From Candidatus Woesearchaeota archaeon (GTDB lineage Archaea > Nanobdellota > Nanobdellia > Woesearchaeales > UBA10216), in NCBI GenBank assembly GCA_016192905.1, contig JACPTG010000001.1, positions 357,005 to 421,004 on the forward strand: 64,000 bases of DNA, written 5' to 3'. Positions 1 through 64,000 of this stretch are shown here, in pieces (within the stretch, counting starts at the first letter, position 1; the number at the start of each line of letters is the position of its first letter). Made by a program: the position numbers and the translations under genes. Below the pieces are notes generated by a model. It did no database searches, was not told where the DNA came from, and saw nothing but the letters and a program-made list of their open reading frames with translations.

Positions 1-3000
1 CACTCAAACACGTCAATAATCATCTTAACCAGCTTGCCCTCATAATAGACAGTCCTGGTTATCCTCGCAACAGCAGTGGAGTTGATCTTGATAGTTGCCT
101 TAATCCTGACAGGCTCCTTAGGCTTGCCCTCACAACACCTCACCTCATAATGCCTCTCCCCTGTCTCAGTGAAGTTATACGGCCTTGTAAAGTCCTTATG
201 GAAGCCATCACACGCGTCAATAGCAGCCCGGTCAAAGAACAGGCAGCCATTAGTGCCCTGGCACTCTGAATGGCACATCTCATCATTAGTATAAGAGCAA
301 TCCTCCTCGCAAAGGCTAGAGCCAAAGCCCAAGGCAAAGTTAACCATTGTAGGCGCAACAGTATCAAAGTCCTTAATCTGGATGCCCTTCAAGGTAGACG
401 GGCTGAAAGGAGCCTTGCTCGCAATCATATCATACAGGATAGTGCCCCTGCTGGCATTCACGCCATCAATCCTGTAAGTGCCATCAGCAGCAGTGAACGT
501 CCTGTTCCTTGAGCCAACAATCTTAACCTCAACTCCCCCGAGGGGATTGCCCCCTGCATCCGTCACCTTCCCGACAACCGAGCCGGTCGGAGTAACCCAC
601 AATGCTGGATGGGTATTGGCGTCACAGACTTCAAGGAATCCGTCGCCATTGGCGTCTGCATACACCCTATCCTTGTCAGGCCTGCTGATAACATCCTTCC
701 TCTGGACTCCATTAGCCGAAGCGTAAGTGTCAATGTCCTGATAGCACTTGCCGCTTAAAACGCAGCTCTTATCAGTCGTGCAGCAGGCAACGTCAGTCAA
801 GAGGTCGCCCATCCCAGACTTGTACTTCCTCACCTCATCCTTATCATCACCACAGCAGCCAGTTGACTGATAACCGGCATACTCGCCAGGCTGGGAGCCG
901 ACAGGCAGGCCCTGACTGTCAAGCCAGCCCTGGCCGCTGCCAATCCAAGTCTTGCCGCAAGTCGTGCACGGGTTATGGTTGGCTGCGGTTGCGTCATCTG
1001 CGTCATAAGTTTTCAGGACGCAATTCTCAGCAGCGCCAGCGCCATTGGAATTCGCAGCATAATACTCGCTATAAGTGCAGGAATCAACTCCAGTGCCGCA
1101 CGTTCCCGAGCAGCCCTCTGCGCTGGCAACATGAGAAACATCCACATTACACTGGCCAGTGCCGCACGAACCCTTATCACCATTAAAGCACACTCCTGTA
1201 GTTGAAGGCGAATCATCAGAGTCACCAGTGGCAACAGTGTCATAATCCCTACACTCCTTAGAAGAACTGGTGAAAGGCGAATCCTGGGCAACTGGATTAG
1301 GGTTGCAGGCGTACTCAGTAAGCGAATATTGGCTGGCGCACGCGTCTGCCTGCGAATAAGACTGAAGATTACAATAGCCGCCACCAGCCCCAGACAGGCA
1401 TCCCTGGGCATCAGTGCCAGAGACAGTGCCGCTCAGCTTAAAGACATCCGGACTTGCGCTGTCCGAGTCCAGACATGTCTGGCCATAAGTCAGGCAGTCA
1501 TAATCCTGGCTGATGAAAGGCACGTCCTGGGCATCAGCATTCGCAGGGCAGCCATACTCTGTAAGGGCGTTAACCGTGCACTTGTCCTGCTTGCCGAAGT
1601 CAAGCTGAGTGCATCGGCCCCCAGCGCAGCCAGTTGAATCCCTGCCTGTAGTGGTTCTCGGAGTGGTAACTCCTGCAATGCCATCAGGGTCACTGCACGT
1701 CTGGCCATAAGTCAGGCAATTTGCAGTCCCGTCCGGGCATGCTGCACCCTGCGCATAAGTCTCCTTCAAATTATTGCCAGTGCAAACATCATTAAGATTA
1801 TTGAACGCGCAGAAAGCTGAACCCGGAACTCCCTGACAGGCATAATAATCCTTGCAAAGCCCTGAAGTGAAAGGAGTGTAGCCACCATCAGAATCCTCAG
1901 ATGCCTTAGCCGTACAGTCCTCAGTCTGGGTGATTGTATAATCGCAGTACGGAGAGCCAGACGGAATACAAGCATAACTCCGGTACACCCTCACACCAGC
2001 ATTCGAACAATACCAACCAGTCAACAAATTACAGTCCTGAATCATACTGTCAGAAGCCGCATCATTACAATAACCGCCGCTACCGCCATTAGTGCACTGC
2101 CACTCATTCCTCATAATCTTACCCGCATTCCCGCCAGAACCACAATAATTATACTCAGAATTCTCACAATTATACGAATTGCTCACCCAAGGAATGCTAT
2201 CCTGATTAGAGCCGCAGCCATACTCAGTCAGACTGTTACCGCTACACCTGTCAGTAAACGCATAACTGCTGCCAATGCACCTGCTGCCACTGCAACTCGT
2301 CCCATCATAGCCAGAGACTGAGCCAGCAGAATTATAATTAGAAGGCGAACCATCCAAATCTGAACAGCTCTGGGCGTAAGTATTGCAGTTATAGTTCTTA
2401 CTTGGACAGGAAACTCCTGACGCATAAGTCTCTGCAAGATCAGTGTTGGATACGCAGTTATCATTATAATCCCTCAAATCACAATAAGCATTCGGGCCAG
2501 AGCCAGCACACTGGGTAAAGTCCCTGCAATAACCGCTGACGTCAGGCCTGTCACCCAAATCACTATCCTGACTGGCCAACTTGGGGCAGTCATCAGTCTG
2601 AGTAACTGTATAAGCGCAGGCAGGAGAGCCAGAAGCAGAACTGCAGGTATAATCCCTAAGCTCACGAGCGCCTGTAGGAGTGCAATACCATCCAGACTGC
2701 AACCCGCAATTCTGAACAAGAGAATCCTGCGCACCATCATTACAATAGCCGCCTTCTGCGCCAGAAGAGCAACGCCACTCATTCCTCATAATATTCCTGC
2801 CACTGCAATAAGTTGATTCCTGACTCTCACAATCACTAGTCTGAGACACATAAGGACTGTCCTGGCCGCTTGGATTACTCGGACATCCATATTCAGTCAC
2901 GAAATTGCCCGAAGGACCCCCACAGGAGTCACGAATTTCATAACCACTTGAAGAGCACTTACCCTGGCTACAGCCAGTACTATCAGAACCAGACACCTTC

Positions 3001-6000
3001 CCAGCAGAGTTAAAGACACTCCCACCATCAGAATCAACACAGGACTGGCCATAGGAATAACAGTCAGCCACAGTGCCAGAGCAATAAACACCATTCGCCA
3101 ACATCTCACCCAAATACCTGCCATCCATGCAATAGTCAGAAGAAGCCCACGCCACACAATCTGCACTGCCAGGGGTTCCTCCGCACCCATAATAATCATT
3201 ACATGAGCCATAAGCAAAGGGATAATTACCGCTATCAGAATCCGTACTGGCCTTACCCAGACAATCCTCAGGCTGGGAAGCCGCATAGGTACAGGCAGCA
3301 GAGCCGGAAACAACACCACAAGTATACTGCCTATACTCCTTCGTATTGCCATTGCAATACCAACCAGACTTAGCACCACAATCATCAACCAGAGAATCAG
3401 CAGCACCATCATTACACGCGCCGGAAGAACACTGCCACTCGTTCCTCATAATCTTACCTGCATTGGCGCCTGAGCCGCAGTAAGTTGTCTCTGAGTTTTT
3501 GCAGTTTATATCCGTGCTGGTGCATGAAGAGATGCCGCTTGAATAATATTCCCTCAGGGAAGTTGATGTGAGGCACGTATCAGTGACTGTGCTGCTTATG
3601 CATGCAGTCCCCTGACATGCCCCGGTTGTAGTTCCGGAAGTATAGGCTGTACATGAGCTAGCTGTACTTGGAACATTTCCACCATCAGGCTCGACAGTTC
3701 TTTGCACGCACCAGGAGCAGCCTTGCCGAGTTACTGGATTTTGGGCTTGTCGGCAGGACAGTTCGAAACTACACGCAGAGCACCCATTATCAGTTGTTGA
3801 GGTATAGTAGCAACCACCTACGCAATTTGAAATGGCCGAGCAGTCGGGATAGCAGCAGCTTGTTTGCGAGGGGGGCTTGGTATCCTTTTCATCGCATGTC
3901 CCAGCAGCCCCGCAGGATGCCTCGCAAAGGCCCCCGCCATAACTCGGAGTCGGAGAAGTCTGCTTTTTGTTGGCATCACAGGTAACACACACACCCGAAG
4001 AAGTATCGCAAGTGCCTGAGCAGCACTGGCTATTCTGAGTGCAAGCTTGGCCTGCTGCTGCCAGTGCAGTGTGGGTAACGCCACTCCCTGTGCACGCATC
4101 AACAGTGCAGGCATTCCCATCATCAATGGATGCAGTCTGGTAATTGCAGTTCACAGTGGATGTGCAGCTTGGATTTGGATTATAGTAACACACTCCGCTG
4201 ACTGTCTTGGGAGAAGGACAGCTGCCGGTGATGTCAAGATAATTGCAGGAAGTAGTGCAGCAGGAGTTGCCAGAGGCCGCGCCTGCAGCCTTCTCATCAC
4301 ACCTGATATCAGCGCCACAGGAAGAGTCGCAGAGGTTGCCGCCATAAACGTTTGACGGGCTCGTCTGCACGCTGTTGGAATTGCACCTGATACAGACGCC
4401 ATTGGTGTTATCCCTCAAGCCAGAGCAGCAGTCCGAAGCCTGCGTCGAACTTAACCCATCCAAAATCTTAGTTACATGCGAAACGCCAGAAGAAGAGCAG
4501 ACATCCACAGTGCATGAATTGCCATCATCCACAACAGCGCTGCCCGGCGCAGTATACGAATAGGCAGAGCAAGACTCGCCATAATAGCAGCGGCCACTCA
4601 CAACAACCCCATTATCATTGCAAGCAGCAGTGCCAGAACTGCATGAGGCTGCATTTGAAGCACCGCAAGTCCAGCCGCTATTAAGGTTGCAGGAAACCAC
4701 AAGGCTCCCATAATAGCAGTTGCCATTGGCAACCAGCCCCTGCTCCCTGGAGCACGCATTCATATCAAGAGTGCTGGAAGTGCAGTCACTCTTACAACAC
4801 TGGCTGCCAGTGGAATACCCGCCGCTCTGCTCATCACACGCAGCACTTGCCCCGCAGGAAGCCTCACATTGATAACCGCCGAAAGCATTACCGGGATTAC
4901 CCTGCCTACTGCCGCTGCACTGAATACAGACGCCATTGCCAATAGGGAAGCGCAGGCCGCCTCCCTTGGTCATATATTCCTGACCTGGCCGCACGTCAGC
5001 ATTAGACTTAAAGTCTCCGATATGATACCTTACCCTCACATTCTCTGATTGGAAGGTCGCGTAGTCATTAACCTTGATATAGTCTACATTCAGCTCCCTG
5101 CCATTGTCTTCATCCGGATTTGTATAAACAACCGCAACCTCTGAGCCATCCCTTATCAACGGTTCAGAACCCAAAAGCCACTGAGTGGTGTAATCTGCAT
5201 AGCTGCCTGTAGTTGTAAACGTATTCCGCCTTACCCAAGACTGAGAGGAAGACTCCCTAATCCACACCTCAACAACAGGCATAACACTGCCAGAATAACC
5301 AGGATAGTAAGAGCCCTTAGCCCTCACAATAACAGACTTGTAAAAGCCACCCAAGGCGTTTGAGTCGCAGATATTGCCCGAGCAACAGTCAGCACTGGAT
5401 GAGCAAACATTTGAATTTGGGCTGCATGCTTCAGTTACCTTAGGAGTGTCAACATTTACTGCGCTGGTTGCATCACAGTCGTCATTTGTAGAATCAAGCT
5501 TTACCAAATACTGTCCCCTAGCATTAGGCACATTGCCAGTGAAAAGATCAGTATAGCTGGTGACTGGGCTGGGCGATGAATAGCTCACTGCTGTCGCGCT
5601 ATCAGAGCTGCGGACTAAGGTTGACTGCAGATTTCCATTCTTGTCAACTATCCGGACGCTGAAGCTGCTTGCAGCGCAGCCACATGAGACCAGAGTGGAA
5701 GCTGAAATATACTCGCCTGGATTAAAGTTGTTCTTATTCGGGGTAATGGACTTGCTGTTGGCGCACACATTAATTGTAGTATACCTGTCACATCCATTAT
5801 CAGGCGAGTCAAGCATCACATTATAAGTTCCTGCTGCCGAGGGAGCAGTGCCGTAGAAGGTATCGCCATAAGCAGTTGAATCAGAAGAGGCGTGAACACC
5901 GCTGCCCATGCTGCTTACAAGAGTGCCATCCTGCTTCAGAATCTTCACCGTAAAACTGTTCCTAGTGCAAGCGCAGTTCGTACTCGTAGTTGCTGTAACC

Positions 6001-6593
6001 GACTCGCCTGGGAAATAAGTGGCCTTACTGGTGCTGAGAGAGCTTGACTTGCCAACCACTGTAAAAGACTGGGGAAGCTGCTTGAAACGCCACTCAAGGC
6101 ACTGGTCAGCTTCGCCCCTAACATTCCAGTCAAACTTAACGTAGTAAGTGCCAGTTGATGACGGCGCGCTGAAAGACCGCGAACATGAGCCGCCAACCGC
6201 ATAGGCGCACCTGTTGGCTCCCCAGCCGTCCTGCCAGTTGCCACAATATATAGAAGGCTCCTTACCAAAGCCGACAGCAGTCACAAAAGTGCCGCCGGAA
6301 TTGTATACGCCCACTTTACCCTTGTTTGAATCATCATTAGGAAGTCGAAGAGTGGTCACAGTGTCTGACAACAGCCCATTCCCGCAGTCAACCTTTCCAA
6401 CATTATTGTAAGTCAGGGTGACAGAGTCGCTAGGGCAGAGGTTGTTGACCGGCGAAATTGAAATATCAGGCTCAGGATATGTAAGCTCGTGGCCTGCCCA
6501 CGGCTCAGAGTAAAGCGTCTCATCCTGACTGATGACAAAGGTGGAAAGAAGGAAAACACCCAACAAAGCAATGGCCAGCCACCTCAACCTCAT
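1..6593 (-). CDS. Giant Cys-rich secreted protein, N-terminal >2190 aa (C-terminus beyond window start)
   Basis: All minus-strand ORFs reported in 1-6590 share one frame and are short. The other minus frame has no reported ORF because it runs off the window. Its ATG at 6593-6591 overlaps the TGA of the upstream gene (ATGA). N-terminal signal peptide MRLRWLAIALLGVFLLSTFVISQ. Codon-scale Cys richness (many gca/aca on plus strand). Tandem ~670-bp repeats (2101/2771/3441). A beta-sandwich CarboxypepD_reg-like segment (..GSVVGKVTDAGGNPLGGVEVKIVG..) near 430-560. Confidence 0.6.
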   Translation of the reverse strand, partial: MRLRWLAIALLGVFLLSTFVISQDETLYSEPWAGHELTYPEPDISISPVNNLCPSDSVTLTYNNVGKVDCGNGLLSDTVTTLRLPNDDSNKGKVGVYNSGGTFVTAVGFGKEPSIYCGNWQDGWGANRCAYAVGGSCSRSFSAPSSTGTYYVKFDWNVRGEADQCLEWRFKQLPQSFTVVGKSSSLSTSKATYFPGESVTATTSTNCACTRNSFTVKILKQDGTLVSSMGSGVHASSDSTAYGDTFYGTAPSAAGTYNVMLDSPDNGCDRYTTINVCANSKSITPNKNNFNPGEYISASTLVSCGCAASSFSVRIVDKNGNLQSTLVRSSDSATAVSYSSPSPVTSYTDLFTGNVPNARGQYLVKLDSTNDDCDATSAVNVDTPKVTEACSPNSNVCSSSADCCSGNICDSNALGGFYKSVIVRAKGSYYPGYSGSVMPVVEVWIRESSSQSWVRRNTFTTTGSYADYTTQWLLGSEPLIRDGSEVAVVYTNPDEDNGRELNVDYIKVNDYATFQSENVRVRYHIGDFKSNADVRPGQEYMTKGGGLRFPIGNGVCIQCSGSRQGNPGNAFGGYQCEASCGASAACDEQSGGYSTGSQCCKSDCTSSTLDMNACSREQGLVANGNCYYGSLVVSCNLNSGWTCGASNAASCSSGTAACNDNGVVVSGRCYYGESCSAYSYTAPGSAVVDDGNSCTVDVCSSSGVSHVTKILDGLSSTQASDCCSGLRDNTNGVCIRCNSNSVQTSPSNVYGGNLCDSSCGADIRCDEKAAGAASGNSCCTTSCNYLDITGSCPSPKTVSGVCYYNPNPSCTSTVNCNYQTASIDDGNACTVDACTGSGVTHTALAAAGQACTQNSQCCSGTCDTSSGVCVTCDANKKQTSPTPSYGGGLCEASCGAAGTCDEKDTKPPSQTSCCYPDCSAISNCVGGCYYTSTTDNGCSACSFELSCRQAQNPVTRQGCSWCVQRTVEPDGGNVPSTASSCTAYTSGTTTGACQGTACISSTVTDTCLTSTSLREYYSSGISSCTSTDINCKNSETTYCGSGANAGKIMRNEWQCSSGACNDGAADSLVDDCGAKSGWYCNGNTKEYRQYTCGVVSGSAACTYAASQPEDCLGKASTDSDSGNYPFAYGSCNDYYGCGGTPGSADCVAWASSDYCMDGRYLGEMLANGVYCSGTVADCYSYGQSCVDSDGGSVFNSAGKVSGSDSTGCSQGKCSSSGYEIRDSCGGPSGNFVTEYGCPSNPSGQDSPYVSQTSDCESQESTYCSGRNIMRNEWRCSSGAEGGYCNDGAQDSLVQNCGLQSGWYCTPTGARELRDYTCSSASGSPACAYTVTQTDDCPKLASQDSDLGDRPDVSGYCRDFTQCAGSGPNAYCDLRDYNDNCVSNTDLAETYASGVSCPSKNYNCNTYAQSCSDLDGSPSNYNSAGSVSGYDGTSCSGSRCIGSSYAFTDRCSGNSLTEYGCGSNQDSIPWVSNSYNCENSEYNYCGSGGNAGKIMRNEWQCTNGGSGGYCNDAASDSMIQDCNLLTGWYCSNAGVRVYRSYACIPSGSPYCDYTITQTEDCTAKASEDSDGGYTPFTSGLCKDYYACQGVPGSAFCAFNNLNDVCTGNNLKETYAQGAACPDGTANCLTYGQTCSDPDGIAGVTTPRTTTGRDSTGCAGGRCTQLDFGKQDKCTVNALTEYGCPANADAQDVPFISQDYDCLTYGQTCLDSDSASPDVFKLSGTVSGTDAQGCLSGAGGGYCNLQSYSQADACASQYSLTEYACNPNPVAQDSPFTSSSKECRDYDTVATGDSDDSPSTTGVCFNGDKGSCGTGQCNVDVSHVASAEGCSGTCGTGVDSCTYSEYYAANSNGAGAAENCVLKTYDADDATAANHNPCTTCGKTWIGSGQGWLDSQGLPVGSQPGEYAGYQSTGCCGDDKDEVRKYKSGMGDLLTDVACCTTDKSCVLSGKCYQDIDTYASANGVQRKDVISRPDKDRVYADANGDGFLEVCDANTHPALWVTPTGSVVGKVTDAGGNPLGGVEVKIVGSRNRTFTAADGTYRIDGVNASRGTILYDMIASKAPFSPSTLKGIQIKDFDTVAPTMVNFALGFGSSLCEEDCSYTNDEMCHSECQGTNGCLFFDRAAIDACDGFHKDFTRPYNFTETGERHYEVRCCEGKPKEPVRIKATIKINSTAVARITRTVYYEGKLVKMIIDVFE

Positions 6594-8197
6594 CTGACCC
6601 TCCGCTTCCTTGGCTGAACCTTAGGCAGCGCAGGCGGCCTCCTGGAAAGCAACCTGGCACCTATGAAGGCGGTAAGCGCAGCTACCAGCAAGCCAGCCAG
6701 GTACGGCCAGAGGCTTAGAATGTTAAAGCCTGGCTTCCTGAACTGGAATGGCGTTGCATTAATGACCTTTGAAACCTTTCCGCCGGGGTACTCTGCAGTA
6801 AAATTATAGGAGCCTGCCTCAAGGCGAAGCTCCTGAACAGTGCTCAGGTCAATGGGACCGATGTTTGAAGGGCCATTAGTGTAGAAGGCCGTGGCAGGAA
6901 CCCCATAAACCAGCTTCCCATTCTCATCTGAAATCTTCAACAGCACGTAAACAGGCGTGCCCTCAACAAACGAATCCTTTGACTCCTTGAACGACTGGTC
7001 TGAAGAGAAGACAAGCGAAGCCGAAGCGATTAAAGGAGCGAAACTGGAGGATTTTGAGGAAATCCTGTAGGAATCCACGACCTTACCTTCAGAGACTGCC
7101 TCGGCAACCACTGAAAACTCATCTACAGTCTCCTTTGCCTTGAAAGTGAGGACTTCCTCAGCCATATTGGCACCTGCATTAGCCCCTGTCAAATCGATGG
7201 GCAGCCTGCCAAAGGAGAAATCCTTCCAAAACTCTGCCATTGCCTTGCCATCCTTGTCAGAGAACCTAAGGCTCAAACGGCCTGAAATGTTGGACACCGA
7301 ATCCGCAGGCCCAACAAAAACCGCCTTCACATTTGCTGTCTCCCCTGCCTTATAAGCGGGCTTATCGGCAGAAAGCTCAACAAGCCTTGCGCCAGAACCG
7401 GCAACAACAAGCCTGTTCCTATAAAGGGAAAGAAGCTCTGCCCCATCATAGACCCCAATCCTGACAGCATAAGCAGTCGGCTTTGACGGCGCGGGAAAGT
7501 CAACTGGAAACTCATTGAGACCGGGGGAAAAGCTTAAAGGCTTGGAATAGGAGTAAACTGGCTTATCACCCAGAGTATCATCCCACTCATACACATCATA
7601 ATCCAGTATTAACTGCCGGGCTGAAGCGCTGGAAACAACAACCCTTGACTTCACAGTTGAGCCGGGCTGGACAGTCGGGCCAAGCTGGCTGGAGTAGCAG
7701 CCTTCCACACCTGAAAGCACGCCACAGACAACAGTAGAATTCCGGCTGATGGAGACCTGAGGAGCTGAAGCAGAACTGTTAACCCTGAAATACACAACAG
7801 CAGGGCTGATGTAAGACCAAGGCCAGCCGACAACGGCACTGCGGCCATCCTTCAAATAAATCTCAGCCCTGTACACTCCCGCCGGGGCAAAGCCAGGAAT
7901 TGACAGATTCACCCTATAATCACCAGCCTCACCCACCCTCAAATGAAGGCCGCGGTAAACCTCCTCAGAAAACTGATTCGCACGCGGCTCAAGGCTCAGA
8001 AAGGCAACCACAAGATAGCCGTCAAGCATCGCATCAGGGCCGCTGTTGGTGACTTTGACGTTAAGATAGCCGCTGGTTCCGGCACTGTAAACCGGCTCAT
8101 TGGTGTAAGCCTGGATTGAGGCAGCGGCTGAAACAAGAGATGCCGAAACTAAAGCTAAAGCAAGGATTAGCAGTATGACTACCCCTCTTTTTTTCAT
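6590..8197 (-). CDS. Secreted surface protein with C-terminal TM anchor and basic tail
   Basis: 535 aa. Signal peptide MKKRGVVILLILALALVSASLVSAAAS (tool start at 8206 is TTG). C-terminal hydrophobic helix plus RRPPALPKVQPRKRRVR. Stop overlaps start of downstream Cys-rich gene. Confidence 0.7.
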   Translation of the reverse strand: MKKRGVVILLILALALVSASLVSAAASIQAYTNEPVYSAGTSGYLNVKVTNSGPDAMLDGYLVVAFLSLEPRANQFSEEVYRGLHLRVGEAGDYRVNLSIPGFAPAGVYRAEIYLKDGRSAVVGWPWSYISPAVVYFRVNSSASAPQVSISRNSTVVCGVLSGVEGCYSSQLGPTVQPGSTVKSRVVVSSASARQLILDYDVYEWDDTLGDKPVYSYSKPLSFSPGLNEFPVDFPAPSKPTAYAVRIGVYDGAELLSLYRNRLVVAGSGARLVELSADKPAYKAGETANVKAVFVGPADSVSNISGRLSLRFSDKDGKAMAEFWKDFSFGRLPIDLTGANAGANMAEEVLTFKAKETVDEFSVVAEAVSEGKVVDSYRISSKSSSFAPLIASASLVFSSDQSFKESKDSFVEGTPVYVLLKISDENGKLVYGVPATAFYTNGPSNIGPIDLSTVQELRLEAGSYNFTAEYPGGKVSKVINATPFQFRKPGFNILSLWPYLAGLLVAALTAFIGARLLSRRPPALPKVQPRKRRVR

Positions 8198-8361
8198 GTT
8201 TACCAAGAATTCTTTAGCCGGAGAATCCTATTTAAAGCTTTTGGCCGCTTTCTGGCATCGGAAACCTCACCATAACAGCAGACTGCATCAAAGTTTATAT
8301 TTTATATAAATGACTATTCCTTAGCTCAGATGTTTAACTTTATATAAGCAACCTGCGCCAA

Positions 8362-8382
8362 AGGTGCACAAATATTATATAG
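8362..8382 (+). promoter_or_regulatory. GTGCAC palindrome + TATA-like box (recurring promoter module)
   Basis: gtgcacaaatattatata. Same module at 10044, 10010, 11648 and 12994. Confidence 0.4.
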
Positions 8383-8667
8383 CCTCAGGCACACAGGCTC
8401 ACATATGTTCAGAAGGCCTGCAGTGCTGCCAAAAAATCCGAACGATTGGAAAGCCTTTCTGCCTGGACTAAACACTTTTGTTGAGCCCAAGCAAGGTTCT
8501 CCATTGCATTCTGCCCAGACTGCCGGCTTAAACCTGCCAACACACGCAAAGAACACCTTAAACAGCACGGCAATAGAATGTCCACTTCAAAGTAGTTAAA
8601 AGAATAAACTTTATAAATTATAGCCCTTACAAAGTAGTAAAATGCCAAGACGCAAGGGTACGGCGAC
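8362..8667. repeat. 306-bp direct repeat copy 1 (promoter/5' flank of M23-domain paralog 1)
   Basis: Near-identical (about 97% by eye) to 10042-10347, exactly 1680 bp downstream. Contains GTGCAC + AAATATTATATA TATA-like element. Confidence 0.85.
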
Positions 8668-9947
8668 TCGCAGCAGGAATAGCCGCCATACTATTCCAAA
8701 TAAACCCCTTCGCCCAGCCAGCACAGGCAAACCCAAACTACAGGCCACCCGCGGTAAGCCGACAGGCAGATACCTACCAAAGGCCAAGCGAAGAAAAGGA
8801 GCAGAACCCAAACAACAGATTCATAACAGCCAGCAACACACCATTAGTTTACCTACAGCAGGCAATAAGTCCGACGGCGACCGTAACGGGCACATCTGCA
8901 TTTACACCAACCACGCCATTCTTAACATGGTTCATGCCTAAGGGAAAAGAATGGGGAATAAGCAACCAATATGATTATTGTTGGGATCCGCCAGGCAAAA
9001 AGTGCGATTATAAAGACAGAGAGGAAACTATAGCCAGAGATAACCATACTGGAATAGACGTTATTTCATTCGAGAACACTATGGTTGTTGCTGCGGCCCC
9101 TGGAAAGGTTATGCCCATTCAAAGAGACCCTTCAAATGATGAGTATGGTGTTCTTATTGACCATGCTAATGGCTATGGTAGCTCTTATACTCACATGGAT
9201 AATCCGGCTGATATGCCCAATCCCATAAAAGTTGGACAGAAAATAGAAAGAGGTCAGATTATTGGAAAGTTTAAGCGGTATGGACTAGGCGGGGGTCATG
9301 TGCATTTCGCAGTTATGTTTATAAATGATGGAGAGTTAGGGTACGGGACGATGGGCCCATATAGGAGAATCAGTCAACCTGTAAGCCAATACAACCAAAA
9401 TTTGTGGCTTGATGATCGGGGGCGTGAAAACTGCCCGCATTACGCTGGGGAAACCGATGCGCAGGATTGTATAGGAGACTTTTGGCCGCCGTACACGGCA
9501 ACTGCTACCCCTAGTAGCACAAGCAGCCCGACGCAGGTTGCGACATACACACCAACAACACCGCCCACAGCAACACCCAACTTCACAGCAACACCCTCTC
9601 AAACAGGCACGCCAACGGCAACAAGCAGCCCAACAGCAGTTGCAACCTTCACACCAACAGGAACACCAAGCCCAACACCAAACTTCACACCAACACCTAC
9701 ACCAACAAACACGCCAACCTCAACACCCGCACAGGCAACACCCGAACCAGTAGTATGCGGAGCAGGCGGAAGAGTTGTACAGAAAGCAACAGGCCAACAG
9801 ACATGCCAATATTTCGCAAATGTCCCGGTAGTATTAAACTATACCTCAGGAAACCAGAACATAGCCGTAACTGGCGCTACCACAGCAGCATACACATCAG
9901 CAGCAGCAGACTACAGGATAAGCGCAACACGTCCGGCACTACGCTGA
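8667..9947 (+). CDS. M23 (LytM/lysostaphin-type) metallopeptidase-domain protein with Thr/Pro-rich linker and C-terminal Cys domain; start uncertain (first ATG at 8934)
   Basis: HTGID (HxxxD) and GGGHVHF (HxH) motifs. TPT-repeat linker. C-terminal VCGAGGRVVQKATGQQTCQYF domain shared with paralog. In-frame homology to paralog N-terminus extends upstream to ~8667 without ATG/GTG/TTG. Confidence 0.65.
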   Translation, partial: LAAGIAAILFQINPFAQPAQANPNYRPPAVSRQADTYQRPSEEKEQNPNNRFITASNTPLVYLQQAISPTATVTGTSAFTPTTPFLTWFMPKGKEWGISNQYDYCWDPPGKKCDYKDREETIARDNHTGIDVISFENTMVVAAAPGKVMPIQRDPSNDEYGVLIDHANGYGSSYTHMDNPADMPNPIKVGQKIERGQIIGKFKRYGLGGGHVHFAVMFINDGELGYGTMGPYRRISQPVSQYNQNLWLDDRGRENCPHYAGETDAQDCIGDFWPPYTATATPSSTSSPTQVATYTPTTPPTATPNFTATPSQTGTPTATSSPTAVATFTPTGTPSPTPNFTPTPTPTNTPTSTPAQATPEPVVCGAGGRVVQKATGQQTCQYFANVPVVLNYTSGNQNIAVTGATTAAYTSAAADYRISATRPALR

Positions 9948-10041
9948 GAAGGCCTCACACAAACATGTCAGTTGTAATGCCCAGATTTAACCAATAGTAT
10001 GCATTTCTAGTGCACAATTTAAGGATAAAATGTGCATTTAC

Positions 10042-10347
10042 AGGTGCACAAATATTATATAGCCTCAGGCACACAGGCTCACATATGTTCAGAAGGCCTG
10101 CAGCGCTGCCAAAAAATCCGAACGATTGGAAGACGTTTCAGTCCGGACTAAACACTTTTGTTGAGCCAAAGCAAGGTTCTCCATTGCATTCTGCTCCTGC
10201 TGCCAGCTTAAACCTGCCAACACACGCAAAGAACACCTTAAACAGCACGGCAATAGAATGTCCACTTCAAAGTAGTTAAAAGAATAAACTTTATAAATTA
10301 TAGCCCTTACAAAGTAGTAAAATGCCAAGACGCAAGGGTACGGCGAT
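10042..10347. repeat. 306-bp direct repeat copy 2 (5' flank of M23-domain paralog 2)
   Basis: See copy 1. Followed by ~60-nt segment absent from copy 1 that contains the ATG (10407) of paralog 2. Confidence 0.85.
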
Positions 10348-10406
10348 TGGAAGAAAGAGTAGAGGAAGCTTCCGGAACAGCCCGGCACAACCACAAACCA
10401 CACTGG

Positions 10407-11579
10407 ATGAGAGTAGCAGGATACACCCTGCCACTCGCAGCAGGAATAGCCGCACTACTAATCCAAACAAGCCCAGCCGCATCCCAACCAGCACAACCCA
10501 ACCCAAACTACCAGGTCTACTCGCAGCAGGTAGCAACTCCCACCCCCACAGCAACCAGACCGCCAACAAGCCCCATAGGATTCGCATTCTGGCCACTAAG
10601 CAAAAAAGTAAAGCTACCAGACGGAAAAGAAGGAGAACTGACATTCCGAATCACAAGCTATTTAGACAATGACCCGAGCAATGGAATCAGGAGATGGGAT
10701 GGGGCATATGACCCTGACCCGTTGTCTGTAAAGATATACACGTTAGACGGACACAGAGGGACAGACATACAGCCATTAAACGAAACCGGAACTACTGTTT
10801 ACGTGCTGGCATTGACTGATGGGAAAATTATCATAACAGAAGAAGCGACAGGAAATAATGGGTTAGTTATAGAGAACGATAAATGGACAATCCAATATTA
10901 TCATGTTTATAACATCCTAGTAGCCGATGGTGCAGCTGTGACTACCGGGCAAAAAATTGCTGAAATAATAATGGGCTCGGGGAAAGCCTATTTGCATTTA
11001 GGGGCTATTGAAGGAGGAGTTTTTAAACAGAGAGACTACTGGCGTGATGTCACAGGCCAGTCAATCAACACCCAAAGCCTGTGGATAGATGACAACTGCC
11101 CAAGATTCAAAGAAGACATAGACGCAGGAGTATTCTACTGCCTCCAAAGAACATATCCGGAATCATTAGCAACGCCATCAGCAACACCAACCAGCACAAG
11201 CAGCCCCACAGCAACCTACACGCCAACCGGAACACCAACCCCAACACCCAACTTCACAGCCACCCCCTCACCAACAGGCACGCCAACAGCAACCCCACAG
11301 CCAACAGCAACCACCACACCCACCAGCACCCCAACACCTCCACCAACAAACACACCAACAGGAACACCAACACCTCCACCAACAAACACCGCAACAGCAA
11401 CCCCAACACCCGCCCAAGGAACACCCGTAGCAATAGTATGCGAACAAAGCAAAGGCGGAAGAGTTGTGCAAAATGCGGCCACAGGCCAACAGACCTGCGT
11501 ATATACCCAAGGTGTGCCAGTTTTGTTGAACAGCTACACAACAGGAAACCACCAGAACATAGCCATAACATTACGCTGA
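10407..11579 (+). CDS. M23-like peptidase-domain paralog with degenerate HxH motif, N-terminal signal anchor, Thr/Pro linker, C-terminal Cys domain
   Basis: [20 protein letters not shown] hydrophobic N-terminus. HRGTD (HxxxD) present but HxH replaced by YLH (KAYLHLG). Same TP linker and C-terminal [23 protein letters not shown] domain as paralog 1. Confidence 0.7.
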
Positions 11580-11686
11580 CCTCAGTTAAATCTCACACAA
11601 ACACGTCAGTTGCAATGACAATGCTTAAATAATAGTATGCGTTTCCAGTGCACAATTTAAGCATAAAATGTGCATTTGCAATTAAC

Positions 11687-12973
11687 ATGGAAAAAAGCAG
11701 AGTGAAGAAGGCAGTCATAGACCAAAAAGAGGAGATAGAGCTGCTGTCTTCAAGAGTAAGGCTCATTGAAAGAAGCTGCTTTGAAAAATACAAAGCCTAC
11801 GCAGCATCAACGCAGATTAAAGTGATAATGGGGGTGAGAAGAAGCGGCAAATCAATTCTCGCCTACCAGCTGCTGAAAGACAAGCGGTTTGCATACATAA
11901 ATCTTGATGATGAAAAACTTGCAAATATTTCTGCAGATGACTTAAATGACGTTCTTGAAGCATGTTATGAAGTGTATGGGGATTTCAAGCATTTACTGCT
12001 TGATGAGATACAGAATATTCCCGGCTGGGAATTGTTTGTCAATAGGCTGCAAAGACAGGGATTTAACATCATTGTTACAGGAAGCAACGCCAATCTTCTG
12101 GGCAGAGAATTATCGACACACCTTACAGGAAGGCACATTGCCCTGGAACTCTTCCCATTTTCCTTCAAGGAATTCGCAATATACCATGGGACTGAGCTGA
12201 AGGCGCCTGATTTACTGTCCACAAAAGAGAGGGGGCTTATGAAAAAAAAGCTTGAAGAATACATGTTTACAGGAGGGTTTCCCGAAGTTGTCAGGGAGCC
12301 TGAAAGCAAAAAAGCATATCTCCAATCCCTGTATTCCGATATACTGAACAAAGACATAATAGTTCGCCATAAAATAAGGTTTTCAAAAACTTTCAAAGAG
12401 ATAGCGAACAGCCTCATGTCCAATGCCGCATCGCATGTAAGCTTTAACAAGCTAAAAAACAGCTTTAACCTAAAAAGCGCGCACACTGCCTCAAACTACA
12501 TGTCCTTCCTGGAAGAATCCTTTTTGTTCTTTTTAGTCCCCCGTTTTTCATTCAAGGCCAAGGAAAGGGCGATTGCAAGCAGAAAAATATATTCCATTGA
12601 CACCGGGATTATGGATACCCTGAGCGTAAATTTCTCGCCGAATATTGGAAAGATATACGAGAACATGGTTTTCCTGGAACTGGCCAGGAGAAGCTCCATG
12701 GGGCAATCTGAAATATACTATTGGCAGGACGCATACCAGAATGAAGTTGATTTTGTGGTGAAAGAAGGCAGGGAAATAAAGGAGCTCATCCAGGTATGCT
12801 ATGATGCGGGCAATTATGACACCAAAAAAAGGGAAGTGACTGCGCTGCTTAAATCAGCAAAGGAGCTAAAGTGCGGAAAATTGACTGTGATAACCAACGA
12901 TTACGAGGCTGAGGAAGCAGCAGATGGCGGAAAGGTCAAATTCGTGCCATTATGGAAATGGCTTCTGGAATGA
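11687..12973 (+). CDS. AAA family ATPase (AAA_14 + DUF4143-type architecture)
   Basis: Walker A GVRRSGKS, Walker B LLLDEIQ, C-terminal DUF4143-like region. AT-rich relative to neighbours. Leaderless: TATA-like element ~25 nt upstream of ATG at 11687 (tool start 11648 is GTG inside promoter). Confidence 0.75.
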   Translation: MEKSRVKKAVIDQKEEIELLSSRVRLIERSCFEKYKAYAASTQIKVIMGVRRSGKSILAYQLLKDKRFAYINLDDEKLANISADDLNDVLEACYEVYGDFKHLLLDEIQNIPGWELFVNRLQRQGFNIIVTGSNANLLGRELSTHLTGRHIALELFPFSFKEFAIYHGTELKAPDLLSTKERGLMKKKLEEYMFTGGFPEVVREPESKKAYLQSLYSDILNKDIIVRHKIRFSKTFKEIANSLMSNAASHVSFNKLKNSFNLKSAHTASNYMSFLEESFLFFLVPRFSFKAKERAIASRKIYSIDTGIMDTLSVNFSPNIGKIYENMVFLELARRSSMGQSEIYYWQDAYQNEVDFVVKEGREIKELIQVCYDAGNYDTKKREVTALLKSAKELKCGKLTVITNDYEAEEAADGGKVKFVPLWKWLLE

Positions 12974-12993
12974 CTGCAATTTCAAACGGTGAT

Positions 12994-13012
12994 GTGCACA
13001 AAAAATATAATA
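12994..13012 (+). promoter_or_regulatory. GTGCAC + A/T-rich TATA-like box upstream of TP-rich gene
   Basis: gtgcacaaaaaatataata ~22 nt upstream of GTG start at 13034. Confidence 0.35.
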
Positions 13013-13033
13013 GGCCATTGAAAGCTATACAGC

Positions 13034-14302
13034 GTGGCGCTTGATTACATAGTAAGGCGTGCAGGAAGGATAGCTGCAATAGTAGGAATAGCGGCTGCTG
13101 TTGGCTACTGCCAGATTGCCTCGCCAACACAAATTCCATCGCCAACATACACCAAGCCCGCCTTCTCCAACGACCTCAGCAGCAGACTTTACTTGCCTGC
13201 TGTAATGAACAACCAGGCGCCTGAAAAACGGTTGGACTACAAGTGGTACCTTTACGTAATACTCAACGGGGACATGTCCATCAAACCGACGCACACTCCA
13301 TCAGCAACAGCCACCTCTGGAACCACTCCCACTATAACAGCCACAGCAATTACTGCTCCCACCCTGACTGCCACCCCGGGACTAACGCCAACCGCCACCT
13401 CTGCCGCAGCAACAATGATAGCAGCAACACTCACAGCCACTGCAGCGCTAACACCAGCAGGCTACCTAACTTCAACACCCACGCAATACGCCATAATCAT
13501 ACCTACTGCATCATCAACATCATCACCCCTGGCATTACTGACCGGAACACCAACAAACACGGCAATAATCTACTTCACACAAACACCAACAGGAACAAGC
13601 ACAGGAACACCAACCTGGACACCCACAACCATAAACACACCAACAGGAACAGCAATAATATGGACACCAACAGCAACCGCCACCCCAATATGGACAGGAA
13701 CACCAACCTGGACACCCACAACCATAAACACACCAACAGGAACAGCAATCATACTGACACCAACCAACACACCCATACCTGCACCAACAGCAACAAGCAC
13801 AGCAACAGAAACTGCTACCTCGCCACCAACCCTAACAGTAACACCACAGCCAACCTACACGCCTCTGCCTACCGCGACCAACACAGCAACCTACACGCCA
13901 GTACCAACAGCAACATGGACCCCTACGAACACGGCAACACAAACATGGACGCCCACAGAGACAGCCACCTACACTCCCATCCCCACACCAACTGGAACAC
14001 CAACAAACACTACAACAGCAACCCCAACATGGACACCAACACCAACCAGCACAAGCAGCCCAACAGGAACACCAACAGGCACGCCTGTACCCACAGCCAG
14101 CTTTACCCCTGTACCGCCAACATCAACCAGCACAGCCAGCGCAACTCCCACCAGTACCCTAACACCAACACCCACAACAACAAGCAGCCCAACCCCAACA
14201 GAAATATTCATTCTGCCGCCGAGCTCGATATTCACAAGTTACCTGAACGCTGCGCTGAGGATAAACGATATCACCTGGCTGATTTATGATGTCAGATGGT
14301 GA
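13034..14302 (+). CDS. Thr/Pro-rich low-complexity (mucin-like) membrane-anchored protein
   Basis: GTG start, N-terminal hydrophobic segment IAAIVGIAAAVGY, then ~350 aa of TPT/TAT repeats using same codon pattern as M23 linkers. Internal 93-bp direct repeat (13607-13655 / 13700-13748). Confidence 0.5.
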   Translation: MALDYIVRRAGRIAAIVGIAAAVGYCQIASPTQIPSPTYTKPAFSNDLSSRLYLPAVMNNQAPEKRLDYKWYLYVILNGDMSIKPTHTPSATATSGTTPTITATAITAPTLTATPGLTPTATSAAATMIAATLTATAALTPAGYLTSTPTQYAIIIPTASSTSSPLALLTGTPTNTAIIYFTQTPTGTSTGTPTWTPTTINTPTGTAIIWTPTATATPIWTGTPTWTPTTINTPTGTAIILTPTNTPIPAPTATSTATETATSPPTLTVTPQPTYTPLPTATNTATYTPVPTATWTPTNTATQTWTPTETATYTPIPTPTGTPTNTTTATPTWTPTPTSTSSPTGTPTGTPVPTASFTPVPPTSTSTASATPTSTLTPTPTTTSSPTPTEIFILPPSSIFTSYLNAALRINDITWLIYDVRW

Positions 14303-14344
14303 GCGGCAGATTTATATAAGAAACAGGGGTAGCCGTTGGCTGCC

Positions 14345-14447
14345 GGGGCTGTGGTGTAACTTGGCTATCACACAAGGTTTGGGACACAAATTGGGAACAA
14401 TTGTGTCAGAAGACCTTGTGATCGGGGTTCAAATCCTCGCAGCCCCA
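14345..14447 (+). tRNA. tRNA-Pro (anticodon UGG) with ~30-nt intron in anticodon loop
   Basis: Acceptor GGGGCTG/CAGCCCC. T-arm CGGGG-TTCAAAT-CCTCG. Anticodon stem CAAGG..CCTTG with loop TTTGGG[intron containing GACACAA..TTGTGTC helix]A. Discriminator A. Confidence 0.6.
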
Positions 14448-14617
14448 TTAAAATACCCTTCTCGCAGTCTTCAATGCCTGGGTTACGTCGTCCCTTTCAA
14501 GGTTAAGGGAAACCCTGCTACCCCTAAGCAGATCAATAAACTCACTTAAGACTTCTGAACGGGTCTCATTCAGGACCTTTCCGAAAAGATTCAGTCTTTT
14601 TTTTTAAAAGATTACGG

Positions 14618-14633
14618 AATCCTCGCAGCCCCA
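14618..14633 (+). repeat. Direct repeat of tRNA-Pro 3' end (att-like)
   Basis: aatcctcgcagcccca matches tRNA 3' end (14432-14447). 171 nt downstream of tRNA. Confidence 0.55.
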
Positions 14634-14725
14634 CCTGTTTTTCGTTTGCAGGATTGGGCTTAGCCAAATTACCGCAATTTACGATAAAAGGAAAAATTTT
14701 TATAGTTATCCACTATTAATCCGCT

Positions 14726-14968
14726 ATGACAACTACTTTGACATTGAAGTTTAAAGGGGTCGAGGCAAAAGCCCTTGATGACATGATAAAGGCAGGTCTG
14801 TTCAACAGCAAGTCAGAGGCGATCAGGGCTGCCCTGGTAAAATACAGCACGGACATGGGGCTTATCAGCAGGGAAAAACTGTGGGAAGAGATAGGCAGAT
14901 ATCCAAGAAGAGGTGTCAGCGAACGCCAGCTCTCCAAAGACCTGGAAGAGATAGGGAATGAAGTATAA
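14726..14968 (+). CDS. Ribbon-helix-helix (CopG/VapB-like) antitoxin
   Basis: 80 aa, SKSEAIRAALVKY RHH signature. Overlaps downstream PIN gene by 11 nt. Confidence 0.65.
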   Translation: MTTTLTLKFKGVEAKALDDMIKAGLFNSKSEAIRAALVKYSTDMGLISREKLWEEIGRYPRRGVSERQLSKDLEEIGNEV

Positions 14969-15383
14969 AGCCTTTCTGGATACCGCAGTTTTTATCTATT
15001 CCTTTGAATTTCCTGATTCCAATAGCAATACCGTGTTATGGCTTGTTAACAAGGGAATTCTAGAGGCAATTATCTCTGAAAGGGTATTCCTTGAATGCAT
15101 AAGATACTTTGAAAAACATCATACAGCCAAGCTTGCAAAGATTTTCAGGAAATATCTTCTTGAGAGTTGCGTGATAATTCCCAGCCAGCAAGTATCCGAT
15201 GAAATGACCTGGCTTAAAGGAAGAATAAAAGACAAGGATCTGGAACAGCTTGCAACTGTCAGGCGTCTCGGACTCAAATTTCTGATATCATACGACAGGG
15301 ATTTCCTTGAAATAAAAGAATATGCGACGCCAAAAAGATTCCTTATGGAAATAGGGGTAAAAGCGAAAGAGACCGAATACTGA
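14958..15383 (+). CDS. PIN-domain nuclease (VapC-like toxin)
   Basis: 141 aa. Conserved acidic residues (LDTAVFIY.., ..SYDRDF..). Paired with upstream RHH. Confidence 0.7.
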   Translation: MKYKAFLDTAVFIYSFEFPDSNSNTVLWLVNKGILEAIISERVFLECIRYFEKHHTAKLAKIFRKYLLESCVIIPSQQVSDEMTWLKGRIKDKDLEQLATVRRLGLKFLISYDRDFLEIKEYATPKRFLMEIGVKAKETEY

Positions 15384-15384
15384 G

Positions 15385-15400
15385 CTTCTCGCAGCCCCAT
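15385..15400 (+). repeat. Second direct repeat of tRNA-Pro 3' end (att-like)
   Basis: cttctcgcagccccat(tt) matches tRNA 3' end and following tt. Immediately downstream of vapC stop. Confidence 0.55.
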
Positions 15401-15439
15401 TTAATTAACTTTATAAACAACCGTAATAAACCCTCCGCT

Positions 15440-15685
15440 ATGGCGACCCTCACAAAATACCCGTCCGTAAAGAGGTTTGGGGTAAGGTATGGAAGGCGCG
15501 TCAAGGAGACATTTGGAAAAATTGAAAAGGCAGGAAGGGAAACTTCACTGTGCCCCCTGTGCAGGAGGACGAGAATGAAAAGGCTGGCCGCAGGGATATG
15601 GAGCTGCAAAAAGTGCAACGTCAAAATGGCTGGCGGGGCGTACAGCGTGACAAAGATGGCGAAGGAAACCGCAGAGGCTGAATAA
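15440..15685 (+). CDS. rpl37ae: 50S ribosomal protein L37Ae (eL43)
   Basis: C4 zinc ribbon CPLC..CKKC. Typical length and basic composition. Confidence 0.9.
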   Translation: MATLTKYPSVKRFGVRYGRRVKETFGKIEKAGRETSLCPLCRRTRMKRLAAGIWSCKKCNVKMAGGAYSVTKMAKETAEAE

Positions 15686-15822
15686 TGGTGGAATACAAGT
15701 GCTTTTACTGCAACAAGAAAGTTGCGACAGACTACCTGCGCAAGAAGGTAAGGTGCCCATACTGCGGAAGCAAGATACTGTTCAAGCCAAGGCGGACAAT
15801 CACCAAGATAAAGGCAAGATAG
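15685..15822 (+). CDS. rpoP: DNA-directed RNA polymerase subunit P (Rpo12/RpoP)
   Basis: 45 aa MVEYKCFYCNKK..CPYCGSKILFKPR zinc ribbon. TAATG overlap with L37ae stop. Not in ORF track (too short). Confidence 0.8.
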   Translation: MVEYKCFYCNKKVATDYLRKKVRCPYCGSKILFKPRRTITKIKAR

Positions 15823-15826
15823 GGCG

Positions 15827-16048
15827 ATGAAATACGAAGCAACCATTAAAACCACGGATGAGGCTGAGCTCATCTTCAAGGCCTTTGAGCCTGAAGGAAT
15901 GAAGTCGGACAGGTCCAGCTACCAGGTTTCGATGGAAGGGGACTCAGTCCTTTTCAGGATTTCTGCGGCAGACGCCACAGCCCTCAGGGCGGCGCTAAGC
16001 TCAATAAGCAAGGCGCTGGCTGTAATTGAAAAGACAGGAGAAATCTGA
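15827..16048 (+). CDS. pcc1: KEOPS complex subunit Pcc1
   Basis: 73 aa. ..ADATALRAALSSISKAL.. motif. Conserved position between rpoP and prefoldin beta. Confidence 0.65.
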   Translation: MKYEATIKTTDEAELIFKAFEPEGMKSDRSSYQVSMEGDSVLFRISAADATALRAALSSISKALAVIEKTGEI

Positions 16049-16050
16049 AA

Positions 16051-16383
16051 ATGGCAATCCCAAAGGAAGCTGAGGAAAAACTGCAGCAGCTCCAGCTATT
16101 CGAGCAGAACCTGCAGAACTTCATGATGCAAAAACAAGCCCTCCAGATGCAGCTTGTAGAGGCAGAATCAGCACTTGAAGAGCTGAAGGACGCCAGCACA
16201 GCCTACAGGATAATAGGAAACATAATGGTGAAGGCTGAAAAGGAGGAGCTCACCAGCGAGCTTGCCTCAAAGAAGGAGACAACAGAGCTAAGGATAAAGG
16301 CGATAGAAAAACAGGAAGCCATGCTCAGGGAAAGGGCAACGAAGCTTCAGCAGGAAGTCCTGGGAGCATTGAAAGATGAGTGA
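16051..16383 (+). CDS. pfdB: Prefoldin beta subunit
   Basis: 110 aa coiled-coil. EEKLQQLQLFEQNLQNF..QKQALQMQLVEAESALEEL characteristic. Confidence 0.85.
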   Translation: MAIPKEAEEKLQQLQLFEQNLQNFMMQKQALQMQLVEAESALEELKDASTAYRIIGNIMVKAEKEELTSELASKKETTELRIKAIEKQEAMLRERATKLQQEVLGALKDE

Positions 16384-16615
16384 CGTAAATGAGATAATAA
16401 CCGCGCTCTCTGAACTTGAGCAGGACAACACAGTGCCAAGAAACATAAAGGACCGGGTGCAAAGGACAATAACCGCGCTGAACGGAAACGGCGAAATGTC
16501 AATGAAAATAGACAAGGCACTCCAGGAACTTGACGAAGTAGCAGACGACATAAACCTCCAGGCCTACACAAGAACGCAGATATGGAACATAGTCAGCATG
16601 CTGGAGAAGCTTTAG
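16376..16615 (+). CDS. UPF0147 family conserved archaeal protein
   Basis: 79 aa. ..VPRNIKDRVQ..TQIWNIVSMLE pattern typical of UPF0147. 8-nt overlap with pfdB. Confidence 0.6.
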   Translation: MSDVNEIITALSELEQDNTVPRNIKDRVQRTITALNGNGEMSMKIDKALQELDEVADDINLQAYTRTQIWNIVSMLEKL

Positions 16616-16729
16616 ATGCGAGCGAGTTTCAAATTCTACTAGTAGCAGGCTGTGGCTACCTTAGATTCGGCAGCCCCTTTCGGGAGAATCGTATGTGCAC
16701 TGTACAGCTTCGTGCACGCATTAGCACGT

Positions 16730-17308
16730 TCACTTGTGCCCTGCATTTTCCTTTGAGCGCCTCTTCCTGACCAGGACAACCCTGCTCATCACAAAAGTGT
16801 TCGGGACAAAGATAACGTCGCCCTGCCTGTTGTGAATCCTTGTATCAACGAGATTGACTGAAGAAACCACGCCCTCCAGGTCGCCAATCCTGACATGGTC
16901 GCCCTCCCTCAAGTGGGCAGCCTGGTGAATAACAACGCCCGCAAAAACGTTCGGGATGAAATCCTTAAGGAAAAGAAGCATAGAAATCAGGATGATAACA
17001 ACAAGCAGCGCAGAGGCAAGGTCAAACAGGATTCCCCTCAGGCGCAGAGTATCAAGAGCGATGACGATGGCAAGGAAGTATATGAAAAACTGGGAGAGGT
17101 AGCCAAGAATCTCATCAGCAGGGATGCTAAGCCTGGTAATGTTATGCACCAGCCTGTTGAACTCCAGCTCATCAAGCACCCTGCTGACAAGCTTGCCCAC
17201 CAGCCGGCCTCCAATAAAGCCTATAAGCACCACAATGGCCGCAACAACAATGTTGTTAAGCACGGCAGACAAAATCTGCCAAGCGCTTTCCAATACCGCC
17301 GATGCCAT
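16730..17308 (-). CDS. Small-conductance mechanosensitive channel (MscS family)
   Basis: TM helices followed by GDHVRIGDLEGVVSSVNLVDTRIHNRQGDVIFVPNTFVMS beta-domain signature. Confidence 0.7.
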   Translation of the reverse strand: MASAVLESAWQILSAVLNNIVVAAIVVLIGFIGGRLVGKLVSRVLDELEFNRLVHNITRLSIPADEILGYLSQFFIYFLAIVIALDTLRLRGILFDLASALLVVIILISMLLFLKDFIPNVFAGVVIHQAAHLREGDHVRIGDLEGVVSSVNLVDTRIHNRQGDVIFVPNTFVMSRVVLVRKRRSKENAGHK

Positions 17309-17417
17309 TGCATGAAAGGCAGACTGAATGTTTATAAAGGTTTTTGCCGCGTCCTGGACCTGCGGACGAAAGATATATAAGTAGGAAAGTAAGACTGTTT
17401 TACCGAGGTGGTGTGAG

Positions 17418-17666
17418 ATGGAAGAAGCCGGAGTTCAGGTAACAACAGCATCGCTCAAAGGACAGGTAGTTATTCCGCAGGAAATAAGAGAGCGCATGAG
17501 GATAGACCCGGGCACGAAATTTGCAGTGTACGGGAGGGGGGATACCATCATCTTCAAGAAAATAGAAGTCCCGACCGTAAAGGACTTTGAAAGGCTTGCA
17601 AGGTTTGGAAGAGCATTCGCCAAGCGAAGGGGAATCAGAGAAAGCGATGTGCTCCAAAATGATTAA
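17418..17666 (+). CDS. AbrB/SpoVT (MazE-like swapped-hairpin) family DNA-binding protein
   Basis: 82 aa. LKGQVVIPQEIRERMRIDPGTKF motif. Confidence 0.55.
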   Translation: MEEAGVQVTTASLKGQVVIPQEIRERMRIDPGTKFAVYGRGDTIIFKKIEVPTVKDFERLARFGRAFAKRRGIRESDVLQND

Positions 17667-17669
17667 GAA

Positions 17670-18758
17670 ATGGTAGAATACCTTGACCAGATAAAGGAGA
17701 TTGAGGAAGAGATAAAGAAGACACAGTACAACAAGGCAACGCAGCACCACATAGGCCTGCTCAAGGCAAAGATAGCCGTGCTCAGGCAGAAGCAGGAAGC
17801 GAGAAGCAAGAAGTCGCCGGGAGAAGGGTTCGCGGTAAGGAAAAGCGGCGACGCATCAGCAGTCCTTGTAGGCTTCCCATCAGTCGGAAAATCAACACTC
17901 CTCAACAGGCTCACCAACGCAGAGTCAAGGACAGCGGCCTACGCCTTCACAACACTCACATGCATACCAGGAATCCTGAACTACAAATCCGCAAAAATCC
18001 AGATACTCGACATACCCGGAATAATAAAGGGAGCAGCCGGAGGGGCAGGCAAAGGCAGGGAAGTAATAGCAGTCGCAAGAAGCTCAGACCTTGTCATAAT
18101 ATTAGCGGACATATTTGACCTGAAGCAGATAGAGGCGATAAGAAGGGAACTTCATGAGGCCAACATAAGGCTGGACGAGGAGCCGCCAAGAGTTACGATA
18201 AGGCCCACCCCAAGGGGAGGAGTGCAGCTTGCAGCCCTGAAAAAACTCAGCCAACTGGACCAGAAAATGGCAGAAGGAATACTAAAGGAATACAGGATAA
18301 GCAACGCGCAAATCACAGCCAGGGAAGACCTGACTCCTGAACGCCTCATAGACGCGCTCAGCGGAAACAGAACTTACTTACCATCACTCATACTCCTGAA
18401 CAAGGCAGACCTTGTCAGCAGGGAAGATGCTGAAAAGGCGGCAAGCGAAACAGGAGGAATTCCAGTTTCTGCAGAATACAGCGTAAGCCTGGAACAGGTG
18501 AAAGAGGCAATCTACAGGAAGCTGAAATTCATCAGGATACACCTCAAGGAACACGGGAAAAAGGCAGACATGGACGAGCCCCTCATAATGAAAAGCGGGA
18601 CAACAGTGGCAGACCTATGCAGGAAGCTCCACAAGGACTTCATAAGCAGATTCAGGCACGCAAAAATCTGGGGAAGCTCAGCGAAATTCCCAGGCGAAAG
18701 GCACAAGCTCGACCATGTGCTTGCTGACGGCGATGTAATCGAGGTCAGACTGAGGTAA
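17670..18758 (+). CDS. Developmentally regulated GTP-binding protein (DRG/Rbg1, Obg-family) with TGS domain
   Basis: G1 GFPSVGKSTLL, G3/G4 motifs, C-terminal TGS (..ADGDVIEVRLR). Confidence 0.9.
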   Translation: MVEYLDQIKEIEEEIKKTQYNKATQHHIGLLKAKIAVLRQKQEARSKKSPGEGFAVRKSGDASAVLVGFPSVGKSTLLNRLTNAESRTAAYAFTTLTCIPGILNYKSAKIQILDIPGIIKGAAGGAGKGREVIAVARSSDLVIILADIFDLKQIEAIRRELHEANIRLDEEPPRVTIRPTPRGGVQLAALKKLSQLDQKMAEGILKEYRISNAQITAREDLTPERLIDALSGNRTYLPSLILLNKADLVSREDAEKAASETGGIPVSAEYSVSLEQVKEAIYRKLKFIRIHLKEHGKKADMDEPLIMKSGTTVADLCRKLHKDFISRFRHAKIWGSSAKFPGERHKLDHVLADGDVIEVRLR

Positions 18759-19560
18759 TCTTAACAGCTGAAACAAGCCGGTGGAGATAAGCCATAGCGG
18801 TTTCCCGCTGATGCCTGCCAAAAACCATCTCAAGGGTCTTCCAGCCCTTCATGCCCTCATCTGACCACTCTGCATCCACTAACCCCAGACAATCAGCAAA
18901 GCCGCGTGTCAACGCGCGAAATTCCGCCGCACTCCTCTGCCTGTAAAAGTCCGCCCTTACAACATAAGAAACCCCGTCAGGGCCAGGCAGCTGGTCAAGG
19001 GTCAGAAAAAAGTCGCTCATATACCCGGAAATCCTCGTCCGGTTGGAATCAAGGCTCCTGCGAATAAGGGGAATCGCAAGCTCGCTAACCACATGCTCCC
19101 AAAAACGTTCAGCAAAAGCCGGATTGACAGGCACGTAATAAACCTCTGCCTCATGACGCTTCCTCAAGCCGATGCCTGCATACAAGGGCTTTGAGAAGCC
19201 TGCCCTGAACCTGAGGGCGAACATGCCATCCTCAACTGCCAGCGAAACCTCATCCTTCACGGCACATTCAAGCGAAACCCTGCGCAAGGGCTTATGAAAA
19301 GTCTGGACAGTAACCTCCCACGGCACATAAGAGACTGCAAGAAAACTGCTTCCCACAATCACAGGCCCGTCACTGTGATAACCTATAACCTCAGCCTGAG
19401 AGCCGCCGGCAAACACCAGCATTTCGCGCTTAAGCATCTGCCTTTGCCCGCGAAGGGCAGAGAACATAAAATCGGCAGCATCCTCCAGCGAAACAATTGC
19501 AGCGCGGCTCAAATCATATCCGAGCGCATCAAGCTTTCTCTGCAAGTTTACATTGCCCAT
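18745..19560 (-). CDS. Hypothetical protein (271 aa), last gene of GC-rich six-gene operon
   Basis: Long ORF, no recognisable motifs. Confidence 0.5.
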   Translation of the reverse strand: MGNVNLQRKLDALGYDLSRAAIVSLEDAADFMFSALRGQRQMLKREMLVFAGGSQAEVIGYHSDGPVIVGSSFLAVSYVPWEVTVQTFHKPLRRVSLECAVKDEVSLAVEDGMFALRFRAGFSKPLYAGIGLRKRHEAEVYYVPVNPAFAERFWEHVVSELAIPLIRRSLDSNRTRISGYMSDFFLTLDQLPGPDGVSYVVRADFYRQRSAAEFRALTRGFADCLGLVDAEWSDEGMKGWKTLEMVFGRHQRETAMAYLHRLVSAVKITSV

Positions 19561-19599
19561 GTCCAGCCCACAAAGGCCTGAAGATAAAAATTTGATGCA

Positions 19600-20411
19600 C
19601 TATCCCACCAACGAGGAAATTTCCTTTACAAGCCGAAAAGACGAATTGCCTGAGGGAGCAACGCCAGAGAACCTTACGCTTTGGTCTGCTGCGCCGGGCT
19701 TTGGATTGAAAATATGCACATTGGAAAGGCCATAAGCCATTGCCATGCGGCTGATGGCCAGCCTCGGCAAGACAATCCCTGGATTAACATTTACTGCAAC
19801 AGTGCCGTCATCCCTTAAGGCCCCTTCAATTTCAAAGGGGACGCGGCGGCCAGCAAGAACCCAGCTTCCATCGCGCTCAGCAGCCGTAAGGTCTGTATTA
19901 CCCGCAACCAGATTCCAGTAAAGGGCATTAGCCAGCGGCAAATCCACACGGCGCAGCCATGAAACCTCGCCTTCCTTCCAAAGCAGGCGATAGAACTCAC
20001 TGGAGCCCCCTATCCCCGCTGCTGCAACGAAATGCAAATTCCCTGCAGGTTCCCATCCCCCGAAGGCCAGGAGTGCCCAAACCAGTCGGAGCCTGACGGA
20101 AAGAGGTGCCTTACGAAGGGCTCATTTGACACCAAGTAAACTCCCCCTTCGGAATGTTGCAGAAACGGAGTTGCAAGCGCGAAATTTGACTGGGAAGGCC
20201 GCTCCCGCTCAAAGGTAACTGCATCAGGCAGGACAACCCTGCAGTCAGGCTGCTGGCCGGGCTGACTGAAGCCAAGCCCATGGTTGAAATAGTCTGCGAG
20301 GCCCTGCCTGCTGATGGCAGCCCTGTGCACTGCATCGTAGCCATCGCATACATTGGCTATCACCTGAGCAAGGTCCATTTTAGTGCGGCATGACAGGATA
20401 ATTATGAACAC
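19600..20411 (-). pseudogene. Hypothetical protein split by frameshift near 20010-20040 (133-aa + 145-aa ORFs)
   Basis: Upstream ORF ends ..GDGNLQGICISLQQRG* while downstream ORF begins one nt out of frame (TTG 'start' LHFVAAAGIGG). Combined ~275 aa. Confidence 0.4.
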
Positions 20412-20727
20412 GTAGCTGCTCCCAGCCCCAATAAGTCAAACGCAGCCCGCTCGCGTGGGGGTGACTTGCCAATTGGTCTGATTTTGAGTACTCCTTCATA
20501 AGAGCCACAACTTCAGGATACTTTGTATCAATGGTGACATCGAACCAATCATCCCTGCCCTCAACACGGACCTCTGAAGCAATCACTGCATTGAACCCAT
20601 GCATCTTTGAAACTATAAATCCAGTTGCAGGCTCAAAGCGGACAGAACACTCTGGCATACGGTCATCCAGAAAAGCTGCGAAATCAGCGATTACAGCCAC
20701 AACCGCATCTGACAGCTCCATCATCAC
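20380..20727 (-). CDS. Hypothetical small protein (115 aa)
   Basis: ATGA overlap with upstream ATPase stop. Acidic, no motifs recognised. Confidence 0.45.
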   Translation of the reverse strand: MMMELSDAVVAVIADFAAFLDDRMPECSVRFEPATGFIVSKMHGFNAVIASEVRVEGRDDWFDVTIDTKYPEVVALMKEYSKSDQLASHPHASGLRLTYWGWEQLRVHNYPVMPH

Positions 20728-21617
20728 ACCTCCTCATCAACATTCGTCCTGACAGTGGACATCTCCTCCTCGTAAGTGCGCACGTTAAGCTGGGGCTGCC
20801 TGGGCTTCCTGCCAGGCCTGGGCTGCACAGGAATATCAACGTCCTCAATCTGCTCAATCACAATCCTGGGCCCCTGCCTGATGACAGGCCTCCTCTCAAC
20901 CTTAACCACATCATTAACATGCGAGACTGTGACTTTCTCAGCTCCCAACTCCACCGCATGCCGCATGACATCCTCGCAGTTCTCAAGAAGCCGCCTCGCA
21001 TTAAAGCCTGAGCGGCTGTAAATCCTCCTGATTACCTGGTCGGAGATGAGCGGGATGTCACCTATCCGCTTTCTCACCAGCTCAACAGCATGGTCACCCT
21101 TCAGCCTCGCAAGGACCTTCACATTATCCTTAAGAAGCGAATTAAGCTCATCAGGGAACTTCTCCTTCACATGCTCTGTGCCGAAGAAGACAACAGAGCG
21201 GAAATTACCCTTCCTGAAAAGCCTGAAAAGCTCAACAGACTCCTGCTTCTTCAGGTCCTGAGCCTCATCAACCAGCAGAATCATATCCTTAGCCGGGCTT
21301 GAAAACAGCCTGCTGAAAAAGCCAGAGCCTATCAAAAGCGCCCTGAAGCTAATCCTTGAATCAGAAGTGTTGGCGCTGCAATAAATCACCTTGCCCTTTC
21401 CGCCGAACCTTGCCAGAATATTCTTCAGGATGGTTGTCTTCCCAACGCCCATCGGGCCAAGAATGAAAAGAAAGCCACCAGACTCAATCCGGCTGGAAAT
21501 CTCATCAACGTCATACCCGACAATCTCGCTGTGGAAAGCAGCAGGCTTTATGCTGAAAGGATTGTTGTAGAAACCCAGCTTGTTATACCAAACTTCACCT
21601 TGCGCCATCTTCACCAA
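20724..21617 (-). CDS. AAA+ ATPase, ExeA/AAA_22-like, with Pro/Arg-rich C-terminal tail
   Basis: N-terminal NPFSIKP then Walker A GPMGVGKTT, Walker B LLVDEAQ, lid-like ..ARRLLENCEDVMRHAVELGAEKVTVSHV. Paralog of upstream gene. Confidence 0.75.
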   Translation of the reverse strand: MVKMAQGEVWYNKLGFYNNPFSIKPAAFHSEIVGYDVDEISSRIESGGFLFILGPMGVGKTTILKNILARFGGKGKVIYCSANTSDSRISFRALLIGSGFFSRLFSSPAKDMILLVDEAQDLKKQESVELFRLFRKGNFRSVVFFGTEHVKEKFPDELNSLLKDNVKVLARLKGDHAVELVRKRIGDIPLISDQVIRRIYSRSGFNARRLLENCEDVMRHAVELGAEKVTVSHVNDVVKVERRPVIRQGPRIVIEQIEDVDIPVQPRPGRKPRQPQLNVRTYEEEMSTVRTNVDEEV

Positions 21618-22305
21618 ACACCTCTTTTACATGCTTCTCTGACACCTTGTCAGCACCATCTGAAACAGCCTTATCGCACAGCGCGCTAACGCTTGCAAGG
21701 AACTTCTTAGTGTTATGGGCAGAGAGCCTGAAAGCCTCCTTGATGATGTCATCAGGAAGAAGATTAACCGACGGAGCTTTTGCCCTTACAGCCTCCACGC
21801 TCTGCTCGGGAGTAAGGTCCCTGAGCCTGATAACCCTGCCACCAATCCTGTCCCTCAAGCTCCTGGAAAAGTGCGCCCGTGAGTATGAACCCCCTGTAAA
21901 GACAACTGACTTCACGTAATTGCTGTCAAAATAATGCTTAATCCTCTCGCAGTTCTTCCTGCTCAGGCGATTGGCGTTGTCAAGAAGCAGAATCATGTTC
22001 TTAGGAACCTTTTTGAACAGCCTGCCAAAAAAGCCATACTTGCCTGTCATCAGGCCCTCAATATTCACCTTCCTCTCAATCTGGCCGCAGTCAAAATAAA
22101 TTACCTTACCCCTTCCGCCAAAACGCTCAATAAGCTTTTTCAGGACAGCAGACTTGCCGCTGCCCTCCTTGCCCTCCACAAAAACCATGCTGCCAGACTC
22201 AACCCTGTAAACAATCTCATCCAACACCTTATCCAGGCCAAAAAGATTACTGGAAGATGTAAAAGGGTCCTCGGCAAAATCATAATCCTCATACCACGCC
22301 ATCAC
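21595..22305 (-). CDS. AAA+ ATPase, ExeA/AAA_22-like (paralog)
   Basis: DPFTSSSN..GKEGSGKSAVLKKL (Walker A), ILLLDNANRL (Walker B), lid ..TKKFLASVSALCDKAVSDGADKVSEKHV. Confidence 0.75.
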   Translation of the reverse strand: MMAWYEDYDFAEDPFTSSSNLFGLDKVLDEIVYRVESGSMVFVEGKEGSGKSAVLKKLIERFGGRGKVIYFDCGQIERKVNIEGLMTGKYGFFGRLFKKVPKNMILLLDNANRLSRKNCERIKHYFDSNYVKSVVFTGGSYSRAHFSRSLRDRIGGRVIRLRDLTPEQSVEAVRAKAPSVNLLPDDIIKEAFRLSAHNTKKFLASVSALCDKAVSDGADKVSEKHVKEVFGEDGAR

Positions 22306-23054
22306 TCCTCAATCCTCCTTGCCCTGGCCCTGTACTCCTCAGCCAGCGAATAATACTTATGAGCCTCTCCCTCATCACCCTTCTCATGCAACTCCTCAGC
22401 CTTCCTGTGGAAATTCCGGGCCTTGCCCAGGTCGCCCTGCGGGGTCTCCCTGAAGAGGAAAAGCAACACAAGGGCGACAACCAAAAATGCAATTGCAGCG
22501 CCGGCGATAACATACGCATTGAATCCTCCGGCATTAAAGCCTGAAATAACTGGCTGTTGGGGCTGTGAGACATTTGAAGCATTAGAGGTTGAAGGAGGAT
22601 TAGGAGCAGCCATGGCGCTCAATTCAGACCTGGTAAACTGGCTCTTACCAGCCCTGCACTGCCCAAGGTCACCGCTAAAGCACCGGCAGCCCTTTACGCC
22701 CCTATCATAATAGCAGTTAAACTGGAAATTGCCATCAGACCTTTCAACGCACTCAAACTGGTAAGCGCAGAAATCATCAGCTGAAAATGAGGACTTTGCA
22801 ACATTACACTGGGACACCTCGCCCTTAAAACACCTGCACGAGCCACTATCAGAATAGCACCCAAACCAGTAAAGCCTCGCAGCCCGCTCCGCAAGCTGAC
22901 ACTCAAGCTGGCGCGAGCAGTCAGCATCACTGAAATTCGCAGACCCCGGCGCAGAAGCCGCATCCTCTGAATGAGGCTCAGCTGTCTCATGCGCAATGGA
23001 AGCGGCAGCTAAAAACAAAGCAAAAAACACCGCAAAAAAAGCCAGTCTTTTCAA
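22302..23054 (-). CDS. Membrane protein with signal peptide, two tandem 6-Cys extracellular repeats, one TM helix and charged cytoplasmic tail
   Basis: MKRLAFFAVFFALFLAAASIA. Repeats C-x4-C-x13-C-x6-C-x-C-x7-C twice. TM AYVIAGAAIAFLVVALVLLFLF. ATGA overlap with downstream ATPase. Confidence 0.65.
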   Translation of the reverse strand: MKRLAFFAVFFALFLAAASIAHETAEPHSEDAASAPGSANFSDADCSRQLECQLAERAARLYWFGCYSDSGSCRCFKGEVSQCNVAKSSFSADDFCAYQFECVERSDGNFQFNCYYDRGVKGCRCFSGDLGQCRAGKSQFTRSELSAMAAPNPPSTSNASNVSQPQQPVISGFNAGGFNAYVIAGAAIAFLVVALVLLFLFRETPQGDLGKARNFHRKAEELHEKGDEGEAHKYYSLAEEYRARARRIEE

Positions 23055-23160
23055 TGCAATCCCTCTTAAATGAAGCCGCGGCTAACTGGCCTTTTATATA
23101 AATTTTTTGCACGCTTTTTAAGCTGGAAAAAAAGCTGTTTCGCCACCATCCAAAAACGAA

Positions 23161-24054
23161 CTAAACAGCGCTTTGTATAAACTCATGCCTGCTGCGGAAG
23201 CCGCTTTTTTTTGCAATTTTTTTGATGGCAAAATCAAAGCCAGAGCCGTACTGCGCAGCCAGCTTTTTCCTGCCTGAAATTGCCTCGGGCAGGCCAAGCT
23301 GAACAGCGGCAAGCCGCAGGATATGCTTCTTTGAGCCGGCCTTGATTTTCAGCCCGCCGTCCATACGCATAGCTGACACAATCAGCTCCTGATCCATGAA
23401 AGGCGTGGCAAATGAAACGCCAAGGTTTGAGGCAATGGCTGTATCCCTTACAAGGTCGCGCTGATGCATTCCATAAAGCCCCTGCCAGCACTCGGCGTTA
23501 ATGTCAGCGGCAAACCCATGCCTCTGGTAACCTGCAAAAATCTCCTCAGAACCCAGGCCTGAAAAAATGACTGAAACGCCATCCTGCTTCGCAAGCCGAC
23601 AGGCAGCATAAACAACAGAAGCAACTCCGACGTTAACAACGTCAACCTTAGGAATAATCCGGCTAACCTCTGACACAATCGCCCCTACCTCATCCAATGC
23701 ATAATTCCTGGCAGCCAAATCAAGGCCCAGACTCCGGGATGCCTCGCCTGCGGCAGCCAGATCCTTTGAATTTCCAAAGCCGACAGAATAGCACCTGAAA
23801 TGAGGCGAAAAATTCCTGCATAAAAACGCAATCAGGGAGCTATCAACTCCACCTGAAAAAAGGACTCCAAAACGTGCAGCGGGAATTCTTTTTTCAACTG
23901 CCTCCGGGATGGCTTCCTTCAGAATTGAGACAGCCTCAGCCTCCCCAGAAATCCCAGACTGAAGTGATGCCCTCTCCTGCAAGGCACTTACCTCAGAGCG
24001 CCAGCCTGACTCGGGCAGCAGCCTGCCATCAGAGGATGTATAAATTTCGCGCAT
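23161..24054 (-). CDS. Asparagine synthetase-like PP-loop ATP pyrophosphatase (AsnB C-terminal domain family)
   Basis: SGGVDSS PP-loop motif. Start placed at MREIYTSS (tool start 24150 further upstream). Confidence 0.7.
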   Translation of the reverse strand: MREIYTSSDGRLLPESGWRSEVSALQERASLQSGISGEAEAVSILKEAIPEAVEKRIPAARFGVLFSGGVDSSLIAFLCRNFSPHFRCYSVGFGNSKDLAAAGEASRSLGLDLAARNYALDEVGAIVSEVSRIIPKVDVVNVGVASVVYAACRLAKQDGVSVIFSGLGSEEIFAGYQRHGFAADINAECWQGLYGMHQRDLVRDTAIASNLGVSFATPFMDQELIVSAMRMDGGLKIKAGSKKHILRLAAVQLGLPEAISGRKKLAAQYGSGFDFAIKKIAKKSGFRSRHEFIQSAV

Positions 24055-24108
24055 CGCAAACAGGAATCCAGGCAAATATTTAAATATTGAGCAGCAAAAC
24101 CACCAATC

Positions 24109-24321
24109 ATGCCAGAAAGCAGGGAAAAGGCAGAACTGACGGGCTTCCACAAAGGCAGCCTTACAACACTCGCAAAGGAAAGGCAGGAACTAACAAGGCT
24201 CCTCGCCATAGTTGAACAGCTCATGCAAATGCACATAGCAGAGCTGAAAAAGATGGGGGTAGACCTTGAAAAAGAGGCAAAGGCAAAAAAGCCAATAGAG
24301 GACATAGTCAGGAAAAGCTGA
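24109..24321 (+). CDS. Small hypothetical coiled-coil protein (70 aa)
   Basis: ORF ending 4 nt before DUF371 gene. Weak. Confidence 0.3.
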   Translation: MPESREKAELTGFHKGSLTTLAKERQELTRLLAIVEQLMQMHIAELKKMGVDLEKEAKAKKPIEDIVRKS

Positions 24322-24325
24322 TTCC

Positions 24326-24718
24326 ATGAATTACGAGTTCTCCGCATACGGACATCCAAACATAACAGCAAGGCACAGGACAACGCTGGAATTCACAAAA
24401 GACAGGGAAGCAACCGCGAACGGGGACTGCATTGTCGGGGTGAAGGCTGATTTTGAGCTGCCTGAACTGAAGAAATTCCTAAGCTGCGGCAGGATAAGGA
24501 TAGGGATAAGCGTGGCGGGAATGACTGAGGAGATAACCGCCACTCCAAACCCTGGCTTCAGCAGCAGCCATGAAATGGTCATAAGAAAGACAGAGTTTGC
24601 AAGCGCCAGGACTTTTGCAGTAAGGGCTGACAAGAGCTCCTGCGAAATCAGCAGAAGCATGGCTGCAGCCTTAAAGGCAGAAGAGGCTGAAATAAGGGTT
24701 AACGTTACCGCTTACTGA
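24326..24718 (+). CDS. DUF371 family protein
   Basis: 130 aa. ..GHPNITARHRTTLEFTKD..GDCIVGV.. pattern. Confidence 0.65.
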   Translation: MNYEFSAYGHPNITARHRTTLEFTKDREATANGDCIVGVKADFELPELKKFLSCGRIRIGISVAGMTEEITATPNPGFSSSHEMVIRKTEFASARTFAVRADKSSCEISRSMAAALKAEEAEIRVNVTAY

Positions 24719-24776
24719 ATATATAGCGCATATAGAAATGATTATAAATCTGCCTGCTTATCATAAAAATTAAATT

Positions 24777-26198
24777 TTGGGGAGATGGAGGAATGACAGT
24801 TTGATTCAATTACTCGATTTTCCGGCAATAACCACAGAGTACCGGGATGCAATAAGAGGCGTTAGAGATAGCCTTATCGGTGTCCGCAGGGACGCGGTAG
24901 CGGCGGTTGAAGAGGCTCTTTCATCTAAAACCATTGACAGTGTGACACGGAAACTGCAGGAAAGGCTGAAAGCGACAGGGAAAAAAGCCACTACAGAAGT
25001 CGAAAGGGAAGTCCAAAGGGAAGCTGCCCTGCTAAGGGCATATCCGCTGCTCTACGGAGGAGCGGACCTTGAGAGGGAAGTAGCACAGATAGCCCAGCAG
25101 GCCAACATCCCGCGACTCAGACGCTGGCATGATGCTGCGTCCAGAACACTTGAGGATGCCCTCATATCATACATGCTAAACTTTGCCATCCCTGAATGGA
25201 CAGGAGAGCAGGACCCCAGACTTAGATACGACCTTCGCGTTGAAGGAATATGCGAAGGATGCTGGCAAAAAGGCAGGGAAGGCTCAGGCTTGACCAAAGG
25301 GGAATTTAAAATTCAGAGAGACATCAGCCTGTCAGAGCTTGCTGCCAATCCACGTGAGATACTAATCACAGATTATGCATTAAACCATGGTTCTGCAGCC
25401 AGAGATTTATATTCTCCCATCTGCAAATCAGGCAAAAGAACTGAAAAGGCAATCCCGCTTGTCACTGTCCATAAATTGCAGCTTCTGGGCCCAACTGGAG
25501 AGGTGGCGCGGTATGCAGAAGCCCAGTTCAGGATGAAATCAGGAAAGTCGTTCGTTGACAAGGCAACTGAATACATCACCGGAAGCAGAAAACCAACAGG
25601 CCTGCCGCAACTGGTCCAGGACTTCATGGCAGCCACACTTATGAGCCGGATGGACCAACTTCCACGCAAATATGTAAGATGGAATGAAGCCTTCAGCCAG
25701 CAGTTCATGCGAGGAACAGCATGGTGGGAAGGCAACATACTTGCGCAAAGGTGTGACCAGTGGCTGGACGAATTTCCAAAGGCCCTGGAAGCGCATCCAG
25801 AAGAATGGCAGCTATACATGGCCAAATACTTTCCCCGCATTGATGCAAGCAGCAGAAACAGGCATGCAAAAGAGGGAAACGGAAATGCAAGGTTCATAGA
25901 AGTAACGCATGGCATAATGCCAATAGGCGCATACAACAGGATAGAGATCCACGTGAGAGACAAGGCGTCAGCAACTAAGGAAAGCGGAACCATCCAAATC
26001 GAAGGAGGAGAGCGATCAGACATAGAACATCTGGGCTACAAAATGGCGAAAGAGCGGAAAAGGCTGGAAAATTGGAGTCTGCTAGAGGCTTTATGCCTAA
26101 CAAAAATTGCATATCCCCTGTTTGGGCACAATCCAATCAGAACCCTGGTCCAAGGGTTTGCACAGAAAGTCGTGGAAAGGGCATACCGCCTAAGCTGA
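24777..26198 (+). CDS. Hypothetical protein (473 aa), start uncertain (TTG)
   Basis: Long ORF with GGAGATGGAGG RBS-like element upstream of in-frame TTG. No motif recognised. Confidence 0.55.
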   Translation: MGRWRNDSLIQLLDFPAITTEYRDAIRGVRDSLIGVRRDAVAAVEEALSSKTIDSVTRKLQERLKATGKKATTEVEREVQREAALLRAYPLLYGGADLEREVAQIAQQANIPRLRRWHDAASRTLEDALISYMLNFAIPEWTGEQDPRLRYDLRVEGICEGCWQKGREGSGLTKGEFKIQRDISLSELAANPREILITDYALNHGSAARDLYSPICKSGKRTEKAIPLVTVHKLQLLGPTGEVARYAEAQFRMKSGKSFVDKATEYITGSRKPTGLPQLVQDFMAATLMSRMDQLPRKYVRWNEAFSQQFMRGTAWWEGNILAQRCDQWLDEFPKALEAHPEEWQLYMAKYFPRIDASSRNRHAKEGNGNARFIEVTHGIMPIGAYNRIEIHVRDKASATKESGTIQIEGGERSDIEHLGYKMAKERKRLENWSLLEALCLTKIAYPLFGHNPIRTLVQGFAQKVVERAYRLS

Positions 26199-26654
26199 GG
26201 ATTTAACCCTCCTGGTCTTCGGCACGAAATTCTTAATCCTGCCATTGGCATAGCGGCCGCAGCCAAGGTAATCTGAATTGCGGCGAAGGATGACAAAGCC
26301 AGAGCATCCCGGGCAGTCCTTCATCAAATCCTCACCCCTCAGCCACTGACGCATCTCCTCACCTGAAATCTCCACGACATTCTTAGACGCCGACGGGCCC
26401 AGAAGCTGAGAGCCTTCTATTGAGAGGCGGATTGCCTCATCCTTAAGCTCGCCGAAGTAAAGGCCGGCGCTGTTTACCCTCAGATTCTGCAAATCCAGCC
26501 TGCCAACATCCCTGGAAATAAGATGAAGCTTATTCCTTGAGTTTATGAGAAAAGCAGAATCAGGCAGCCTGGCGCCCCACTGGCGTTCAACAATTGAAGC
26601 AATACCTCGCACCTCCCTTGAGTTAAGGAACCTTAAGCGCAGCACAAAACACAA
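26190..26654 (-). CDS. Nip7-like ribosome biogenesis protein with C-terminal PUA domain
   Basis: ..SREVRGIASIVERQWG.. N-domain and ..GFVILRRNSDYLGCGRYANGRIKNFVPKTRR PUA-like end. Confidence 0.55.
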   Translation of the reverse strand: MCFVLRLRFLNSREVRGIASIVERQWGARLPDSAFLINSRNKLHLISRDVGRLDLQNLRVNSAGLYFGELKDEAIRLSIEGSQLLGPSASKNVVEISGEEMRQWLRGEDLMKDCPGCSGFVILRRNSDYLGCGRYANGRIKNFVPKTRRVKSSA

Positions 26655-26700
26655 GGCTGCGGGAAAGGCTTAAATAATTTATCTATGAAAGGCTGAACTT

Positions 26701-26844
26701 TCAAAAGCCTAAGTCCTCCCTTGTAAACACTCTTCCAGCTGCCAAATTCTGCTCAAACTCCAGAAGCCTTTTGTAAAGCGCCGTATTCCTGAGAGCCTCG
26801 TTTTCGGCCTTAAGCCGAGCATATTCCCTTTTCAAAACAACCAT
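26701..26844 (-). CDS. Small ORF (47 aa), hypothetical
   Basis: ATG-started coiled-coil-like peptide MVVLKREYARLKAENEALRN.. directly downstream of aIF5B. Not in ORF track. Confidence 0.25.
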   Translation of the reverse strand: MVVLKREYARLKAENEALRNTALYKRLLEFEQNLAAGRVFTREDLGF

Positions 26845-26860
26845 ATTTTACTTAAATCCC

Positions 26861-28603
26861 TCAGACCCCCCAAACGGGATTATACTTCCTCATCGTGTCT
26901 GCCAATTCGCGCAGAACAGCCACTTCGCCCTTTGACAGGTACTTTGAATACTGCTTGAGCTTCCTGTAGTCCTCCTCCGGAACCGCGCTGATAAGCTCAT
27001 CGCCCTCATTCACCTGCCTGCCAACAGTCACGTTATCCATTGAAACAGCAACACGGCTTCCTGCATCGGCTGAATTCACAGACTCCTGCTCAAGCTGGAT
27101 TGACTTTACCAAGCCGATGGCTTTTCCGCGGCTCATTACAGGCATCCCTGCCTTAAGCACACCAACCAGGATCTCAACCCCAAAGACAGCTGGATTGCTC
27201 TGCCTGAAAACATATCCTGCAAGGATTTTCAGCCTGCACGGCCTGACCAGGGCGTCAAGAACCTTGGCCTCGGCTGTTTTTTTAAGCTCAGCCTGCCACG
27301 CCTCAAATTCCTCAATAAGCTGATATATTACCCTGCTGGCAAAAACCCTTGCCTGGGCCGGGTCAGGAACCGCAACATTGAACGCGAGGACAGCTGAATT
27401 AAGGGGGTCTGTGTTTGCCTGGGCAGCCTTAACATCCTTTCTTGTCACGTCGCCAATGGATGCCCTCCTTACAGGAATTGACTTCTCCTTCAGAATCATC
27501 AGCAGCGCCTCAAGGCTGCCAAGGGTGTCTGCCTTAACGACTACACCCGCCCTTTCAGTCTCAACCAAAACCTCCTGAACCTCAGACTGAACCTCAGAGC
27601 TGACCGCCTCCAGATTATCAAGAACGCCCCTCAGCGGCGCGCCGGCAACAACATTATCCACATCAGGGGCAACAACCTTCACGCCTGCTGCAGCAGAGAC
27701 AGAATCAACAGGCTCAAACCTTCCGCGGCCGCCCATCTCGGCAAGAGGGGCAGGCTCAAAAAGGGCCTTAACCCTTGTTACAACAGGCGAATCCAGGCCG
27801 CCAATTACTATGGCATCGCCTTTCCTCAAAACCCCGTCATAAACTATGACATCCAAAGTTGTGCCAAGGCCCTTATCCCTCTTGACCTCAAGCACTGTGC
27901 CCTTGGCAGGGCCTGAAACGTCAGCCCTCAGCGACTGCTCCAGGAACTTCTGGGCAAGGCCGGAAATCACCATCAGCAGCTCAGGAATGCCCTCACCGCT
28001 CTTCGCAGAGCAGGGAATAATCGCGACCTGCCTTGAATAATCCTCAACCCGGTCGAAACGTTCGGAGCCAAAGCCAAGCTCAGACAGCTTACCCACGATG
28101 TCATAAATCCGCTGCTCAACAAACTCCTGGGCTGCAGGAGCCTGGGAAGAGATGCTGGCAGATACAAGGCCTGAGCCAGGACGCCATCCGGGCGAAAGGT
28201 CGAGCTTATTCGCGGCGACCACGAACGGCGTCTTAAAGCCTTTAAGGATTTCTATGGCCTCATAAGTCTGAGGCTTGAAACCCTCAACAAGGTCTATGAC
28301 GAGAATGGCAATGTCCGCAAGATTGCCTCCGCGCCTCCTAAGGTTTGTAAAGGCAGCATGGCCAGGCGTGTCAATGAAAAGCAGCCCTGGAATTGTAAAG
28401 CTGATTTTCAAAGCCTTCAGCAAGTCGCCGCAAATGGCCTGCACTGTGGAAAGCGGGACATAGCTGCAGCCAATGGACTGCGTAATGCCGCCAGCCTCCC
28501 TTGCGGCAACGGCCGTGCCCCTAACCTTATCAAGCAGCAAAGTCTTTCCCGCATCCACATGGCCAACCGTGACTATAAGGGGCTGCCTGACAGAGGTTTC
28601 CAT
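26861..28603 (-). CDS. infB: Translation initiation factor aIF5B (IF2 homolog)
   Basis: G domain VGHVDAGKTLLLDKV..DTPGH..NKLD, domains II-IV, 580 aa. Confidence 0.9.
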   Translation of the reverse strand: METSVRQPLIVTVGHVDAGKTLLLDKVRGTAVAAREAGGITQSIGCSYVPLSTVQAICGDLLKALKISFTIPGLLFIDTPGHAAFTNLRRRGGNLADIAILVIDLVEGFKPQTYEAIEILKGFKTPFVVAANKLDLSPGWRPGSGLVSASISSQAPAAQEFVEQRIYDIVGKLSELGFGSERFDRVEDYSRQVAIIPCSAKSGEGIPELLMVISGLAQKFLEQSLRADVSGPAKGTVLEVKRDKGLGTTLDVIVYDGVLRKGDAIVIGGLDSPVVTRVKALFEPAPLAEMGGRGRFEPVDSVSAAAGVKVVAPDVDNVVAGAPLRGVLDNLEAVSSEVQSEVQEVLVETERAGVVVKADTLGSLEALLMILKEKSIPVRRASIGDVTRKDVKAAQANTDPLNSAVLAFNVAVPDPAQARVFASRVIYQLIEEFEAWQAELKKTAEAKVLDALVRPCRLKILAGYVFRQSNPAVFGVEILVGVLKAGMPVMSRGKAIGLVKSIQLEQESVNSADAGSRVAVSMDNVTVGRQVNEGDELISAVPEEDYRKLKQYSKYLSKGEVAVLRELADTMRKYNPVWGV

Positions 28604-28715
28604 GAGAAAAAGGGAAAGCGGAGGGTTTTAAATATGTTTGCGGCTGCTGGCATTAGCCACTTAAAAGTAATTAAAAATCAAAAGATTTAAATAGGGCCGT
28701 AAGGCGCTTACTTGT

Positions 28716-30014
28716 ATGGATGACTCGGCCATAGAAAGATCTGAAATCCTGCTAAGACTGATAGAAAAGGCTGCAAGATTCAGCACAAGATTCAACGTAT
28801 ACCCCTATAGTGCCGCTGCCAGAATAGTTGATGAACTATACAGGCTGGCAGAAAACATCCCTGCTGTTGAAGATCCAAGCAACAAGCATGAGGTAATACA
28901 GGCAGAGCTAAAAAGAAGAATGGCCAGCGAAGCCACAACCCTGGAACACTATATACTTGGAAGGCCATATGACTTTAATACGGTAATGGCCGTATACGGA
29001 ATTGCAGGCGGCGACGTGGTAGGGCTAAGAGACTGGCTGGACAACAACAGGGCAGGCGCTCTGGCCTCAATTGACAGGCTCTTTGAGTCAGCAGACGTTG
29101 AGAGCTACGAGCTTGGGCTTCACCTGGACATCCCCCAAGTGAGAAGACAGGCTGAGGAGTTTGCAGCTGTCCAACTGCAAAAATATCACGCCAAACTGGG
29201 GCGACTCACACAAGGCTTATCAAACGTGGGCGAATACCTCAGGGATATCAGCGCTGTGCCCACAACAGAGGGAAGGTCATACTTTGACCCGCTTACATCC
29301 ACGCTGGCAGTTAGCTTCCCCGCATTTGTTTACCAGACAGAAGACGGCAGCATGCACATCAGAGAGCGCGAACTCGTAAGAATCTATGGGCATGAAGGAA
29401 TGGGACACGGCCTAAACCAGGTCATGACCAAAGCCAGCGGACTGCCCTACTTCCTGACCAAAGACTCACAGATAACACAGGCAACCGCCGAATCCCTGGC
29501 ACAATTCTACCAGCGCAGAATACTTGAAGACCTCAAGAATTCGCCTGAAACACAGAGGGCGCTGGGAATAAATCATGACTTTGAAGACATATACCGGGAA
29601 TCCCTTGATGTGGCCATAGTGGAAGAATACAGACTCAGGACCATGCAATATGGGATAAGCCTGCTCGCAGACAAATCCCTCGGAAGCCCGGAAGACCCGG
29701 CAGCAATAAGAAGGAGGATAGCTATCCTGAGCGAGGTGGCCATTGACCCTGCATTCCCGCAAAGCTTCATAGAAGGCAACAGAAACAACTTCGATTCCAG
29801 GGGCAACCTGCACCCTTACCTCGTCAGCGAGCTGAGGTATGCGGCGCAGCCAGTCCAAAGGGCGCTGGATGCGTTCGCCAAGAACGGAATTCATTATGAC
29901 CCAAATGGCAGGAACCTGATAGACCAGACTATGCTCACCGGATTCTGGACGCCAATAGGATTTGTCCAGAATGCGCAGGTTGCAGCCGTGGAAGGCCTTA
30001 GCCTGAAGGCATAA
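28716..30014 (+). CDS. Hypothetical protein with HExxH zinc-metallopeptidase-like motif
   Basis: 432 aa. Single HEGMGHG motif. No other family signature recognised. Confidence 0.55.
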   Translation: MDDSAIERSEILLRLIEKAARFSTRFNVYPYSAAARIVDELYRLAENIPAVEDPSNKHEVIQAELKRRMASEATTLEHYILGRPYDFNTVMAVYGIAGGDVVGLRDWLDNNRAGALASIDRLFESADVESYELGLHLDIPQVRRQAEEFAAVQLQKYHAKLGRLTQGLSNVGEYLRDISAVPTTEGRSYFDPLTSTLAVSFPAFVYQTEDGSMHIRERELVRIYGHEGMGHGLNQVMTKASGLPYFLTKDSQITQATAESLAQFYQRRILEDLKNSPETQRALGINHDFEDIYRESLDVAIVEEYRLRTMQYGISLLADKSLGSPEDPAAIRRRIAILSEVAIDPAFPQSFIEGNRNNFDSRGNLHPYLVSELRYAAQPVQRALDAFAKNGIHYDPNGRNLIDQTMLTGFWTPIGFVQNAQVAAVEGLSLKA

Positions 30015-30306
30015 TCCTGATACCCTGTTTATCCCTCGTCAAAAGGCCCTGTCTGCCCTCGGAGATGCCACACTCTTCGGCCACATCACTAGGAATCCTG
30101 ACAGCAATGCTGTTGCCCCACTTGGCAAAGGTTACCTGCCTGGCATTCCTCAGCCTCCTGTACTTTGCAGCCAGGCTCCTCAGCTGAGGCATTGTCATAA
30201 GCTCCTCTCCGCACTTAACACACCGATAAGCCTCAAACTCAACCCCATCCTGCCTGATAACATCCTTATTTCTTTCCATAGCACCATTACACACTGGACA
30301 TTTCAT
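29998..30306 (-). CDS. Zinc-ribbon + AbrB/SpoVT-domain protein (putative antitoxin)
   Basis: CPVC..C..C N-terminal ribbon. ..FAKWGNSIAVRIPSDVAEECGI.. swapped-hairpin. 4-nt overlap with upstream gene. Confidence 0.55.
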   Translation of the reverse strand: MKCPVCNGAMERNKDVIRQDGVEFEAYRCVKCGEELMTMPQLRSLAAKYRRLRNARQVTFAKWGNSIAVRIPSDVAEECGISEGRQGLLTRDKQGIRIMPSG

Positions 30307-30542
30307 ATTAGTTCCCCCCTCTCTACAGTTTTGATTACAATCGCATGGCCGAGGTCTTCACCCAAACAGATTATGGAACCATGCTTGCCCTTTTTGACAA
30401 ATTTCAGTCCATTCTTCCCGAATCGAGTTACTTTTCCTGTCCTCAAAACATCAAGTACCTGATCAGGATAGGCTATCTCCCTTTCCCTCGCCCTTTTAAC
30501 CGCATGAACGGTAATCAGTACCGGCCTGCCTTGGAAATCCAC
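30303..30542 (-). CDS. DUF4258-like small protein (putative toxin)
   Basis: 79 aa. ITVHAVKRAREREI.. pattern. Operonic with Zn-ribbon/AbrB gene. Confidence 0.4.
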   Translation of the reverse strand: MDFQGRPVLITVHAVKRAREREIAYPDQVLDVLRTGKVTRFGKNGLKFVKKGKHGSIICLGEDLGHAIVIKTVERGELI

Positions 30543-30594
30543 ATATCTCTGTAGATACTTAGATATACGAGTATAAAAATGTTTTTCGTATTTG

Positions 30595-31386
30595 TTACGA
30601 TATCGGCAACCTTAGAATATCCTTCAGCTCGTCAAAAGATGCCACAATGTGGTCAGCACCCCTACCGCCATAACGCCCCTTCCTGTCCATTAGAACACCC
30701 GTGAACCCGAACCTTCTCGCATCCGCAACCACCCTTGGCGAATCATCCACCATTATACAGTTTTCCTTCGGAACGCCTGAAACCCTAAGGCACTCCTGCC
30801 AGAAGCTGTCACCAGGCTTCCTGAAAGGGTCGCCTATGATAACCCTGGCTTCAGGAACGAAATCAAGCAAGCCTACAGCCCTTGTCCTTTCCATGCGATT
30901 TTTCCGCGCGTATTCCGAATCGTAAGAAAATTTTCCATTCCTCACAACAAGCCTGCTGTCGCTGCCAACAGCGATAAAACAGCCGGGAGATGACTTTACG
31001 AAACGCCGCGCGTCAGGATAAAAACTGGCATTTGCGACCATCGCATTCCAATAAGCATCCATTGCCTCAGCAATCTGGGCGTCAGACACCTGAAGCCTGT
31101 GCTTATCTGACAAATACCTTACATAAAGCTCCCTGCTGTAAATGACATTCGGCTTCTCGATGCCATCAGGGCAGGCCACAGGGTATGAATTCAATTTAGC
31201 GAGGAACTCCCTGCTTTCCGACGTCTCCCTGTCCTGATGATACGCAACCGCAAGAGAGAACAATTTCCTGAACTCGGCAGCCGCGGCCTCAGGCCAGAAA
31301 GCCCTGAGATAGGCGTATACAGCCTCGTTGGCCGCATCAGAATTAAAGGTCATCAGCGTATCGTCAACGTCAAGGAAAAAAGGCAT
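30595..31386 (-). CDS. HAD-superfamily hydrolase
   Basis: Motif I FLDVDDTL, C-terminal ..IMVDDSPRVV.. motif. Confidence 0.7.
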   Translation of the reverse strand: MPFFLDVDDTLMTFNSDAANEAVYAYLRAFWPEAAAAEFRKLFSLAVAYHQDRETSESREFLAKLNSYPVACPDGIEKPNVIYSRELYVRYLSDKHRLQVSDAQIAEAMDAYWNAMVANASFYPDARRFVKSSPGCFIAVGSDSRLVVRNGKFSYDSEYARKNRMERTRAVGLLDFVPEARVIIGDPFRKPGDSFWQECLRVSGVPKENCIMVDDSPRVVADARRFGFTGVLMDRKGRYGGRGADHIVASFDELKDILRLPIS

Positions 31387-31501
31387 GCGCCGGGGGGCGC
31401 CTTAATAGCTATAAAAAAGTTGCCAATATTACATAGTTTGCCCAACAGTTGGAACCTGCTGCCAGAAAATTCTTAAAGCCACCGATGACGCACAGGAACA
31501 A

Positions 31502-32599
31502 ATGAACATTATTTCAGAAGGCAAAGCCAGGATTTATGCCGAAAGCGGAAGGATAAGCAGAAAAATGGAAGCCTTCTACAACCCTGCCATGAAGCTCAAC
31601 AGGGACCTGTCAGTGCAACTGCTAAATGCGGTGGGCAGGAGGAAGATGCAGATAGCAGACCCGCTTGCCGGGACAGGGGTAAGATGCATAAGATTTGGAC
31701 TGGAGCTTGAAAAAGGATTGGCGGAGAGGATTGCAATAAACGACATATCAAGAACAGCCATTGCCTCTGTAAGGAGAAACCTCAAGCTGAACAGGATAAG
31801 CAGCAGGCTGGCCAGCGTAAGCAATAAGGATGCAAACATCTTCCTGCTTGAAAGCAAAGGCTTTGACTACATTGACATAGACCCGTTCGGAAGCCCTGCG
31901 CCATTCCTTGACTCTGCAACGCAGCGGCTTGCAAGGGGCGGGATAATCGCAGTTACAGCCACAGACACCGCAGCCCTTGCGGGAACCTCGCCCGGAGCCT
32001 GCATGCGAAAATACTGGGCAAGGCCACTGCGAAACCAGTCAATGCACGAAACAGGCCTCAGGATACTGATAAGAAGGGTGCAGCTTGCGGGAATGCAGCA
32101 TGAAAAGGCCCTTACACCAATACTTTCCTACCACGACCAGCACTACCAAAGGACGGTCCTAAGCTGCAGGAAAGGAAGGATACCTGCTGCAGCGATATAC
32201 AGGCAGCATGGATTCATAACAAGCTGCCTGAAATGCCTGCATGCAGAAGCAACCGCGCTGCCAAAGGGGAACTGCAGCGAATGCGGGTCAAAGGCTGAGA
32301 TTGCAGGGCCTTTATGGCTTGGGCAGACCAGCGACGCCAGGCTATGCCTAAGGATGTCAAAACACGGCCACAGGGAACTGCTCACAGCAATAGCAGCCGA
32401 AAGCAAAGTAAAAACGCCCTGGATTTACAACCTGAACTCCCTGTGCCGCAAATCCAGGATTGGAAAGCCGCCAAGAATAGAAGCGGTAATTGACAGGCTG
32501 CGGCAGGCCGGGCATAAAGCAGCGAGAACCCACATGGACTGGGAAGCGATAAGGACTGAAGCAACTGTGAAGGAAATAGTTGAAGCAATTAAGCATTGA
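31502..32599 (+). CDS. trm1: tRNA (guanine26-N2)-dimethyltransferase Trm1
   Basis: DPFGSP motif, zinc-finger CLKCLH..C..C insert, 365 aa. Confidence 0.85.
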   Translation: MNIISEGKARIYAESGRISRKMEAFYNPAMKLNRDLSVQLLNAVGRRKMQIADPLAGTGVRCIRFGLELEKGLAERIAINDISRTAIASVRRNLKLNRISSRLASVSNKDANIFLLESKGFDYIDIDPFGSPAPFLDSATQRLARGGIIAVTATDTAALAGTSPGACMRKYWARPLRNQSMHETGLRILIRRVQLAGMQHEKALTPILSYHDQHYQRTVLSCRKGRIPAAAIYRQHGFITSCLKCLHAEATALPKGNCSECGSKAEIAGPLWLGQTSDARLCLRMSKHGHRELLTAIAAESKVKTPWIYNLNSLCRKSRIGKPPRIEAVIDRLRQAGHKAARTHMDWEAIRTEATVKEIVEAIKH

Positions 32600-32716
32600 T
32601 GGAACTTTTGGCTGAATAACTAAAATTGGATTGTAGCAGCCTGTTCCTGCTTTGTTTCAGCTGCCCCTTTCAGGAGGCTTGTAACGTGTACGGCCGCTTC
32701 GTTCACTACAACTGCA

Positions 32717-33175
32717 ATGTCAGCTCCTTATAAAAAACAAGCTATAAAAAACAATCAACCTCAACGACAAGAATTAAATACGGGCTGTTCCTGCCTGGCT
32801 TCCATGGGATGGGACGAGTTGCAAGCGGTGGGGCGCATAATTTACGCAATCAAGCTTAATTATATCATTGGCGACGGACACGCCAGTGGAGGGGAGCGGC
32901 TTATTCCTGACCCGACTGTGAGAATTGCGGTTCAGGCTGCCGGCGTAATGATTGATACCCTCCTGGAACAGGCTCCGCAGCCTGACAATCTTTGGAGCAG
33001 GGAAAAGGACATAGCCAAGTCCATTGCTAGTCTTGGCCCGGACTATTACAATCTCCATGCATTCTTTGGTGAGGATCCGTGCAACTACAGCCGAGTGGCT
33101 GAAGGGCTGCCTGCCGGGATCAGAGAAGTCGTTTTAAGAGGATTGGAGTACAGGCCAGGGCACGCGGGACGATAA
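32717..33175 (+). CDS. Hypothetical protein
   Basis: ORF only. Start uncertain. Confidence 0.35.
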   Translation: MSAPYKKQAIKNNQPQRQELNTGCSCLASMGWDELQAVGRIIYAIKLNYIIGDGHASGGERLIPDPTVRIAVQAAGVMIDTLLEQAPQPDNLWSREKDIAKSIASLGPDYYNLHAFFGEDPCNYSRVAEGLPAGIREVVLRGLEYRPGHAGR

Positions 33176-33250
33176 AGAACAGGCCGGCGACGCAAAACAA
33201 AGGGCAAAGATTTATATATGATTTCTGCCGGAAAAGGCTCTGGAAACGAG

Positions 33251-34033
33251 ATGAAAACAGCACACCAGCTTCTGCTAAGCATAGGGATAGTGTTCCTTTT
33301 TATCTTCTTCCTCAACGTCAAGCCGCAGATGACCGGCCTTGCCGTTGCGCAGGACTCAGGCCCTGAAATAACGATTACCAGGGCTGAAGGCACAGGCAGC
33401 CAGGGAATCGTGGAGTGGAGCACAGGCAGGGCAAGCAGGGCCTCATTTGAGCTTGAAGGAAGGACTGCTGAATACGACTATGCAAAGCGCTTTGAGATGA
33501 GGCTTGAAAGCCTCAAGCAGGGAAAACAGTACAATTACCAGATTACAGCATGCGACAGGGACGGAAAATGCAGCCAGGCAACAGGAACCTTCACATCAAT
33601 GTATCCGCCTGCAATAACAGGGTGGACTGTGAATGACGCAAGAGGACTGCAGAAAATGGCCGGGGCAGCCTTCCTCATCCTCCTGGCAGCAGCGGTGTCA
33701 ATGGTCATCGTAAATGCAGGCCTCCAAAGGCTGGACAAAAACAGACTAATGCCTGCCTCATTCAGAGTCAAGCTGAAGCTGGACAAGGCTGAAAAGGCGC
33801 TGGAAGAAAAGAAACACCACCATGCCTTCGCGCACTACAGGGAACTAAAGGAGTTGTATGGCAGGCTGGGGGCAGGGCAGAAGGAAAAGCACAACAAACG
33901 GGTTATGGGCGTATACAGCGAGCTCCTGTCGCACAACAGGGCAAAGGAGGCAAGCTACCTCGCGGACAGGTACCTTAGCGGAACAATAAGCAGCGGCGAA
34001 ATGCAGCGGCTAAGGGAACTGATAGAAAACTAG
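33251..34033 (+). CDS. Membrane protein with extracellular FN3-like domain, TM helix and charged cytoplasmic tail
   Basis: MKTAHQLLLSIGIVFLFIFFL. ..ITITRAEGTGSQGIVEWSTGRASRASFELEGRT..YQITACD... Second TM AFLILLAAAVSMVIV. Confidence 0.5.
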   Translation: MKTAHQLLLSIGIVFLFIFFLNVKPQMTGLAVAQDSGPEITITRAEGTGSQGIVEWSTGRASRASFELEGRTAEYDYAKRFEMRLESLKQGKQYNYQITACDRDGKCSQATGTFTSMYPPAITGWTVNDARGLQKMAGAAFLILLAAAVSMVIVNAGLQRLDKNRLMPASFRVKLKLDKAEKALEEKKHHHAFAHYRELKELYGRLGAGQKEKHNKRVMGVYSELLSHNRAKEASYLADRYLSGTISSGEMQRLRELIEN

Positions 34034-34305
34034 CCAACAGTCCTTCTCACATCAAAAACATCAACGCTCTGAACACCCTTAACCAGTGCAATCTTATTCT
34101 CCAAAGGCTCTGTTGTCCCCTTCGCCTCACCCATCACGAAATGAATATGCAGGGCCTTCAGGCCAAATGCTATGGGAATAACCTCCCGCTTCGCAACCTT
34201 GCCGCCAAATTCCGCTATCAGGGCAGAAGCCTGCCTGTCAATCGCGGAGAGGTCCTCATCAGGGGAAGAAGGCATAATCTTCAGATTAACAATAACGCTG
34301 GCCAT
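34030..34305 (-). CDS. ef1b: Translation elongation factor aEF-1 beta
   Basis: MASVIVNLKIMPSSPDEDLSAI..IAFGLKALHIHFVMGEAKG..VDVFDVRR. Start placed at ATG 34305 (tool start further upstream). Confidence 0.85.
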   Translation of the reverse strand: MASVIVNLKIMPSSPDEDLSAIDRQASALIAEFGGKVAKREVIPIAFGLKALHIHFVMGEAKGTTEPLENKIALVKGVQSVDVFDVRRTVG

Positions 34306-34306
34306 C

Positions 34307-34477
34307 TCAATTAGGACCTGAAAAACTGCACTCAGGACACCTATACTTAACAGCCTTCTCCCGGCAGGAAGTACAGCGGACGATGTCATACTTCAGGCAG
34401 TTCGGACACTTAAACTTGACTGTGCCCTTGACATTGGTAATCCGCCGCTTGCAGGAAAGGCACTTAACATCAACCAT
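34307..34477 (-). CDS. Zn-ribbon RNA-binding protein linked to translation (COG2888-type)
   Basis: 56 aa MVDVKCLSCKRRITNVKGTVKFKCPNCLKYDIVRCTSCREKAVKYRCPECSFSGPN. Canonical neighbour of aEF-1beta. Not in ORF track. Confidence 0.65.
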   Translation of the reverse strand: MVDVKCLSCKRRITNVKGTVKFKCPNCLKYDIVRCTSCREKAVKYRCPECSFSGPN

Positions 34478-34517
34478 GATAAATGCGGCAAAAAAGGGTG
34501 ATATAAAAATCTTTTTG

Positions 34518-35009
34518 CTACACCAGCGGCCTAATCAAAACAAAGGCCACTGCTGCAAAGAAGGCTGAGATAGGAATTGTAAGAATCCACGCCAGCAGGA
34601 TTTTCCTGGAAACCCCCCATTTAACCGCGCTTACCTTCTTTGAGCCGCCCACGCCCATTATTGAACCGGCAATCACGTGAGTCGTGCTGACAGGAATCCC
34701 AAAATGGGCTGTGCCAAGCAAAACAGCCGCGCCTCCGCTCTCAGCACAGAAGCCATCAATAGGCCTGAGCTTGGTAATCTTATGCCCCATTGTCCTGACT
34801 ATCCGCCAGCCGCCAGCCAGGGTTCCCAATGCTATTGCGGTGTGCGCTGCAAGAATCACCCAAACATCAATCCTGAAGGAGCTCATCATCCCAGAGGAAA
34901 AAAGAGCCAAAGCGATAACACCCATTGTCTTCTGAGCGTCATTCGTGCCATGCCCCAAACTATACCAGCTGGCTGAAACCAGCTGAAGGCGCTTGAACCA
35001 GCCGTTCAC
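34518..35009 (-). pseudogene. Inorganic phosphate transporter PiT (PHO4) family, C-terminal half only (fragment)
   Basis: GHGTNDAQK signature and 5 TM helices equal to one PiT repeat. No space for N-terminal repeat because divergent + gene starts at 35103. Confidence 0.5.
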
Positions 35010-35102
35010 TGAAACAGGCGGGAACCTGCTTGCAATGGAATAGGTGATTATGGTACAGAATTCAGAAAAATATATAAAGATGCGGCAGCCAGGAAGAATG
35101 GG

Positions 35103-36029
35103 ATGAAAAAGGGGGGAGCGGCTGCCTTTGCAAAGGACGTGCCGCCTGAGTACAGCTTCTGGCTCTGCGACGGCAGGGTCATAAGGAACCTGAAAAGCCT
35201 TGCAGAGGCGCTTTCAGACATGAAAAGCAGCACCTACTCCTACCACGCAAACTCAATGAAGAACGATTTTGCGGACTGGATAAGGGACATTGTAAAGGAC
35301 CAGCAACTATCAGAAGCTGTCAGGAAGGCCGGAAGAAGCCAGGCTGCAGAGTTCATAGCAAAGAAAACAGGCTTACGGCTTCCGAAAGTGGCAGCCACCG
35401 AAGCAAAGCCTGATAAGCCAACGCCAGTGGTAAGCCAGCCAGCACCAGTGAAAATCCAAAAGGCGCAGAAGCAAATCCAGCCTGAAAAGAGGCAAATTCA
35501 TAAGGCTTTGGCTCAAAAGGTTGTGAAAAAGCCCAAGCCAATAACAAGACCAGAACCCATAACAAGACCAGAACCAAAGCTTACAGTGGAACTCCTCAAG
35601 AAAATGGAAAGGGAGCTGGGCGAAAAGGAGAAAAAGCTCAACGAAGAGGAAGACAGGGCAAACCAGAGGAAAATAGAGCTTACCAAAGAAAGATACGAAC
35701 TCCTCAAGAAGAGGGGAGAGCTTGAAAGAAAGAAATTCGAATACTTCATGTCCAGGCGAAGCGCGGCAATAAGGCTGCCAGAGCTGCCAAAGATTGACGC
35801 TGCAATACAGCCAGCTGAATTCACCAGGGACAAGCTGGAAGAGCTAATAACCCAGGCCAGAAGCGGCTTTGAATCAGGAAAACAAGATGAGGCTGTCAAG
35901 AGGCTAACCGAGGCCCAGCAAAGAATGGGCCGAATTCCGCTAAAAACTGATGAAAAAAGGCACTTGCGGCTTCAAATCATGGAGCTGGAAGCAGACCTAA
36001 AGCTTGCAACAATAAAGCAGGCGGCATAA
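35103..36029 (+). CDS. Hypothetical protein with conserved N-terminal domain and Lys/Glu-rich coiled coil
   Basis: 308 aa ORF. Low-complexity PKP/ITRPEP repeats. Confidence 0.5.
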   Translation: MKKGGAAAFAKDVPPEYSFWLCDGRVIRNLKSLAEALSDMKSSTYSYHANSMKNDFADWIRDIVKDQQLSEAVRKAGRSQAAEFIAKKTGLRLPKVAATEAKPDKPTPVVSQPAPVKIQKAQKQIQPEKRQIHKALAQKVVKKPKPITRPEPITRPEPKLTVELLKKMERELGEKEKKLNEEEDRANQRKIELTKERYELLKKRGELERKKFEYFMSRRSAAIRLPELPKIDAAIQPAEFTRDKLEELITQARSGFESGKQDEAVKRLTEAQQRMGRIPLKTDEKRHLRLQIMELEADLKLATIKQAA

Positions 36030-36095
36030 AGTGGTTGGTGGCTGGTAGTTAATGGTTGGTAGTTAATGGTTGGTAGTGATATTTGTGGTTGATAT
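36030..36095. repeat. Tandem repeat (GGTTGGTAGTTAAT x ~3) in convergent intergenic region
   Basis: gtggttggtggctggtagttaatggttggtagttaatggttggtagtg read directly. Confidence 0.6.
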
Positions 36096-36114
36096 TAATT
36101 CTTGAATAAACCTG

Positions 36115-37206
36115 TCACAAAGCCCTGATGACCTTATTACCGGCATCAACCTCAAAGCTCTTGCCGAGGAACTGCTCAACAACATAAACATTCGTCAGGC
36201 AATGGGGAGTAATTTTGGAAGCCCTGAATGAGCCGCCAGCAAGGGCCAGGAAAGGAACAAGCTGGTCGGCAAGAAAAGGGTCCACCGGAGCGCCGCTGTC
36301 AATAACTGATGAAAGTGCGCGGGCAGCCTCTGCGCCAACATCCTCGGCCTTCCTGCCCTTTGCACCCAAAGAATCGCCCCCCACAACTACCGGATTAAAG
36401 GAATCCACCTCATCCATGCTGTTCAGGAAAACAGCCCAGAGACAAATGCCAGAGCCTGCTGACAGGGAATCCGAGTAAAAGGAATCAATCCTGACAGGGC
36501 CGCGGCCTGAAAGAATGCGGCGAGCGGCAGAAGACTGCCTTTCGGCAACCTCAGCTTTCTGAAGGTCAAGCGACGCATGGGAAATGCCCCTGATGCCTGC
36601 AAACCTGCCCTGCTCCATCAGCGTTACATCAGGGCAGCCATCCCTTACCATTTTCCTGAACTCCTCAAAACTGCCAAAATCAGTGCGCCTGAACCTCGGC
36701 GAGACCGACAGCTCAATCCTCCCGCCGCCCCTTGGATAATAGCCGCGCCTGTCCAGATTGAGCTCAACAGACTCTGCAAAGCGCGCAACATGCGGGAGAA
36801 AAACATGCTTCAGGTAATCATAAGGCTCGCTCCAGGGCACATCAGTGCCGCCTGTAAGCCTCAGCCTGAATTTCCCATCAGCAAAAAGGACAGGAAGCAG
36901 AAGGGCCTGCAGAAGCAGGGTAACCGAGCCAGCTGTCCCAACATCAACAGAGAGCGTCCTGGAAGGCACGCTGCCAGGATGAAAAACAATATGCCCTGAC
37001 CCAAGTTCTGCGCCCTCACACCTTGCCCCCATCTCCGCAAGAGCCCTGATGCAGTGAAGATGCTGCGCCTTCAGCCCGGAGTCACACCTGCCCTTCCTGA
37101 TACCCTCCACCTCAAAAGGAATGCCTGTAATGGTTGAAAGAGCCAGTGCAGTCCTGACTATCTGACCACCTCCCTCACCAAAGCTGCCGTCAAGCCTAAT
37201 CATCAC
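36115..37206 (-). CDS. rtcA: RNA 3'-terminal phosphate cyclase
   Basis: N-terminal ..DGSFGEGGGQIVRTALALSTITGIPFEVEGIRKGR, 363 aa. Confidence 0.85.
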   Translation of the reverse strand: MMIRLDGSFGEGGGQIVRTALALSTITGIPFEVEGIRKGRCDSGLKAQHLHCIRALAEMGARCEGAELGSGHIVFHPGSVPSRTLSVDVGTAGSVTLLLQALLLPVLFADGKFRLRLTGGTDVPWSEPYDYLKHVFLPHVARFAESVELNLDRRGYYPRGGGRIELSVSPRFRRTDFGSFEEFRKMVRDGCPDVTLMEQGRFAGIRGISHASLDLQKAEVAERQSSAARRILSGRGPVRIDSFYSDSLSAGSGICLWAVFLNSMDEVDSFNPVVVGGDSLGAKGRKAEDVGAEAARALSSVIDSGAPVDPFLADQLVPFLALAGGSFRASKITPHCLTNVYVVEQFLGKSFEVDAGNKVIRAL

Positions 37207-37272
37207 AGGCAGGAAAGCCTAACTGGTTTAAAAACAAAACGTTTAAAAAAGCCCAAGCCGGAAACAGGCCCG

Positions 37273-38256
37273 GTGATAAGGCACCTAAGGACGCTCAAGG
37301 GAAAGGCCATCCGCGGGGAAGGAATCGGCTACAAGAAGCCCTCCAGAAATGAGCTTCTCTGGCTATTCCTACTCGAACCCAAGCCAGAAGAGATAGCGAA
37401 AGTGGTCAGGGACTTCGGGCTCGAAAGAAGGCCATTCGACCTGTTCAGCCGGGAAAAGCACTCGGTCAGGTATTCAATGGACCCATTCCAGTTTGTAATA
37501 GTTGACTATTATGTTGAAAACGACAAGGTAGGCGCATCGCACCTCCTCTTCAGCATAAAAGACAACGTGCTCATACTGGTTGCCAGCAAAAGCGCCAAGT
37601 TTTACTATGAGCTGTTTGACAGCATAAGCGAAGGCATAGAAAAAAACAAGATATCCACCAGCAACATCGGAAGGATACTCCACGCATTCCTGCAGGAAGA
37701 CATAGAAGGAAACTACGACGTGCTTGAAAAGACAGAGGAGCAGATAGCGGCCATAGAAGAAAGGGCGGCAAACTTTGAGGGCACAAAGCCAGCAGACATA
37801 AAGGACATAATCAAGCTCAAGCGGAAACTCTTCATGATGGGAAGAAGATTCTGGGCAAGCACAAAAATAATCTTCCTCCTGAAGGCAGGCTTCACCAACG
37901 TAAAAATAGACCCTGAAACAAGCAAGCTCCTGATTGACGTGCACGACACATTCCTCCACCAGATAGACATAGTGACGGCGCAGAAGGAGATGCTCAGCGA
38001 CGTGATGAGCATATACTCCACAAACATAAACAACAGGCTGGCACAGCTGTCAAACGACATGGGAAACGTGACAAAAAAAGTGTCATCCTTCGCCCTCATA
38101 CTCCTCCTGCCCACCCTCATAGCCAGCTTCTACGGCATGAACTTCGCCCACATACCCCTGGCGTCCACGCCATACGGATTCTACGCCGTTATAGCAGGAA
38201 CCGTGGCAACAACGCTAATACTCTGGCTGCTGTTCAAGAAAGTGAGATGGCTGTAA
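37273..38256 (+). CDS. corA: Magnesium/cobalt transporter CorA
   Basis: YGMNF motif followed by two C-terminal TM helices. Confidence 0.85.
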   Translation: MIRHLRTLKGKAIRGEGIGYKKPSRNELLWLFLLEPKPEEIAKVVRDFGLERRPFDLFSREKHSVRYSMDPFQFVIVDYYVENDKVGASHLLFSIKDNVLILVASKSAKFYYELFDSISEGIEKNKISTSNIGRILHAFLQEDIEGNYDVLEKTEEQIAAIEERAANFEGTKPADIKDIIKLKRKLFMMGRRFWASTKIIFLLKAGFTNVKIDPETSKLLIDVHDTFLHQIDIVTAQKEMLSDVMSIYSTNINNRLAQLSNDMGNVTKKVSSFALILLLPTLIASFYGMNFAHIPLASTPYGFYAVIAGTVATTLILWLLFKKVRWL

Positions 38257-38318
38257 TAATTGTTGGACTGGGGCAAATTTTTTATATCACTGCAACCCAT
38301 TAAGGCATGGGTGATTAG

Positions 38319-39425
38319 ACGAGGCCACTTATAGTTGGAATAGACCCGGGAACAACATCAAGCTACGCGCTTCTGGACGCACAGGGAAAGGTAGTAAAGG
38401 TAAAGTCAGGAAAGGAACTTGGGCTAAACGAAATTCTCAGGGAAACATACGCAGAAGGCACTGCAATAGCCGTGGGGACAGACAAAAGGAAATGCCCTGC
38501 GGCCATTGAAAAGTTCGCTGCAAGGACCGGGGCAAGGATAATAAGCCCGGGCGAGGACATGGGCATAAGGGAGAAAACCGAGCTTACAAAAAGCTATTCC
38601 TTCGCCAACGAGCATGAGAAAGACGCAATCGCAGCCGCCCTGCTGGCGTACAATGAGCTGAGGCCGCTGCTGGAAAAAATACGAAAAGCCGTCAGCCTGC
38701 AACTAAGGGAGCCTGTAACAAAAACAGTGATTACAAAAGGGATAAGCATAAGCGCAGCCCTGGAGGATATGAAGCCAAAGCCAGCCCCTGAAACAGCCCA
38801 GCAGAAAAAGCCCTTCACGCCTGTTCCAAGGCAGATAAACCCGCTGGCGAAAACAGTCGAGATAATGAGGAGGCACAACAACAAGCTCATCAAAGCCCTG
38901 AACAGGCACAAGGCCACCATCAGAAAACTGCGGGCCATGAGAAAAACAGGCCCTGACCACAGAGAGCGCACAATACAAGCGCTGGCAGGCCAGGCAAGGG
39001 CAAAAAACGAGCAAATAAACCTGCTAAGCGAAGAAATAGCCCTGCTTCAGCAGATGCTGGCAATGGCAAACAGCAAGGCAATAGTAAAAAAGCTCAAGGA
39101 CCTGACCTGGCAAGAGTACGCGGCAAAAAACAGAATCCTTAAAATAGGCGAAGGCGACATCCTGCTTGTGGAAAATCCGGAAAAGTACAGTGAAAGGACA
39201 ATTTCAGAGTTAAAGGACAAGGCGCTTATAATACTCTGCAGGGGGAAGCCCGGAAGTCAGCTTTATGACTCGGCCACCCTGATAGACGCGTCTGAAATAA
39301 GCCTGACTGAAAATGAGCACTTCGCAATAGGCGACAGGAATGAAATAGAGGCAGAAAAGTCCAAAAAGGACCTCCTGGGAAGGATAGTAACGAGCTACCG
39401 GAAGGAAAGGCAGGGAACAACATGA
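38319..39425 (+). CDS. RNase H-like (RuvC/YqgF-fold, DUF460-type) nuclease-like protein; no canonical start codon
   Basis: ..PLIVGIDPGTTSSYALLD.. begins right after in-frame ATG-GGT-GAT-TAG (38307-38318). First canonical start in frame is GTG at 38472, inside conserved domain. Confidence 0.5.
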   Translation, partial: TRPLIVGIDPGTTSSYALLDAQGKVVKVKSGKELGLNEILRETYAEGTAIAVGTDKRKCPAAIEKFAARTGARIISPGEDMGIREKTELTKSYSFANEHEKDAIAAALLAYNELRPLLEKIRKAVSLQLREPVTKTVITKGISISAALEDMKPKPAPETAQQKKPFTPVPRQINPLAKTVEIMRRHNNKLIKALNRHKATIRKLRAMRKTGPDHRERTIQALAGQARAKNEQINLLSEEIALLQQMLAMANSKAIVKKLKDLTWQEYAAKNRILKIGEGDILLVENPEKYSERTISELKDKALIILCRGKPGSQLYDSATLIDASEISLTENEHFAIGDRNEIEAEKSKKDLLGRIVTSYRKERQGTT

Positions 39426-39853
39426 ACCAAAACGCAAGGATACTGCTCGCCATAGCGGCTGCAGTCGCAGCATACCTTTCAGCATTAGCTGTCTTCCGGC
39501 CAATAATAGCACCCAGCACCGGAATGATGGCCATGATGCCAAGCCCAAACATTCTAACGCTTAACATACTGGCCCTCATGCTCGGAGCAGGAGCCGCAGC
39601 CATGGCATACGCCCTTACCAGGGAAAAGGGAAAGGAGGAACTGGCTGTGGTAAAAAAGGTAATATCGCCAGATGAGAAAGCAGCCCTTGAAGAGGTTCAA
39701 AAGGCAGGCGAAATAACCCAGGACTCGCTAAGATACAGGCTCGGCTGGAGCAAGGCAAAGACAAGCAGCATAATCACAAGCCTGGACAGGATGAACCTAA
39801 TCCAAAGGGAACGGCAGGGGAAGACCTACAACATATTTGTCAAGCCCAGGTAG
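39422..39853 (+). CDS. Membrane-anchored winged-helix (MarR/TrmB-like) transcriptional regulator
   Basis: Two N-terminal TM helices then ..EITQDSLRYRLGWSKAKTSSIITSLDRMNLIQRER.. wHTH. Confidence 0.5.
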   Translation: MNQNARILLAIAAAVAAYLSALAVFRPIIAPSTGMMAMMPSPNILTLNILALMLGAGAAAMAYALTREKGKEELAVVKKVISPDEKAALEEVQKAGEITQDSLRYRLGWSKAKTSSIITSLDRMNLIQRERQGKTYNIFVKPR

Positions 39854-40002
39854 AGGCGCTTTGATTTCGGCACAGGCTGTATTGAAAACCCCGCCTATGG
39901 TTAACTATTTTATCTTGGCACTCTGCGTTTTTCGTTCCCTTCGTTGGCCTGAACAAAAGTTTTATAAATAAGCTCTCCTTAGCTAGCCTTAGGTGATGTT
40001 AT

Positions 40003-40239
40003 ATGGTGCAAGCTCTTGTGGAACTGGATGAAAATACCAATAGGGTGCTGAACATTGTAAAAGCCAAATACAACCTTAGAGATAAAGGAGAAGCAATAAA
40101 GAGGGTTGTGAGCGAATATATTGAAATGGAAGATGAACCTGAATTAAGGCCTGAGTTTATTGAGAAGATGAAAAGAATCAGTCAGCAGAAAAGCATTAAG
40201 GTTGATGATTTTGCTGCAAGGTATAGCTTAAGAAATTAA
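40003..40239 (+). CDS. Putative antitoxin partner of RelE/ParE toxin
   Basis: 78 aa, acidic, directly upstream of RelE-like gene. AT-rich. Confidence 0.45.
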   Translation: MVQALVELDENTNRVLNIVKAKYNLRDKGEAIKRVVSEYIEMEDEPELRPEFIEKMKRISQQKSIKVDDFAARYSLRN

Positions 40240-40249
40240 AGGCGTCATC

Positions 40250-40531
40250 ATGTATGATTTGCATATCAAACCTGAGGCGGATGGCATATTCAGGAAGCTA
40301 ATGAAGCGAAACCCTAAGCAGATCGAGATAATCAACAAGAAACTATTGGAAATAAGGCACAATCCAAATCACGGATACAAGTTCCTGAGAAAACCTTTGC
40401 AGTCCTTCAATCGCGTTCATATTGACAAGCATTTTGTGTTGATATTCAAAATTGACCATGCAGGAAGCATCATTGACGTATATTATTATGACCATCACGA
40501 TAATGTCTACAACTGGAAGCCTAAAGAATAG
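40250..40531 (+). CDS. RelE/ParE-family type II toxin
   Basis: 93 aa, basic. ..HIDKHFVLIFKIDHAGSIIDVYYYDHHD.. typical RelE/StbE core. Confidence 0.6.
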   Translation: MYDLHIKPEADGIFRKLMKRNPKQIEIINKKLLEIRHNPNHGYKFLRKPLQSFNRVHIDKHFVLIFKIDHAGSIIDVYYYDHHDNVYNWKPKE

Positions 40532-40613
40532 AGGGTATTCTACGGTTCTGAACGGTAAGCAGGGCAAAAAAGTAATATGCGCCCGGACAGCCTTCTTTGT
40601 GAGGTGAGGCCAA

Positions 40614-40886
40614 ATGGACAGGAAAAAGACGTTCGCAATAGTGGCTGTGGCAGTACTGCTGATAACAGCCGCATTAGGGGCAACTGCGCTTGCCCACCAG
40701 AGCAACCGGACCATAGCCTGGCAGGGAATGATGAGCGGGCAAAAGGGCCAAGGCACAGGCATGATGGAAACTAAAGGCGGGCATATGGGCACAGGAGGCC
40801 AAATGGACATTGAGGAAATGAAAACCATGCACAGGCAGATGCACGGCGAAGAAATGCCAGAGCACTGCCAGCAGATGATGGGTTAA
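40614..40886 (+). CDS. Secreted Met/His-rich small protein (putative copper-binding)
   Basis: Signal peptide then GMMSGQ..GMMETKGGHMGTGGQMDIEEMKTMHRQMHGEEMPEHCQQMMG. Confidence 0.45.
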   Translation: MDRKKTFAIVAVAVLLITAALGATALAHQSNRTIAWQGMMSGQKGQGTGMMETKGGHMGTGGQMDIEEMKTMHRQMHGEEMPEHCQQMMG

Positions 40887-40891
40887 CAGGC

Positions 40892-41269
40892 CTACAGCAG
40901 GCACTGGCAGGGCCTGTAGCCCTTCCTGAAAGCCTGAGACTTTGACCTGAACACAACCTTATTTGATTTAAGCACATTCTTGGCAAAAGGGCAGGAAGGC
41001 TCATGCACTTTCATAGTGCTTGCCGCGCCGAGGAAAAAAACAGGCCGCCTCGCGGAAATCCTGGGCGCAAGAATAATTGAAGGCTTTGATTTTCCAGAGT
41101 TCTCATAAGAGGCAAGGCGCGCTGCCATTGACTTCTGCGCCTCAGCCATCTGGTTAAGAGCGCCTGTAAGCTCGGAAACCCTTAGCCGCAAAGACTCAAT
41201 ATCCTTCCTCGCCAAAGTAAAAGAAAGGCTAACGTTCTTCACAACCTGGTCCAGTCCTATTTCAACCAC
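40892..41269 (-). CDS. Hypothetical protein
   Basis: ORF only. Confidence 0.35.
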   Translation of the reverse strand: MVEIGLDQVVKNVSLSFTLARKDIESLRLRVSELTGALNQMAEAQKSMAARLASYENSGKSKPSIILAPRISARRPVFFLGAASTMKVHEPSCPFAKNVLKSNKVVFRSKSQAFRKGYRPCQCLL

Positions 41270-41350
41270 CCCTTGACTGGAAAGCGGGCGGCATTTAAAT
41301 ACTTTTTCAAGTTCACCACTATAAAGGAATGCTTAAATAAAATGCGGAAA

Positions 41351-41914
41351 CTAAACCTGCACTATAACGCCCTTAGGCCCTGGGTTCAGGAGCACTGTAC
41401 CTCCTATTTTGTCCCTTTCCCCAAAGTGCTCATGGAAGTGGCCTGAAATGGCCAGGAGCGGCCTCAAACTCCTTATCGCACCTGTTATGCTCCTGTTACC
41501 CCTATACTCCCATAGCAGGTCCAGCCTGGTCCCGAATGGAGGCGCATGCGTGACTATTATCAGGTTCTTTTTTCCCTCAAGATTCCTCATGAACCTTTCA
41601 AGCCCTGCATCCCTCAAGGCAAACCCTCCGCCGCCATAGCCTGCGAACCAAAATCCGCCCAGCTGGAGGGCTTTCCTGTGAATGAATTCAACGTTGCCTT
41701 CGCAGGCCTTTCTAACCTCTTTTTCATCTTCATGGTTGCCGTGTATGAGCAATACCTTTTTCCCCAGCCTGTTCATTGATGCAAGGATGGTTTTCGTTTT
41801 CTTCCCGAAGAAGGTAAAGTCGCCTGCGCACACTATTATGTCTGCAGCTTGCGCCTTCCTCCTGATATGCCCCAAGGCAGCGCCGTGGGTGTCTGTGAAT
41901 GCCAGGATTTTCAT
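41351..41914 (-). CDS. Metallophosphoesterase (YfcE/MJ0936 family)
   Basis: DTHG, GDF, GNHE, GHFH motifs. Confidence 0.8.
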   Translation of the reverse strand: MKILAFTDTHGAALGHIRRKAQAADIIVCAGDFTFFGKKTKTILASMNRLGKKVLLIHGNHEDEKEVRKACEGNVEFIHRKALQLGGFWFAGYGGGGFALRDAGLERFMRNLEGKKNLIIVTHAPPFGTRLDLLWEYRGNRSITGAIRSLRPLLAISGHFHEHFGERDKIGGTVLLNPGPKGVIVQV

Positions 41915-43107
41915 GCTTCGTAGTAGTCCAAAAGCACCAGCTTGTCGATTTCCTTCAGGTCCCTTACTATAAATAGCCTTCCCCTGCCTACCTCAACTAT
42001 TTTTTCGGCCAGTGCGCGGCCCCTCTGGTCAAGCTCTATCCCTATTATTGAGATGGTAACTCCTGATGCACTGACTGCCGAGGCTGCCTCCAGCGTGTCT
42101 TTTTCAGGGCTTTCCCCCTTTGTCGGCAGCCCATCAGTAATCAGAAGAAGATGCCTCGTCCCCTTAATGCCCTCGAATTGCATGGATGCCTCATGTATGG
42201 TTCCGGCAAGGTCTGTCTGCGCAGCCGCCCTTGCACGGGTTATCTCCCTCAACAGGGTTGGGAAGTCCTGCGTTGGCCTAATCGCTGACTTAATCCCTGT
42301 CCCGAAGACTATCAGCCCAACATCATCCTTTTCGTCTATTGCCTTATACGCAAGGGCTATGCCTGCCTTCTTGCACTTCCCCAGCTTCTCGCCCTTCATG
42401 CTTCCAGACGCGTCTATAGCGTAAATAACACTCTTCCTGCCCCTGCCTTTCCTTTTAAAGCTCATAAGGTCCTTAATGCTGATTTCCTCATGCCTCCGCA
42501 TTATGGCCCTTTTCAGCGTCTTCCTAATGGCTATGTCACTGTACCTTTCCTTCTGGAAGTTTCTCTCCTCATCCCTAATCCCATACGGCTGCTCCTTCCT
42601 TTGCTTCCTTTCACCTGTGATTCCCTCAGGCAGGAGATTGTCCAGCTCCTCTGTGTATAGAATCAGCCCTGCAAGGTCTGCCGCCCTCTCCGTAAGGTTG
42701 CCTTCCCTGTCTATAAGCCTGTCCTCCCTCAGCCTGTCAACCCTTTCCTCAATCCGCCGCAGCAGCTCGCGCTGGAATTCAGGCAGCCTGATGTTCTTCC
42801 TGACTTCGCCTGGCTCATATCCTGTTATCCTCCTGATAATCGACTCACCAAAGACCTGCTGCGCCACAGAGTAATTTTTCACGAGCTGCTCAAAAAGCTT
42901 TGATGCTGTGAAGCTTTGCACGCCCTGGTTGATTGCATCAGCTATAAGTTTTCCTTCCTCCACTGTGCCCTTGTCGTTTTCCAGCACAGCCCTCATAAGC
43001 CCCTTGTCAGCGCCTGGCGCAAGCCTGCCTGAATATTCGCCAATCTGCTCCCAGCCGGCTAATGGAACATCCCTGCTACCGGTAATCACCTTTCTGGAGA
43101 AAGTCAT
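41911..43107 (-). CDS. von Willebrand factor A domain protein
   Basis: MIDAS-containing VIYAIDASGSM.. VWA domain. Operonic (ATGA) with phosphoesterase and downstream of MoxR ATPase. Confidence 0.75.
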   Translation of the reverse strand: MTFSRKVITGSRDVPLAGWEQIGEYSGRLAPGADKGLMRAVLENDKGTVEEGKLIADAINQGVQSFTASKLFEQLVKNYSVAQQVFGESIIRRITGYEPGEVRKNIRLPEFQRELLRRIEERVDRLREDRLIDREGNLTERAADLAGLILYTEELDNLLPEGITGERKQRKEQPYGIRDEERNFQKERYSDIAIRKTLKRAIMRRHEEISIKDLMSFKRKGRGRKSVIYAIDASGSMKGEKLGKCKKAGIALAYKAIDEKDDVGLIVFGTGIKSAIRPTQDFPTLLREITRARAAAQTDLAGTIHEASMQFEGIKGTRHLLLITDGLPTKGESPEKDTLEAASAVSASGVTISIIGIELDQRGRALAEKIVEVGRGRLFIVRDLKEIDKLVLLDYYEA

Positions 43108-44074
43108 CCAGCTCTTCCCTGAGCACGTCCTGCGGAGTGGTCATGTATTTTGCAGAAGGCTTAACCTCTATCCTATGGGCAAGCACAGACACCGCCGCGT
43201 CCCTGATGTCCTCTGCTGTCACTGTATCGCCCGCCCTCAGCAGCGCGTTTGCCTGCGCCCTTTCATACAAGCCTATAGTCGCCCTGACGCTTGGCAGCCT
43301 GGAAAGTTTTTTATTGTTCCTGAGCGCCCTGACAAACGCCACCATTCTTGAGAATAACTGCGGGGGAAAATCTGCCGCTTTTTTCCCCTTTTTCAGCGCA
43401 ATCTGCTCCTCTGTCTCCTGCGCCTCAGGATAGGCCATGTAAACCAGGTCAAACCTGTCTGACAACACCTCAGACAGCTTCTCAGTGCTGGTGTCCTGAG
43501 GGTTCATGGTCCCAAGGAAAATGAAGTCTGCCTCCAAATCAACTGTGTAGCTGCCAATGGTCGCCTTCTTTTCCTCAAGAGCCTGCAGCAGCGCGTTCTG
43601 CACCTTTTCAGGGCACCTGTTCAGCTCGTCAAAGAACAAGACCCCGTTGTTTGCCTTGAATATCTTTCCAGGAGTGAACGCCTCAATTGACGCAGGGCCG
43701 AATCTGATGGCCTTCACAGGGTCTATGTCCCCCAAAAGGTCTTCAGACGTAAGGTCTGGGCTGCCCTGAACCCTCACAAAACGCTGCTCCCCTGAAATTA
43801 CCTTAGTCTTTGTTGTCTTTCCCGCCAGGCATTCAGGGCACACAGCCTTGCCTGGAAGGCAGTTGTACCCGCAATCATTCACAAGCACCTTTGGCAGCAG
43901 CCTTGCCACATTCCTGGCAAGAGTGGTCTTCCCAATCCCAGGCGGCCCGACTATTATTACGTTCCTTCCCATTAACAGGGCTGACTTAAGCTGCCCCTTT
44001 GCCTCTTCCTGGCCAAGTATATCAGGAAACGAGCTCTCCAGCAGCCTTTCATGGAATTCCCTGCCAATCATCAC
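43076..44074 (-). CDS. MoxR-like AAA+ ATPase
   Basis: GQEEAK..VIIVGPPGIGKTTLAR.., Walker B FFDELNR, 332 aa. Confidence 0.85.
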   Translation of the reverse strand: MMIGREFHERLLESSFPDILGQEEAKGQLKSALLMGRNVIIVGPPGIGKTTLARNVARLLPKVLVNDCGYNCLPGKAVCPECLAGKTTKTKVISGEQRFVRVQGSPDLTSEDLLGDIDPVKAIRFGPASIEAFTPGKIFKANNGVLFFDELNRCPEKVQNALLQALEEKKATIGSYTVDLEADFIFLGTMNPQDTSTEKLSEVLSDRFDLVYMAYPEAQETEEQIALKKGKKAADFPPQLFSRMVAFVRALRNNKKLSRLPSVRATIGLYERAQANALLRAGDTVTAEDIRDAAVSVLAHRIEVKPSAKYMTTPQDVLREELDDFLQKGDYR

Positions 44075-44114
44075 TAAAAGAGAAACCCGGGTGATTTATA
44101 AAGATTGTTTTGGA

Positions 44115-47100
44115 TTAGTTGCCTTCCTTCTTTCCCTTGGAAACAAAGTACACGACCACTCCAAGGACAGCTATAACAACAATGGAGATGGCTATAAGGT
44201 TCAGGAGCGGAATTCCTGCGACGTTCTGCAGGTTTGGAAGCAGGGAAGGCTGGGCAGATTCGTTTGACAGCTCACCTGAAGGCCCTCCAGACGCAGACTC
44301 ATTAGTCTCCACAACGGCTCCTGTCGGGCCTGCGGTAGTCTCATTCGCAGCAGCAGCCGGACTTGACCTGGCAGCGACCGCGAAAACGCTGAAGCCAGGC
44401 GTTGAAGCCTCATAGTTGACATTTATCGTATCCTCACTGAGTATCTTGGTTGAAAGCTCATTCCACTTGCCCCCGTTGTGCCTGTAAAGGGCAACGTTAT
44501 CCTTCACAAGGCTGTTTGAAGCCAGCCACTTCTTCCCCACACTGAACTGCATCGTGACGGTCTTAACAGAAGATATCGGGAGGTTTGATGTATCAAACTG
44601 CAGGTACTGGTAAACAGTGCCGGGCGCAACGCCTGTGGCTGAAGGAGCGCCGGTAAGCTTGGTCACATCAACCGTAACCGAAGCTGCGACAGTGCCTGTC
44701 TCAATGATAACCTTCCTCACGGCAAAGTCAGACTTGACAATATTCATGACATTCGCGCCAATAGGCAGCTCAGCCCAAACCTTGCTGACCTTCGTGGCAG
44801 CCGCATCCTGATTACCAGGTCCGGCACCACCGCCACTGCTGCTTCCACCGCTGCTACTGCTGCTGGAGCTGGATGAGGAACTGGTTGAGAAGTTAAGCGG
44901 GCCTGTGGTGTTGCAGTTGCCAGCCACGTCACATGAAGTCACGTTGATGTAATAAGCCGTTGATGCAGAAAGGCTGTTTACTGTAACCCTATGACCCTCA
45001 CTATAAGCAGTATCAGTCGTATTCGCAGTAAATGTTGCTGAGGCAATGCCATGGGCAACAGAAGAGTTAGCCCTTTCGTGCGTTGTCCAGGTAATGACTG
45101 CTGAGGTAGTGCTCACAGAAGCTGAAGGCGTCTGGTTGAACACAGGCTTCTCAGTGTCATTAACCCTTAATGTCCTCAAGGCGCTGGTACCCACCTCATT
45201 GCTCTCGCTGTTCAGGCAGCTTATGTTATAGGAATAGGTTCCATTCTGGGGAGTTGAATTCACAATGAACGCGCTCAGGGTGTCATTAACAACAGTGCCA
45301 TTCACAAGCGAAGTTCCGTTAATCCTGAGCGTGCAGGACTGGTTTGAGTCGTTAAGCGTCAGCAGCTTAAACTGAATCCTGGCGTTCTGGACCTGGGAAA
45401 GATTAGAATCCTCTGTAGTGATGTTGATGGTGTCAAACCAGACGTCATCCTTCCAGGAAGACACCCACCCGCTGTTATTGGTGACTGTGAAATTAAAGGT
45501 CACGAAATCAGCCACAGGAACAGACATGTTCACAACAACCCTGAACTGGTGGACTGTCTCGTTCAGCTTTCCTGAATTGACAATCGTGAAGTTATAGTTG
45601 GAAATGTTCGACTCATTGTTCATCGCAACAGGAACCCACTGCGTTAGGTTGCTCAGGTTCAAATAGCTGATATTATAAGATGTGCGGGAAGAAGTGTCAT
45701 TAACCTTCACAGTAAGATTAAGGATTTGCGAATAATTGGTCTGATAATTGGTGACGTTCCAGTACACTGTGCAACCCGGGTAACACTGGTAGACTGTGCG
45801 GTCAGAGCGGAACTCCACTCCAGTGCTGTTCACGCCGTACGCCGAGAAGCCGCCGAGGCCATAAGTTGGAATCCTGACTGTAGTGTAATTTGAGCCCTGC
45901 TTAATCACAGTAATGTTGCCGCTCACATCCACGCAGCCCGAGCCGTTGATGTCACACTTGATAATCCGGTTGCCCACCTGTGAGATGTTTATCACCACAG
46001 AATCAATGCCCAGAATCTGGGCCATCTCCTGCCACTTAGTGCCATTCATGCCCACAAGCATCCTTGCATCTGTTGGCCTGCTGGGAGTTGACTCGTTAAC
46101 CTGAGTGTACTGAATCATGTCAGTCATGTTGATGGATGTTGCCTTGGCGATGTCAACGCCCTCAAACAGGATGTTCCAGCCCAATGTAGAGCCATTAAAA
46201 GAGGCATTGGGATTATCAAACCTCATGGTGGTATTAGAGATGTAGCTGATGTTCCTGATTGAGAAATGTATATACTCAGAGCCGTTGAAATAAGTAAGGT
46301 TAAGCCCGGACATTGACGGGCTGCCCTTGGGGTCAAACAGGATGCCGAAGTTGAAATTAGATGAGCCGCTGGTCTTGGTGGTGAAGTTCAAACAGGCGCT
46401 GGTGGCGCAGTTGCCTGACAGGTCGCAGTTCTTTGTCCTGTAGTAATAAGTCGTGTTTGCCCTTAAAGGAGTGACGCCGGCGGCTGAAATTGAAGTGTTG
46501 TCAAAATTCAGGGAGTGCCACGGCCTGTACCGGTCACTCTCAAAGAGGGCGTCAGTAAGGTTGGCAACAGGAACTGTGCACGCACTTGAAGTATTGTAAA
46601 ACTCCAGCGAAAGGTTTGACAGCTCGCTGGTGCTCTGCCTGAGCATGGCAAACCTGTCAAACTCATCAACTATATTGCTCATAACCCTGGGAGCCGTCTT
46701 GTCATTGGCCAAAAGCGCGGATCTGTTAGCCGAACACCACGGAGCCTGCGCGCAGTCAGCGTCAGCGCAGTTCGCATTTCCATCCTGGTCCTCATCAGGA
46801 GAGCCCTGAGCACAGTCTTCAAAGGGCGTGAACTTGCCGCCGCCAAGCTTGGCAAAGGCAGTGCCGCAGGCCATCGGATTGGACTCGCAGTTCGGCGGGA
46901 TAAACTCCACAGAGCCAGGGGTATAGGTGGCATTAAACAGAGTGTCGTTGGACATGTTCGGAATGGCTGTAAGGTTATCCACAGTGGCCAAATGGTAAAC
47001 AATTGAGTCCTTGGGGTTGCCAATGTCAGACAGCGGAACCACCATTATGGCTGCGCCGAAAGTGCAGATAGGCGTCTGGCTCGGGTTGAAGGGGTTTGTC

Positions 47101-49091
47101 GGAGTTGTGAGCTTGGCAGGGAAAAGGCCGAAGCTGCTCGTGTTCTGCACAAGACACCTGAAAGCCTGCCTCCTCTCAATGGAAGTCGAGGCATTAATGG
47201 ACACATTATAAACGAACTTATACTCTATGCCAGAGACATTTGTGCGGTTTATCATCTCCCAGCAGCCTGTGCTCTGGCTGCCATCAGTGTCAAGGAAGTA
47301 ATAATACAGGCCTGTCCCATTCGTGCTGTTCGGGCAGGCAGCTGAAGCAGAGCCGTTGCCAAGCATGATGCCCATGCCAATTGACTTGCCCATGTCCTTA
47401 AAGCCAAACCCGAGAATGTCCAGATGCTTATGCGAAGCAGGCGGCTCAGTTGTCATATCAGTGTCATCCTTAAGCCTGATGGGAGGGCCTGGCTTGTCAT
47501 CCATGGCCCTTGCTGACTCGAAAAGCATGGCCTTCTCCTTGTTGCAGCTAATGCCTGAACTAGTTTCGGTGCATATGCCAAACACCTTCATTGTGTTAAC
47601 AAACACTGTATCGGTAAGTATCTTCTTGTCAAACTCGCCTCCGCCGCAGAACTTGTCAGTGGAGCAGCCCGGGTCATTGCAGTCAATAAGGCCGTTGCCA
47701 TTGTTATCAGCGCTGTCAAAGCAGGAGTATTCCAAGCTGCCGATGTTCATATAGCAGAAGTTGCTCGTGTTCTCCCAGGCGCAGGCGCCGCCATTTGCAA
47801 CGCCTATGCAGGTCGTGGCATTGCAGCTTGAGCATGAAGCAGTCTCTGTATTAGGCCCGCATGTCTTGATGGTTGTCCCGGCCTCGGCGCAGAATGACTT
47901 CCCGGTAACCGGATCGGAAATCCAAGAGCAGCCGCCCGATGCCCTGCTGTTGGTGCAGGCATTCTGGCCAAAGCAGTCATTGCACTTGGAATCGCAATTG
48001 CCGCCAAACCTGAACTTCGTAAAGTCCTCAATACAGAAGGCGCCTGTCCACTGGCATGTGTTCCTCGCGCCGGTGGCACAATCTCCGGAAGTGGTGCATG
48101 CACCGCAAAAGTCAGAGCAGCCATAATTGCCTGTATCCTCAAAATTAGGCCGGCAATGGCTGAAATCAGACTCCCAGACGCAACTGAAGTTGCCATTAAG
48201 AGCTCCACTCTCACAATAAGACTGGTTGATAAAGCTGCCGCAGCCTGAATCCCTGAACATGAAGCTGTCGTTCCCGCTCTTCTCAAAAAATGCCCCTGTG
48301 CTCATCCCCAAGTCTGAACTGAAATCCTGCCTGTTAGCGCCTATAAGGTCAACAGGGCCTCCAGTGCCCTTTGAAACCACATTATATGTAAGGACCGACC
48401 ACTTAAGCTGGGACTTGTTAATTGCCACCCTGACTGTTGAAGGGTCAGAGTCACACCTAGCGCCTGTCTTGGAGATGTTAACAAAGACAGTCACGTTTGT
48501 CGACCAATTATAGCAGTTGCCAACAGGGCAGGCACCGCTAACCTGGCTGCTGTTGAAAATCAGAAGCGAGCCATTGCCTGTGGAATTAACAATAATATGA
48601 TAATCCGCGCCTGGATAACAGGGGTCGCCCGAAGGCCTGCAGCCAGTGTTGACATTGCCGTCAGCGTCAAACTCAATCTCAAACTCCAGTTGGCTGCTTC
48701 CAGAGCAAAAAGATGCATTGGAAAAATTCTTGCCAGTAATCTTCCAGGCAATGAAATTGGAATCCTGCGCCACCCATGTAGAGCGAAGGTCCCAGGTGGG
48801 CGCACAAAAAGACGAGCCCATGCCTCCACAGCTGAAAAAGCGGTCATACTTGCCATCGCCATTGCTTGCATAAGGAAGCCCTGAAAAATCAAACGTAGCC
48901 CAGTCCAACGTGCCCTGATTGGCAGGGGACAAGTTAAAAACGGCCTGAGGAGGAACGTCTGAATCTGAAAGGCTCAGGATGAGATTAGAGCCCACCACCA
49001 AGACAGTGAGCATTAACACAACAATGAAAACCAGCCTGAGGCTATTAATTACACCTCTCCTAAACACACCCTTTTTCATCAAAATCCTCAA
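44115..49091 (-). CDS. Giant surface protein (~1655 aa) with Cys-rich region, FN3-like and PGF-pre-PGF domains, C-terminal TM anchor
   Basis: Signal/anchor MKKGVFRRGVINSLRLVFIVVLMLTVLVVGS. Dozens of N-x-S/T sequons. Poly-Ser/Gly linker. ..STPGFSVFAVAA.. pre-PGF signature. Terminal IPLLNLIAISIVVIAVLGVVVYFVSKGKKEGN. Confidence 0.8.
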   Translation of the reverse strand: MRILMKKGVFRRGVINSLRLVFIVVLMLTVLVVGSNLILSLSDSDVPPQAVFNLSPANQGTLDWATFDFSGLPYASNGDGKYDRFFSCGGMGSSFCAPTWDLRSTWVAQDSNFIAWKITGKNFSNASFCSGSSQLEFEIEFDADGNVNTGCRPSGDPCYPGADYHIIVNSTGNGSLLIFNSSQVSGACPVGNCYNWSTNVTVFVNISKTGARCDSDPSTVRVAINKSQLKWSVLTYNVVSKGTGGPVDLIGANRQDFSSDLGMSTGAFFEKSGNDSFMFRDSGCGSFINQSYCESGALNGNFSCVWESDFSHCRPNFEDTGNYGCSDFCGACTTSGDCATGARNTCQWTGAFCIEDFTKFRFGGNCDSKCNDCFGQNACTNSRASGGCSWISDPVTGKSFCAEAGTTIKTCGPNTETASCSSCNATTCIGVANGGACAWENTSNFCYMNIGSLEYSCFDSADNNGNGLIDCNDPGCSTDKFCGGGEFDKKILTDTVFVNTMKVFGICTETSSGISCNKEKAMLFESARAMDDKPGPPIRLKDDTDMTTEPPASHKHLDILGFGFKDMGKSIGMGIMLGNGSASAACPNSTNGTGLYYYFLDTDGSQSTGCWEMINRTNVSGIEYKFVYNVSINASTSIERRQAFRCLVQNTSSFGLFPAKLTTPTNPFNPSQTPICTFGAAIMVVPLSDIGNPKDSIVYHLATVDNLTAIPNMSNDTLFNATYTPGSVEFIPPNCESNPMACGTAFAKLGGGKFTPFEDCAQGSPDEDQDGNANCADADCAQAPWCSANRSALLANDKTAPRVMSNIVDEFDRFAMLRQSTSELSNLSLEFYNTSSACTVPVANLTDALFESDRYRPWHSLNFDNTSISAAGVTPLRANTTYYYRTKNCDLSGNCATSACLNFTTKTSGSSNFNFGILFDPKGSPSMSGLNLTYFNGSEYIHFSIRNISYISNTTMRFDNPNASFNGSTLGWNILFEGVDIAKATSINMTDMIQYTQVNESTPSRPTDARMLVGMNGTKWQEMAQILGIDSVVINISQVGNRIIKCDINGSGCVDVSGNITVIKQGSNYTTVRIPTYGLGGFSAYGVNSTGVEFRSDRTVYQCYPGCTVYWNVTNYQTNYSQILNLTVKVNDTSSRTSYNISYLNLSNLTQWVPVAMNNESNISNYNFTIVNSGKLNETVHQFRVVVNMSVPVADFVTFNFTVTNNSGWVSSWKDDVWFDTINITTEDSNLSQVQNARIQFKLLTLNDSNQSCTLRINGTSLVNGTVVNDTLSAFIVNSTPQNGTYSYNISCLNSESNEVGTSALRTLRVNDTEKPVFNQTPSASVSTTSAVITWTTHERANSSVAHGIASATFTANTTDTAYSEGHRVTVNSLSASTAYYINVTSCDVAGNCNTTGPLNFSTSSSSSSSSSSSGGSSSGGGAGPGNQDAAATKVSKVWAELPIGANVMNIVKSDFAVRKVIIETGTVAASVTVDVTKLTGAPSATGVAPGTVYQYLQFDTSNLPISSVKTVTMQFSVGKKWLASNSLVKDNVALYRHNGGKWNELSTKILSEDTINVNYEASTPGFSVFAVAARSSPAAAANETTAGPTGAVVETNESASGGPSGELSNESAQPSLLPNLQNVAGIPLLNLIAISIVVIAVLGVVVYFVSKGKKEGN

Positions 49092-49120
49092 AGCTGGACA
49101 GAAAATGCCCTGCCTCTTAT

Positions 49121-52100
49121 TTAAAGTTTTCGCTGAAGCCTGACCCGCAGCAGGAAATAAAGGCCTGCGGCAAGAAGGACAGCGACAAGCAGAACCGCGG
49201 CAAGGACAGTGAGGCTGATGCCCTGCTGCTGCGGGGGCTGGCCAGATGGCATCTCCTGGGCAGGGGTTTGGTTGGCGGCAGGATTCTGAAATGACTCCGG
49301 TTCCTCCTCTGGAGTTCTGTTGGAAAGCGGAGCAGGACTTGCAGGCTCAGCCACACCGGCAACGGCAAAATAGGAAAAGCCAGGGCTTGAGGCAGAGAAT
49401 GAGTAAAACGACTGGTTCTCACCTATACCCGATGTAGGCAGCTGATGCCAACTGCCTTCCGAAAGCCTGTAAAGGTAAACCGAGCCAAAGCGGCCTGCAA
49501 AAGAGCTGTTAACCCTGAAATCAATGCTCACAGATGCAAAGTCAGAGTCAGGCAAGGAAGGGGTAGAGGTAAGCCTGAAGTAGGCGTATGAAGCGTGGGA
49601 TGCAAAGGCGCTTTCAATGGCCAAAGGAGGGTCTGTAACCGGCTCAGCCACCAGAGTCAGGGCATCCACGGGCCGGTTGGTGAAGAAGGAAACCAGCGAA
49701 ACAGGCATCTGCGGGCTGCTTACCTTCATAGTGTTAAGCCTGCCAGCGGAAATGCCCGCGAAAACATGGCTTACCTTAGCAGACTGGCTGGGGGTGGTTG
49801 AGCCTCCTCCGCCACCGCCGCCACCGCCGCTTGAGCTGCCGGATGAGCAGGCAAGGTCAACGCCATCACAATTCTGGTCAATGCCATCACCGCAAACCTC
49901 GGTGGCGCCAGGATTAATGCCTGAAGAGGAGTCATGGCAGTCAGTGCCGTTCCCGCAGCCAGAAGCATAAAAGCCGTCAGCATCACTATCAGGGCACTGC
50001 TGCCTGGCTGCGGAAAAGCGAAGCCCAGCAACTTTGAAGTAAGTCGTGTTGCCGGTGCTGTTAACAAGCGAACATGAATAAGAGGAGTTCTGGCCCGGGC
50101 AGCTTATCAAGGTCTCGTTCTGGCCATTGCACGAAACGCTAATGTTGTAAAGGCTTGACACATCAGCGTCCTTCACGCAGACAGTGCCAATGGTGCCATT
50201 CACAGCAAGCAGGCTAACATTCTTGGTAAGGTTGTACTGCAAAGCCAAACCGCGGACAAGGACTGCACCAAAAGTGCTGGCAGCAGGCTGCACCTCATAA
50301 GTGAAGTTAAGGTTAAGCGTGGAATTCGTAAAGTTCCAGAAAAACTCAAGAATGCTCACCGAGCTGTTGGAGACGTTCACAAAGAAAGTCCCGTTAAACC
50401 TCTGCGAAAGGTTGCTGCTGCTGTTCACTGAGATGTTAATAGAGCCTGCAAGCATGTTAGTCACGTTTATGAAGGAATTGTTTGTCCCCAGAAGATAATC
50501 CTCACTGTCGGGGATGCCATCATTGTCGTCATCAGAGTCATAAATGTCGGGGACACCGTCAAGGTCGCTGTCAATCTGGTCAAAAACGGTAATGTTGACC
50601 TGCATTGAAGAAGAGGCATTGCCATCAGTGACATTAACCAGAACTGCGAAAATCCCTGAACTGGCCAGATTCGTCCTCCAGCTGAAGTTGCCGCTTGTGT
50701 TCTGAGCAAACCTTGTGTCGTTGACCGAATAGTTGAAGAAGCCATTGTCAGGGTCTGAGGCTGATACGGTAAAGTTCACCCAGTCAGTTTCATTCACGCT
50801 CATGTTCGCCTGCTGGGCAATTTCAGGCGGGTCGTTCTGCGGGGAAATGTTCACCAGAATTACTTCGGAAATATTGGCTGTCCCGTCCCAAGCGGTGATG
50901 TTCAACGGGACAGTGCCGTTGAAGTTGGAGGCGGGAGTGAAATTCACGGTAGTGTTCTGCCCCTGCGGGACTGCTGCGCCTGTAACATTGAACCGGGAGT
51001 CATTAACATAATACCTGACAGTGTCATTGTCAACATCCGACGCTGAAATGTTAAAGAACAATGCCGCGTCCTCAAGCATGGACTGGTTTGACGGCGAGAA
51101 ATTCCAGTAAAGCACATCATTAACCGGGGTGACGTTAACGAAGACACGCCCGGAAATGTTGACCACGCCGTCGGATGCGGTTATGTTGATGAACACCACG
51201 CCGTTGAAGTTGGAAGCAGGAGTGAAATTAAAAGTCGTATTTACACCCTGCGGGACTGCTGCGCCTGTAACATTGAACCGGGAGTCATTAACATAATACC
51301 TGATTGTGTTATTGTCAAAGTCTGACGCGGAAACGTTGAATACGAGCGAGGAATCCTCCTGAATGGAATAATTCTGCGGGGTGAAATTCCAGAGAGGAGA
51401 GGTGTTGTTCACGTCGAGCCGCCACTCGTAATAAGCCGATGAATTCCAGTCTGAAACCAAAACCGAGACATTATAGCTGCCAAGCGTGGTGTTGGTGAAG
51501 TTGAAAGAGGTACTGTTGAAGAAGGCGGACTGGTTGGAATTGTTAAGGAACCAGGCTATTACGAGCAAATCATTGTGCGCATCCGTATAGTTGAACGAGA
51601 AAGTCTGGTTATTCGGCGAGCTTATCGTGAAGTTCCGGGTTGAGGGGCCGGTTGTGAGGACAGGAGCTGAGTTGTTGCACAGGCTTGAGTTAATGCCGTG
51701 AAGGACAGAAAAGGAATAGCACAACTGCCCCCTATTCGGCGTGCCGTCGCTGAGGTTCGTGTTATTGTCGTCCATTACAAGCAAATCCTCAAGGAACGCG
51801 TTGAAAGTCTGGCTCTGCACCTTCATGGCCCTGATGACAAGGTCATCTGACTTTGTATTGCCAACTCTCAGCCTAAGCTCCCACATCGCGCCTGAAAATG
51901 ACTGGCTGTCAGCATGCACCTGGGTGAATGAAGTCGGCTTCTGCACGCTGTTGTTCAGATTACGAAGGCAGGGAGTGACAGAATCCCACTCATCGGCAAG
52001 GCACGGGTTGCCATTCAGTGTGGCTGCAAAATAATCCGCAAGAGCCTCATTCATCGCGCCCGGCTGGCCTGAAGTCATAGCCGCAGAATAAATCTGGTCA

Positions 52101-53734
52101 ACAGCAGCATGAGTGTACTCGTGATAAACCACATCGCTGCCAAGCGAAGTCGCATTGCAGCCGCCGCCAGCAGGAGTGAAATGCACAGTCCCTGTTGAAG
52201 GCTGATAAAACGCATTGCAGTTGCTGCCAAGCGATGTGTCCTGCACGAGGACGAGCATCTCATAGTTTAACCCTGATACATTAAACGGAGTGCCATTGGT
52301 AAAAAAGTCATGAACCCTGGTGGCGTGGTAAAAGACGTTGGACAGCTCCAGCGAATAGCTCGGGTCAGACCCATTCCAGTTCCAGCTATGAGAGCCGTTT
52401 AATGTTGAGTTGACCTCTGCGGTATGGTTGGCGTCATAGGTTGCAGCGCGGTCAGCAACCCTAATCCATGGACTCCTAAAGTTGGTAATTACGGTGGCGT
52501 TGCCTGAAAAGCCCGAAATGTTATAATGGCCTGTGTAATTCGTGTTTGTGAAGTTGATGAAGGTATCATTTGAATGCGAATAGCCTGCAAGGGACCAGTT
52601 TGAGGTTGAGTTGAAATCCTCTGAAAAAACAATTCCTGAATTCGTTACAATGGATACGTTATCCACAAAAAAGCCGTCCTCAACCACAGAAGTATCATAA
52701 GTTGTGGTGAAGTTAATGTAAACAGACCTGTTAATGTAATTGTTCAGGCTGTAATTCCTAAGAACCCAGCCAAGCTGCCTGCCTGTGAAAGTTTCCAGCG
52801 TCTGCCATGAACTGCCATTAGCGGAAACCCTCGCGTAAGAATAGTCTGAGTTGTTCTCAAGCTCGTACCTGGCCATGAAGGTAATGTTGACATCTGTATA
52901 GCCGGAAAGGTTAATTGAACGATTAGTTCCTGCTGCGCTCACCAGGTTGTTTGCCTTCCCTGAGTAAATTACGGAATTGTTGGAAGGCTGGTAAACCCTG
53001 ACTGTGAGGTTGGTGAAGTTAACCAGGGTGCGGGAATTCTTCCAGTGCTCAGGGTAAACCATTCCTGTGACACGACCGTAAATGTCGCCAAAGACTATGT
53101 TGTTGTACTTCCTGATGATGCCTCCACCATGCGCATCCACGTAATACGCCCAGGCCCCACGCAGCCTCTCGTCAAGCGGCAGCTGGACCTTCCAGGCGAG
53201 GTGATAGCCTGAGTCGGCTGCTGTGACAAGCAAAGTCGTATTAAGCGGAGTGATGCTGACTCCAGCGTCCTGAACTGCCAGCTCAGCAGCCTTTTCAGCT
53301 GAAATCCCTGGAACAGGGTCAAGGCTGATACCCCTCAGGAAGTTGTTATTAACGGTTACAAGCTTATCATCAACGTAAACCAGGACCACAAACCCGTCCT
53401 CAACAGGAACGCCCCTGTAAACCTGCTCGTAAGAGGCGTACCACACGCCGCTCTGATGCCTATACAACGGGCTGTCACGCTCAGCCTGCCTCAAGGCAAG
53501 CGCATCCTCATCAATCTTCAGAAAGCGCTCATTGCGCTCCATAAAGCCCCGGGCAACGCTATCAACATTACCGGCGGTTATGTGCCTGCCAACATCCAGC
53601 GAGCCCACCAGCCTCTCCGGAGCTCCTCCCCTATAATCAACCTTAAAGGCCTGCAGATTATCAGAGCGGCCCGCAGCCAAGGCTACAAAAGCAGAAGCGG
53701 ACATAACAAAAAGAACAGCAAAAAGCCACCTCAT
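49121..53734 (-). CDS. Giant surface metalloprotease (1537 aa): propeptide-like N-terminus, M4 thermolysin-like domain, Ig-like and TSP3-like repeats, PGF-pre-PGF domain, TM anchor
   Basis: VVYHEYTHAAVD..GAMNEALADYF (HExxH + NEAxxD). Tandem ..RYYVNDSRFNVTGAAVPQG.NTT.NFTPASNFNG.. repeats. DSDLDGVPDIYDSDDDNDGIPDSED. ..SPGFSYFAVAG... C-terminal ISLTVLAAVLLVAVLLAAGLYFLL. Confidence 0.75.
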   Translation of the reverse strand: MRWLFAVLFVMSASAFVALAAGRSDNLQAFKVDYRGGAPERLVGSLDVGRHITAGNVDSVARGFMERNERFLKIDEDALALRQAERDSPLYRHQSGVWYASYEQVYRGVPVEDGFVVLVYVDDKLVTVNNNFLRGISLDPVPGISAEKAAELAVQDAGVSITPLNTTLLVTAADSGYHLAWKVQLPLDERLRGAWAYYVDAHGGGIIRKYNNIVFGDIYGRVTGMVYPEHWKNSRTLVNFTNLTVRVYQPSNNSVIYSGKANNLVSAAGTNRSINLSGYTDVNITFMARYELENNSDYSYARVSANGSSWQTLETFTGRQLGWVLRNYSLNNYINRSVYINFTTTYDTSVVEDGFFVDNVSIVTNSGIVFSEDFNSTSNWSLAGYSHSNDTFINFTNTNYTGHYNISGFSGNATVITNFRSPWIRVADRAATYDANHTAEVNSTLNGSHSWNWNGSDPSYSLELSNVFYHATRVHDFFTNGTPFNVSGLNYEMLVLVQDTSLGSNCNAFYQPSTGTVHFTPAGGGCNATSLGSDVVYHEYTHAAVDQIYSAAMTSGQPGAMNEALADYFAATLNGNPCLADEWDSVTPCLRNLNNSVQKPTSFTQVHADSQSFSGAMWELRLRVGNTKSDDLVIRAMKVQSQTFNAFLEDLLVMDDNNTNLSDGTPNRGQLCYSFSVLHGINSSLCNNSAPVLTTGPSTRNFTISSPNNQTFSFNYTDAHNDLLVIAWFLNNSNQSAFFNSTSFNFTNTTLGSYNVSVLVSDWNSSAYYEWRLDVNNTSPLWNFTPQNYSIQEDSSLVFNVSASDFDNNTIRYYVNDSRFNVTGAAVPQGVNTTFNFTPASNFNGVVFINITASDGVVNISGRVFVNVTPVNDVLYWNFSPSNQSMLEDAALFFNISASDVDNDTVRYYVNDSRFNVTGAAVPQGQNTTVNFTPASNFNGTVPLNITAWDGTANISEVILVNISPQNDPPEIAQQANMSVNETDWVNFTVSASDPDNGFFNYSVNDTRFAQNTSGNFSWRTNLASSGIFAVLVNVTDGNASSSMQVNITVFDQIDSDLDGVPDIYDSDDDNDGIPDSEDYLLGTNNSFINVTNMLAGSINISVNSSSNLSQRFNGTFFVNVSNSSVSILEFFWNFTNSTLNLNFTYEVQPAASTFGAVLVRGLALQYNLTKNVSLLAVNGTIGTVCVKDADVSSLYNISVSCNGQNETLISCPGQNSSYSCSLVNSTGNTTYFKVAGLRFSAARQQCPDSDADGFYASGCGNGTDCHDSSSGINPGATEVCGDGIDQNCDGVDLACSSGSSSGGGGGGGGGSTTPSQSAKVSHVFAGISAGRLNTMKVSSPQMPVSLVSFFTNRPVDALTLVAEPVTDPPLAIESAFASHASYAYFRLTSTPSLPDSDFASVSIDFRVNSSFAGRFGSVYLYRLSEGSWHQLPTSGIGENQSFYSFSASSPGFSYFAVAGVAEPASPAPLSNRTPEEEPESFQNPAANQTPAQEMPSGQPPQQQGISLTVLAAVLLVAVLLAAGLYFLLRVRLQRKL

Positions 53735-53969
53735 TCTGACACCTTTGCCAATGCGGAAAAGAAAGCAGGTTAGTAAAGCTTTGCTTTTTTAGTTAGTCGT
53801 TGGAGGTTTGTAGTTTACTCTTCAGTGAACTCCAGACCGCACACTTTACGATTTTCCCGAAGGGGGATGGTGAAACCAAGGAAGGCACAGGCCGCTACAG
53901 TGATAAAGAGAAGAATCAGGAACTAAGCTGACTATGCATCAGCCTATTCCAACAGCCAAAAACACTCCT

Positions 53970-54602
53970 TTATTTCTTCTTCCTAAGCAGGAAGAAAGCA
54001 GCAAGCCCTGCAAGCACAATCACCACAACCACCAGAATCCCTGCGGTGGGAATTCCTGCTGCCGGCTTTTCAGGCGGAGCGGGCTGAGGAGTAACAGGCT
54101 GAGGCTGTGCCGCTGCCTTCTTGCAGTCAGCAGCGCAGCTTGACTCTGACTCATCACCCTCGCATACATTATCCCCACAGGCAATGTTCCTAACAGTAAC
54201 GGACTTCTGGTCGCGGCTCTGGCCTGAAGCATCAAACCACACAGCATCAAAATTAGCTGAGCCAACAGCGCCTGCCACAGCAGTGTACTTAATCTGAGCG
54301 CTTGAGCCTGTTGGCGTAAAGCTCCACCCATGCCTGTTGCCATCAGCAGAGCGGTGGTTAATCTTATCCTTAGACTCCTGCGAGCCTGAAACCTCCCAAG
54401 TGCTGAACTTCCAGTCATCAGGAAGGTCATCCTCAAGCGTGAAAAGCTTGCCAGCCTCTGCGCTGCCAATGCTAAAAGTCACTGTGACTGTCTCGCCAGG
54501 GCTCACCCTGTCCGGAATGCTACGGCTCACAGAAGCGGCAAAGACAGCCGATGAAAGTGCAAGAAGAACAGCAAAAAACATCAAATACCTGAAGGCTTTC
54601 AT
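53970..54602 (-). CDS. Secreted surface protein with C-terminal TM anchor
   Basis: Signal MKAFRYLMFFAVLLALSSAVFAAS. CGDNVCEGDESESSCAADC motif. Pro-rich stalk. ..ILVVVVIVLAGLAAFFLLRKKK. Confidence 0.55.
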   Translation of the reverse strand: MKAFRYLMFFAVLLALSSAVFAASVSRSIPDRVSPGETVTVTFSIGSAEAGKLFTLEDDLPDDWKFSTWEVSGSQESKDKINHRSADGNRHGWSFTPTGSSAQIKYTAVAGAVGSANFDAVWFDASGQSRDQKSVTVRNIACGDNVCEGDESESSCAADCKKAAAQPQPVTPQPAPPEKPAAGIPTAGILVVVVIVLAGLAAFFLLRKKK

Positions 54603-55847
54603 TCAACCACCCGCGTAAAACTTCCTGATTATATCGATAATGTCAAAGGCCGTGTAAGACGACTTGCCTGCATAAAAGCCCCTTATCGCATCAATAATGC
54701 CGAATGCAGTCGTAGGAGCAGCCTTCTGCTCGCCGGTAATCGCAAATGTTGAAAAGCCGGGAACCTCAGCCTCATAATGATAATAATTCGCGTCCTCCTT
54801 CACAAACTTAGTTGGCTGCTTGGTCCATGTGCTGCCAACAAGCTTCTTGAGCGAAACCGTGGTATGGTCAATACTGTTCTGGCTCACCCAACTCTTCGCC
54901 ACCTGGAACTTAACCTTGGCAGACTTAATGTCAGCATCCTTAATATTAGCCTTGGTGATTGTCAGATACTGAAACACTACTTCCTGATTTGGCTTTGGAG
55001 CCACGCCAGAGCCTCCTGAAGCTGAAATCCCTGCTGTTGGAGAGCCAGCCGCAAGCGTGGTCTCCCGCACAGTAATCTGAGGGCCTGTTACGGCAGCTGC
55101 AGTGCTTGAAGTGGTAACCTCTATCGTAGCTATTCCAGTATCAGCAGCCTTGGCAAAGCTGAAGGTAGCGGTTGAATCTGCTGAAACAGTACCTGGAACT
55201 GTTGAGGTCTCTGTAACCGCAGCAGAGCCGGCACCTCCGCCTGAGGAAGTGGATGACGAGGAGCTGCTGGAACTGCTTGAGCTTGAGCCACCGCCACTGC
55301 TGCCGCCACTACTGCTGCTGCTCGAGCTGGCAGAGCAGGCAGAAGCCTGGCAGGTGCCTGCAGTGCCGGAATAAGGAGCTGCCTGCACAATCTCAGTCGC
55401 GCCACTGCAACAGTAGCCGCCAGTGCAAGCCTTTGAGTGGTTGCAGGCTGCGCTGTTGGCTATGGCTGTAAAAGTAAGATTGAACCACTGGCCATAATCA
55501 GGACCTGGATGCCATCCTGTGGAAAAAACCTCTGCGGTAGTGTTATCCGGTGCAGAACCCCAAACCCTAAAAGTAACCGCATCGCCAGTGTTTCCCACAC
55601 CGGTAATCAGGTAATAACCTGAAAAAGGGACATCTGCCGAAGTTGCAGTTGTATTTTTCTTCCAAATGCCATTAACATACATATCAACAACAGTGCCCGG
55701 CTCTGCCGACAGGTTATTCCCTGTGCCATTAGTTATTTTGACAAATCCTCGCCAGGTTCCGGTTTCAGCTGACACAAATGAGGCTAAAATAAGTACAAAA
55801 GCAACGATAGCGACTATCAAACCCGCCTTTCTCATTTTTTCCCCCAA
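54603..55847 (-). CDS. Secreted surface protein with poly-Ser linker, PGF-pre-PGF domain and duplicated C-terminal IID(A/I)IR(G/K)FYAG motif
   Basis: Signal MRKAGLIVAIVAFVLILASFVSA. ..EVPGFSTFAITGE... Ends ..FGIIDAIRGFYAGKSSYTAFDIIDIIRKFYAGG, no C-terminal TM. Confidence 0.6.
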   Translation of the reverse strand: MGEKMRKAGLIVAIVAFVLILASFVSAETGTWRGFVKITNGTGNNLSAEPGTVVDMYVNGIWKKNTTATSADVPFSGYYLITGVGNTGDAVTFRVWGSAPDNTTAEVFSTGWHPGPDYGQWFNLTFTAIANSAACNHSKACTGGYCCSGATEIVQAAPYSGTAGTCQASACSASSSSSSSGGSSGGGSSSSSSSSSSSSTSSGGGAGSAAVTETSTVPGTVSADSTATFSFAKAADTGIATIEVTTSSTAAAVTGPQITVRETTLAAGSPTAGISASGGSGVAPKPNQEVVFQYLTITKANIKDADIKSAKVKFQVAKSWVSQNSIDHTTVSLKKLVGSTWTKQPTKFVKEDANYYHYEAEVPGFSTFAITGEQKAAPTTAFGIIDAIRGFYAGKSSYTAFDIIDIIRKFYAGG

Positions 55848-55863
55848 AAAAAGAAAATGATAA

Positions 55864-58800
55864 TCAGCTCAGCGTCCTGCAGCATAATCTGAACTTTGTG
55901 CTGTTTCCTGTGATGTTCAGCTGATACTGCTTATCATTAGTATTATTAATGTACTTCAGGTCGCTTCCAACCCAATCAGTCCTGCTGAATGTCTTCCAGC
56001 CAGTATCAGTACCATCAGTGTTATAATAAACCACGTTATAGTTGGCACCCAGCCCTCCAATGTTTGTCAATATGAGGGATATATTCCAGTTCTGAGTTGT
56101 GCTTGTGTTCCATCCCCAGGACTGCAGTTGTGATGTCTGATGGATAGTAAGGGCAGGACTTGTCTGTAGGTCAGCACTCTCATACCAAGGCTTAATGTAG
56201 TTCTTGAACCTTGATGTGTTTGCCACAACATTGTTGCCCGCCAGATCCTTCGCTGCAGCCCCATAAAGGGTAATATTCACGCCCACAGAGTCACCCTGCT
56301 GTATCTTCCGCACAGCAGCATCCTGGCCGCTGGTCAGCTTTATGAATATCGTGCTGCTGTTGGCAGGGACAAGGGTTGAATTCCCACCTCCCAGGTTTGC
56401 AACTCCGTCAGCAATGCTTCCATCAGTGTAGTTAAGGCTTACGCTGGTGAGCGTAACGCCTGTAACGTTGCTGTCCATCAGCTCATTAAAGCCAAGCGAA
56501 AGCAGCCTGGAAGACTCATTGTAAGTCCAGTTGGCCAAAATCGGGGCATTAGCGTCAACATGGATTGTGAAGTTTGTGGCATTGAATGCTGTGTTTGAAG
56601 CTGAATCATTGCAGAAGACATTCCACGCATAGTCCCCATCAACCCCGAACGTGAGGCTGAAGTTGTTGTTGCCGCCGGCCCCGCCACCTGACACGCTGAG
56701 GTTCGTGCCATTTGAGACCCAGGCATTGCCGCTTGAAGAGTTGGTGTAAATGCTGCAGTTCTGCGGGTTGGCATCCAGTACGGTATAGTTGAAGGTAACG
56801 GTAGCCCCCCTTCTTGAGTCACTCGAAGGGGCGACGAGCGCAACCCTTGTAACATTGACATCAACTGTGATTGAAAGGTTGCTCAGGTTTGAGTTTCCAG
56901 ACCAGTCAGTGACATTGACTGTGAAGTTAAGCAGGCCCTCAGCATAAGCGCTTACACTCACAGTCACGTTAAAGACCCCGCTCAGGTGAGCACTTCCAGC
57001 AAGCAGCGTGACATTAGTCATCCTGACAGTCGCATTGTAATTGCCTGTAGGCGCTGAACTGTTAATCCAGTAAACACTTACATTCTTGATGCCTGAAGCA
57101 GTGTCATTGGTTGAGATGTTTATGAGCAGGTTGTCATTCTCAAATCCGCCAGTCTGAGCAATAACGAACTTCAGGGTTGGCGCAAGATTATCAACCATTA
57201 TGGATATCTTCTCGGCAGTCTGCTGGTTTCCAGACCAGTCAGTCGCATTGACAGTAATGTTCACCATGCCATTCGCAAACTGGGTTGTGACGACTGTTGA
57301 ATTGAAATAACCAACAGTGCCATTGACTCCATCAGGGTTGCTGACATTGCTCATGGCCATAAGCGGGCCTTTCTGGGTTGTGCCTGCACTCTGGTTCTCC
57401 CAGTACCAGAACACAAACCTTATGCCTGAAACAGTGTCATTCACAGAGGCGTTCAGAAGGAGGACTGAGCCTGACTGGTTAGTCCCGTTAGCAGGAGAGA
57501 CTATTCCCACAGTTGGGGCGGTGCTGTCCACGATAAGCGTAACGTTTGAAAGCGCAGTGTTGCCAGCCCAGTCAGTCGCGTTGACAGTTATGTTTATTGC
57601 GCCTGCGGCAAAGGTGCTGACATCAACCGTAGCGTTGAATGTGCCGTAAGTGTTTGCAGTAACAGCCAAGGCAGTGACATTCGTCATCCTCTGAAGCGGG
57701 CCAGAGCCAGAACCGTTAATCCAATACCACGAAACATTCCTCAGCCTGCTGAAGCTGTCATTCACAGTGAAGTTAAGGACTGTTGTTGAGGTAACGTTAA
57801 TTCCTGTCAGGCTTATCCTTGTAAGGTTTGGAGCGACATTATCAATGGTAACTGATACGTTCGCGCCGGTATCATTTACATTCGCAGCCCAATCAGTGAC
57901 GTTAATGCTGATGAATGTAACGCCATTATCCAAAGTGGAAGGCACAGTTGCATTGAAGTTTCCAATGCTGCCATTAGGAGCAATGGGATTGCTGACATTG
58001 CTCATTCCGGTTGACGGGCCCCTGCTTGCATTAGCCCAGTACCAGAACACATACCTGATGCCTGAACCGGTGTCATTCACTGACGTGTTCAGCAGGAAGC
58101 TGCCTGACAGGTTGGCGCCTGAAACAGGATTAAGTATTGCGATGCTCGCATTCGTCCTGTCAACCCTAATCGTGAAGTTGGTAAGGTTTGCAGCGCCACC
58201 CCAGTCAGTGACATTCACTGTAATGTTCAACAAGCCGTCAGGGAAGCCTAAAGTATCTATAGTATAATTGAAAGTACTGTTCCTGACCGCAGTATCAGCG
58301 CCAACACTTACATTCGTCATCCTCTGAAGCGGGCCAGAGCCAGAACCGTTAATCCAATACCACGAAACATTCCTGACCAGGCTTCCGCCGTCACTTGCCG
58401 TGACATTCAACAGGAATATGTCTGATTGGTTGGATACAGCAATTACGGGCGAGAGTATTGTGCCATTAGGCCTTGTATTGTCAACCAGGACTGTTATATT
58501 CGTGACAGAGTAATTGCTCGTTCCTGCAACGTCTGTCACGTTAACAGTAAGATTCAAAGACGTGCCCTCGGCATAGGCTGAAACGTCCACTGACACTGAA
58601 TAGAAGTTTGTGCCAGCGGTCCTTGACATCGCAGTGGCAGGACCTAAACTTGAGCTGCCATTGGACTCATTCGCCCACTGATAAGTGGCCAGCCCCACTC
58701 CGCCGCCATCATCACTCAAGGTAACATTCAGGGTAATGGTTGCTGACACATTGCCGCCACTGGTCGGGGTGTTGGTCGCGTTGTAAAACGGCGTCTTTGT

Positions 58801-61131
58801 ATCAATAGTGACATTAAGCGGTGTATTCTCAGTCCCATTCGCCGCCCTGAGATTTGGCGTCCCGTCAGTTGCATTGATGATGAACTCAACAACATCGCCA
58901 TGGACAGCTGAAAGCTCAGAGGCAGCAGCAACATTTATGCTGGTGTTGCATATGTAAACAGGAGCGCTTGAGGGGAACAAAGAGCAGTTCATCACCTTAT
59001 TCCTCGTCCATGAGGAGAGACCAGGGGAATACACCCTGTAGAAAATTGTGGCATTCCGGCTAACATTAAAGTTTAGCTCGGTAACATTCACCGACCAAAT
59101 CCTCAGCCCAGTCCTGATGAATGACTGGCTTGCGGGGCTTGCATTGGTGATAATCGGCGGAGACTCGTCTGAAGTTATATTGACAGTAAAGTTTGAGAGC
59201 CTATAGTTTCCTGCCCAGTCGCTTGCATTAATGGTAATGTTGAGGAGGCCGTTGGCGAATGCGGAAGCGTCAATAGTAACGTTGTAGTCACCTGTCTGGC
59301 TGACGCCCTCAGCACTCCAGTCCGCGGACATGTTGCTGAGCAGCTGGTCACCTGTGAACTGCGCCTTGCTTCCTGAACTGTTAATCCAGTACCAAGAAAC
59401 GTTGGCTATGCCTGAGCCTGTATCGTTAACCGAGACATTCACGAAAAAGTAGCCTGTAACATTCCTTGTAATATTCACCTGCCGTACATTAGTCGGGAAA
59501 CGCCTTGACTCATAAGTTATGTTTACAATCCCAGCCACGGTCGGCGCTGTCTTGTCAACCACAAAGGTAAGGTTCTGCAAGACAGTGTTGCCAGCCCAGT
59601 CAGTTGCGTTGATTGTGATATTCTGAAGGCCATCGGCAAAGGCAGAGGCATCAACAGTGGCGTTGTAATGACCCCAGTTGTTTCCTGTGCCAGCGGCATT
59701 TGTAACATTAGTCATTATATTGGAAGGGCCATACCCTGAGCCATTAATCCAATACCAGGTCACGTTCCTAATTCCTGAACTATTGGTTGCAACAGCCCCT
59801 GTCTTGTTGGCCCAGACAGTAAAGTTAACCAGGATTGTGCTGCTGACATTAGTCGTATTGGCAGTGATGAGAGGATTTTGCCTCTGCAGGACAGGAGCCT
59901 TGTTATCAACCAGAAGGGTGATATTGATGCTCGTATTCACATTCGAGGCATTGTCAGTAACGTTTATTGATATATTGACAAGGCCGTCAATCCACGTTGA
60001 TGTGTCAAAGTCAACCCAGTAATGATGGGAAGCAGGCTGCCTTACCATGCTCTCAAACTCTCCTATATTCCTGGATGTGCCTCCAGTGCCATTCACCCAT
60101 GTGGCTGAAGCGTTATACACTCCGCCGCCGTCATCACTGGTGGTAATGTTAAGCGTGAACCTGCCTGACACGTTCAGGACAGTGCCTGCTGTGTTCGGGT
60201 TATCGTAGGCCAAGCTGGCGCCTGACGCTGATTTTGTGAGGTTAACCCTGGTGGAGTTAATAGTCGGGGTCCTGGTGTCCAGAGTCACTGTAAAGACCGG
60301 CGTATTATTGGTCCGGTTCCCGGCGTCAGAGAGGTTGAAATTATACTCAACCACATTTCCATGCGCCCCTGAAAGGCCAAGAACTGCCTGGACATTAACT
60401 TCAAGAGAGCAGTTATGGGCTGCAGTGTGAATGGCCGGGATGAAATTACAACTGGTGGCGTTGGACACGTAAGTGTCGGTTCCCTGCCTCCTGTAATAGA
60501 CAGTAACGTTGTTCGCATTCACCAGGTTATGCTCTGTAACGTTAATAGCGAAGATTACATTAGTCAATGAACTTACGTACGTGGCATTGTTCCAACTCTG
60601 GTTAACAAAAACAGGAGCGTAGCTGTCCACCTGGAACCTCTTGTATGACTGGTTCCGCGACTCATTCACAGTACCGTGCGACGCATTCGCCGCGACCGAG
60701 CAGAACCAATAGAATGCCTCTCCGCGGACAGGACCTATGCCTGAAAGATTAAACTGGACTTTCTTGCCGTTGCCTGAGCCATTGAAAATATTAGTGGCAT
60801 TGGACATGTCACTAACTGTCTGGTTCCTCAGGAATGTGCCAGTCATGTTGGTCCACAACGAAACATTTGTCAGGTTATCCGGACCAAAATTCTCATCAGA
60901 GTCCAACTTCACTTCACAGAAGAGCGAAATTGAATTGTTAGTGCTGTATGATGAGTTTGCAGGCGACTCAACATCAACCGCTGCAAAAATCAAAACTCCA
61001 AAGGCGAGAAGGCTTAAAAGCGATATTACAAGTATAAAAGGCCAGATGCTCCTTACTCCTGCAGACTTAAGATTCCTGAAACTCACAGCCCCAGAAACCA
61101 ACCGTCCACCCCTCTTTTCACCCCAAGGCAT
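55864..61131 (-). CDS. Giant surface protein (1755 aa) built from >10 tandem ~100-aa Ig-like repeats rich in N-glycosylation sequons
   Basis: N-terminal anchor IWPFILVISLLSLLAFGVLIFAAV. Recurring NVSWYWINGSG..MTNV..FNATVD...NITVNATDWAGN modules. Exact 60-bp DNA repeats (57686-57745 / 58312-58371). Confidence 0.8.
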   Translation of the reverse strand: MPWGEKRGGRLVSGAVSFRNLKSAGVRSIWPFILVISLLSLLAFGVLIFAAVDVESPANSSYSTNNSISLFCEVKLDSDENFGPDNLTNVSLWTNMTGTFLRNQTVSDMSNATNIFNGSGNGKKVQFNLSGIGPVRGEAFYWFCSVAANASHGTVNESRNQSYKRFQVDSYAPVFVNQSWNNATYVSSLTNVIFAINVTEHNLVNANNVTVYYRRQGTDTYVSNATSCNFIPAIHTAAHNCSLEVNVQAVLGLSGAHGNVVEYNFNLSDAGNRTNNTPVFTVTLDTRTPTINSTRVNLTKSASGASLAYDNPNTAGTVLNVSGRFTLNITTSDDGGGVYNASATWVNGTGGTSRNIGEFESMVRQPASHHYWVDFDTSTWIDGLVNISINVTDNASNVNTSINITLLVDNKAPVLQRQNPLITANTTNVSSTILVNFTVWANKTGAVATNSSGIRNVTWYWINGSGYGPSNIMTNVTNAAGTGNNWGHYNATVDASAFADGLQNITINATDWAGNTVLQNLTFVVDKTAPTVAGIVNITYESRRFPTNVRQVNITRNVTGYFFVNVSVNDTGSGIANVSWYWINSSGSKAQFTGDQLLSNMSADWSAEGVSQTGDYNVTIDASAFANGLLNITINASDWAGNYRLSNFTVNITSDESPPIITNASPASQSFIRTGLRIWSVNVTELNFNVSRNATIFYRVYSPGLSSWTRNKVMNCSLFPSSAPVYICNTSINVAAASELSAVHGDVVEFIINATDGTPNLRAANGTENTPLNVTIDTKTPFYNATNTPTSGGNVSATITLNVTLSDDGGGVGLATYQWANESNGSSSLGPATAMSRTAGTNFYSVSVDVSAYAEGTSLNLTVNVTDVAGTSNYSVTNITVLVDNTRPNGTILSPVIAVSNQSDIFLLNVTASDGGSLVRNVSWYWINGSGSGPLQRMTNVSVGADTAVRNSTFNYTIDTLGFPDGLLNITVNVTDWGGAANLTNFTIRVDRTNASIAILNPVSGANLSGSFLLNTSVNDTGSGIRYVFWYWANASRGPSTGMSNVSNPIAPNGSIGNFNATVPSTLDNGVTFISINVTDWAANVNDTGANVSVTIDNVAPNLTRISLTGINVTSTTVLNFTVNDSFSRLRNVSWYWINGSGSGPLQRMTNVTALAVTANTYGTFNATVDVSTFAAGAINITVNATDWAGNTALSNVTLIVDSTAPTVGIVSPANGTNQSGSVLLLNASVNDTVSGIRFVFWYWENQSAGTTQKGPLMAMSNVSNPDGVNGTVGYFNSTVVTTQFANGMVNITVNATDWSGNQQTAEKISIMVDNLAPTLKFVIAQTGGFENDNLLINISTNDTASGIKNVSVYWINSSAPTGNYNATVRMTNVTLLAGSAHLSGVFNVTVSVSAYAEGLLNFTVNVTDWSGNSNLSNLSITVDVNVTRVALVAPSSDSRRGATVTFNYTVLDANPQNCSIYTNSSSGNAWVSNGTNLSVSGGGAGGNNNFSLTFGVDGDYAWNVFCNDSASNTAFNATNFTIHVDANAPILANWTYNESSRLLSLGFNELMDSNVTGVTLTSVSLNYTDGSIADGVANLGGGNSTLVPANSSTIFIKLTSGQDAAVRKIQQGDSVGVNITLYGAAAKDLAGNNVVANTSRFKNYIKPWYESADLQTSPALTIHQTSQLQSWGWNTSTTQNWNISLILTNIGGLGANYNVVYYNTDGTDTGWKTFSRTDWVGSDLKYINNTNDKQYQLNITGNSTKFRLCCRTLS

Positions 61132-61306
61132 TATATTTTGGCACCTCTACGAACAGGAAATGACTTGTGCTATCTTCTTTTTTCCAAAATAGATTGGCAC
61201 GCCTCTATTTAAAGCTTTTGGTCAGCCATATCAATGCGGCGATGAACTAAATTAAGCGAACTTCATTAATGATAACTTTTTAATCCAGCCAGCCAAAAAG
61301 CCTGAA

Positions 61307-61651
61307 ATGATTAAAAACAGGAGCAAAAAAACCCTGCTGTGCGAAAAACACACAATAATAGAGGACATCCTTGTAATGAGCATAGGCCTGATGTTCCAAA
61401 GGCAAGTAAGCGAAGCCCTGGTCTTCAGGTTCAGGCACCCAACCCGGGCCTGCCTCCACATGATGTTTGTATTTATGCCAATCGACATAGTCCTCACCGA
61501 TGAGCAAGGCACTGTATTGGAGGTAAAGGAGAACTTCAGGCCTTTCACCATATATAATAGCTCCATGAAATGCCGCAACATAATAGAGGCAAAGGCCGGC
61601 GCGGTTAAGGAGAGCAGGACAACGCCTGGAGACAAGCTGGAGTTCGTATAA
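61307..61651 (+). CDS. DUF192 family protein
   Basis: 114 aa. ..ACLHMMFVFMPIDIVLTDEQGTVLEVKENFRPFTIYNS.. pattern. Confidence 0.55.
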   Translation: MIKNRSKKTLLCEKHTIIEDILVMSIGLMFQRQVSEALVFRFRHPTRACLHMMFVFMPIDIVLTDEQGTVLEVKENFRPFTIYNSSMKCRNIIEAKAGAVKESRTTPGDKLEFV

Positions 61652-61767
61652 AGGCGCAGGCTAGTACCTAACAATACCCCAAACCATTCACCCTGCTGAA
61701 ATACCTGGAACCATGCAATCCTCAATCTAAAAGTATAAATACCACTCCAAACCTGCCAATCATTGAT

Positions 61768-61902
61768 GGGGATGTCGTATAAAGGATTAATTCCGTACTA
61801 CCTGGCATTATCGCTGGCTCCAGCTATGGAGCGATGAGCTAACAAGCGATGACCGACCATTGGCGATACCAGCTGATCGGAGTTCAAATCTCCGCATCCC
61901 CA
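61768..61902 (+). tRNA. Intron-containing tRNA-like gene, candidate tRNA-Trp (CCA); 135 nt with ~44-nt anticodon-loop insertion and ~18-nt extra segment in 5' half
   Basis: Acceptor GGGGATG/CATCCCC + discriminator A. T-arm CGGAG-TTCAAAT-CTCCG. Anticodon stem GCTGG..CCAGC with loop CTCCAG[insert]A. T-run (61903-61910) follows. Confidence 0.5.
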
Positions 61903-61911
61903 TTTTTTTAA
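61903..61911 (+). terminator. Oligo-T archaeal terminator after tRNA-like gene
   Basis: ttttttta directly after discriminator base. Confidence 0.4.
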
Positions 61912-61949
61912 TGCAAAGATATTAAAGGACAAACCTGAAAATTCCCTGC

Positions 61950-63101
61950 ATGAAACCCTTCCTCGCCGCAGTCGCAACGCTTGTAGGGGCAACTGTCGGG
62001 GCTGGAGTCCTCGGAATACCCTATGTAGTGTCCCAGTCAGGATTCTGGACAGGAATGGCTGTGATTGTTGCACTGGGAATTGCAACGCTAATCCTGAACC
62101 TGTACATGGGAGAAGTTGTGCTGAGGACAGAAGGAAACCACCAGATAAGCGGATACGCGGAGAAGTATACTGGGAAGCCTGGAAAGCTGCTTGCAGGCGC
62201 GTTCATGATATTCGGAATATACGGAGCGCTGGTAGCGTACATGATTGGAATAGGGAATGCAGCCGCAGCAGCACTTGGAGGAAACCACATACTCTACTCA
62301 CTGGCATTCCTTGCCATCGGCTCACTTGTAGTGATACGCGGAATAAAGTCGCTTGGCTTGGCTGAACTCCTCATCACAAGCCTAATGGTAGCCGTGGTCA
62401 TGCTGATACCCTTATTTTCAGCAAGCAACCTGCAGATAACAAACCTCCATGGATGGGACACGCAAAAACTTATGGTCCCCTTTGGAGTTGTGCTCTTTGC
62501 CTTCATGGGCTCTGCGGCGATACCTGAAATGAGGGAAGAGCTGGGGAGGAACAGGAAGCAGCTCAGGAAGGCGATAATAATCGGGACGCTGATACCGCTT
62601 GTAATTTACATCCTGTTTGCTGCTGTGGTGGTTGGGCTTGTTGGAGACGGCTTCAGCTCGCTAAAAGAAGATGAGCGCATTGCAACAATAGCCCTCAAGC
62701 TGTTCGTCCAGCCTGAAATAGCATTACTGGCAAACCTGTTTGCAGTGATTACCATGACAACCAGCTTCATGGCACTTGCATACGCGCTGCGGGGAACGCT
62801 CCAGTATGACTTCAAGGCAAACAAAAAGGCCGCAATAGCGGCAACATTGCTGGTTCCCCTTGCAATCTTCCTCATAGACGCCCTCGCGGCCGACATAACC
62901 AGCTTCATAGGCATACTCGGAACCGTAGGGGCTGTGACTGGCGGGGTGACCGGAATACTGATAGTGGCAATGCACTGGAAGGCTGCCAAAAGCAAGGGAA
63001 GAAAGCCAGAATTCTCACTAAAGCCGAACATTGCAATTGCAGCGGCGCTCATTCTTATATTCGCCGCAGGGATAATAAACGAGCTCAGGCACTTTCTTTA
63101 G
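61950..63101 (+). CDS. Amino-acid permease of aromatic (Trp/Tyr, HAAAP) permease family
   Basis: 11-12 TM helices. N-terminal ..GATVGAGVLGIPYVV.. signature. Confidence 0.75.
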   Translation: MKPFLAAVATLVGATVGAGVLGIPYVVSQSGFWTGMAVIVALGIATLILNLYMGEVVLRTEGNHQISGYAEKYTGKPGKLLAGAFMIFGIYGALVAYMIGIGNAAAAALGGNHILYSLAFLAIGSLVVIRGIKSLGLAELLITSLMVAVVMLIPLFSASNLQITNLHGWDTQKLMVPFGVVLFAFMGSAAIPEMREELGRNRKQLRKAIIIGTLIPLVIYILFAAVVVGLVGDGFSSLKEDERIATIALKLFVQPEIALLANLFAVITMTTSFMALAYALRGTLQYDFKANKKAAIAATLLVPLAIFLIDALAADITSFIGILGTVGAVTGGVTGILIVAMHWKAAKSKGRKPEFSLKPNIAIAAALILIFAAGIINELRHFL

Positions 63102-64000
63102 GCCTTCTTCGAACAAACTCAAGAACTCCAATAACAACAAACAAAATAACCAATCCTGCAACCACAAACATCCAATAATCCTTCAGCCAGGAGCCCACAA
63201 ACCTGGCAGCAGCTGGCAACGCAGACTGGTTGCCTGACTGATTGCCTGCTGAACCGGCCCCTTCAGGGGCCACGTAAGAAGTAATGGCAGAGCCCTCCTG
63301 GGAAGGCGACTGGGATGATGCGTTGCGGCTGAAGTTAAGCCTTGGCAGAGACTCAGAAAGCCTGGACCAATTTATGCCAGGGAAGGCACTAAAATTGGAA
63401 TCGCCTGAAGCGGACTCATTCCTGCCTGAAAAAGCCGGCGAAAAACGATACAGGAGAAAAACAACCAGCAGCACCACGAAAACAGCAGCCAGCAGCTTCA
63501 GAATGGCCCAACCTGACAAGCGGACTTTCCTTTCAGCAGGAGCCTGCCTTACGCCAGGCTCCTCAAATTTTTTCTCCCAGTAATAAGGCCTTTCGTCCTT
63601 CACCTTGGGGGCAGCACGCCTCCTTCTCAGGAGCAACGCAAGAATTACAAGAATAAGAAAAAGCCACCACATCAGCACAACCAAAACCCAAAAGGGAAAT
63701 TCAGACGGCCTGGTTTCCTTAGGGACAGCAGACTCATTTGCAGCAGGGCAGGACTCGCTGAAGTTCACTACAAAAGGAGTATAACCCGTGAATGCGCTGC
63801 TCTGCGCAGAAACAGACAGGAAAAACTGGCCAGGCCTCAGGCTGCAGTCAGGCCTGAAAAGCACGGCAAACTCAGCCTCACCGCCAGGGGCGAGCCTTAA
63901 ACTGGCGGGAACAACCACAGCGCCTGGATGGTCCACGCCAAAATCAAAAGTGTCTGAAAAGCCGCCAGTGTTCCTAATCCTGTAGACATACGCGAAAGAC
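63085..64000 (-). CDS. Membrane/secreted protein, C-terminal part (N-terminus beyond window end)
   Basis: Reading frame open to window edge (tool M at 63936 is GTG). Two TM helices, Arg-rich juxtamembrane segments. Confidence 0.5.
   Translation of the reverse strand, partial: SFAYVYRIRNTGGFSDTFDFGVDHPGAVVVPASLRLAPGGEAEFAVLFRPDCSLRPGQFFLSVSAQSSAFTGYTPFVVNFSESCPAANESAVPKETRPSEFPFWVLVVLMWWLFLILVILALLLRRRRAAPKVKDERPYYWEKKFEEPGVRQAPAERKVRLSGWAILKLLAAVFVVLLVVFLLYRFSPAFSGRNESASGDSNFSAFPGINWSRLSESLPRLNFSRNASSQSPSQEGSAITSYVAPEGAGSAGNQSGNQSALPAAARFVGSWLKDYWMFVVAGLVILFVVIGVLEFVRRRPKESA

Follow-up and report, generated by a model that had tools for sequence, protein, structure and literature searches.

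Tandem M23 metallopeptidase genes in a Woesearchaeota archaeon: old catalytic cores between probably exchanged ends

Our analysis suggests that two neighbouring genes, here called A and B, on the chromosome of a tiny DPANN archaeon (Candidatus Woesearchaeota) are genuine head-to-tail old paralogues encoding putatively exported M23 (LytM/lysostaphin-type) zinc metallopeptidases, the ends of which were probably exchanged later by segmental gene conversion or unequal recombination. Concerted evolution and segmental gene conversion between tandem paralogues are a general phenomenon. The process is familiar and genes of this type were known before from such archaea, which makes the case ordinary to mildly interesting.

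Repeated modules around the two genes

The two genes lie in a 64-kb window (the whole stretch of DNA that was analysed). Each unit would comprise, in this order, a promoter with a 64-codon small ORF, a second, leaderless-type promoter with its ATG, a Sec-type signal peptide, the M23 core, an LW.DD.NCP...C motif, a Thr/Pro linker, a small two-Cys C-terminal domain and a 3' UTR leading into the next promoter. The features are as follows.

8362..8666, + strand: 5' module copy 1 (from repeat D5, alignment and promoter-start geometry), with GTGCACAA and a TATA-like box at 8364-8382, the 64-codon small ORF at 8405-8599, a second TATA-like box (TTTATAAA, 8610-8617) and ATG 8642
8405..8599, + strand: candidate small ORF, copy 1, 64 aa (MFRRPAVLPKNPNDW...), with a TATA-like box plus 23 nt ahead of it
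8661..8729, + strand: signal-peptide-like stretch of gene A, in frame, RRLAAGIAAILFQINPFAQPAQA
8934..9947, + strand: gene A, 337 aa from the first in-frame start codon; open frame from 8601
9495..9743, + strand: Thr/Pro-rich linker of gene A
9744..9944, + strand: C-terminal two-Cys domain of gene A, VCGAGGRVVQKATGQQTC...QNIAVT, plus a 22-aa tail not in B
9954..10042, + strand: 3' module copy 1 (repeat D9), 3' UTR and GTGCACAA-TATA promoter-like element at 10010-10032
10042..10346, + strand: 5' module copy 2, with small ORF 10085-10279, TATA-like box 10290-10297 and ATG 10322
10347..10433, + strand: B-only segment of 87 nt (29 codons), in frame, holding ATG 10407
10407..11579, + strand: gene B, 390 aa from ATG 10407 (NCBI: 410 aa from TTG 10347)
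11166-11426 and 11427-11576, + strand: linker and C-terminal domain of gene B
11592..11680, + strand: 3' module copy 2, also the promoter region of the downstream AAA_14/DUF4143 ATPase gene (ATG 11687)

An initial annotation of this DNA had reported a duplicated upstream segment of about 306 bp (~97% identical) and a duplicated downstream segment of about 80 bp, and both are real. The upstream repeat (8362-8666 versus 10042-10346, spacing 1680; BLAST E-value 1e-115) measures 305 nt with 13 mismatches (95.7% identity). The downstream one (9954-10042 versus 11592-11680, spacing 1638) measures 89 nt with 13 differences (85% identity), a few bases away from where it had been placed. BLAST found no third copy of the 5' repeat in the 64-kb window. 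All 13 mismatches of the 5' repeat fall within its first 164 nt, left of 8526, and the final 141 nt (8526-8666) are 100% identical between the copies (mismatch distribution P = 3e-4). The right boundary of this tract coincides exactly with an 87-nt indel, visible as an offset between the spacings 1767 (repeat D16) and 1680 (repeat D5). The sliding identity profile is strongly non-uniform, with sharp steps between similar and dissimilar segments, contrary to the uniform divergence that the initial annotation had named as refuting its reading. A diversity-generating retroelement target was rejected: the window ORFs scanned hold no RT domain and the 13 mismatches span all base types.

It is very unlikely that the tandem is an artefact, either of a head-to-tail join between the alleles of two strains at a single hypervariable locus or of a mis-resolved repeat. 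The flank copies are non-identical (13 plus 13 differences), the junction 10041/10042 shares only GTGCA, which is too short for a spurious k-mer join, and unique genes lie left of copy 1 and right of copy 2. Logan assemblies of other runs match 11418-13630 and 30502-33599 at 100%, and giant ORFs totalling more than 21 kb stand unbroken in the window, a sign of high consensus quality. Against this stand a metagenome-assembled source genome, the resemblance of similar arms round a divergent middle to a population bubble, and short-read Logan contigs that end in the linkers, with none of those recovered crossing the 10042 junction.

M23 cores of two subfamilies

Both genes exceed the gathering cut-off of Pfam Peptidase_M23 (PF01551, 28.7 bits), with 59.3 bits for the domain of A (~9042-9317) and 32.9 bits for that of B (~10749-11000). 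Together with 70% amino acid identity between the two C-terminal domains (~45 aa, two Cys each), these scores bear out the earlier description of both genes as an M23 domain followed by a Thr/Pro-rich linker and a two-Cys C-terminal domain. Relatives in the PDB by sequence are TagE, ShyA and zoocin A, and the HxxxD motifs of A (HTGID) and B (HRGTD) align with HNGTD of ShyA. The open frame of A runs for 449 codons without a stop; the NCBI annotation covers 288 aa only, starting from MVVAAAPGK. Its HxxxD (His 9045-9047, Asp 9057-9059), middle His (9192-9194, YTH) and HxH (HVH, 9297-9305) make up a complete catalytic residue set, as in the M23 family at large (LytM, lysostaphin, zoocin A, ShyA). 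Gene B keeps all three zinc ligands (H, D, H), with HxxxD at His 10752-10754 and Asp 10764-10766 and the middle His at 10902-10904 (YYH). The first His of HxH is missing: YLH takes its place (Tyr 10989-10991, His 10995-10997).

The core of A scores 54-65 bits against canonical M23 domains, and that of B 82-90 bits against three Woesearchaeota proteins (P0005, P0017 and P0086). Unlike typical M23 enzymes, B and these relatives have Y, R, K or S in place of the initial His of HxH and carry the extra conserved post-core motif LW.DD.NCP...C; in the relatives the middle His is gone as well. Judged by sequence, gene B is a member of a small Woesearchaeota-specific M23 subfamily, and the core of A is a canonical-looking M23 domain with a predicted complete active site. 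The higher canonical scores of A may partly reflect retained catalytic motifs and not closer kinship. The pair is isolated in sequence space, the best relatives among 1.84 billion representatives reaching ~85 bits.

Beyond Peptidase_M23, no Pfam family was matched at E <= 0.1, so neither A nor B has a recognised cell-wall-binding domain. The C-terminal domain matched no Pfam family and found no relatives in word-indexed or viral searches; its model has a pLDDT of 45, and the core of B, modelled with AlphaFold2 on two aligned sequences, reaches a mean pLDDT of 44, too low to be of use for judging a LytM-type beta-sheet fold. A pseudomurein-type target, entertained in the initial annotation, is not supported by our data, and a pseudomurein endoisopeptidase (Pei, peptidase C71) was rejected, since only M23 was matched in Pfam at that threshold. 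A degenerate LytM regulator of the EnvC/NlpD type was likewise rejected for B. As with those regulators, the catalytic residues of B and its subfamily are incomplete, here beside a complete paralogue (A); in contrast to dLytM proteins, which are without zinc ligands, B has all three plus the middle His, and no amidase partner is evident.

The products would be exported, with an extended Thr/Pro spacer, possibly glycosylated, to hold them and the shared C-terminal module to target them; in the peptidoglycan of bacteria they are predicted to cut peptide cross-links, in predation or in scavenging. The earlier view that such enzymes are in themselves notable in an archaeon was overstated, as secreted archaeal M23 hydrolases are already published (PMC12352652, PMC9723730). 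They kill bacteria, and in their evolution one catalytic domain takes the place of another on binding modules that are shared (PMC12352652); M23 domains are reported from Nanoarchaeia genomes (PMC12352652), and Woesearchaeota have been proposed to degrade peptidoglycan (PMC9723730). The closest comparison is with Woldo (M23) and Danwoldo (glucosaminidase) of Halogranum salarium, secreted modular archaeal peptidoglycan hydrolases (PMC12352652). Both systems have two genes per genome, with related non-catalytic modules, different catalytic parts and module exchange. Unlike Woldo and Danwoldo, A and B are neighbours with catalytic parts that are both M23, of different subfamilies, and the proposed exchange takes in promoters and UTRs; the C-terminal module is an orphan ~45-aa two-Cys domain and not PG_binding_1, and the predicted signal is Sec-like and not Tat.

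Divergence tiers and layers of exchange

The cores of A and B are 25.5% identical in amino acids (33 bits), similarity at the nucleotide level is undetectable, and their synonymous pS of 0.83 is saturated. This distance, with B nearer to Woesearchaeota proteins and A nearer to canonical M23 domains, argues for old paralogues and against recent copies. The idea of core diversification after the duplication, put forward in the initial annotation, thus does not fit cores that are deep paralogues, with B closer to proteins of other Woesearchaeota. The genic ends are younger: pS is 0.40 in the C-terminal domain and 0.33 in the signal region (79-88% nucleotide identity between A and 10434-10524 of B), and dS is ~0.4-0.7 across signal peptide, linker and C-terminal domain. 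Non-coding divergence is 4% (13/305) in the 5' flank and 15% (13/89) in the 3' flank. Both lie well below the divergence at synonymous sites of the best-conserved coding parts (Fisher, 5' P = 1.6e-10; 3' P = 0.004), and hence the non-coding flanks are far younger; they also differ from each other (P = 0.002). These values are best read as first suggested, with gene conversion or recombination homogenising the flanks.

We propose that the catalytic cores diverged long ago, before exchange of the end modules, and that at least three layers of exchange followed. The oldest would comprise signal peptide, linker and C-terminal domain, the middle one the 3' flank, and the latest the 5' module with its identical last 141 nt. 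The single-copy gene of P0005 has neither linker nor C-terminal domain, so that the sharing of both by A and B is most simply explained by transfer between them; its locus (L001) is not syntenic with the tandem pair. The mosaic identity, the sharp tract edges and flanks younger than synonymous sites are all as in gene conversion, and one edge lies at a heterology, the 87-nt indel. The genome, metagenome and viral collections searched hold no orthologous locus of the pair by which exchanges could be polarised or dated, so the case for conversion draws on just two sequences and, with no outgroup, the direction, number and timing of events are inferred.

Abrupt boundaries between high and no similarity would also arise from a recent tandem duplication of the whole unit after which one core was replaced by a foreign M23 domain, the flanks being a remnant of the duplication. 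Peptidoglycan hydrolases of archaea and bacteria are documented to have their catalytic domain replaced while the binding module stays constant (PMC12352652), and the best scores of the A core are to canonical M23 domains, mostly of bacterial type. We nevertheless regard this scenario as unlikely. The retained parts differ significantly in age (4%, 15% and synonymous 33-40%), and A retains the subfamily-specific motif LW.DD..NCP...C and a subfamily-like signal peptide. GC3 is ~0.40-0.41 in both cores, below the 0.47-0.66 of 30 other window genes and compatible with foreign origin, but with both cores alike in composition neither is marked as the newcomer.

It is highly improbable that the near-identity of old flanks was kept, without any exchange, solely by purifying selection on promoters, a small gene and leader elements. 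Selection would then have to hold an uninterrupted run of 141 bases identical, and a 305-nt segment at 96% identity, beside coding sequence with a dS of ~0.44-0.57, a constraint exceeding that on the catalytic motifs of the enzymes. Structured RNA was not found (fold z-scores +0.4 and +0.8; no Rfam match), and the mismatches in the small ORF, at dN/dS 0.39, cannot be told from neutral change. What speaks for selection is that the 5' module holds two promoter-ATG units of the genome's canonical geometry and possibly a 64-codon gene, and that the 3' module also serves as the promoter of the next gene. Within the preferred account of exchange between old paralogues, selection could still have contributed to conservation of the 5' module, because promoters and possibly a small gene lie inside it.

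Promoters, small ORF and start codons

Two promoter-ATG units of leaderless type lie in each copy of the shared 5' segment, and the same promoter would drive both genes. Leaderless promoter geometry was found for 9 of 36 ORFs and for 0 of 720 controls; ATG 8642 and ATG 10322 conform to it, and so does a relative's gene. ATG 8642..8644 (+ strand) stands in the canonical leaderless position, TTTATAAA plus 24 nt, and both it and its counterpart at 10322 are +1 out of frame with the M23 frames of A and B, respectively. The 5' segment extends 25 nt beyond this out-of-frame ATG. The "regulatory flank" of the initial annotation is duplicated as described, and it overruns a leaderless ATG that had been missed. 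Also missed were the 87-nt B-only insert with its start codon, the absent start of A and the missing catalytic His of B. The differences in the candidate small ORF (13) give a dN/dS that is not significant, and this ORF matched no Pfam family and was absent from the protein collection searched.

As sequenced, only gene B has a usable start codon before the signal peptide. ATG 10407 is the first in-frame ATG ahead of the signal peptide of B, a putative one by inspection. Gene A has the homologous hydrophobic and cleavage regions and no in-frame ATG, GTG or TTG upstream of them, since the in-frame ATG of B sits in the 87-nt B-only stretch. Either gene A was disabled very recently or its use depends on a putative 1-nt difference. 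With one catalytic His missing from B and the start codon from A, the two need not both be working enzymes.

Three features might point to a cassette system in which B is expressed, A is a translationally silent donor and the arms supply homology for swapping catalytic heads, as happens in silent-cassette or orphan-module systems: the 449-codon frame of A is intact and has every active-site residue despite lacking a start codon, homology arms flank a variable core, and the latest exchange tract stops exactly at the missing start region of A. This is the least probable of the explanations weighed here, as there are two copies only, the window holds no recombinase, reverse transcriptase or further cassettes, A has the promoter of B and is thus not transcriptionally silent by design, and a single disabling event accounts for the same facts. 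We give about as little credence to a head-swapping system in which the arms would recombine alternative peptidoglycan-hydrolase cores into one expressed, secreted, surface-targeted frame, with A as a translationally silent, intact donor and the out-of-frame ATG taking part in on/off control. The promoter-like element at 10010-10032 in 3' module copy 1 faces into 5' module copy 2.

Two tandem units and probable exchange between them

The two M23 metallopeptidase genes (gene A, with an open frame from 8601 to 9947, and gene B, 10407-11579) lie in a repeat whose edges are those of a simple head-to-tail duplication with a unit of ~1.64-1.68 kb: homology sets in at 8362, the units join at 10041/10042 and homology ends at ~11680. 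The duplicated flanks proposed in the initial annotation were confirmed; the 305-nt 5' module and the 89-nt 3' module each differ by 13 mismatches between copies. No third copy of flanks, cores or C-terminal domain was found within the window. The pair is surrounded by housekeeping genes of archaeal type (aIF5B, Trm1, RtcA and a DRG-type GTPase) and by several giant surface proteins, and NCBI holds both M23 products under Candidatus Woesearchaeota on a 623,706-bp contig.

Features of the two units (copy A / copy B)
8362-8666 / 10042-10346: 5' module, with the GTGCACAA motif abutting a TATA-like box at the start of each unit
8405-8599 / 10085-10279, + strand: 64-codon ORF, its ATG 23 nt past the TATA-like box
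Ten bases past the small-ORF stop in both units: TTTATAAA box
8642 / 10322, + strand: promoter-proximal ATG, 24 nt past the TTTATAAA box
After this ATG, in order: signal-peptide-like stretch, variable N-terminal region, M23 domain
M23 domain: Pfam scores of 59.3 bits (A) and 32.9 bits (B), cut-off 28.7
After the M23 domain: conserved motif LW.DD..NCP...C
Thr/Pro linker: 83-87 residues
C-terminal domain: ~45 residues, two Cys, 70% identity between A and B
9954-10042 / 11592-11680: 3' module, the second copy being the promoter region of the AAA_14/DUF4143 ATPase gene downstream

Could the tandem be an assembly artefact? The organism is present in the Logan assemblies of runs SRR12113422, SRR12113385, SRR12113431, SRR12113429, SRR12113425 and SRR12113428, and independently assembled contigs of other runs are 100% identical to the window over 11418-13630 and 30502-33599. 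In favor of an artefact, the short-read contigs end in the Thr/Pro linkers and those recovered represent only the ATPase side and Trm1; none retrieved from Logan spans the 10042 junction or the 5' end of A. Look-ups of the exact products of both M23 genes (several starts) and of the upstream 538/535-aa gene returned no record, and junction-region ORFs and partial products were not found in the protein collection. Against an artefact, the flank copies are not identical to each other, and the junction holds GTGCA-type microhomology only, much less than a spurious k-mer join would need.

Divergence between the two units, by segment
5' module overall: 4.3%
5' module, first 164 nt: 7.9%
5' module, last 141 nt: 0% (P = 3e-4)
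3' module: 14.6%
Signal-peptide region: pS 0.33 (dS 0.44)
C-terminal domain: pS 0.40 (dS 0.57, dN/dS 0.38)
Linker: dS ~0.74, rough given its low complexity
N-terminal region and M23 core: no nucleotide similarity, 25.5-28% amino acid identity, synonymous sites saturated

Both flanks are less diverged than synonymous sites (Fisher P 1.6e-10 for the 5' and 0.004 for the 3' flank), and they also differ from each other (P = 0.002). Non-coding flanks that are younger than the synonymous sites of the adjacent genes make a single duplication followed by ordinary divergence impossible; sequence must later have passed from unit to unit, on more than one occasion. The homogenisation of the flanks suggested initially is thus upheld. 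Since no orthologous tandem locus turned up in the genome, metagenome and viral collections searched, we infer the direction and number of these exchanges. The linker of A is clearly nearer to that of B than to an unrelated Thr/Pro-rich ORF (13034-14302), and the sharing of linker and C-terminal domain at dS ~0.6 is most simply explained by transfer from gene to gene. Diversification of the DGR type was considered and rejected, as the window ORFs scanned included no reverse transcriptase and the mismatches showed no adenine bias.

Leaderless-type promoters and a possible shared frameshift

A TATA box followed after 20-26 nt by a start codon is the leaderless-gene signature of this genome: under a strict pattern, it precedes 9 of 36 ORF starts vs 0 of 720 internal control windows. 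This geometry is present at the ATGs at 8642, 10322, 8405 and 10085, as well as in a single-copy relative in another Woesearchaeota genome, and is absent (strict pattern) at ATG 10407, TTG 10347 and ATG 8934. The identical part of the 5' module extends 25 nt beyond ATG 8642 / 10322. Copy B then carries an extra 87 nt (10347-10433, a multiple of three) missing from copy A, and past this indel the alignment resumes at 79-88% through the signal-peptide region. The sole in-frame ATG of B before the signal peptide, 10407, lies inside the 87-nt stretch. From the stop at 8598-8600 to ATG 8934, the frame of gene A contains no ATG, GTG or TTG, and ATG 8934 itself lies beyond the stretch of A that can still be recognised as a signal peptide, RRLAAGIAAILFQINPFAQPAQA; the NCBI start (MVVAAAPGK) is later still, past the zinc-binding HTGID. 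The public annotation looks faulty at the 5' end of both genes.

Relative to the M23 frame, the leaderless ATG (8642 / 10322) is shifted by +1 in both copies. A one-base deletion anywhere in 8645-8667 brings both genes into frame with zero stops and gives A a textbook signal peptide, MPRRK.RRLAAGIAAILFQINPFAQPAQA...; with one base fewer, A would be an intact leaderless gene beginning MPRRK.RRLAAGIAAILFQ... We therefore propose, from the reading frames, that this ATG would be the original native start codon and that a 1-nt frameshift may have arisen within the first eight codons, now common to both copies. One possible reason for its sharing is spread by conversion, in which case B would have been kept alive via ATG 10407, and A would be a very recently disabled or non-exported copy. 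The other possible reason is that assembly or polishing homogenised the consensus over the 141 nt in which the two copies are identical; a generally indel-prone assembly is argued against by more than 21 kb of giant ORFs that are intact in the window. The shared out-of-frame leaderless ATG and the start-less yet intact gene A are noteworthy. The out-of-frame ORF from ATG 8642 stops at a TAA (8939-8941) overlapping ATG 8934 (ATGCCTAA), an overlap that could allow termination-reinitiation and a signal-less A product.

The 64-codon ORF (MFRRPAVLPKNPNDW...) yielded neither homologues nor a family, and its dN/dS between copies (0.39 on 13 differences) is not significant. The idea that the 305-nt segment contains a riboswitch or other structured RNA was rejected (no Rfam match at E <= 10; fold z = +0.4 and +0.8 vs shuffles). 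A 22-mer taken from the mismatch-free stretch of the 5' module had 0 matches in the genome (species representatives, source genome absent), metagenome and viral collections. Five exact copies of GTGCACAA occur in the 64-kb window, all on the + strand (8364, 10010, 10044, 11648 and 12994); they are confined to 4.6 kb and each adjoins a TATA-like box. They belong to the small ORF (twice), the 3' module (twice) and the Thr/Pro-rich ORF; only 3 are independent. With one mismatch allowed, the count (6 vs 2.7 +/- 1.7 in shuffles) is not above expectation. The motif could be a BRE-like element or a regulator site.

Catalytic cores, active sites and likely function

When 1.84 billion representative proteins were searched with a profile, the nearest matches scored ~85 bits, and word-indexed searches found no close homologue of either core, only the window's own NCBI proteins. 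On re-scoring of the top matches, the B core aligned over its whole length with three proteins of 250-280 aa (P0005, P0017 and P0086) at 82-90 bits, and the A core scored 54-65 bits against canonical M23 domains, values that may partly stem from its retained catalytic motifs. A and B reach only 33 bits against each other. B thus has nearer relatives than A, which makes the split between the A and B cores older than that between B and its relatives. The cores are accordingly old paralogues and not recently diversified copies, and the diversification after duplication that had been suggested is not borne out. A retains the post-core motif of the subfamily and its signal-peptide type and, instead of being a foreign graft, may belong to the same archaeal clade as an old and conservative member. 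P0005 is annotated as Candidatus Woesearchaeota archaeon; its gene (locus L001, JACPBS010000020.1) is single-copy, lies in a different neighbourhood and has neither linker nor C-terminal domain. Protein-pattern scans for B-type relatives found one Woesearchaeota locus in genomes and none in metagenomes and viral contigs.

GC3 of the cores (8934-9494 and 10578-11165) is 0.40 and 0.41 vs 0.47-0.66 (mean 0.565) in 30 other genes of the window; their overall codon-usage distance is inside the normal spread. The low GC3 would fit the whole cassette having come from outside this genome, and since it applies to both cores, neither is singled out as the newcomer.

Active sites were assigned from alignments of A and B to one another, to the subfamily and to ShyA, TagE and zoocin A.

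Active-site motifs
Gene A: HxxxD is HTGID; middle His is YTH; HxH is HVH, complete
Gene B: HxxxD is HRGTD; middle His is YYH; HxH is YLH, with Tyr for the first His

In the relatives of B, R, K or S takes the place of the first His of HxH, and the middle His is lost too; P0086 additionally lacks the HxxxD motif. In LytM/lysostaphin enzymes zinc is held by the His and Asp of HxxxD and the second His of HxH, the other two His being catalytic. B has the zinc ligands and a Tyr for a catalytic His, so that zinc binding should be retained, as predicted from these residues, and enzyme activity is uncertain. Unlike dLytM regulators, which lack the ligands, B does not fit that definition. P0005, P0017 and P0086 (the first at 5788-6612 of L001) form a small Woesearchaeota-specific M23 subfamily with the motifs FRVTSYFDEDPRN and YRDVTGKS...SLW.RDNCP, and its members may be non-canonical or non-catalytic M23 proteins. 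The predicted structure of the B core has a pLDDT of 44.

Judged by family and published work, the products are probably exported and cut peptide cross-links of bacterial peptidoglycan, and the enzymes would be set on a Thr/Pro spacer and have in common a C-terminal module of disulfide type, which may serve to bind the target. Secreted archaeal M23 hydrolases kill bacteria, and M23 occurred in four Nanoarchaeia genomes of that survey (PMC12352652). The same work describes a shared binding module whose catalytic domains were repeatedly replaced, and two hydrolases with closely related binding modules are possible in one genome (PMC12352652). Woesearchaeota have been proposed to degrade peptidoglycan and to live in a 'vampiristic' manner (PMC9723730). 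A pseudomurein target, the other option raised at the outset, found no evidence in its direction. The C-terminal domain matched no Pfam family and had no relatives in the viral search; its own profile search was uninformative, coming back empty with even the self proteins missing. Its predicted structure, at pLDDT 45, is unreliable, and the domain remains an orphan.

Peptidoglycan hydrolases of archaea, the shuffling of their modules and attacks on peptidoglycan by Woesearchaeota have all been published before (PMC12352652, PMC9723730), and the emphasis first placed on M23 novelty in an archaeon was overstated. The locus falls within known kinds, namely archaeal peptidoglycan hydrolases and concerted evolution of tandem paralogues, and current views are not overturned. 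If our reading is true, it is a small clean case of two different cell-wall cutters using one promoter and one targeting module, in which a genome-reduced, probably bacteria-dependent archaeon exchanges gene ends and not whole genes. The locus further contributes two very isolated M23 lineages, one of them Woesearchaeota-specific with a noteworthy Tyr-for-His active site, and a likewise noteworthy orphan two-Cys module, possibly a cell-wall-binding domain of a new kind.

Neighbouring features

The neighbourhood of the M23 pair is rich in extracellular proteins. Four giant ORFs, in which Ig-like, cadherin-like, CarboxypepD_reg and InhA-MAM domains occur, probably encode the kind of large surface protein that is typical of DPANN archaea. 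The 422-aa ORF downstream of the pair consists nearly entirely of Thr/Pro-rich repeats, and these match parts of the M23 linkers over short distances at 60-85% nucleotide identity. The ORF belongs to no Pfam family, and its N-terminus RRAGRIAAIVGIAAAVGY resembles the signal peptides of the M23 genes.

Other features of the window
3-6599, - strand: giant ORF of at least 2199 aa, cut by the start of the window
13034-14302, + strand: 422-aa Thr/Pro-rich ORF
14345-14447, + strand: 103-nt Rfam tRNA match (48.9 bits), not called by ARAGORN, presumably an intron-containing archaeal tRNA
34518-35009, - strand: 163-aa ORF matching the PHO4 phosphate-transporter profile
44115-49091, - strand: giant ORF, 1658 aa
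49121-53734, - strand: giant ORF, 1537 aa
55864-61131, - strand: giant ORF, 1755 aa

The PHO4 match covers only C-terminal positions 200-350 of 350 in the profile, and as the ORF lies ~90 nt from the next gene, it is a half-size or truncated transporter gene.

Follow-up and report, generated by a model that had tools for sequence, protein, structure and literature searches.

Genes and repeats between tRNA-Pro and rpl37ae

The window, i.e. the whole 64,000-nt (64-kb) stretch of DNA analysed here, contains a single match to Rfam, a tRNA gene on the forward strand at 14345–14447 (RF00005; 48.9 bits), its anticodon loop enlarged by 32 bases. ARAGORN with introns allowed (option -i) identifies this gene as tRNA-Pro(UGG) (anticodon given as tgg), interrupted at gene position 40, the canonical 37/38 site, by an intron of 29 nt (14384–14412). 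No tRNA is called at 14345–14447 by ARAGORN under default settings, and it is the Rfam and ARAGORN -i results that bear out the intron-containing tRNA-Pro proposed in the initial annotation. Since an intron-containing tRNA escapes default tRNA finders, the att logic of the adjoining DNA escapes with it.

The final 16 nt of the tRNA, AATCCTCGCAGCCCCA (14432–14447, forward strand; att copy 1), comprise part of the T-arm, the 3′ strand of the acceptor and the discriminator A. An exact second copy of this segment is present at 14618–14633 (copy 2), and the final 12 nt, CTCGCAGCCCCA, recur exactly at 15388–15399 on the same strand (copy 3), copies 1 and 3 both matching over CTCGCAGCCCCATT. The repetition of the tRNA 3′ end had been reported at the outset, with formal alignment named beforehand as a step that might refute it; the aligned repeats are exact, over 16 and 12 nt respectively. 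Perfect matches to CTCGCAGCCCCA number exactly three in the window, all of them inside one 1-kb region. The observed count of matches with two or fewer mismatches was reached by none of 100 shuffles, and the chance of one extra exact 12-mer in the 128 kb of both strands is, by our own calculation, ∼0.008. Copies of the core with one mismatch occur in the window at 20419, 22558 and 61082 and were weighed as candidate secondary att sites; the first of these lies inside an ORF (codons WGWE).

Copies 2 and 3 bracket an insert of 766 nt (cassette C; 14634–15399, forward strand), which is made up of a promoter/operator region, genes for a putative RHH-type (VapB-like) antitoxin and a predicted PIN-domain (VapC) toxin, and att copy 3. 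The antitoxin gene (14726–14968, forward strand; 80 aa) overlaps the toxin gene (14958–15383, forward strand; 141 aa) by 11 nt, and the toxin stop codon lies 5 nt from the att core of copy 3. The pair thus occupies 14726–15383, exactly between copies 2 and 3, as had been stated. The toxin is assigned by Pfam (PF01850 PIN; 34.1 bits, above the cut-off of 23.6), is identical to MBI3051280.1, which is annotated as a VapC toxin of Candidatus Woesearchaeota archaeon, and has a complete set of PIN acidic residues (D8, E46, D94, D113 and D115), invariant across 13 homologues. The match of the putative antitoxin to RHH_1 is under the Pfam cut-off of 20.5 (16.8 bits, E = 0.0068); the 80-aa ORF is conserved alongside the PIN toxin in four further contexts. 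In another archaeon (L332), at a locus without a repeat, a PIN protein with 70% identity to that of cassette C is found with an 80-aa partner, and an 88%-identical pair adjoins an ABC ATPase gene. Upstream of the antitoxin gene, an imperfect palindrome (14683–14710), a putative operator, extends over a TATA-like box, TTTTTATA, at 14697–14704, ∼26 nt 5′ of the RHH ATG, and the 70%-identical cassette of L332 is preceded by a homologous box, TATAGT..CACTATTA. Palindrome and box together constitute a putative autoregulated, leaderless promoter. The GC content of cassette C is 0.418, compared with 0.499 ± 0.028 for the window, a value this low being found in only 1.4% of 766-nt windows.

Past copy 3 the original flank of the tRNA resumes, first as the ancestral spacer (15400–15439, forward strand) with the rpl37ae promoter box, AACTTTATAAA, at 15407–15417, and then with rpl37ae, rpoP, pcc1, pfdB and the gene for UPF0147 (15440–16615, forward strand). 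These genes are identified by Pfam as encoding L37ae, RpoP, Pcc1, prefoldin beta and UPF0147, in agreement with the description of the third copy as abutting an L37ae-RpoP-Pcc1-PfdB cluster, and are syntenic in L013, L014, L016, L017 and L021. The housekeeping cluster from rpl37ae to UPF0147 bounds the region on one side.

Between copies 1 and 2, the minus strand at 14448–14603 carries a remnant of a UPF0175 antitoxin gene (cassette B′), recognised by tblastn and blastn against a related genome, L006 (GCA_964504135.1), in which an intact UPF0175/DUF3368 pair is present. The L006 UPF0175 protein matches 14600–14451 of the window (tblastn, E = 8e-20), which translates to UPF0175 residues 11–94 with an in-frame deletion of 34 codons. 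At the nucleotide level, 14448–14600 corresponds to two pieces of the L006 gene, with deletions of 102 and 544 nt relative to L006 (blastn); B′ lacks the first 10 UPF0175 codons and the entire DUF3368 toxin gene. The UPF0175 stop codon abuts the tRNA end. The remaining 30 nt, at 14604–14633 (forward strand), are those that end cassette B in L006 (9159–9130 by blastn and junction alignment): they form the right arm of the cassette, terminate in att copy 2 and are identical to the single distal copy of L006. The stretch between copies 1 and 2 is the wreck of a UPF0175/DUF3368 toxin–antitoxin (TA) cassette. A decayed TA cassette at 14448–14633 in turn implies that two cassettes integrated serially. 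The initial annotation had envisaged a decayed or serially integrated element; the serial part is supported, two cassettes being stacked, as is its remark that the cargo has no integrase, none being found in the window ORFs scanned. A weak echo of the tRNA end listed there at 14455–14470 was rejected as a degenerate att site. The sequence is present, but it represents minus-strand codons for the C-terminus (...ALKTARRVF*) of the UPF0175 antitoxin pseudogene, a conserved coding sequence; the L355 homologue reads differently, CCTAGCAGTCTT, at these codons.

Strain variants and empty sites

The arrangement in the window is no assembly artefact, since four independent assemblies (L001, L002, L004 and L005) are 100% identical to it from 14422 on. 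A different arrangement is found in L006 and in L007, an independent assembly from a different sequencing run, both of which match the window at ∼96.7% identity across the housekeeping flank (blastn). The order in L006, given in window orientation, is tRNA-Pro, genes for PIN and MazE/AbrB proteins (cassette A), intact UPF0175 and DUF3368 genes (cassette B), TAAAGATTACGGAATCCTCGCAGCCCCA followed directly by TTTAATTAACTTTATAAACAACC, and rpl37ae. Cassette C is absent from both, such that one ...ACGGAATCCTCGCAGCCCCA|TTTAATTAAC... stands in place of window copy 2, the vapBC cassette and copy 3. Junction alignment revealed that the distal copy in L006 has its left arm in common with window copy 2 and its right arm in common with copy 3, which indicates that 14634–15399 was inserted (or was excised in L006) exactly at the 12-nt core. 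Such an exchange of arms, as expected of attB × attP recombination, is the signature of reciprocal site-specific recombination. Excision of cassette C is predicted to restore the site, ...GGAATCCTCGCAGCCCCATTTAATT (GGAATCCTCGCAGCCCCATTTAATTAAC), and to yield a circle junction, GAGCTTCTCGCAGCCCCACCTGTTT (ACTGAGCTTCTCGCAGCCCCACCTGTTTTTCG).

Sites devoid of any cassette are found in more distant relatives. In L016, a groundwater Woesearchaeota MAG (DRG GTPase 65% identical), an intron-containing tRNA-Pro(UGG) is followed 49 nt on by rpl37ae, and the spacer has the same AACTTTATAAA box as is found past copy 3; tRNA-Pro also adjoins rpl37ae in L017, L021, L283 and L309. Given the proximity of the two genes in these five loci, this is the ancestral state and 14448–15399 is inserted DNA in its entirety, the junction expected with all cassettes out being the tRNA followed by TTTAATTAAC. 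The check suggested in the initial annotation, a search of related genomes for an empty site, was thereby successful both for cassette C (L006 and L007) and for the whole insert (L016, L017 and L021).

A further variant, L003, departs from the window exactly at the tRNA end, where a MazE-like gene is found instead. The locus accordingly exists in four states: empty (L016 and others), A plus B (L006 and L007), B′ plus C (the window) and A plus B′ plus C (L003). L003 has L006 alleles at the two SNPs closest to the A/B junction and window alleles from there on, a mosaic which indicates that it is a homologous recombinant between co-occurring strain types. Cassette A, in both L006 and L003, has the tRNA end on one side (the junction being the tRNA followed by CTTAGTTG) and no repeat on the other, and its PIN stop codon in L006 is 1 nt from the tRNA end. 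One gain or loss at the site, at the least, thus departed from the att rule. In L279, whose L37ae is 93% identical, the same spacer holds a HicB/HicA pair, also with no distal repeat, and among closely related lineages four TA families occur at this one intergenic site. Exact-protein look-ups with L37ae and RpoP returned no allelic arrangements beyond those described, and none of the records matched two upstream ORFs. Direct observation covers the insertions and their exact borders, as well as the empty sites and the polymorphism between strains.

Duplicated tRNA-Pro ends in metagenomes

Metagenome contigs were scanned with the last 20 nt of the tRNA, which yielded 64 tRNA-Pro loci. A second copy of the tRNA-Pro end, 12–17 nt in length, is present 46–188 nt downstream in 13 of these, as opposed to ∼0.3 matches expected by chance (16-mer with three or fewer mismatches), indicating that the same site has been used repeatedly and independently. 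Among the fetched metagenome loci, other tRNAs gave no repeat of this kind. Several of the distal copies keep a degenerate T-loop, GTTC..TTGAATCCTCGCAGCCCCA (GTTC..GAATCC), and these, like window copy 2, have a G where the resident tRNA has an A. Such copies fit what might be expected of attP arms that imitate a longer segment of the tRNA. The inserts between repeats are all very small, no large integrated element being seen among the 64 loci, and Rfam identified nothing in them. Mini-inserts of 46–120 nt include some with a covarying hairpin, GTRYYATY-GA...GA-RATRRYAC, downstream of tRNA-Pro(GGG), which may be an RNA element or a DNA recombination arm. When 66 ORFs that follow tRNA-Pro in these loci were pooled and scanned with Pfam, no integrase was among the 25 families listed, those hit by more than one member. 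Ten ORFs of ∼300 aa situated right after second repeat copies appear by eye to encode ordinary cellular proteins.

Mechanism of insertion

Taken together, the spacer between tRNA-Pro(UGG) and rpl37ae is probably a site-specific integration hotspot, with the final 12–16 nt of the tRNA serving as attB. The arrangement is attributed, with a probability of roughly 0.7, to serial site-specific integration at the tRNA 3′ end that has left behind att-flanked TA cassettes devoid of an integrase. The reading of the repeats as attL/attR-type borders, which was the initial one, is supported by their exactness and by the empty sites in relatives. The features associated with tRNA-targeted elements, namely bordering repeats identical to the tRNA, unoccupied sites and deviant composition, are all found here, whereas an integrase gene in or beside the element is absent from the window ORFs. 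Archaea have well-documented integrases directed at tRNA 3′ ends (PMC7253208), with which the locus agrees.

According to this scheme the UPF0175/DUF3368 cassette would have entered first and would since have been mostly deleted, leaving 14448–14633 with its 16-nt repeat, each cassette having introduced, or left behind, one further repeat of the tRNA 3′ end. The RHH-PIN cassette (14634–15399) would have been second, recombining with the distal repeat, that is, with the attR of the first insert. Copy 2 would then consist of the old left arm, the core and the cassette, and copy 3 of the cassette arm, the core and the original flank. Neither the tRNA nor the rpl37ae promoter is disrupted. The enzyme responsible was presumably a tyrosine-type integrase, either acting in trans or since lost. 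The cassettes may persist because TA modules resist loss through addiction while the surrounding DNA is deleted, and the array was probably reshuffled by homologous recombination between co-occurring strains. The distances from att core to stop codon in the cassettes, 0–5 nt, are unlike those expected from random decay of a larger element.

Searches for the integrase or for a parental element were negative throughout. Neither Pfam nor PHROGs identified an integrase or recombinase domain in the window ORFs scanned, and the precomputed Pfam hits for genes at 14.4–44 kb include none. Five patterns of 14–17 nt representing the att core and arms gave only chance matches in unrelated coding sequence in IMG/VR, with no tRNA-like or attP-like context, and the PIN toxin had no match by tblastn in plasmid and phage collections. 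Hence no free, plasmid- or virus-borne attP or parental element was present in the viral, plasmid and phage collections searched.

An alternative in which no dedicated recombinase takes part, the cassettes having arrived by illegitimate or microhomology-mediated insertion or by plain allele replacement through homologous recombination, and the repeats being incidental, finds some support in the lack of a distal repeat both in cassette A and in the HicBA pair of L279, and in L003, which indicates that homologous recombination moves combinations of cassettes between strains. Microhomology, however, would not repeatedly strike the same 12–16 nt across many lineages, nor would it yield the clean exchange of left and right arms seen with cassette C. 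Since the same site is reused and the arms are cleanly exchanged, a site-specific recombinase is favoured over microhomology, and this alternative is considered very improbable. More improbable still is an origin of the repeats as target-site duplications, through staggered cutting of the tRNA-Pro 3′ end by a transposon or casposon. Casposons of Aciduliprofundum boonei do target the 3′ end of tRNA-Pro, where the T-loop serves as a 'leader', and tandem stacking of them is conceivable (PMC5137440), but their fixed duplication of 15 bp overlaps the tRNA by only 5 bp (PMC5137440), whereas the repeats described here are of variable length (12–17 nt) and lie wholly inside the tRNA. Moreover, none of the three cassettes (A, B and C) shows terminal inverted repeats, the scores being no higher than the 95th percentile or the maximum of shuffled sequences, and Cas1 and PolB are absent from the window ORFs scanned.

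A further possibility, which on balance seems doubtful, is that the TA operons are themselves the mobile units, each with its own short site and mobilised by a recombinase encoded elsewhere, in a manner functionally akin to integrons but with repeats of the 3′ end of a host gene in place of attC and attI. Each cassette that is seen does consist of one promoter and two genes with borders 0–45 nt from the repeats, and in the 64 tRNA-Pro loci nothing larger than the very small inserts was seen between repeats. A different archaeon (L354–L361) offers further support: a DUF3368/UPF0175 cassette 66% identical to cassette B at the protein level lies there between direct repeats (43–49 nt, 86–90% identical) that match a Zn-ribbon gene at its 3′ end. 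L361, a strain variant, carries one more cassette, of PIN_3 type, and with it a third copy of the repeat; the distal arms of both L361 cassettes have AAAATTCCAARAAACTGCCC in common, and no integrase is found within 3 kb of the array. At the nucleotide level the DUF3368 cassettes are homologous only from ∼40 nt 5′ of the ATG as far as the stop codon. Relatives of the cassette B DUF3368 toxin with a length of 162 aa number in the hundreds, and several bear the name of Woesearchaeota or Nanoarchaeia. On the other hand, the arms of cassettes B and C adjacent to the core differ (ACGGAATC vs TGAGCTTC), which implies that there is no common cassette-borne site in the window. In addition, the att regions have no significant single-strand fold (z from -1.1 to +1.1), the recombinase was not found in the scanned ORFs, and TA addiction combined with a deletion bias could give the same end state from ordinary integrative elements. 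The occurrence of the same compact cargo between repeats of two unrelated target genes is compatible either with ordinary integrated elements pared to the TA operon by deletion and addiction or with mobilisation at the level of the cassette. It is unlikely, then, that single-operon TA cassettes in DPANN archaea are the mobile units of a cassette-exchange system that stacks them and swaps them between strains with a recombinase encoded elsewhere, although, were this so, the mini-inserts behind tRNA-Pro could be empty or minimal cassettes of that system.

A true integron is unlikely. The att regions fold no better than shuffled sequences and there is thus nothing resembling an attC fold, the junctions (CCCCA|TTAAAA, CCCCA|CCTGTT and CCCCA|TTTAAT) do not conform to G|TTRRRY, and no window ORF is IntI-like.

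Relation to known systems

With serial integration at the tRNA 3′ end as the preferred reading, the closest parallels are the CIMEs of Streptococcus and their tandem accretion (ICESt1-type; PMC5704250), which are likewise flanked by attL and attR and have no integration genes. Accretion takes place when a later element enters an attR bearing the displaced end of the target, producing a tandem with three direct repeats, as in the window. Repeats border both cassette B′ and cassette C, whose only genes are those of TA systems, none of them for integration or transfer. CIMEs are bacterial, usually several kb in size and derived from ICEs or IMEs, whereas the units described here are DPANN, comprise a single TA operon of 0.7–0.8 kb and have no parental element that was found. 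By analogy, the array is best read as an archaeal counterpart of bacterial CIME accretion.

The SSV and pT26-2 'suicidal' integrases and the pNOB8 type (PMC7253208) share with the locus the tRNA 3′ target, direct-repeat borders and tandem or serial insertion. The SSV and pT26-2 types are characterised by att identities of ∼40–51 bp, to which the identity segment of 12–16 nt seen here falls far short, and by a split int(N)/int(C) or an int gene beside the element, whereas no int fragment is found here. Family 2 casposons of A. boonei (PMC5137440) have in common with it the tRNA species and the gene end; their terminal inverted repeats, Cas1, PolB and fixed duplication of 15 bp, mostly downstream of the tRNA, are not found. 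Integron arrays, including archaeal ones (PMC9668308), and the TA cassettes of chromosomal integrons resemble the locus in being compact, rich in TA genes, variable between strains and built on a repeated site, but depend on IntI, an attC fold and the G|TTRRRY junction, in place of which there are here plain direct copies of the 3′ end of a host gene. The TA genes themselves are in no way unusual, type II systems (VapBC, MazE/AbrB-PIN, UPF0175-DUF3368 and HicBA) being two-gene operons with overlapping or abutting genes and a palindromic operator at the promoter. The locus is, in sum, of a known kind, att-flanked remnants of serial tRNA integration stabilised by TA genes, with an unusually minimal cargo; it is unusual only in that each insert is a single operon without an integrase.

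Mobile elements of DPANN archaea are, to our knowledge, almost unknown. The locus provides a nucleotide-resolved case of change in gene content between near-identical DPANN strains in which the unit is one TA operon at a tRNA 3′ end, and its allelic states, including the recombinant, are already in public data. If TA operons did prove to be exchanged as cassettes, this would represent a new route for the shuffling of defence and addiction genes in reduced archaeal genomes, functionally analogous to integrons but relying on ordinary att-type direct repeats. Most notable are the recurrence of the single-operon architecture and the wide occurrence of mini-inserts behind tRNA-Pro. Repeat-bounded mini-inserts are found behind tRNA-Pro in ∼20% of the metagenomic loci, some of them with a covarying hairpin.

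Short duplications of the tRNA-Pro 3' end

A scan of metagenome contigs for the last 20 nt of the window's tRNA-Pro gene returned 64 loci with the same tRNA-Pro 3' end. In 13 of these (L270, L277, L282, L287/L312, L296, L298, L306, L308, L314, L317, L322 and L330), the last 12-17 nt of the tRNA are duplicated 46-188 nt downstream. The mini-inserts bounded by the tRNA gene and this second copy of its end are without an ORF, and are followed by ordinary cellular genes; at locus L317 a 100-nt unit occurs twice in tandem downstream of the tRNA. The tRNAs at the mini-insert loci were assigned by ARAGORN mostly as Pro(GGG).

Alignment of the mini-inserts of L282, L314 and L317 (alignment A4) revealed a common 8-bp hairpin, located approximately +15 to +44 past the tRNA end and exemplified by GTGTTATT-GAGCGTTAGCGA-AATAACAC. 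Two-sided changes that preserve pairing are present in 6 of the 10 predicted pairs, comprising four of the eight stem pairs as well as the whole of a 2-bp inner stem, and the inner loop is bordered by GA/GA. The hairpin has no match in Rfam; a small RNA and a recombination arm are candidate identities for it. The mini-inserts of L277, L298, L306 and L308 are 46-48 nt long, and single-sequence folds of insert plus repeat yield a 'minihelix' (GGGCTGTGAGGC...GCCTCGCAGCCC) that, as modelled, resembles the tRNA's acceptor and T stems stacked on each other. Comparison of distinct organisms by eye showed a single T-A to C-G switch at the minihelix end, and no covariation was found for this structure in the alignment-based fold.

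The tRNA-Pro to rpl37ae site in other genomes

Locus L279 (Ga0082335_1000156), which encodes an L37ae protein 93% identical to that of the window, carries a HicB/HicA pair between an intron-less tRNA-Pro gene and rpl37ae, spanning 0-542 nt past the tRNA. No 3' repeat accompanies this insert; the tRNA's initial 14 nt (GGGGCTGTGGTGTA) recur 56 nt upstream of the tRNA gene. In the distant relatives L017 (5841-6030) and L021 (5623-5783), tRNA-Pro lies directly upstream of rpl37ae, and in both cases the tRNA appears to contain a very long T-arm insertion of ~85-110 nt (...CCCCGGTTCAAA...GTCCGGGCAGCCCCA). Neither gene is reported by Rfam at the gathering threshold, and the 75-nt call made by ARAGORN for L021 is implausible.

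Related cassettes at other loci

The RHH-PIN cassette in the archaeal contig L332, which is 70% identical to that of the window, has its stop codon 3 nt from the 3' terminus of the gene for a tRNA-Arg(TCT) (~6427-6535, minus strand), with a ParE-type pair on the opposite side. The tRNA, which has a T-loop insertion of ~20 nt, was identified by eye and is not called by ARAGORN -i.

A second array of toxin-antitoxin cassettes is found in another archaeon, at L355 2908-3821 and L361 1-1882, and also in L354 and L356-L360. It comprises a DUF3368/UPF0175 cassette, with a PIN_3 cassette in addition in L361, and its separators are repeats, 43-49 nt long, of a Zn-ribbon gene's 3' end (...NCPYCNARVMGI-stop). 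Every displaced copy can still be read as an alternative C-terminus. Downstream of the array is a Fic gene, and no integrase was found within 3 kb of the array.

Strain differences and contig breaks

Homology between the window and its ~97%-identical relatives L006 and L007 ends 3 nt upstream of the tRNA (window 14342 leftwards; L006 10737-10923), and hence the 5' flank also differs between these genomes. Genes for M23 peptidases and Thr/Pro-rich repeat proteins occupy the region left of the tRNA in the window (8934-14302). Independent assemblies break within or beside the tRNA 3' end: contigs L001, L002, L004 and L005 all start at window position 14422, and L014 starts 52 nt before rpl37ae. 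These breaks are consistent with co-existing alleles, the differences at this point being differing cassettes plus a pair of SNPs (14419-14420) within the variable region of the tRNA.

A second strain-variable patch was observed beside AAA-ATPase genes (window 20393-20713; L006 3877-4206), with gene calls of 122 and 113 aa in a window-type contig versus 259 and 116 aa in L006. Additionally, the pcc1-pfdB interval shows an indel or frameshift between strains (window 16000-16080; L006 8472-8702), the calls being 73 and 110 aa in the window versus 76 and 86 aa in L006. Finally, solitary small AbrB/MazE-like genes are present in the window at 17418-17666 and 30013-30500, which may represent further toxin-antitoxin-type modules outside the tRNA-Pro to rpl37ae hotspot; one is directly upstream of a DRG GTPase gene and is kept in L006, and the other, at ~30.0-30.3 kb, lies beside a 79-aa ORF.

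What the first reader, a model, noticed from the sequence alone, without database searches (positions are those of the whole stretch)
44115..61131. 17-kb surface-protein megalocus: five co-oriented secreted proteins sharing PGF-pre-PGF domains with plain TM anchors
Four of the five products carry the ..(S/V)PGF(S)..FA(V/I).. pre-PGF module. These are 44115-49091, 49121-53734, 54603-55847, and the fifth gene 55864-61131 by repeat architecture. They end in an ordinary hydrophobic helix plus basic tail, or in the 54603-55847 protein in a duplicated amphipathic IIDxIRxFYAG motif. None has a PGF-CTERM sorting signal. All are saturated with N-x-S/T sequons and poly-Ser/Gly or poly-Gly linkers. This likely makes up much of the glycosylated cell envelope and its accessory enzymes.
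Basis: partly seen in the sequence, partly recalled or inferred. Interest (0 to 1): 0.55.

Follow-up and report, generated by a model that had tools for sequence, protein, structure and literature searches.

The report
Archaeal surface-protein locus with plug-and-socket anchor
This is a conserved cluster of five cell-surface protein genes from a tiny (probably Woesearchaeota) archaeon, and its most interesting part is a small surface protein that lacks a membrane anchor and probably plugs a short, previously undescribed two-helix tail into a membrane-anchored "socket" protein encoded by the very next gene.

Summary
The five co-oriented minus-strand genes are real, and the cluster is syntenic in many Woesearchaeota/Nanoarchaeota MAG contigs.

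The PGF-pre-PGF domain (TIGR04213) scores above cut-off in three products, not four:
- present in g1 (44115-49091), g2 (49121-53734) and g4 (54603-55847);
- absent from g5 (55864-61131) and g3 (53970-54602).

No product has a PGF-CTERM signal. C-terminal TM anchors are present in g1, g2 and g3 only. Sequon saturation holds for g1, g2 and g5 only.

New result: the duplicated TAFxIIDxIRxFYAG tail of g4 behaves as a swap-equivalent of a TM anchor.
- Orthologues carry either the tail or a linker+TM+basic end, with at least three independent switches.
- All 12 tail-type loci have a g3 homologue starting -4 to +16 nt after the g4 stop.
- None of 10-11 TM-type loci has the g3 N-domain.
- One orthologue (L014) is fused directly to g3's stalk+TM, having lost both the tail and g3's N-domain.
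- The same tail ends about 64 other protein clusters (45-2740 aa), including subtilases and giant adhesins.
- g3 homologues form at least 113 clusters of uniform single-domain+TM proteins.

Best reading: a non-covalent plug (tail) and socket (g3 beta-sandwich) anchoring system. It is cohesin-dockerin-like in logic but not in sequence. Binding itself is inferred, not shown.

The parts
55864..61131 (-). g5: a 1755-aa giant glycoprotein. It has an N-terminal TM/signal anchor (aa 24-56), about 105-110-aa Ig-like repeats (Big_13/Big_3_3), DUF7743 and a conserved C-terminal domain. It has no pre-PGF domain and no C-terminal anchor. 153 sequons.
   Evidence: A g5-like gene sits upstream of g4 in nearly all related loci.
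54603..55847 (-). g4: a 414-aa secreted adaptor or cargo protein. Order of parts: signal peptide, N-terminal beta domain plus Cys-rich knot, long Ser/Gly linker, pre-PGF domain, tandem two-helix tail. No TM anchor.
54732..55205 (-). PGF-pre-PGF domain of g4 (aa 215-372). The PGFSTFAIT motif forms the last beta-strand of the fold.
   Evidence: 80 bits. AF2 pLDDT is about 95, with strand E367-374.
54606..54719 (-). Tandem docking tail of g4 (aa 377-414): TAFGIIDAIRGFYAG-KSSY-TAFDIIDIIRKFYAGG. It is predicted as two helices (aa 381-392 and 400-412).
53970..54602 (-). g3: a 210-aa membrane-anchored 'socket'. Its ATG directly abuts the g4 stop codon.
54189..54533 (-). g3 N-terminal nine-stranded beta-sandwich domain (aa 24-138), the proposed receptor for the tail.
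   Evidence: AF2 pLDDT is 90-97. Foldseek places cohesins among the nearest folds, but not uniquely. An HMM of this domain hits only the ORF that follows a tail-type g4.
53985..54179 (-). C-terminal half of g3: the invariant CGDxxCExxExxxxCxxDC knot, a Pro-rich stalk, a TM helix and an RKKK end.
   Evidence: This same module is fused directly to g4 in L014.
49121..53734 (-). g2: a 1537-aa surface-anchored zinc metalloprotease. Order of parts: signal peptide, FTP propeptide, InhA-like MAM insert, divergent thermolysin-like (M4) catalytic region (HEYTH...NEALAD, about nt 51815-52342), cadherin-like/Big_9 repeats, MopE motif, poly-Gly linker, pre-PGF (nt 49355-49744), stalk, TM, basic end.
   Evidence: The protease head is swapped for Peptidase_S8 in 7 related loci.
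44115..49091 (-). g1: a 1658-aa Cys-rich (58 Cys) giant glycoprotein. It has acidic double-disulfide repeats, an FN3-like domain, a poly-Ser/Gly linker, pre-PGF (nt 44373-44726), a 48-aa stalk, a TM helix and a KGKKEGN end.
   Evidence: It is 43-70% identical in syntenic loci.
61206..61214 (-). TATA-like box (CTTTAAATA) about 79 nt upstream of the g5 ATG. It is a candidate promoter for a g5-g4-g3 transcription unit.
   Evidence: Read directly from the sequence. Inference only.
53945..53969 (-). Oligo-T stretch directly after the g3 stop codon, within a 235-nt intergenic gap before g2. It is a candidate boundary between two transcription units.
   Evidence: In L003 a PIN/MazE pair is inserted here, and in L029 an IS240 transposase.

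Best explanation
The locus is a conserved surface-display cassette of a DPANN (most likely Woesearchaeota) archaeon. It probably forms two transcription units, g5-g4-g3 and g2-g1.

g1 and g2 are exported. Each is held on the cell by the same C-terminal cassette: Ser/Gly linker, pre-PGF beta-sandwich, about 45-50-aa stalk, TM helix, basic end. Here the 'PGF' motif is the last beta-strand of a folded domain, not an archaeosortase signal.

g2 presents a thermolysin-like protease on a stalk of cadherin-like repeats. g1 and g5 are giant, heavily N-glycosylated adhesin-like proteins.

g4 has the same linker and pre-PGF domain, but the stalk+TM is replaced by a 38-aa tail made of two copies of TAFxIIDxIRxFYAG (two amphipathic helices). 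The proposed mechanism is that this tail plugs non-covalently into the extracellular nine-stranded beta-sandwich of g3. g3 is translationally coupled to g4 and is itself fixed in the membrane by a disulfide knot, a Pro-rich stalk and a TM helix. g4+g3 together would therefore be the two-polypeptide equivalent of a TM-anchored g4.

The same plug ends many unrelated giant surface proteins and proteases in this lineage, so the plug/socket pair looks like a general modular anchoring system.

Shown by computation: domain content, synteny, anchor interchange, co-occurrence, the fusion, and portability of the tail.
Inferred: physical binding of the tail to g3, glycosylation, transcription units, and the biological role (envelope or host attachment).
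For: (1) Anchor interchange. In the alignment of 16 g4 orthologues, 11 end in the tandem motif and 5 end in a Thr/Pro linker+TM+basic tail at the same position. More examples of both types appear.

(2) Strict co-occurrence.
- An HMM of the g3 N-domain was searched against six-frame translations of the window and all loci at E<=10. It hits only the ORF that immediately follows a tail-type g4.
- That holds in 12 of 12 distinct loci: window, L001, L003, L005, L010, L012, L013, L018, L029, L030, L031, L032.
- It hits 0 of 10 TM-type loci that have at least 1.2 kb of downstream sequence: L007, L008, L009, L014, L016, L017, L019, L021, L022, L023.
- The reciprocal test also holds. Starting from g3 homologues P0061 and P0057, a tail-type g4 lies directly upstream.

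(3) The co-occurrence is not just shared ancestry. A rough NJ tree of g4 cores shows at least 3 switches:
- L014 (TM) is sister to L003 (tail).
- L018 (tail plus g3) is nested among TM-type L017/L019/L023.
- L021 (TM) sits next to P0069 (tail).

(4) Rosetta-stone-type fusion. In L014 (56% identical to g4) the pre-PGF end is joined directly to g3's CGxNxCE..C..DC knot, stalk, TM and KKK. Both the tail and the g3 N-domain are lost. L021 is similar.

(5) Coupling. The distance from g4 stop to g3 start is -4 to +16 nt in 12 loci. The terminal Gly-Gly codons of g4 (GGAGG/GGTGG) form an SD-like motif for g3.

(6) Portability of the tail.
- An exhaustive HMMER search with the 39-position tail profile found 72 clusters at E<=1e-3, of which 36 are at E<=1e-10.
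- About 64 of them carry both repeats within the last 36 residues of proteins 45-2740 aa long.
- The cargo includes subtilases (P0112, P0124) and relatives of g1, g2 and g5.
- About 18 have no pre-PGF domain, and none contains a g3 N-domain.
- Two tail-bearing proteins lie on one MAG contig.

(7) The g3 family comprises 113 clusters, all 181-225 aa complete proteins (plus 4 shorter, 85-141 aa) with one domain plus a TM helix.

(8) Structure.
- In the AF2 models the tail helices have pLDDT 81-85 and the g3 domain 90-97, with 9 strands.
- Cohesins are among the best Foldseek hits: A. fulgidus 2xdh, and C. perfringens 2jh2 with TMt 0.66.

(9) Surface nature of the whole locus. Synteny.
Against: - No direct evidence of binding exists. 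The AF2 job returned no coordinates or PAE, so docking of the tail on g3 in the concatenated model could not be inspected.
- The g3 fold match is generic. Pilin, CLIPPER, BslA, YcnI, AgI/II and complement MG domains score as well as cohesins.
- The tail has no sequence similarity to dockerins: hhalign probability 0.06%, and no Pfam, NCBIfam or PDB hit. It also lacks Ca-binding loops.
It rests only on matching contig lengths and sources.
- The loci are not phylogenetically independent, so a 12/12 versus 0/10 split overstates the significance.
- The taxon is uncertain. The nearest MAG (GCA_964504135) is labelled Methanosarcinales, while all other named relatives are Woesearchaeota/Nanoarchaeota.
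Confidence: 0.6

Rival explanations
1. The tandem tail is an in-plane, lipid-binding amphipathic anchor that holds g4 and other cargo directly on the membrane. g3 would then be a co-expressed but separate surface protein.
For: The helices are amphipathic (muH 0.44-0.62 over the 12-residue cores). The tail replaces a TM helix in orthologues.
Against: It does not explain three observations. The g3 N-domain is present exactly when the tail is present and absent otherwise, through at least 3 independent switches. The L014 fusion dropped the tail and the g3 N-domain together while keeping g3's TM. And the tail lies directly after the pre-PGF domain with no stalk, whereas TM-type relatives need a 45-50-aa stalk to reach the membrane.
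Confidence: 0.12
2. The tail is a C-terminal sorting or processing signal, analogous to PGF-CTERM, PEP-CTERM or T9SS CTD. An unidentified enzyme or secretion system would recognise it, possibly attaching cargo covalently (to g3 or to lipid).
For: It sits at the extreme C-terminus of many unrelated exported proteins. That is the hallmark of sorting signals. NCBIfam holds many lineage-specific -CTERM signals.
Against: It lacks the TM+basic tripartite structure of all sortase/exosortase/archaeosortase signals. No sorting-signal model matches it. No candidate processing enzyme is conserved in the locus. The partner that does co-vary is a small beta-sandwich protein, not an enzyme.
Confidence: 0.1
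3. The tail is a self-association (helical bundle) module that oligomerises cargo. g3 is an independent stalk or pedestal subunit of the same lattice, so g4/g3 would be the S-layer pair of this lineage.
For: It is a short helix-loop-helix with a conserved hydrophobic stripe. SlaA/SlaB-type S-layers are encoded by adjacent, co-transcribed genes, with the stalk subunit TM-anchored (PMC5744192).
Against: Self-association alone does not replace a membrane anchor. The tail occurs on proteases and on very different giants, which is not expected for lattice subunits. The L014 fusion argues for a tail-to-g3 link.
Confidence: 0.1
4. One reading: five paralogous pre-PGF envelope proteins simply anchored by ordinary TM helices, with the g4 tail an idiosyncratic variant.
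For: Three products carry pre-PGF. g1, g2 and g3 have a TM+basic end.
Against: g5 and g3 lack pre-PGF. g5 and g4 lack a C-terminal TM. The tail is conserved and widespread, not idiosyncratic.
Confidence: 0.05

Closest known systems
Cohesin-dockerin modules (cellulosomal and non-cellulosomal, including those of Archaeoglobus fulgidus and ANME archaea)
   Same: - A short C-terminal module made of two tandem helix-containing repeats sits on diverse exported cargo.
- Its proposed partner is a roughly 115-140-aa nine-stranded beta-sandwich on a cell-anchored protein.
- Cargo and receptor modules lie on separate polypeptides.
- Cohesins are among the best structural matches of g3.
   Different: - No sequence similarity.
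- The repeat period is 19 aa rather than about 22, and there is no DxNxDG calcium loop.
- The receptor always has one domain plus its own TM helix, with no multi-cohesin scaffoldin among 113 clusters.
- The receptor gene is translationally coupled to one cargo gene.
SlaA/SlaB two-component S-layer anchoring in Sulfolobales
   Same: The genes are adjacent and co-transcribed. An outer protein without a TM helix is held non-covalently by a beta-sandwich stalk protein that has a C-terminal TM helix (PMC5744192, PMC6098224).
   Different: There is no homology. g3 is much smaller and has no coiled coil. The plug is portable across many cargo families. No evidence exists that g4 forms a lattice.
PGF-CTERM / archaeosortase A substrates
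   Same: Both are archaeal exported glycoproteins with a PGF motif near the C-terminus. The pre-PGF domain was named for its resemblance to the start of PGF-CTERM.
   Different: Here PGF is the last strand of a folded domain. It is separated from the TM helix by 45-50 residues, or is followed by the helical tail. The PGF-CTERM model does not match, and the larger window ORFs that were scanned show no ArtA.
PGF-pre-PGF domain proteins (TIGR04213/IPR026453) of Methanosarcinales and ANME
   Same: g1, g2 and g4 are bona fide members by HMM score. NCBI already names close relatives 'PGF-pre-PGF domain-containing protein'.
   Different: The lineage differs (Woesearchaeota/Nanoarchaeota). The alternative tail ending and its g3 partner are not part of the described family.
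Thermolysin (M4) and InhA-like surface metalloproteases
   Same: g2 has HExxH...NEAxxD aligned to B. cereus neutral protease (E 7.6e-6). It also has an FTP propeptide and an InhA-like MAM domain.
   Different: The Pfam M4 models score below cut-off. The catalytic head is embedded in a 1537-aa anchored stalk and is exchanged for a subtilase head in sister loci.

Membership tests
PGF-pre-PGF domain (TIGR04213) | HMM score above the curated cut-off (28 bits) | tested here: met
   g1 scores 77.4, g2 40.3 and g4 80.3 bits. g5 and g3 give no hit, so membership holds for three of the five products.
PGF-CTERM / ArtA substrate (TIGR04126) | C-terminal tripartite signal: a PGF motif immediately followed by a TM helix and a basic tail | tested here: not met
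   No PGF-CTERM hit on any C-terminal fragment at E<=10. PGF lies 45-55 aa upstream of the TM helix in g1 and g2. g4 has no TM helix.
PGF-CTERM / ArtA substrate (TIGR04126) | Archaeosortase A encoded in the genome | not testable with these tools
   Only 64 kb of the genome is available. No exosortase- or archaeosortase-like ORF was found among the larger window ORFs that were scanned.
Dockerin (PF00404) | Two tandem duplicated segments, each with a helix, at the end of an exported cargo protein | tested here: met
   Two 15-aa repeats spaced 19 aa apart, with helices at aa 381-392 and 400-412, at the extreme C-terminus.
Dockerin (PF00404) | EF-hand-like Ca-binding loop (DxNxDGxxxxxD) in each repeat, plus sequence-profile similarity | tested here: not met
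   No such loop is present in the sequence. There is no Pfam hit at E<=10. The PDB profile search returned only a Troponin C chance hit at E 2.2. hhalign against the CelS dockerin gives probability 0.06%.
Cohesin (PF00963) | Nine-stranded beta-sandwich fold specifically resembling cohesins | tested here: inconclusive
   The model has nine strands. Hits to 2xdh, 2jh2, 2w1n, 1qzn and 3fnk have E 7e-6 to 3e-4 and TMt 0.40-0.66. Pilin, CLIPPER, BslA, YcnI and MG domains score equally well. There is no cohesin Pfam hit.
Cohesin-dockerin system | Physical binding of the module pair | not testable with these tools
   No coordinates or PAE were returned.
SlaA/SlaB-type two-component anchoring | Adjacent co-transcribed genes, with the anchor subunit having beta-sandwich domain(s) and a C-terminal TM helix | tested here: met
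   The gap is -4 to +16 nt in 12 loci. g3 architecture is shown. Homology to SlaB was not tested, and lattice formation is not testable.
Peptidase M4 (thermolysin) for g2 | HExxH plus a downstream NEAxxD glutamate ligand, and profile similarity | tested here: inconclusive
   The motifs are present and align to 1npc (E 7.6e-6) and thermolysin (E 9e-4). Pfam M4 and M4_C score below cut-off (14.8 and 17.2 bits). FTP scores 21.5 bits against a cut-off of 21.

The most novel reading that the evidence does not exclude
Woesearchaeota and related DPANN archaea may use a lineage-wide, independently evolved plug-and-socket surface display system. One family of small TM-anchored beta-sandwich 'socket' proteins (g3, at least 113 clusters) would hold many different giant glycoprotein adhesins and proteases. 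Attachment would be through a 38-aa tandem-helix 'plug' that is freely exchanged with ordinary TM anchors. The system would be functionally equivalent to cohesin-dockerin but unrelated in sequence and calcium-independent. It could underlie how these episymbionts arm and remodel the surface they use to contact hosts.
Probability: 0.45. Interest if true: 0.75.

Novelty: new variant of a known kind. Interest (0 to 1): 0.62.

Why it matters
DPANN archaea are ultra-small and mostly uncultured, and are thought to live attached to host cells. Almost nothing is known about how their envelopes are built (reviews PMC6098224 and PMC5744192 say so explicitly).

If confirmed, a portable plug paired with a dedicated membrane socket would give three things:
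- a rule for predicting which giant 'hypothetical' proteins are displayed on the cell although they lack any anchor;
- a small, testable protein-protein pair (a 38-aa peptide plus a roughly 115-aa domain) from uncultured organisms;
- a second, independently evolved solution to modular non-covalent surface display, possibly useful as an orthogonal docking pair.

The locus also shows an always-present surface protease whose catalytic class is swapped (M4 versus S8). That points to a conserved need for proteolysis at this surface.

Tried and rejected
- Pre-PGF in g5: rejected.
- A variant sorting signal in the g1, g2 or g3 tails: only non-specific TM matches appeared. Loki-CTERM scored 15.6 bits, below its cut-off. 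An LPXTG_anchor match (18.1 bits, above its 15.9 cut-off) covered only the TM/basic part of the model, not the LPXTG motif.
- Dockerin homology of the tail: rejected by sequence.
- MoxR-VWA-metallophosphoesterase (41351-44074) as part of the operon: unlikely. It has its own TTTATAAA box 25 nt before the GTG and is not consistently adjacent in relatives. L005 has HATPase_c there, and L010, L013 and L032 have only the phosphoesterase on the opposite strand.
- Stop-codon read-through producing a g4-g3 fusion: g4 and g3 are in frame in the window, but the frames differ in other loci, so rejected.
- scFv 'hits' of g2 in the PDB: a poly-Gly linker artefact.

Technical dead ends:
- the exact-sequence look-up of g4 found nothing;
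- alignments were too divergent for locus scans;
- an unpaired tail+g3 alignment misaligned, so it was not used;
- the viral-contig pattern scan was empty;
- g5 self-BLAST gave nothing, so the repeats were mapped by regex instead.
Full report
**1. What is there**

The region holds five ORFs on the minus strand at exactly the reported coordinates. In transcription order they are:

| Gene | Coordinates | Length |
|---|---|---|
| g5 | 55864-61131 | 1755 aa |
| g4 | 54603-55847 | 414 aa |
| g3 | 53970-54602 | 210 aa |
| g2 | 49121-53734 | 1537 aa |
| g1 | 44115-49091 | 1658 aa |

The gaps between them are 16, 0, 235 and 29 nt. All five products start with a hydrophobic signal or anchor.

The window is archaeal. 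It encodes aIF5B/IF-2 and Trm1. It also carries an intron-containing tRNA that Rfam finds and ARAGORN misses. Named relatives of g4 and g3 are almost all 'Candidatus Woesearchaeota' or 'Nanoarchaeota'. The closest MAG (g4 90%, g3 96% identical) carries a Methanosarcinales label. I regard that label as doubtful but could not resolve it.

**2. Checking the observation**

Pre-PGF domain:
- NCBIfam places TIGR04213 PGF_pre_PGF above its cut-off in g1, g2 and g4 only.
- A lineage-specific pre-PGF HMM built from g4 orthologues finds the same three genes and nothing else in the six-frame window at E<=1.

g5 is instead a chain of roughly 105-110-aa Ig-like repeats (Big_13/Big_3_3, DUF7743). It has an N-terminal TM segment and no C-terminal anchor.

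Anchors and sorting signals:
- No PGF-CTERM or other sorting-signal model matches any C-terminal fragment at E<=10.
- A TM helix plus basic end is present in g1, g2 and g3, but not in g4 or g5.

Sequon density:
- g1 has 82 sequons, g2 has 101 and g5 has 153. That is 5-8.7 per 100 aa, against 0.46 in 26 other ORFs of the window, and about 3x composition-matched shuffles.
- g3 has none and g4 has six.

Ser/Gly or poly-Gly linkers lie directly before the pre-PGF domain in g1, g2 and g4.

The absence of PGF-CTERM is normal for this domain. In Methanosarcinales/ANME genomes, pre-PGF copies (7-24) far exceed PGF-CTERM copies (1-9) (PMC5244752). In the AF2 model the PGFSTFAIT motif is the final beta-strand of a confidently folded domain (pLDDT about 95). 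It is structural, not a cleavage signal.

**3. The locus is a conserved cassette**

Exact-protein look-ups and locus scans returned 32 loci.
- In the closer relatives the order g5-like / g4 / g3 / protease / g1-like is kept. DUF192 and an amino-acid permease lie upstream, as in the window.
- The unit can be split between g3 and g2. L003 has a PIN/MazE pair there, and L029 has an IS240 transposase.
- The window has an oligo-T run after g3 and a TATA-like box before g5.
- I therefore infer two transcription units.
- The downstream MoxR-VWA-phosphoesterase genes have their own strong TATA box and are not consistently linked.

**4. The protease slot**

g2 is a divergent thermolysin-like zinc protease.
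- Its HEYTH...NEALAD motifs align to B. cereus neutral protease (E 7.6e-6) and to thermolysin.
- It has an FTP propeptide and an InhA-like MAM insert.
- Cadherin-like/Big_9 repeats, MopE, pre-PGF and a TM helix follow.

In seven related loci the gene at this position has a homologous C-terminal half but a Peptidase_S8 head. A surface protease is thus always present, but its catalytic class has been swapped.

**5. The g4 tail and g3**

This is the new part.

*Anchor interchange.* g4 orthologues are alignable up to the end of the pre-PGF domain. After that they diverge into two types. One type ends in two copies of TAFxIIDxIRxFYAG. The other ends in a Thr/Pro-rich linker, a TM helix and a basic end.

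*Co-occurrence.*
- An HMM of the g3 N-terminal domain hits only the ORF that immediately follows a tail-type g4. This holds in 12 of 12 distinct loci.
- It hits nothing in 10 TM-type loci with adequate downstream sequence.
- Starting from g3 homologues instead, a tail-type g4 is found directly upstream.

*Independence from ancestry.* A rough NJ tree of g4 cores shows at least three independent switches of anchor type, and g3 tracks the tail each time.
- L018 is a diverged tail-type with its own diverged g3, nested among TM-type genes.
- L014 is a TM-type nested among tail-types.

*The L014 fusion.* In L014 the pre-PGF end is fused directly to the C-terminal half of g3 (the invariant Cys knot, the Pro-rich stalk, the TM helix and KKK). 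Both the tail and the g3 N-domain are gone. That is what one expects if the tail and the g3 N-domain are a binding pair made redundant by covalent fusion.

*Coupling.* The g4 stop and the g3 start are -4 to +16 nt apart. The terminal Gly-Gly codons form a GGAGG/GGTGG Shine-Dalgarno-like motif.

**6. The tail is portable**

An exhaustive HMMER search of 1.84 billion representatives with the 39-position tail profile found 72 clusters at E<=1e-3 (36 at E<=1e-10).
- About 64 have both repeats within the last 36 residues.
- The proteins range from 45 to 2740 aa.
- They include subtilases (P0112, P0124), relatives of g1, of the g2 stalk and of g5, and several small families.
- About 18 lack a pre-PGF domain, so the tail works independently of it.
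- None contains a g3 N-domain.
- Two tail proteins lie 13 accession numbers apart (numbers that usually follow gene order) on one MAG contig.

A profile search with the g3 N-domain found 113 clusters. All but four shorter ones are 181-225 aa with one domain plus a TM helix, and those that carry a source name are annotated 'hypothetical'. Three of them share contig length and sources with non-g4 tail proteins. That suggests the same adjacency, but I could not fetch the contigs.

**7. Structure and relation to known modules**

- AF2 on a g4+g3 concatenation, and on g3 alone, gives confident models of the pre-PGF domain and of the g3 domain (nine strands, pLDDT 90-97). The tail appears as two helices with pLDDT 81-85.
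- No coordinates were available, so docking could not be inspected.
- Foldseek against the PDB returns cohesins among the best matches for g3 (A. fulgidus 2xdh, C. perfringens 2jh2/2w1n, type II cohesins).
- Other Ig-like sandwiches score equally well. The fold is therefore compatible with a cohesin-like receptor but not diagnostic.
- The tail is not a dockerin by sequence. It gives no Pfam, NCBIfam or PDB profile hit.
- hhalign against the CelS dockerin gives probability 0.06%, and there are no calcium loops.

Functionally, the nearest archaeal precedent is SlaA held by the TM-anchored SlaB. Those two proteins are encoded by adjacent, co-transcribed genes (PMC5744192; PMC6098224).

**8. Interpretation and limits**

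I conclude that the megalocus is a conserved surface-display cassette.
- g1 and g2 use a linker/pre-PGF/stalk/TM cassette.
- g4 uses the same cassette with the stalk+TM replaced by a plug that most likely binds the g3 socket.

Binding, glycosylation, the transcription units and the biological role (envelope scaffold versus host attachment and proteolysis) are all inferred.

Rival readings of the tail are a lipid-binding helix, a sorting signal, or an oligomerisation module. Each fails to explain the joint gain and loss of the tail and the g3 N-domain, or the L014 fusion. None of them is excluded experimentally.

Noticed in passing
window 14345-14447 (+): Rfam finds a tRNA here (48.9 bits, 103 nt, so probably intron-containing). 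ARAGORN missed it in bacterial mode. This fits an archaeal origin.
   Followed up: no
window 8934-9947 (+) and 10347-11579 (+): Two neighbouring ORFs have Peptidase_M23 / peptidoglycan-endopeptidase-like domains in an archaeon. They might be used against bacterial cell walls. The surrounding 8-20 kb has a markedly high AT skew.
   Followed up: no
window 41351-44074 (-): A MoxR-type AAA+ ATPase, a VWA protein and a calcineurin-like phosphoesterase have overlapping reading frames directly downstream of g1. A strong TTTATAAA box lies 25 nt before the MoxR GTG. The phosphoesterase recurs next to g1 homologues in L010, L013 and L032, but on the opposite strand.
   Followed up: partly
L005, L010, L013, L029, L030, L031, L032 (the gene after g3) versus window g2, L003, L012, L014: The catalytic head of the protease at the g2 position is either a subtilase (S8) or a thermolysin-like metalloprotease. 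The C-terminal stalk and anchor are homologous in both. This is a class swap at a fixed locus position.
   Followed up: partly
L014:561-2174: A 537-aa natural fusion of the g4 core with g3's Cys knot, stalk and TM helix. It also carries an extra roughly 120-aa sequon-rich insert between the N-domain and the Ser/Gly linker.
   Followed up: partly
L003:11929-12534 and L029:7965-8459: Mobile or selfish elements sit precisely between g3 and the protease gene: a PIN/MazE toxin-antitoxin pair in L003 and an IS240-family transposase in L029. They mark a boundary between two units of the cassette.
   Followed up: no
g4 stop / g3 start in 12 loci (e.g. window 54600-54612): The conserved C-terminal Ala-Gly-Gly codons of the tail (GCAGGAGGATAA, GGTGGTTGA) double as a Shine-Dalgarno-like GGAGG/GGTGG for g3. 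Many unrelated tail-bearing proteins also end in ...FYGG, which hints that they too are followed by a coupled gene.
   Followed up: partly
P0119 (229 aa): An atypical protein with two internal tail-like repeats (AFGIIDDIRAGY, AFEILDDIRAGY) and its own C-terminal TM+KKK. It may be a different use of the same helix motif.
   Followed up: no
L011 / GCA_964504135.1 contig CAZDCW010000003.1: The MAG closest to the window (g3 96%, permease 95% identical) is titled 'uncultured Methanosarcinales archaeon'. All other named relatives are Woesearchaeota/Nanoarchaeota. This may be a mislabelled or mis-binned assembly.
   Followed up: no
window 6590-8206 (-) and 63085-63936 (-): Two further probable envelope proteins lie outside the locus. 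One is a 538-aa ORF with N- and C-terminal hydrophobic segments and a weak MG2-like match. The other is a 283-aa three-TM ORF with 9 sequons.
   Followed up: no
g1 aa 449-482 (window ~47646-47747, -): The acidic double-disulfide repeat (NF033662, below cut-off) also matches the Teneurin-4 fragment 7plp (E 2.5e-5). It is a small Cys-rich, probably Ca-binding, motif shared with eukaryotic adhesion proteins.
   Followed up: no
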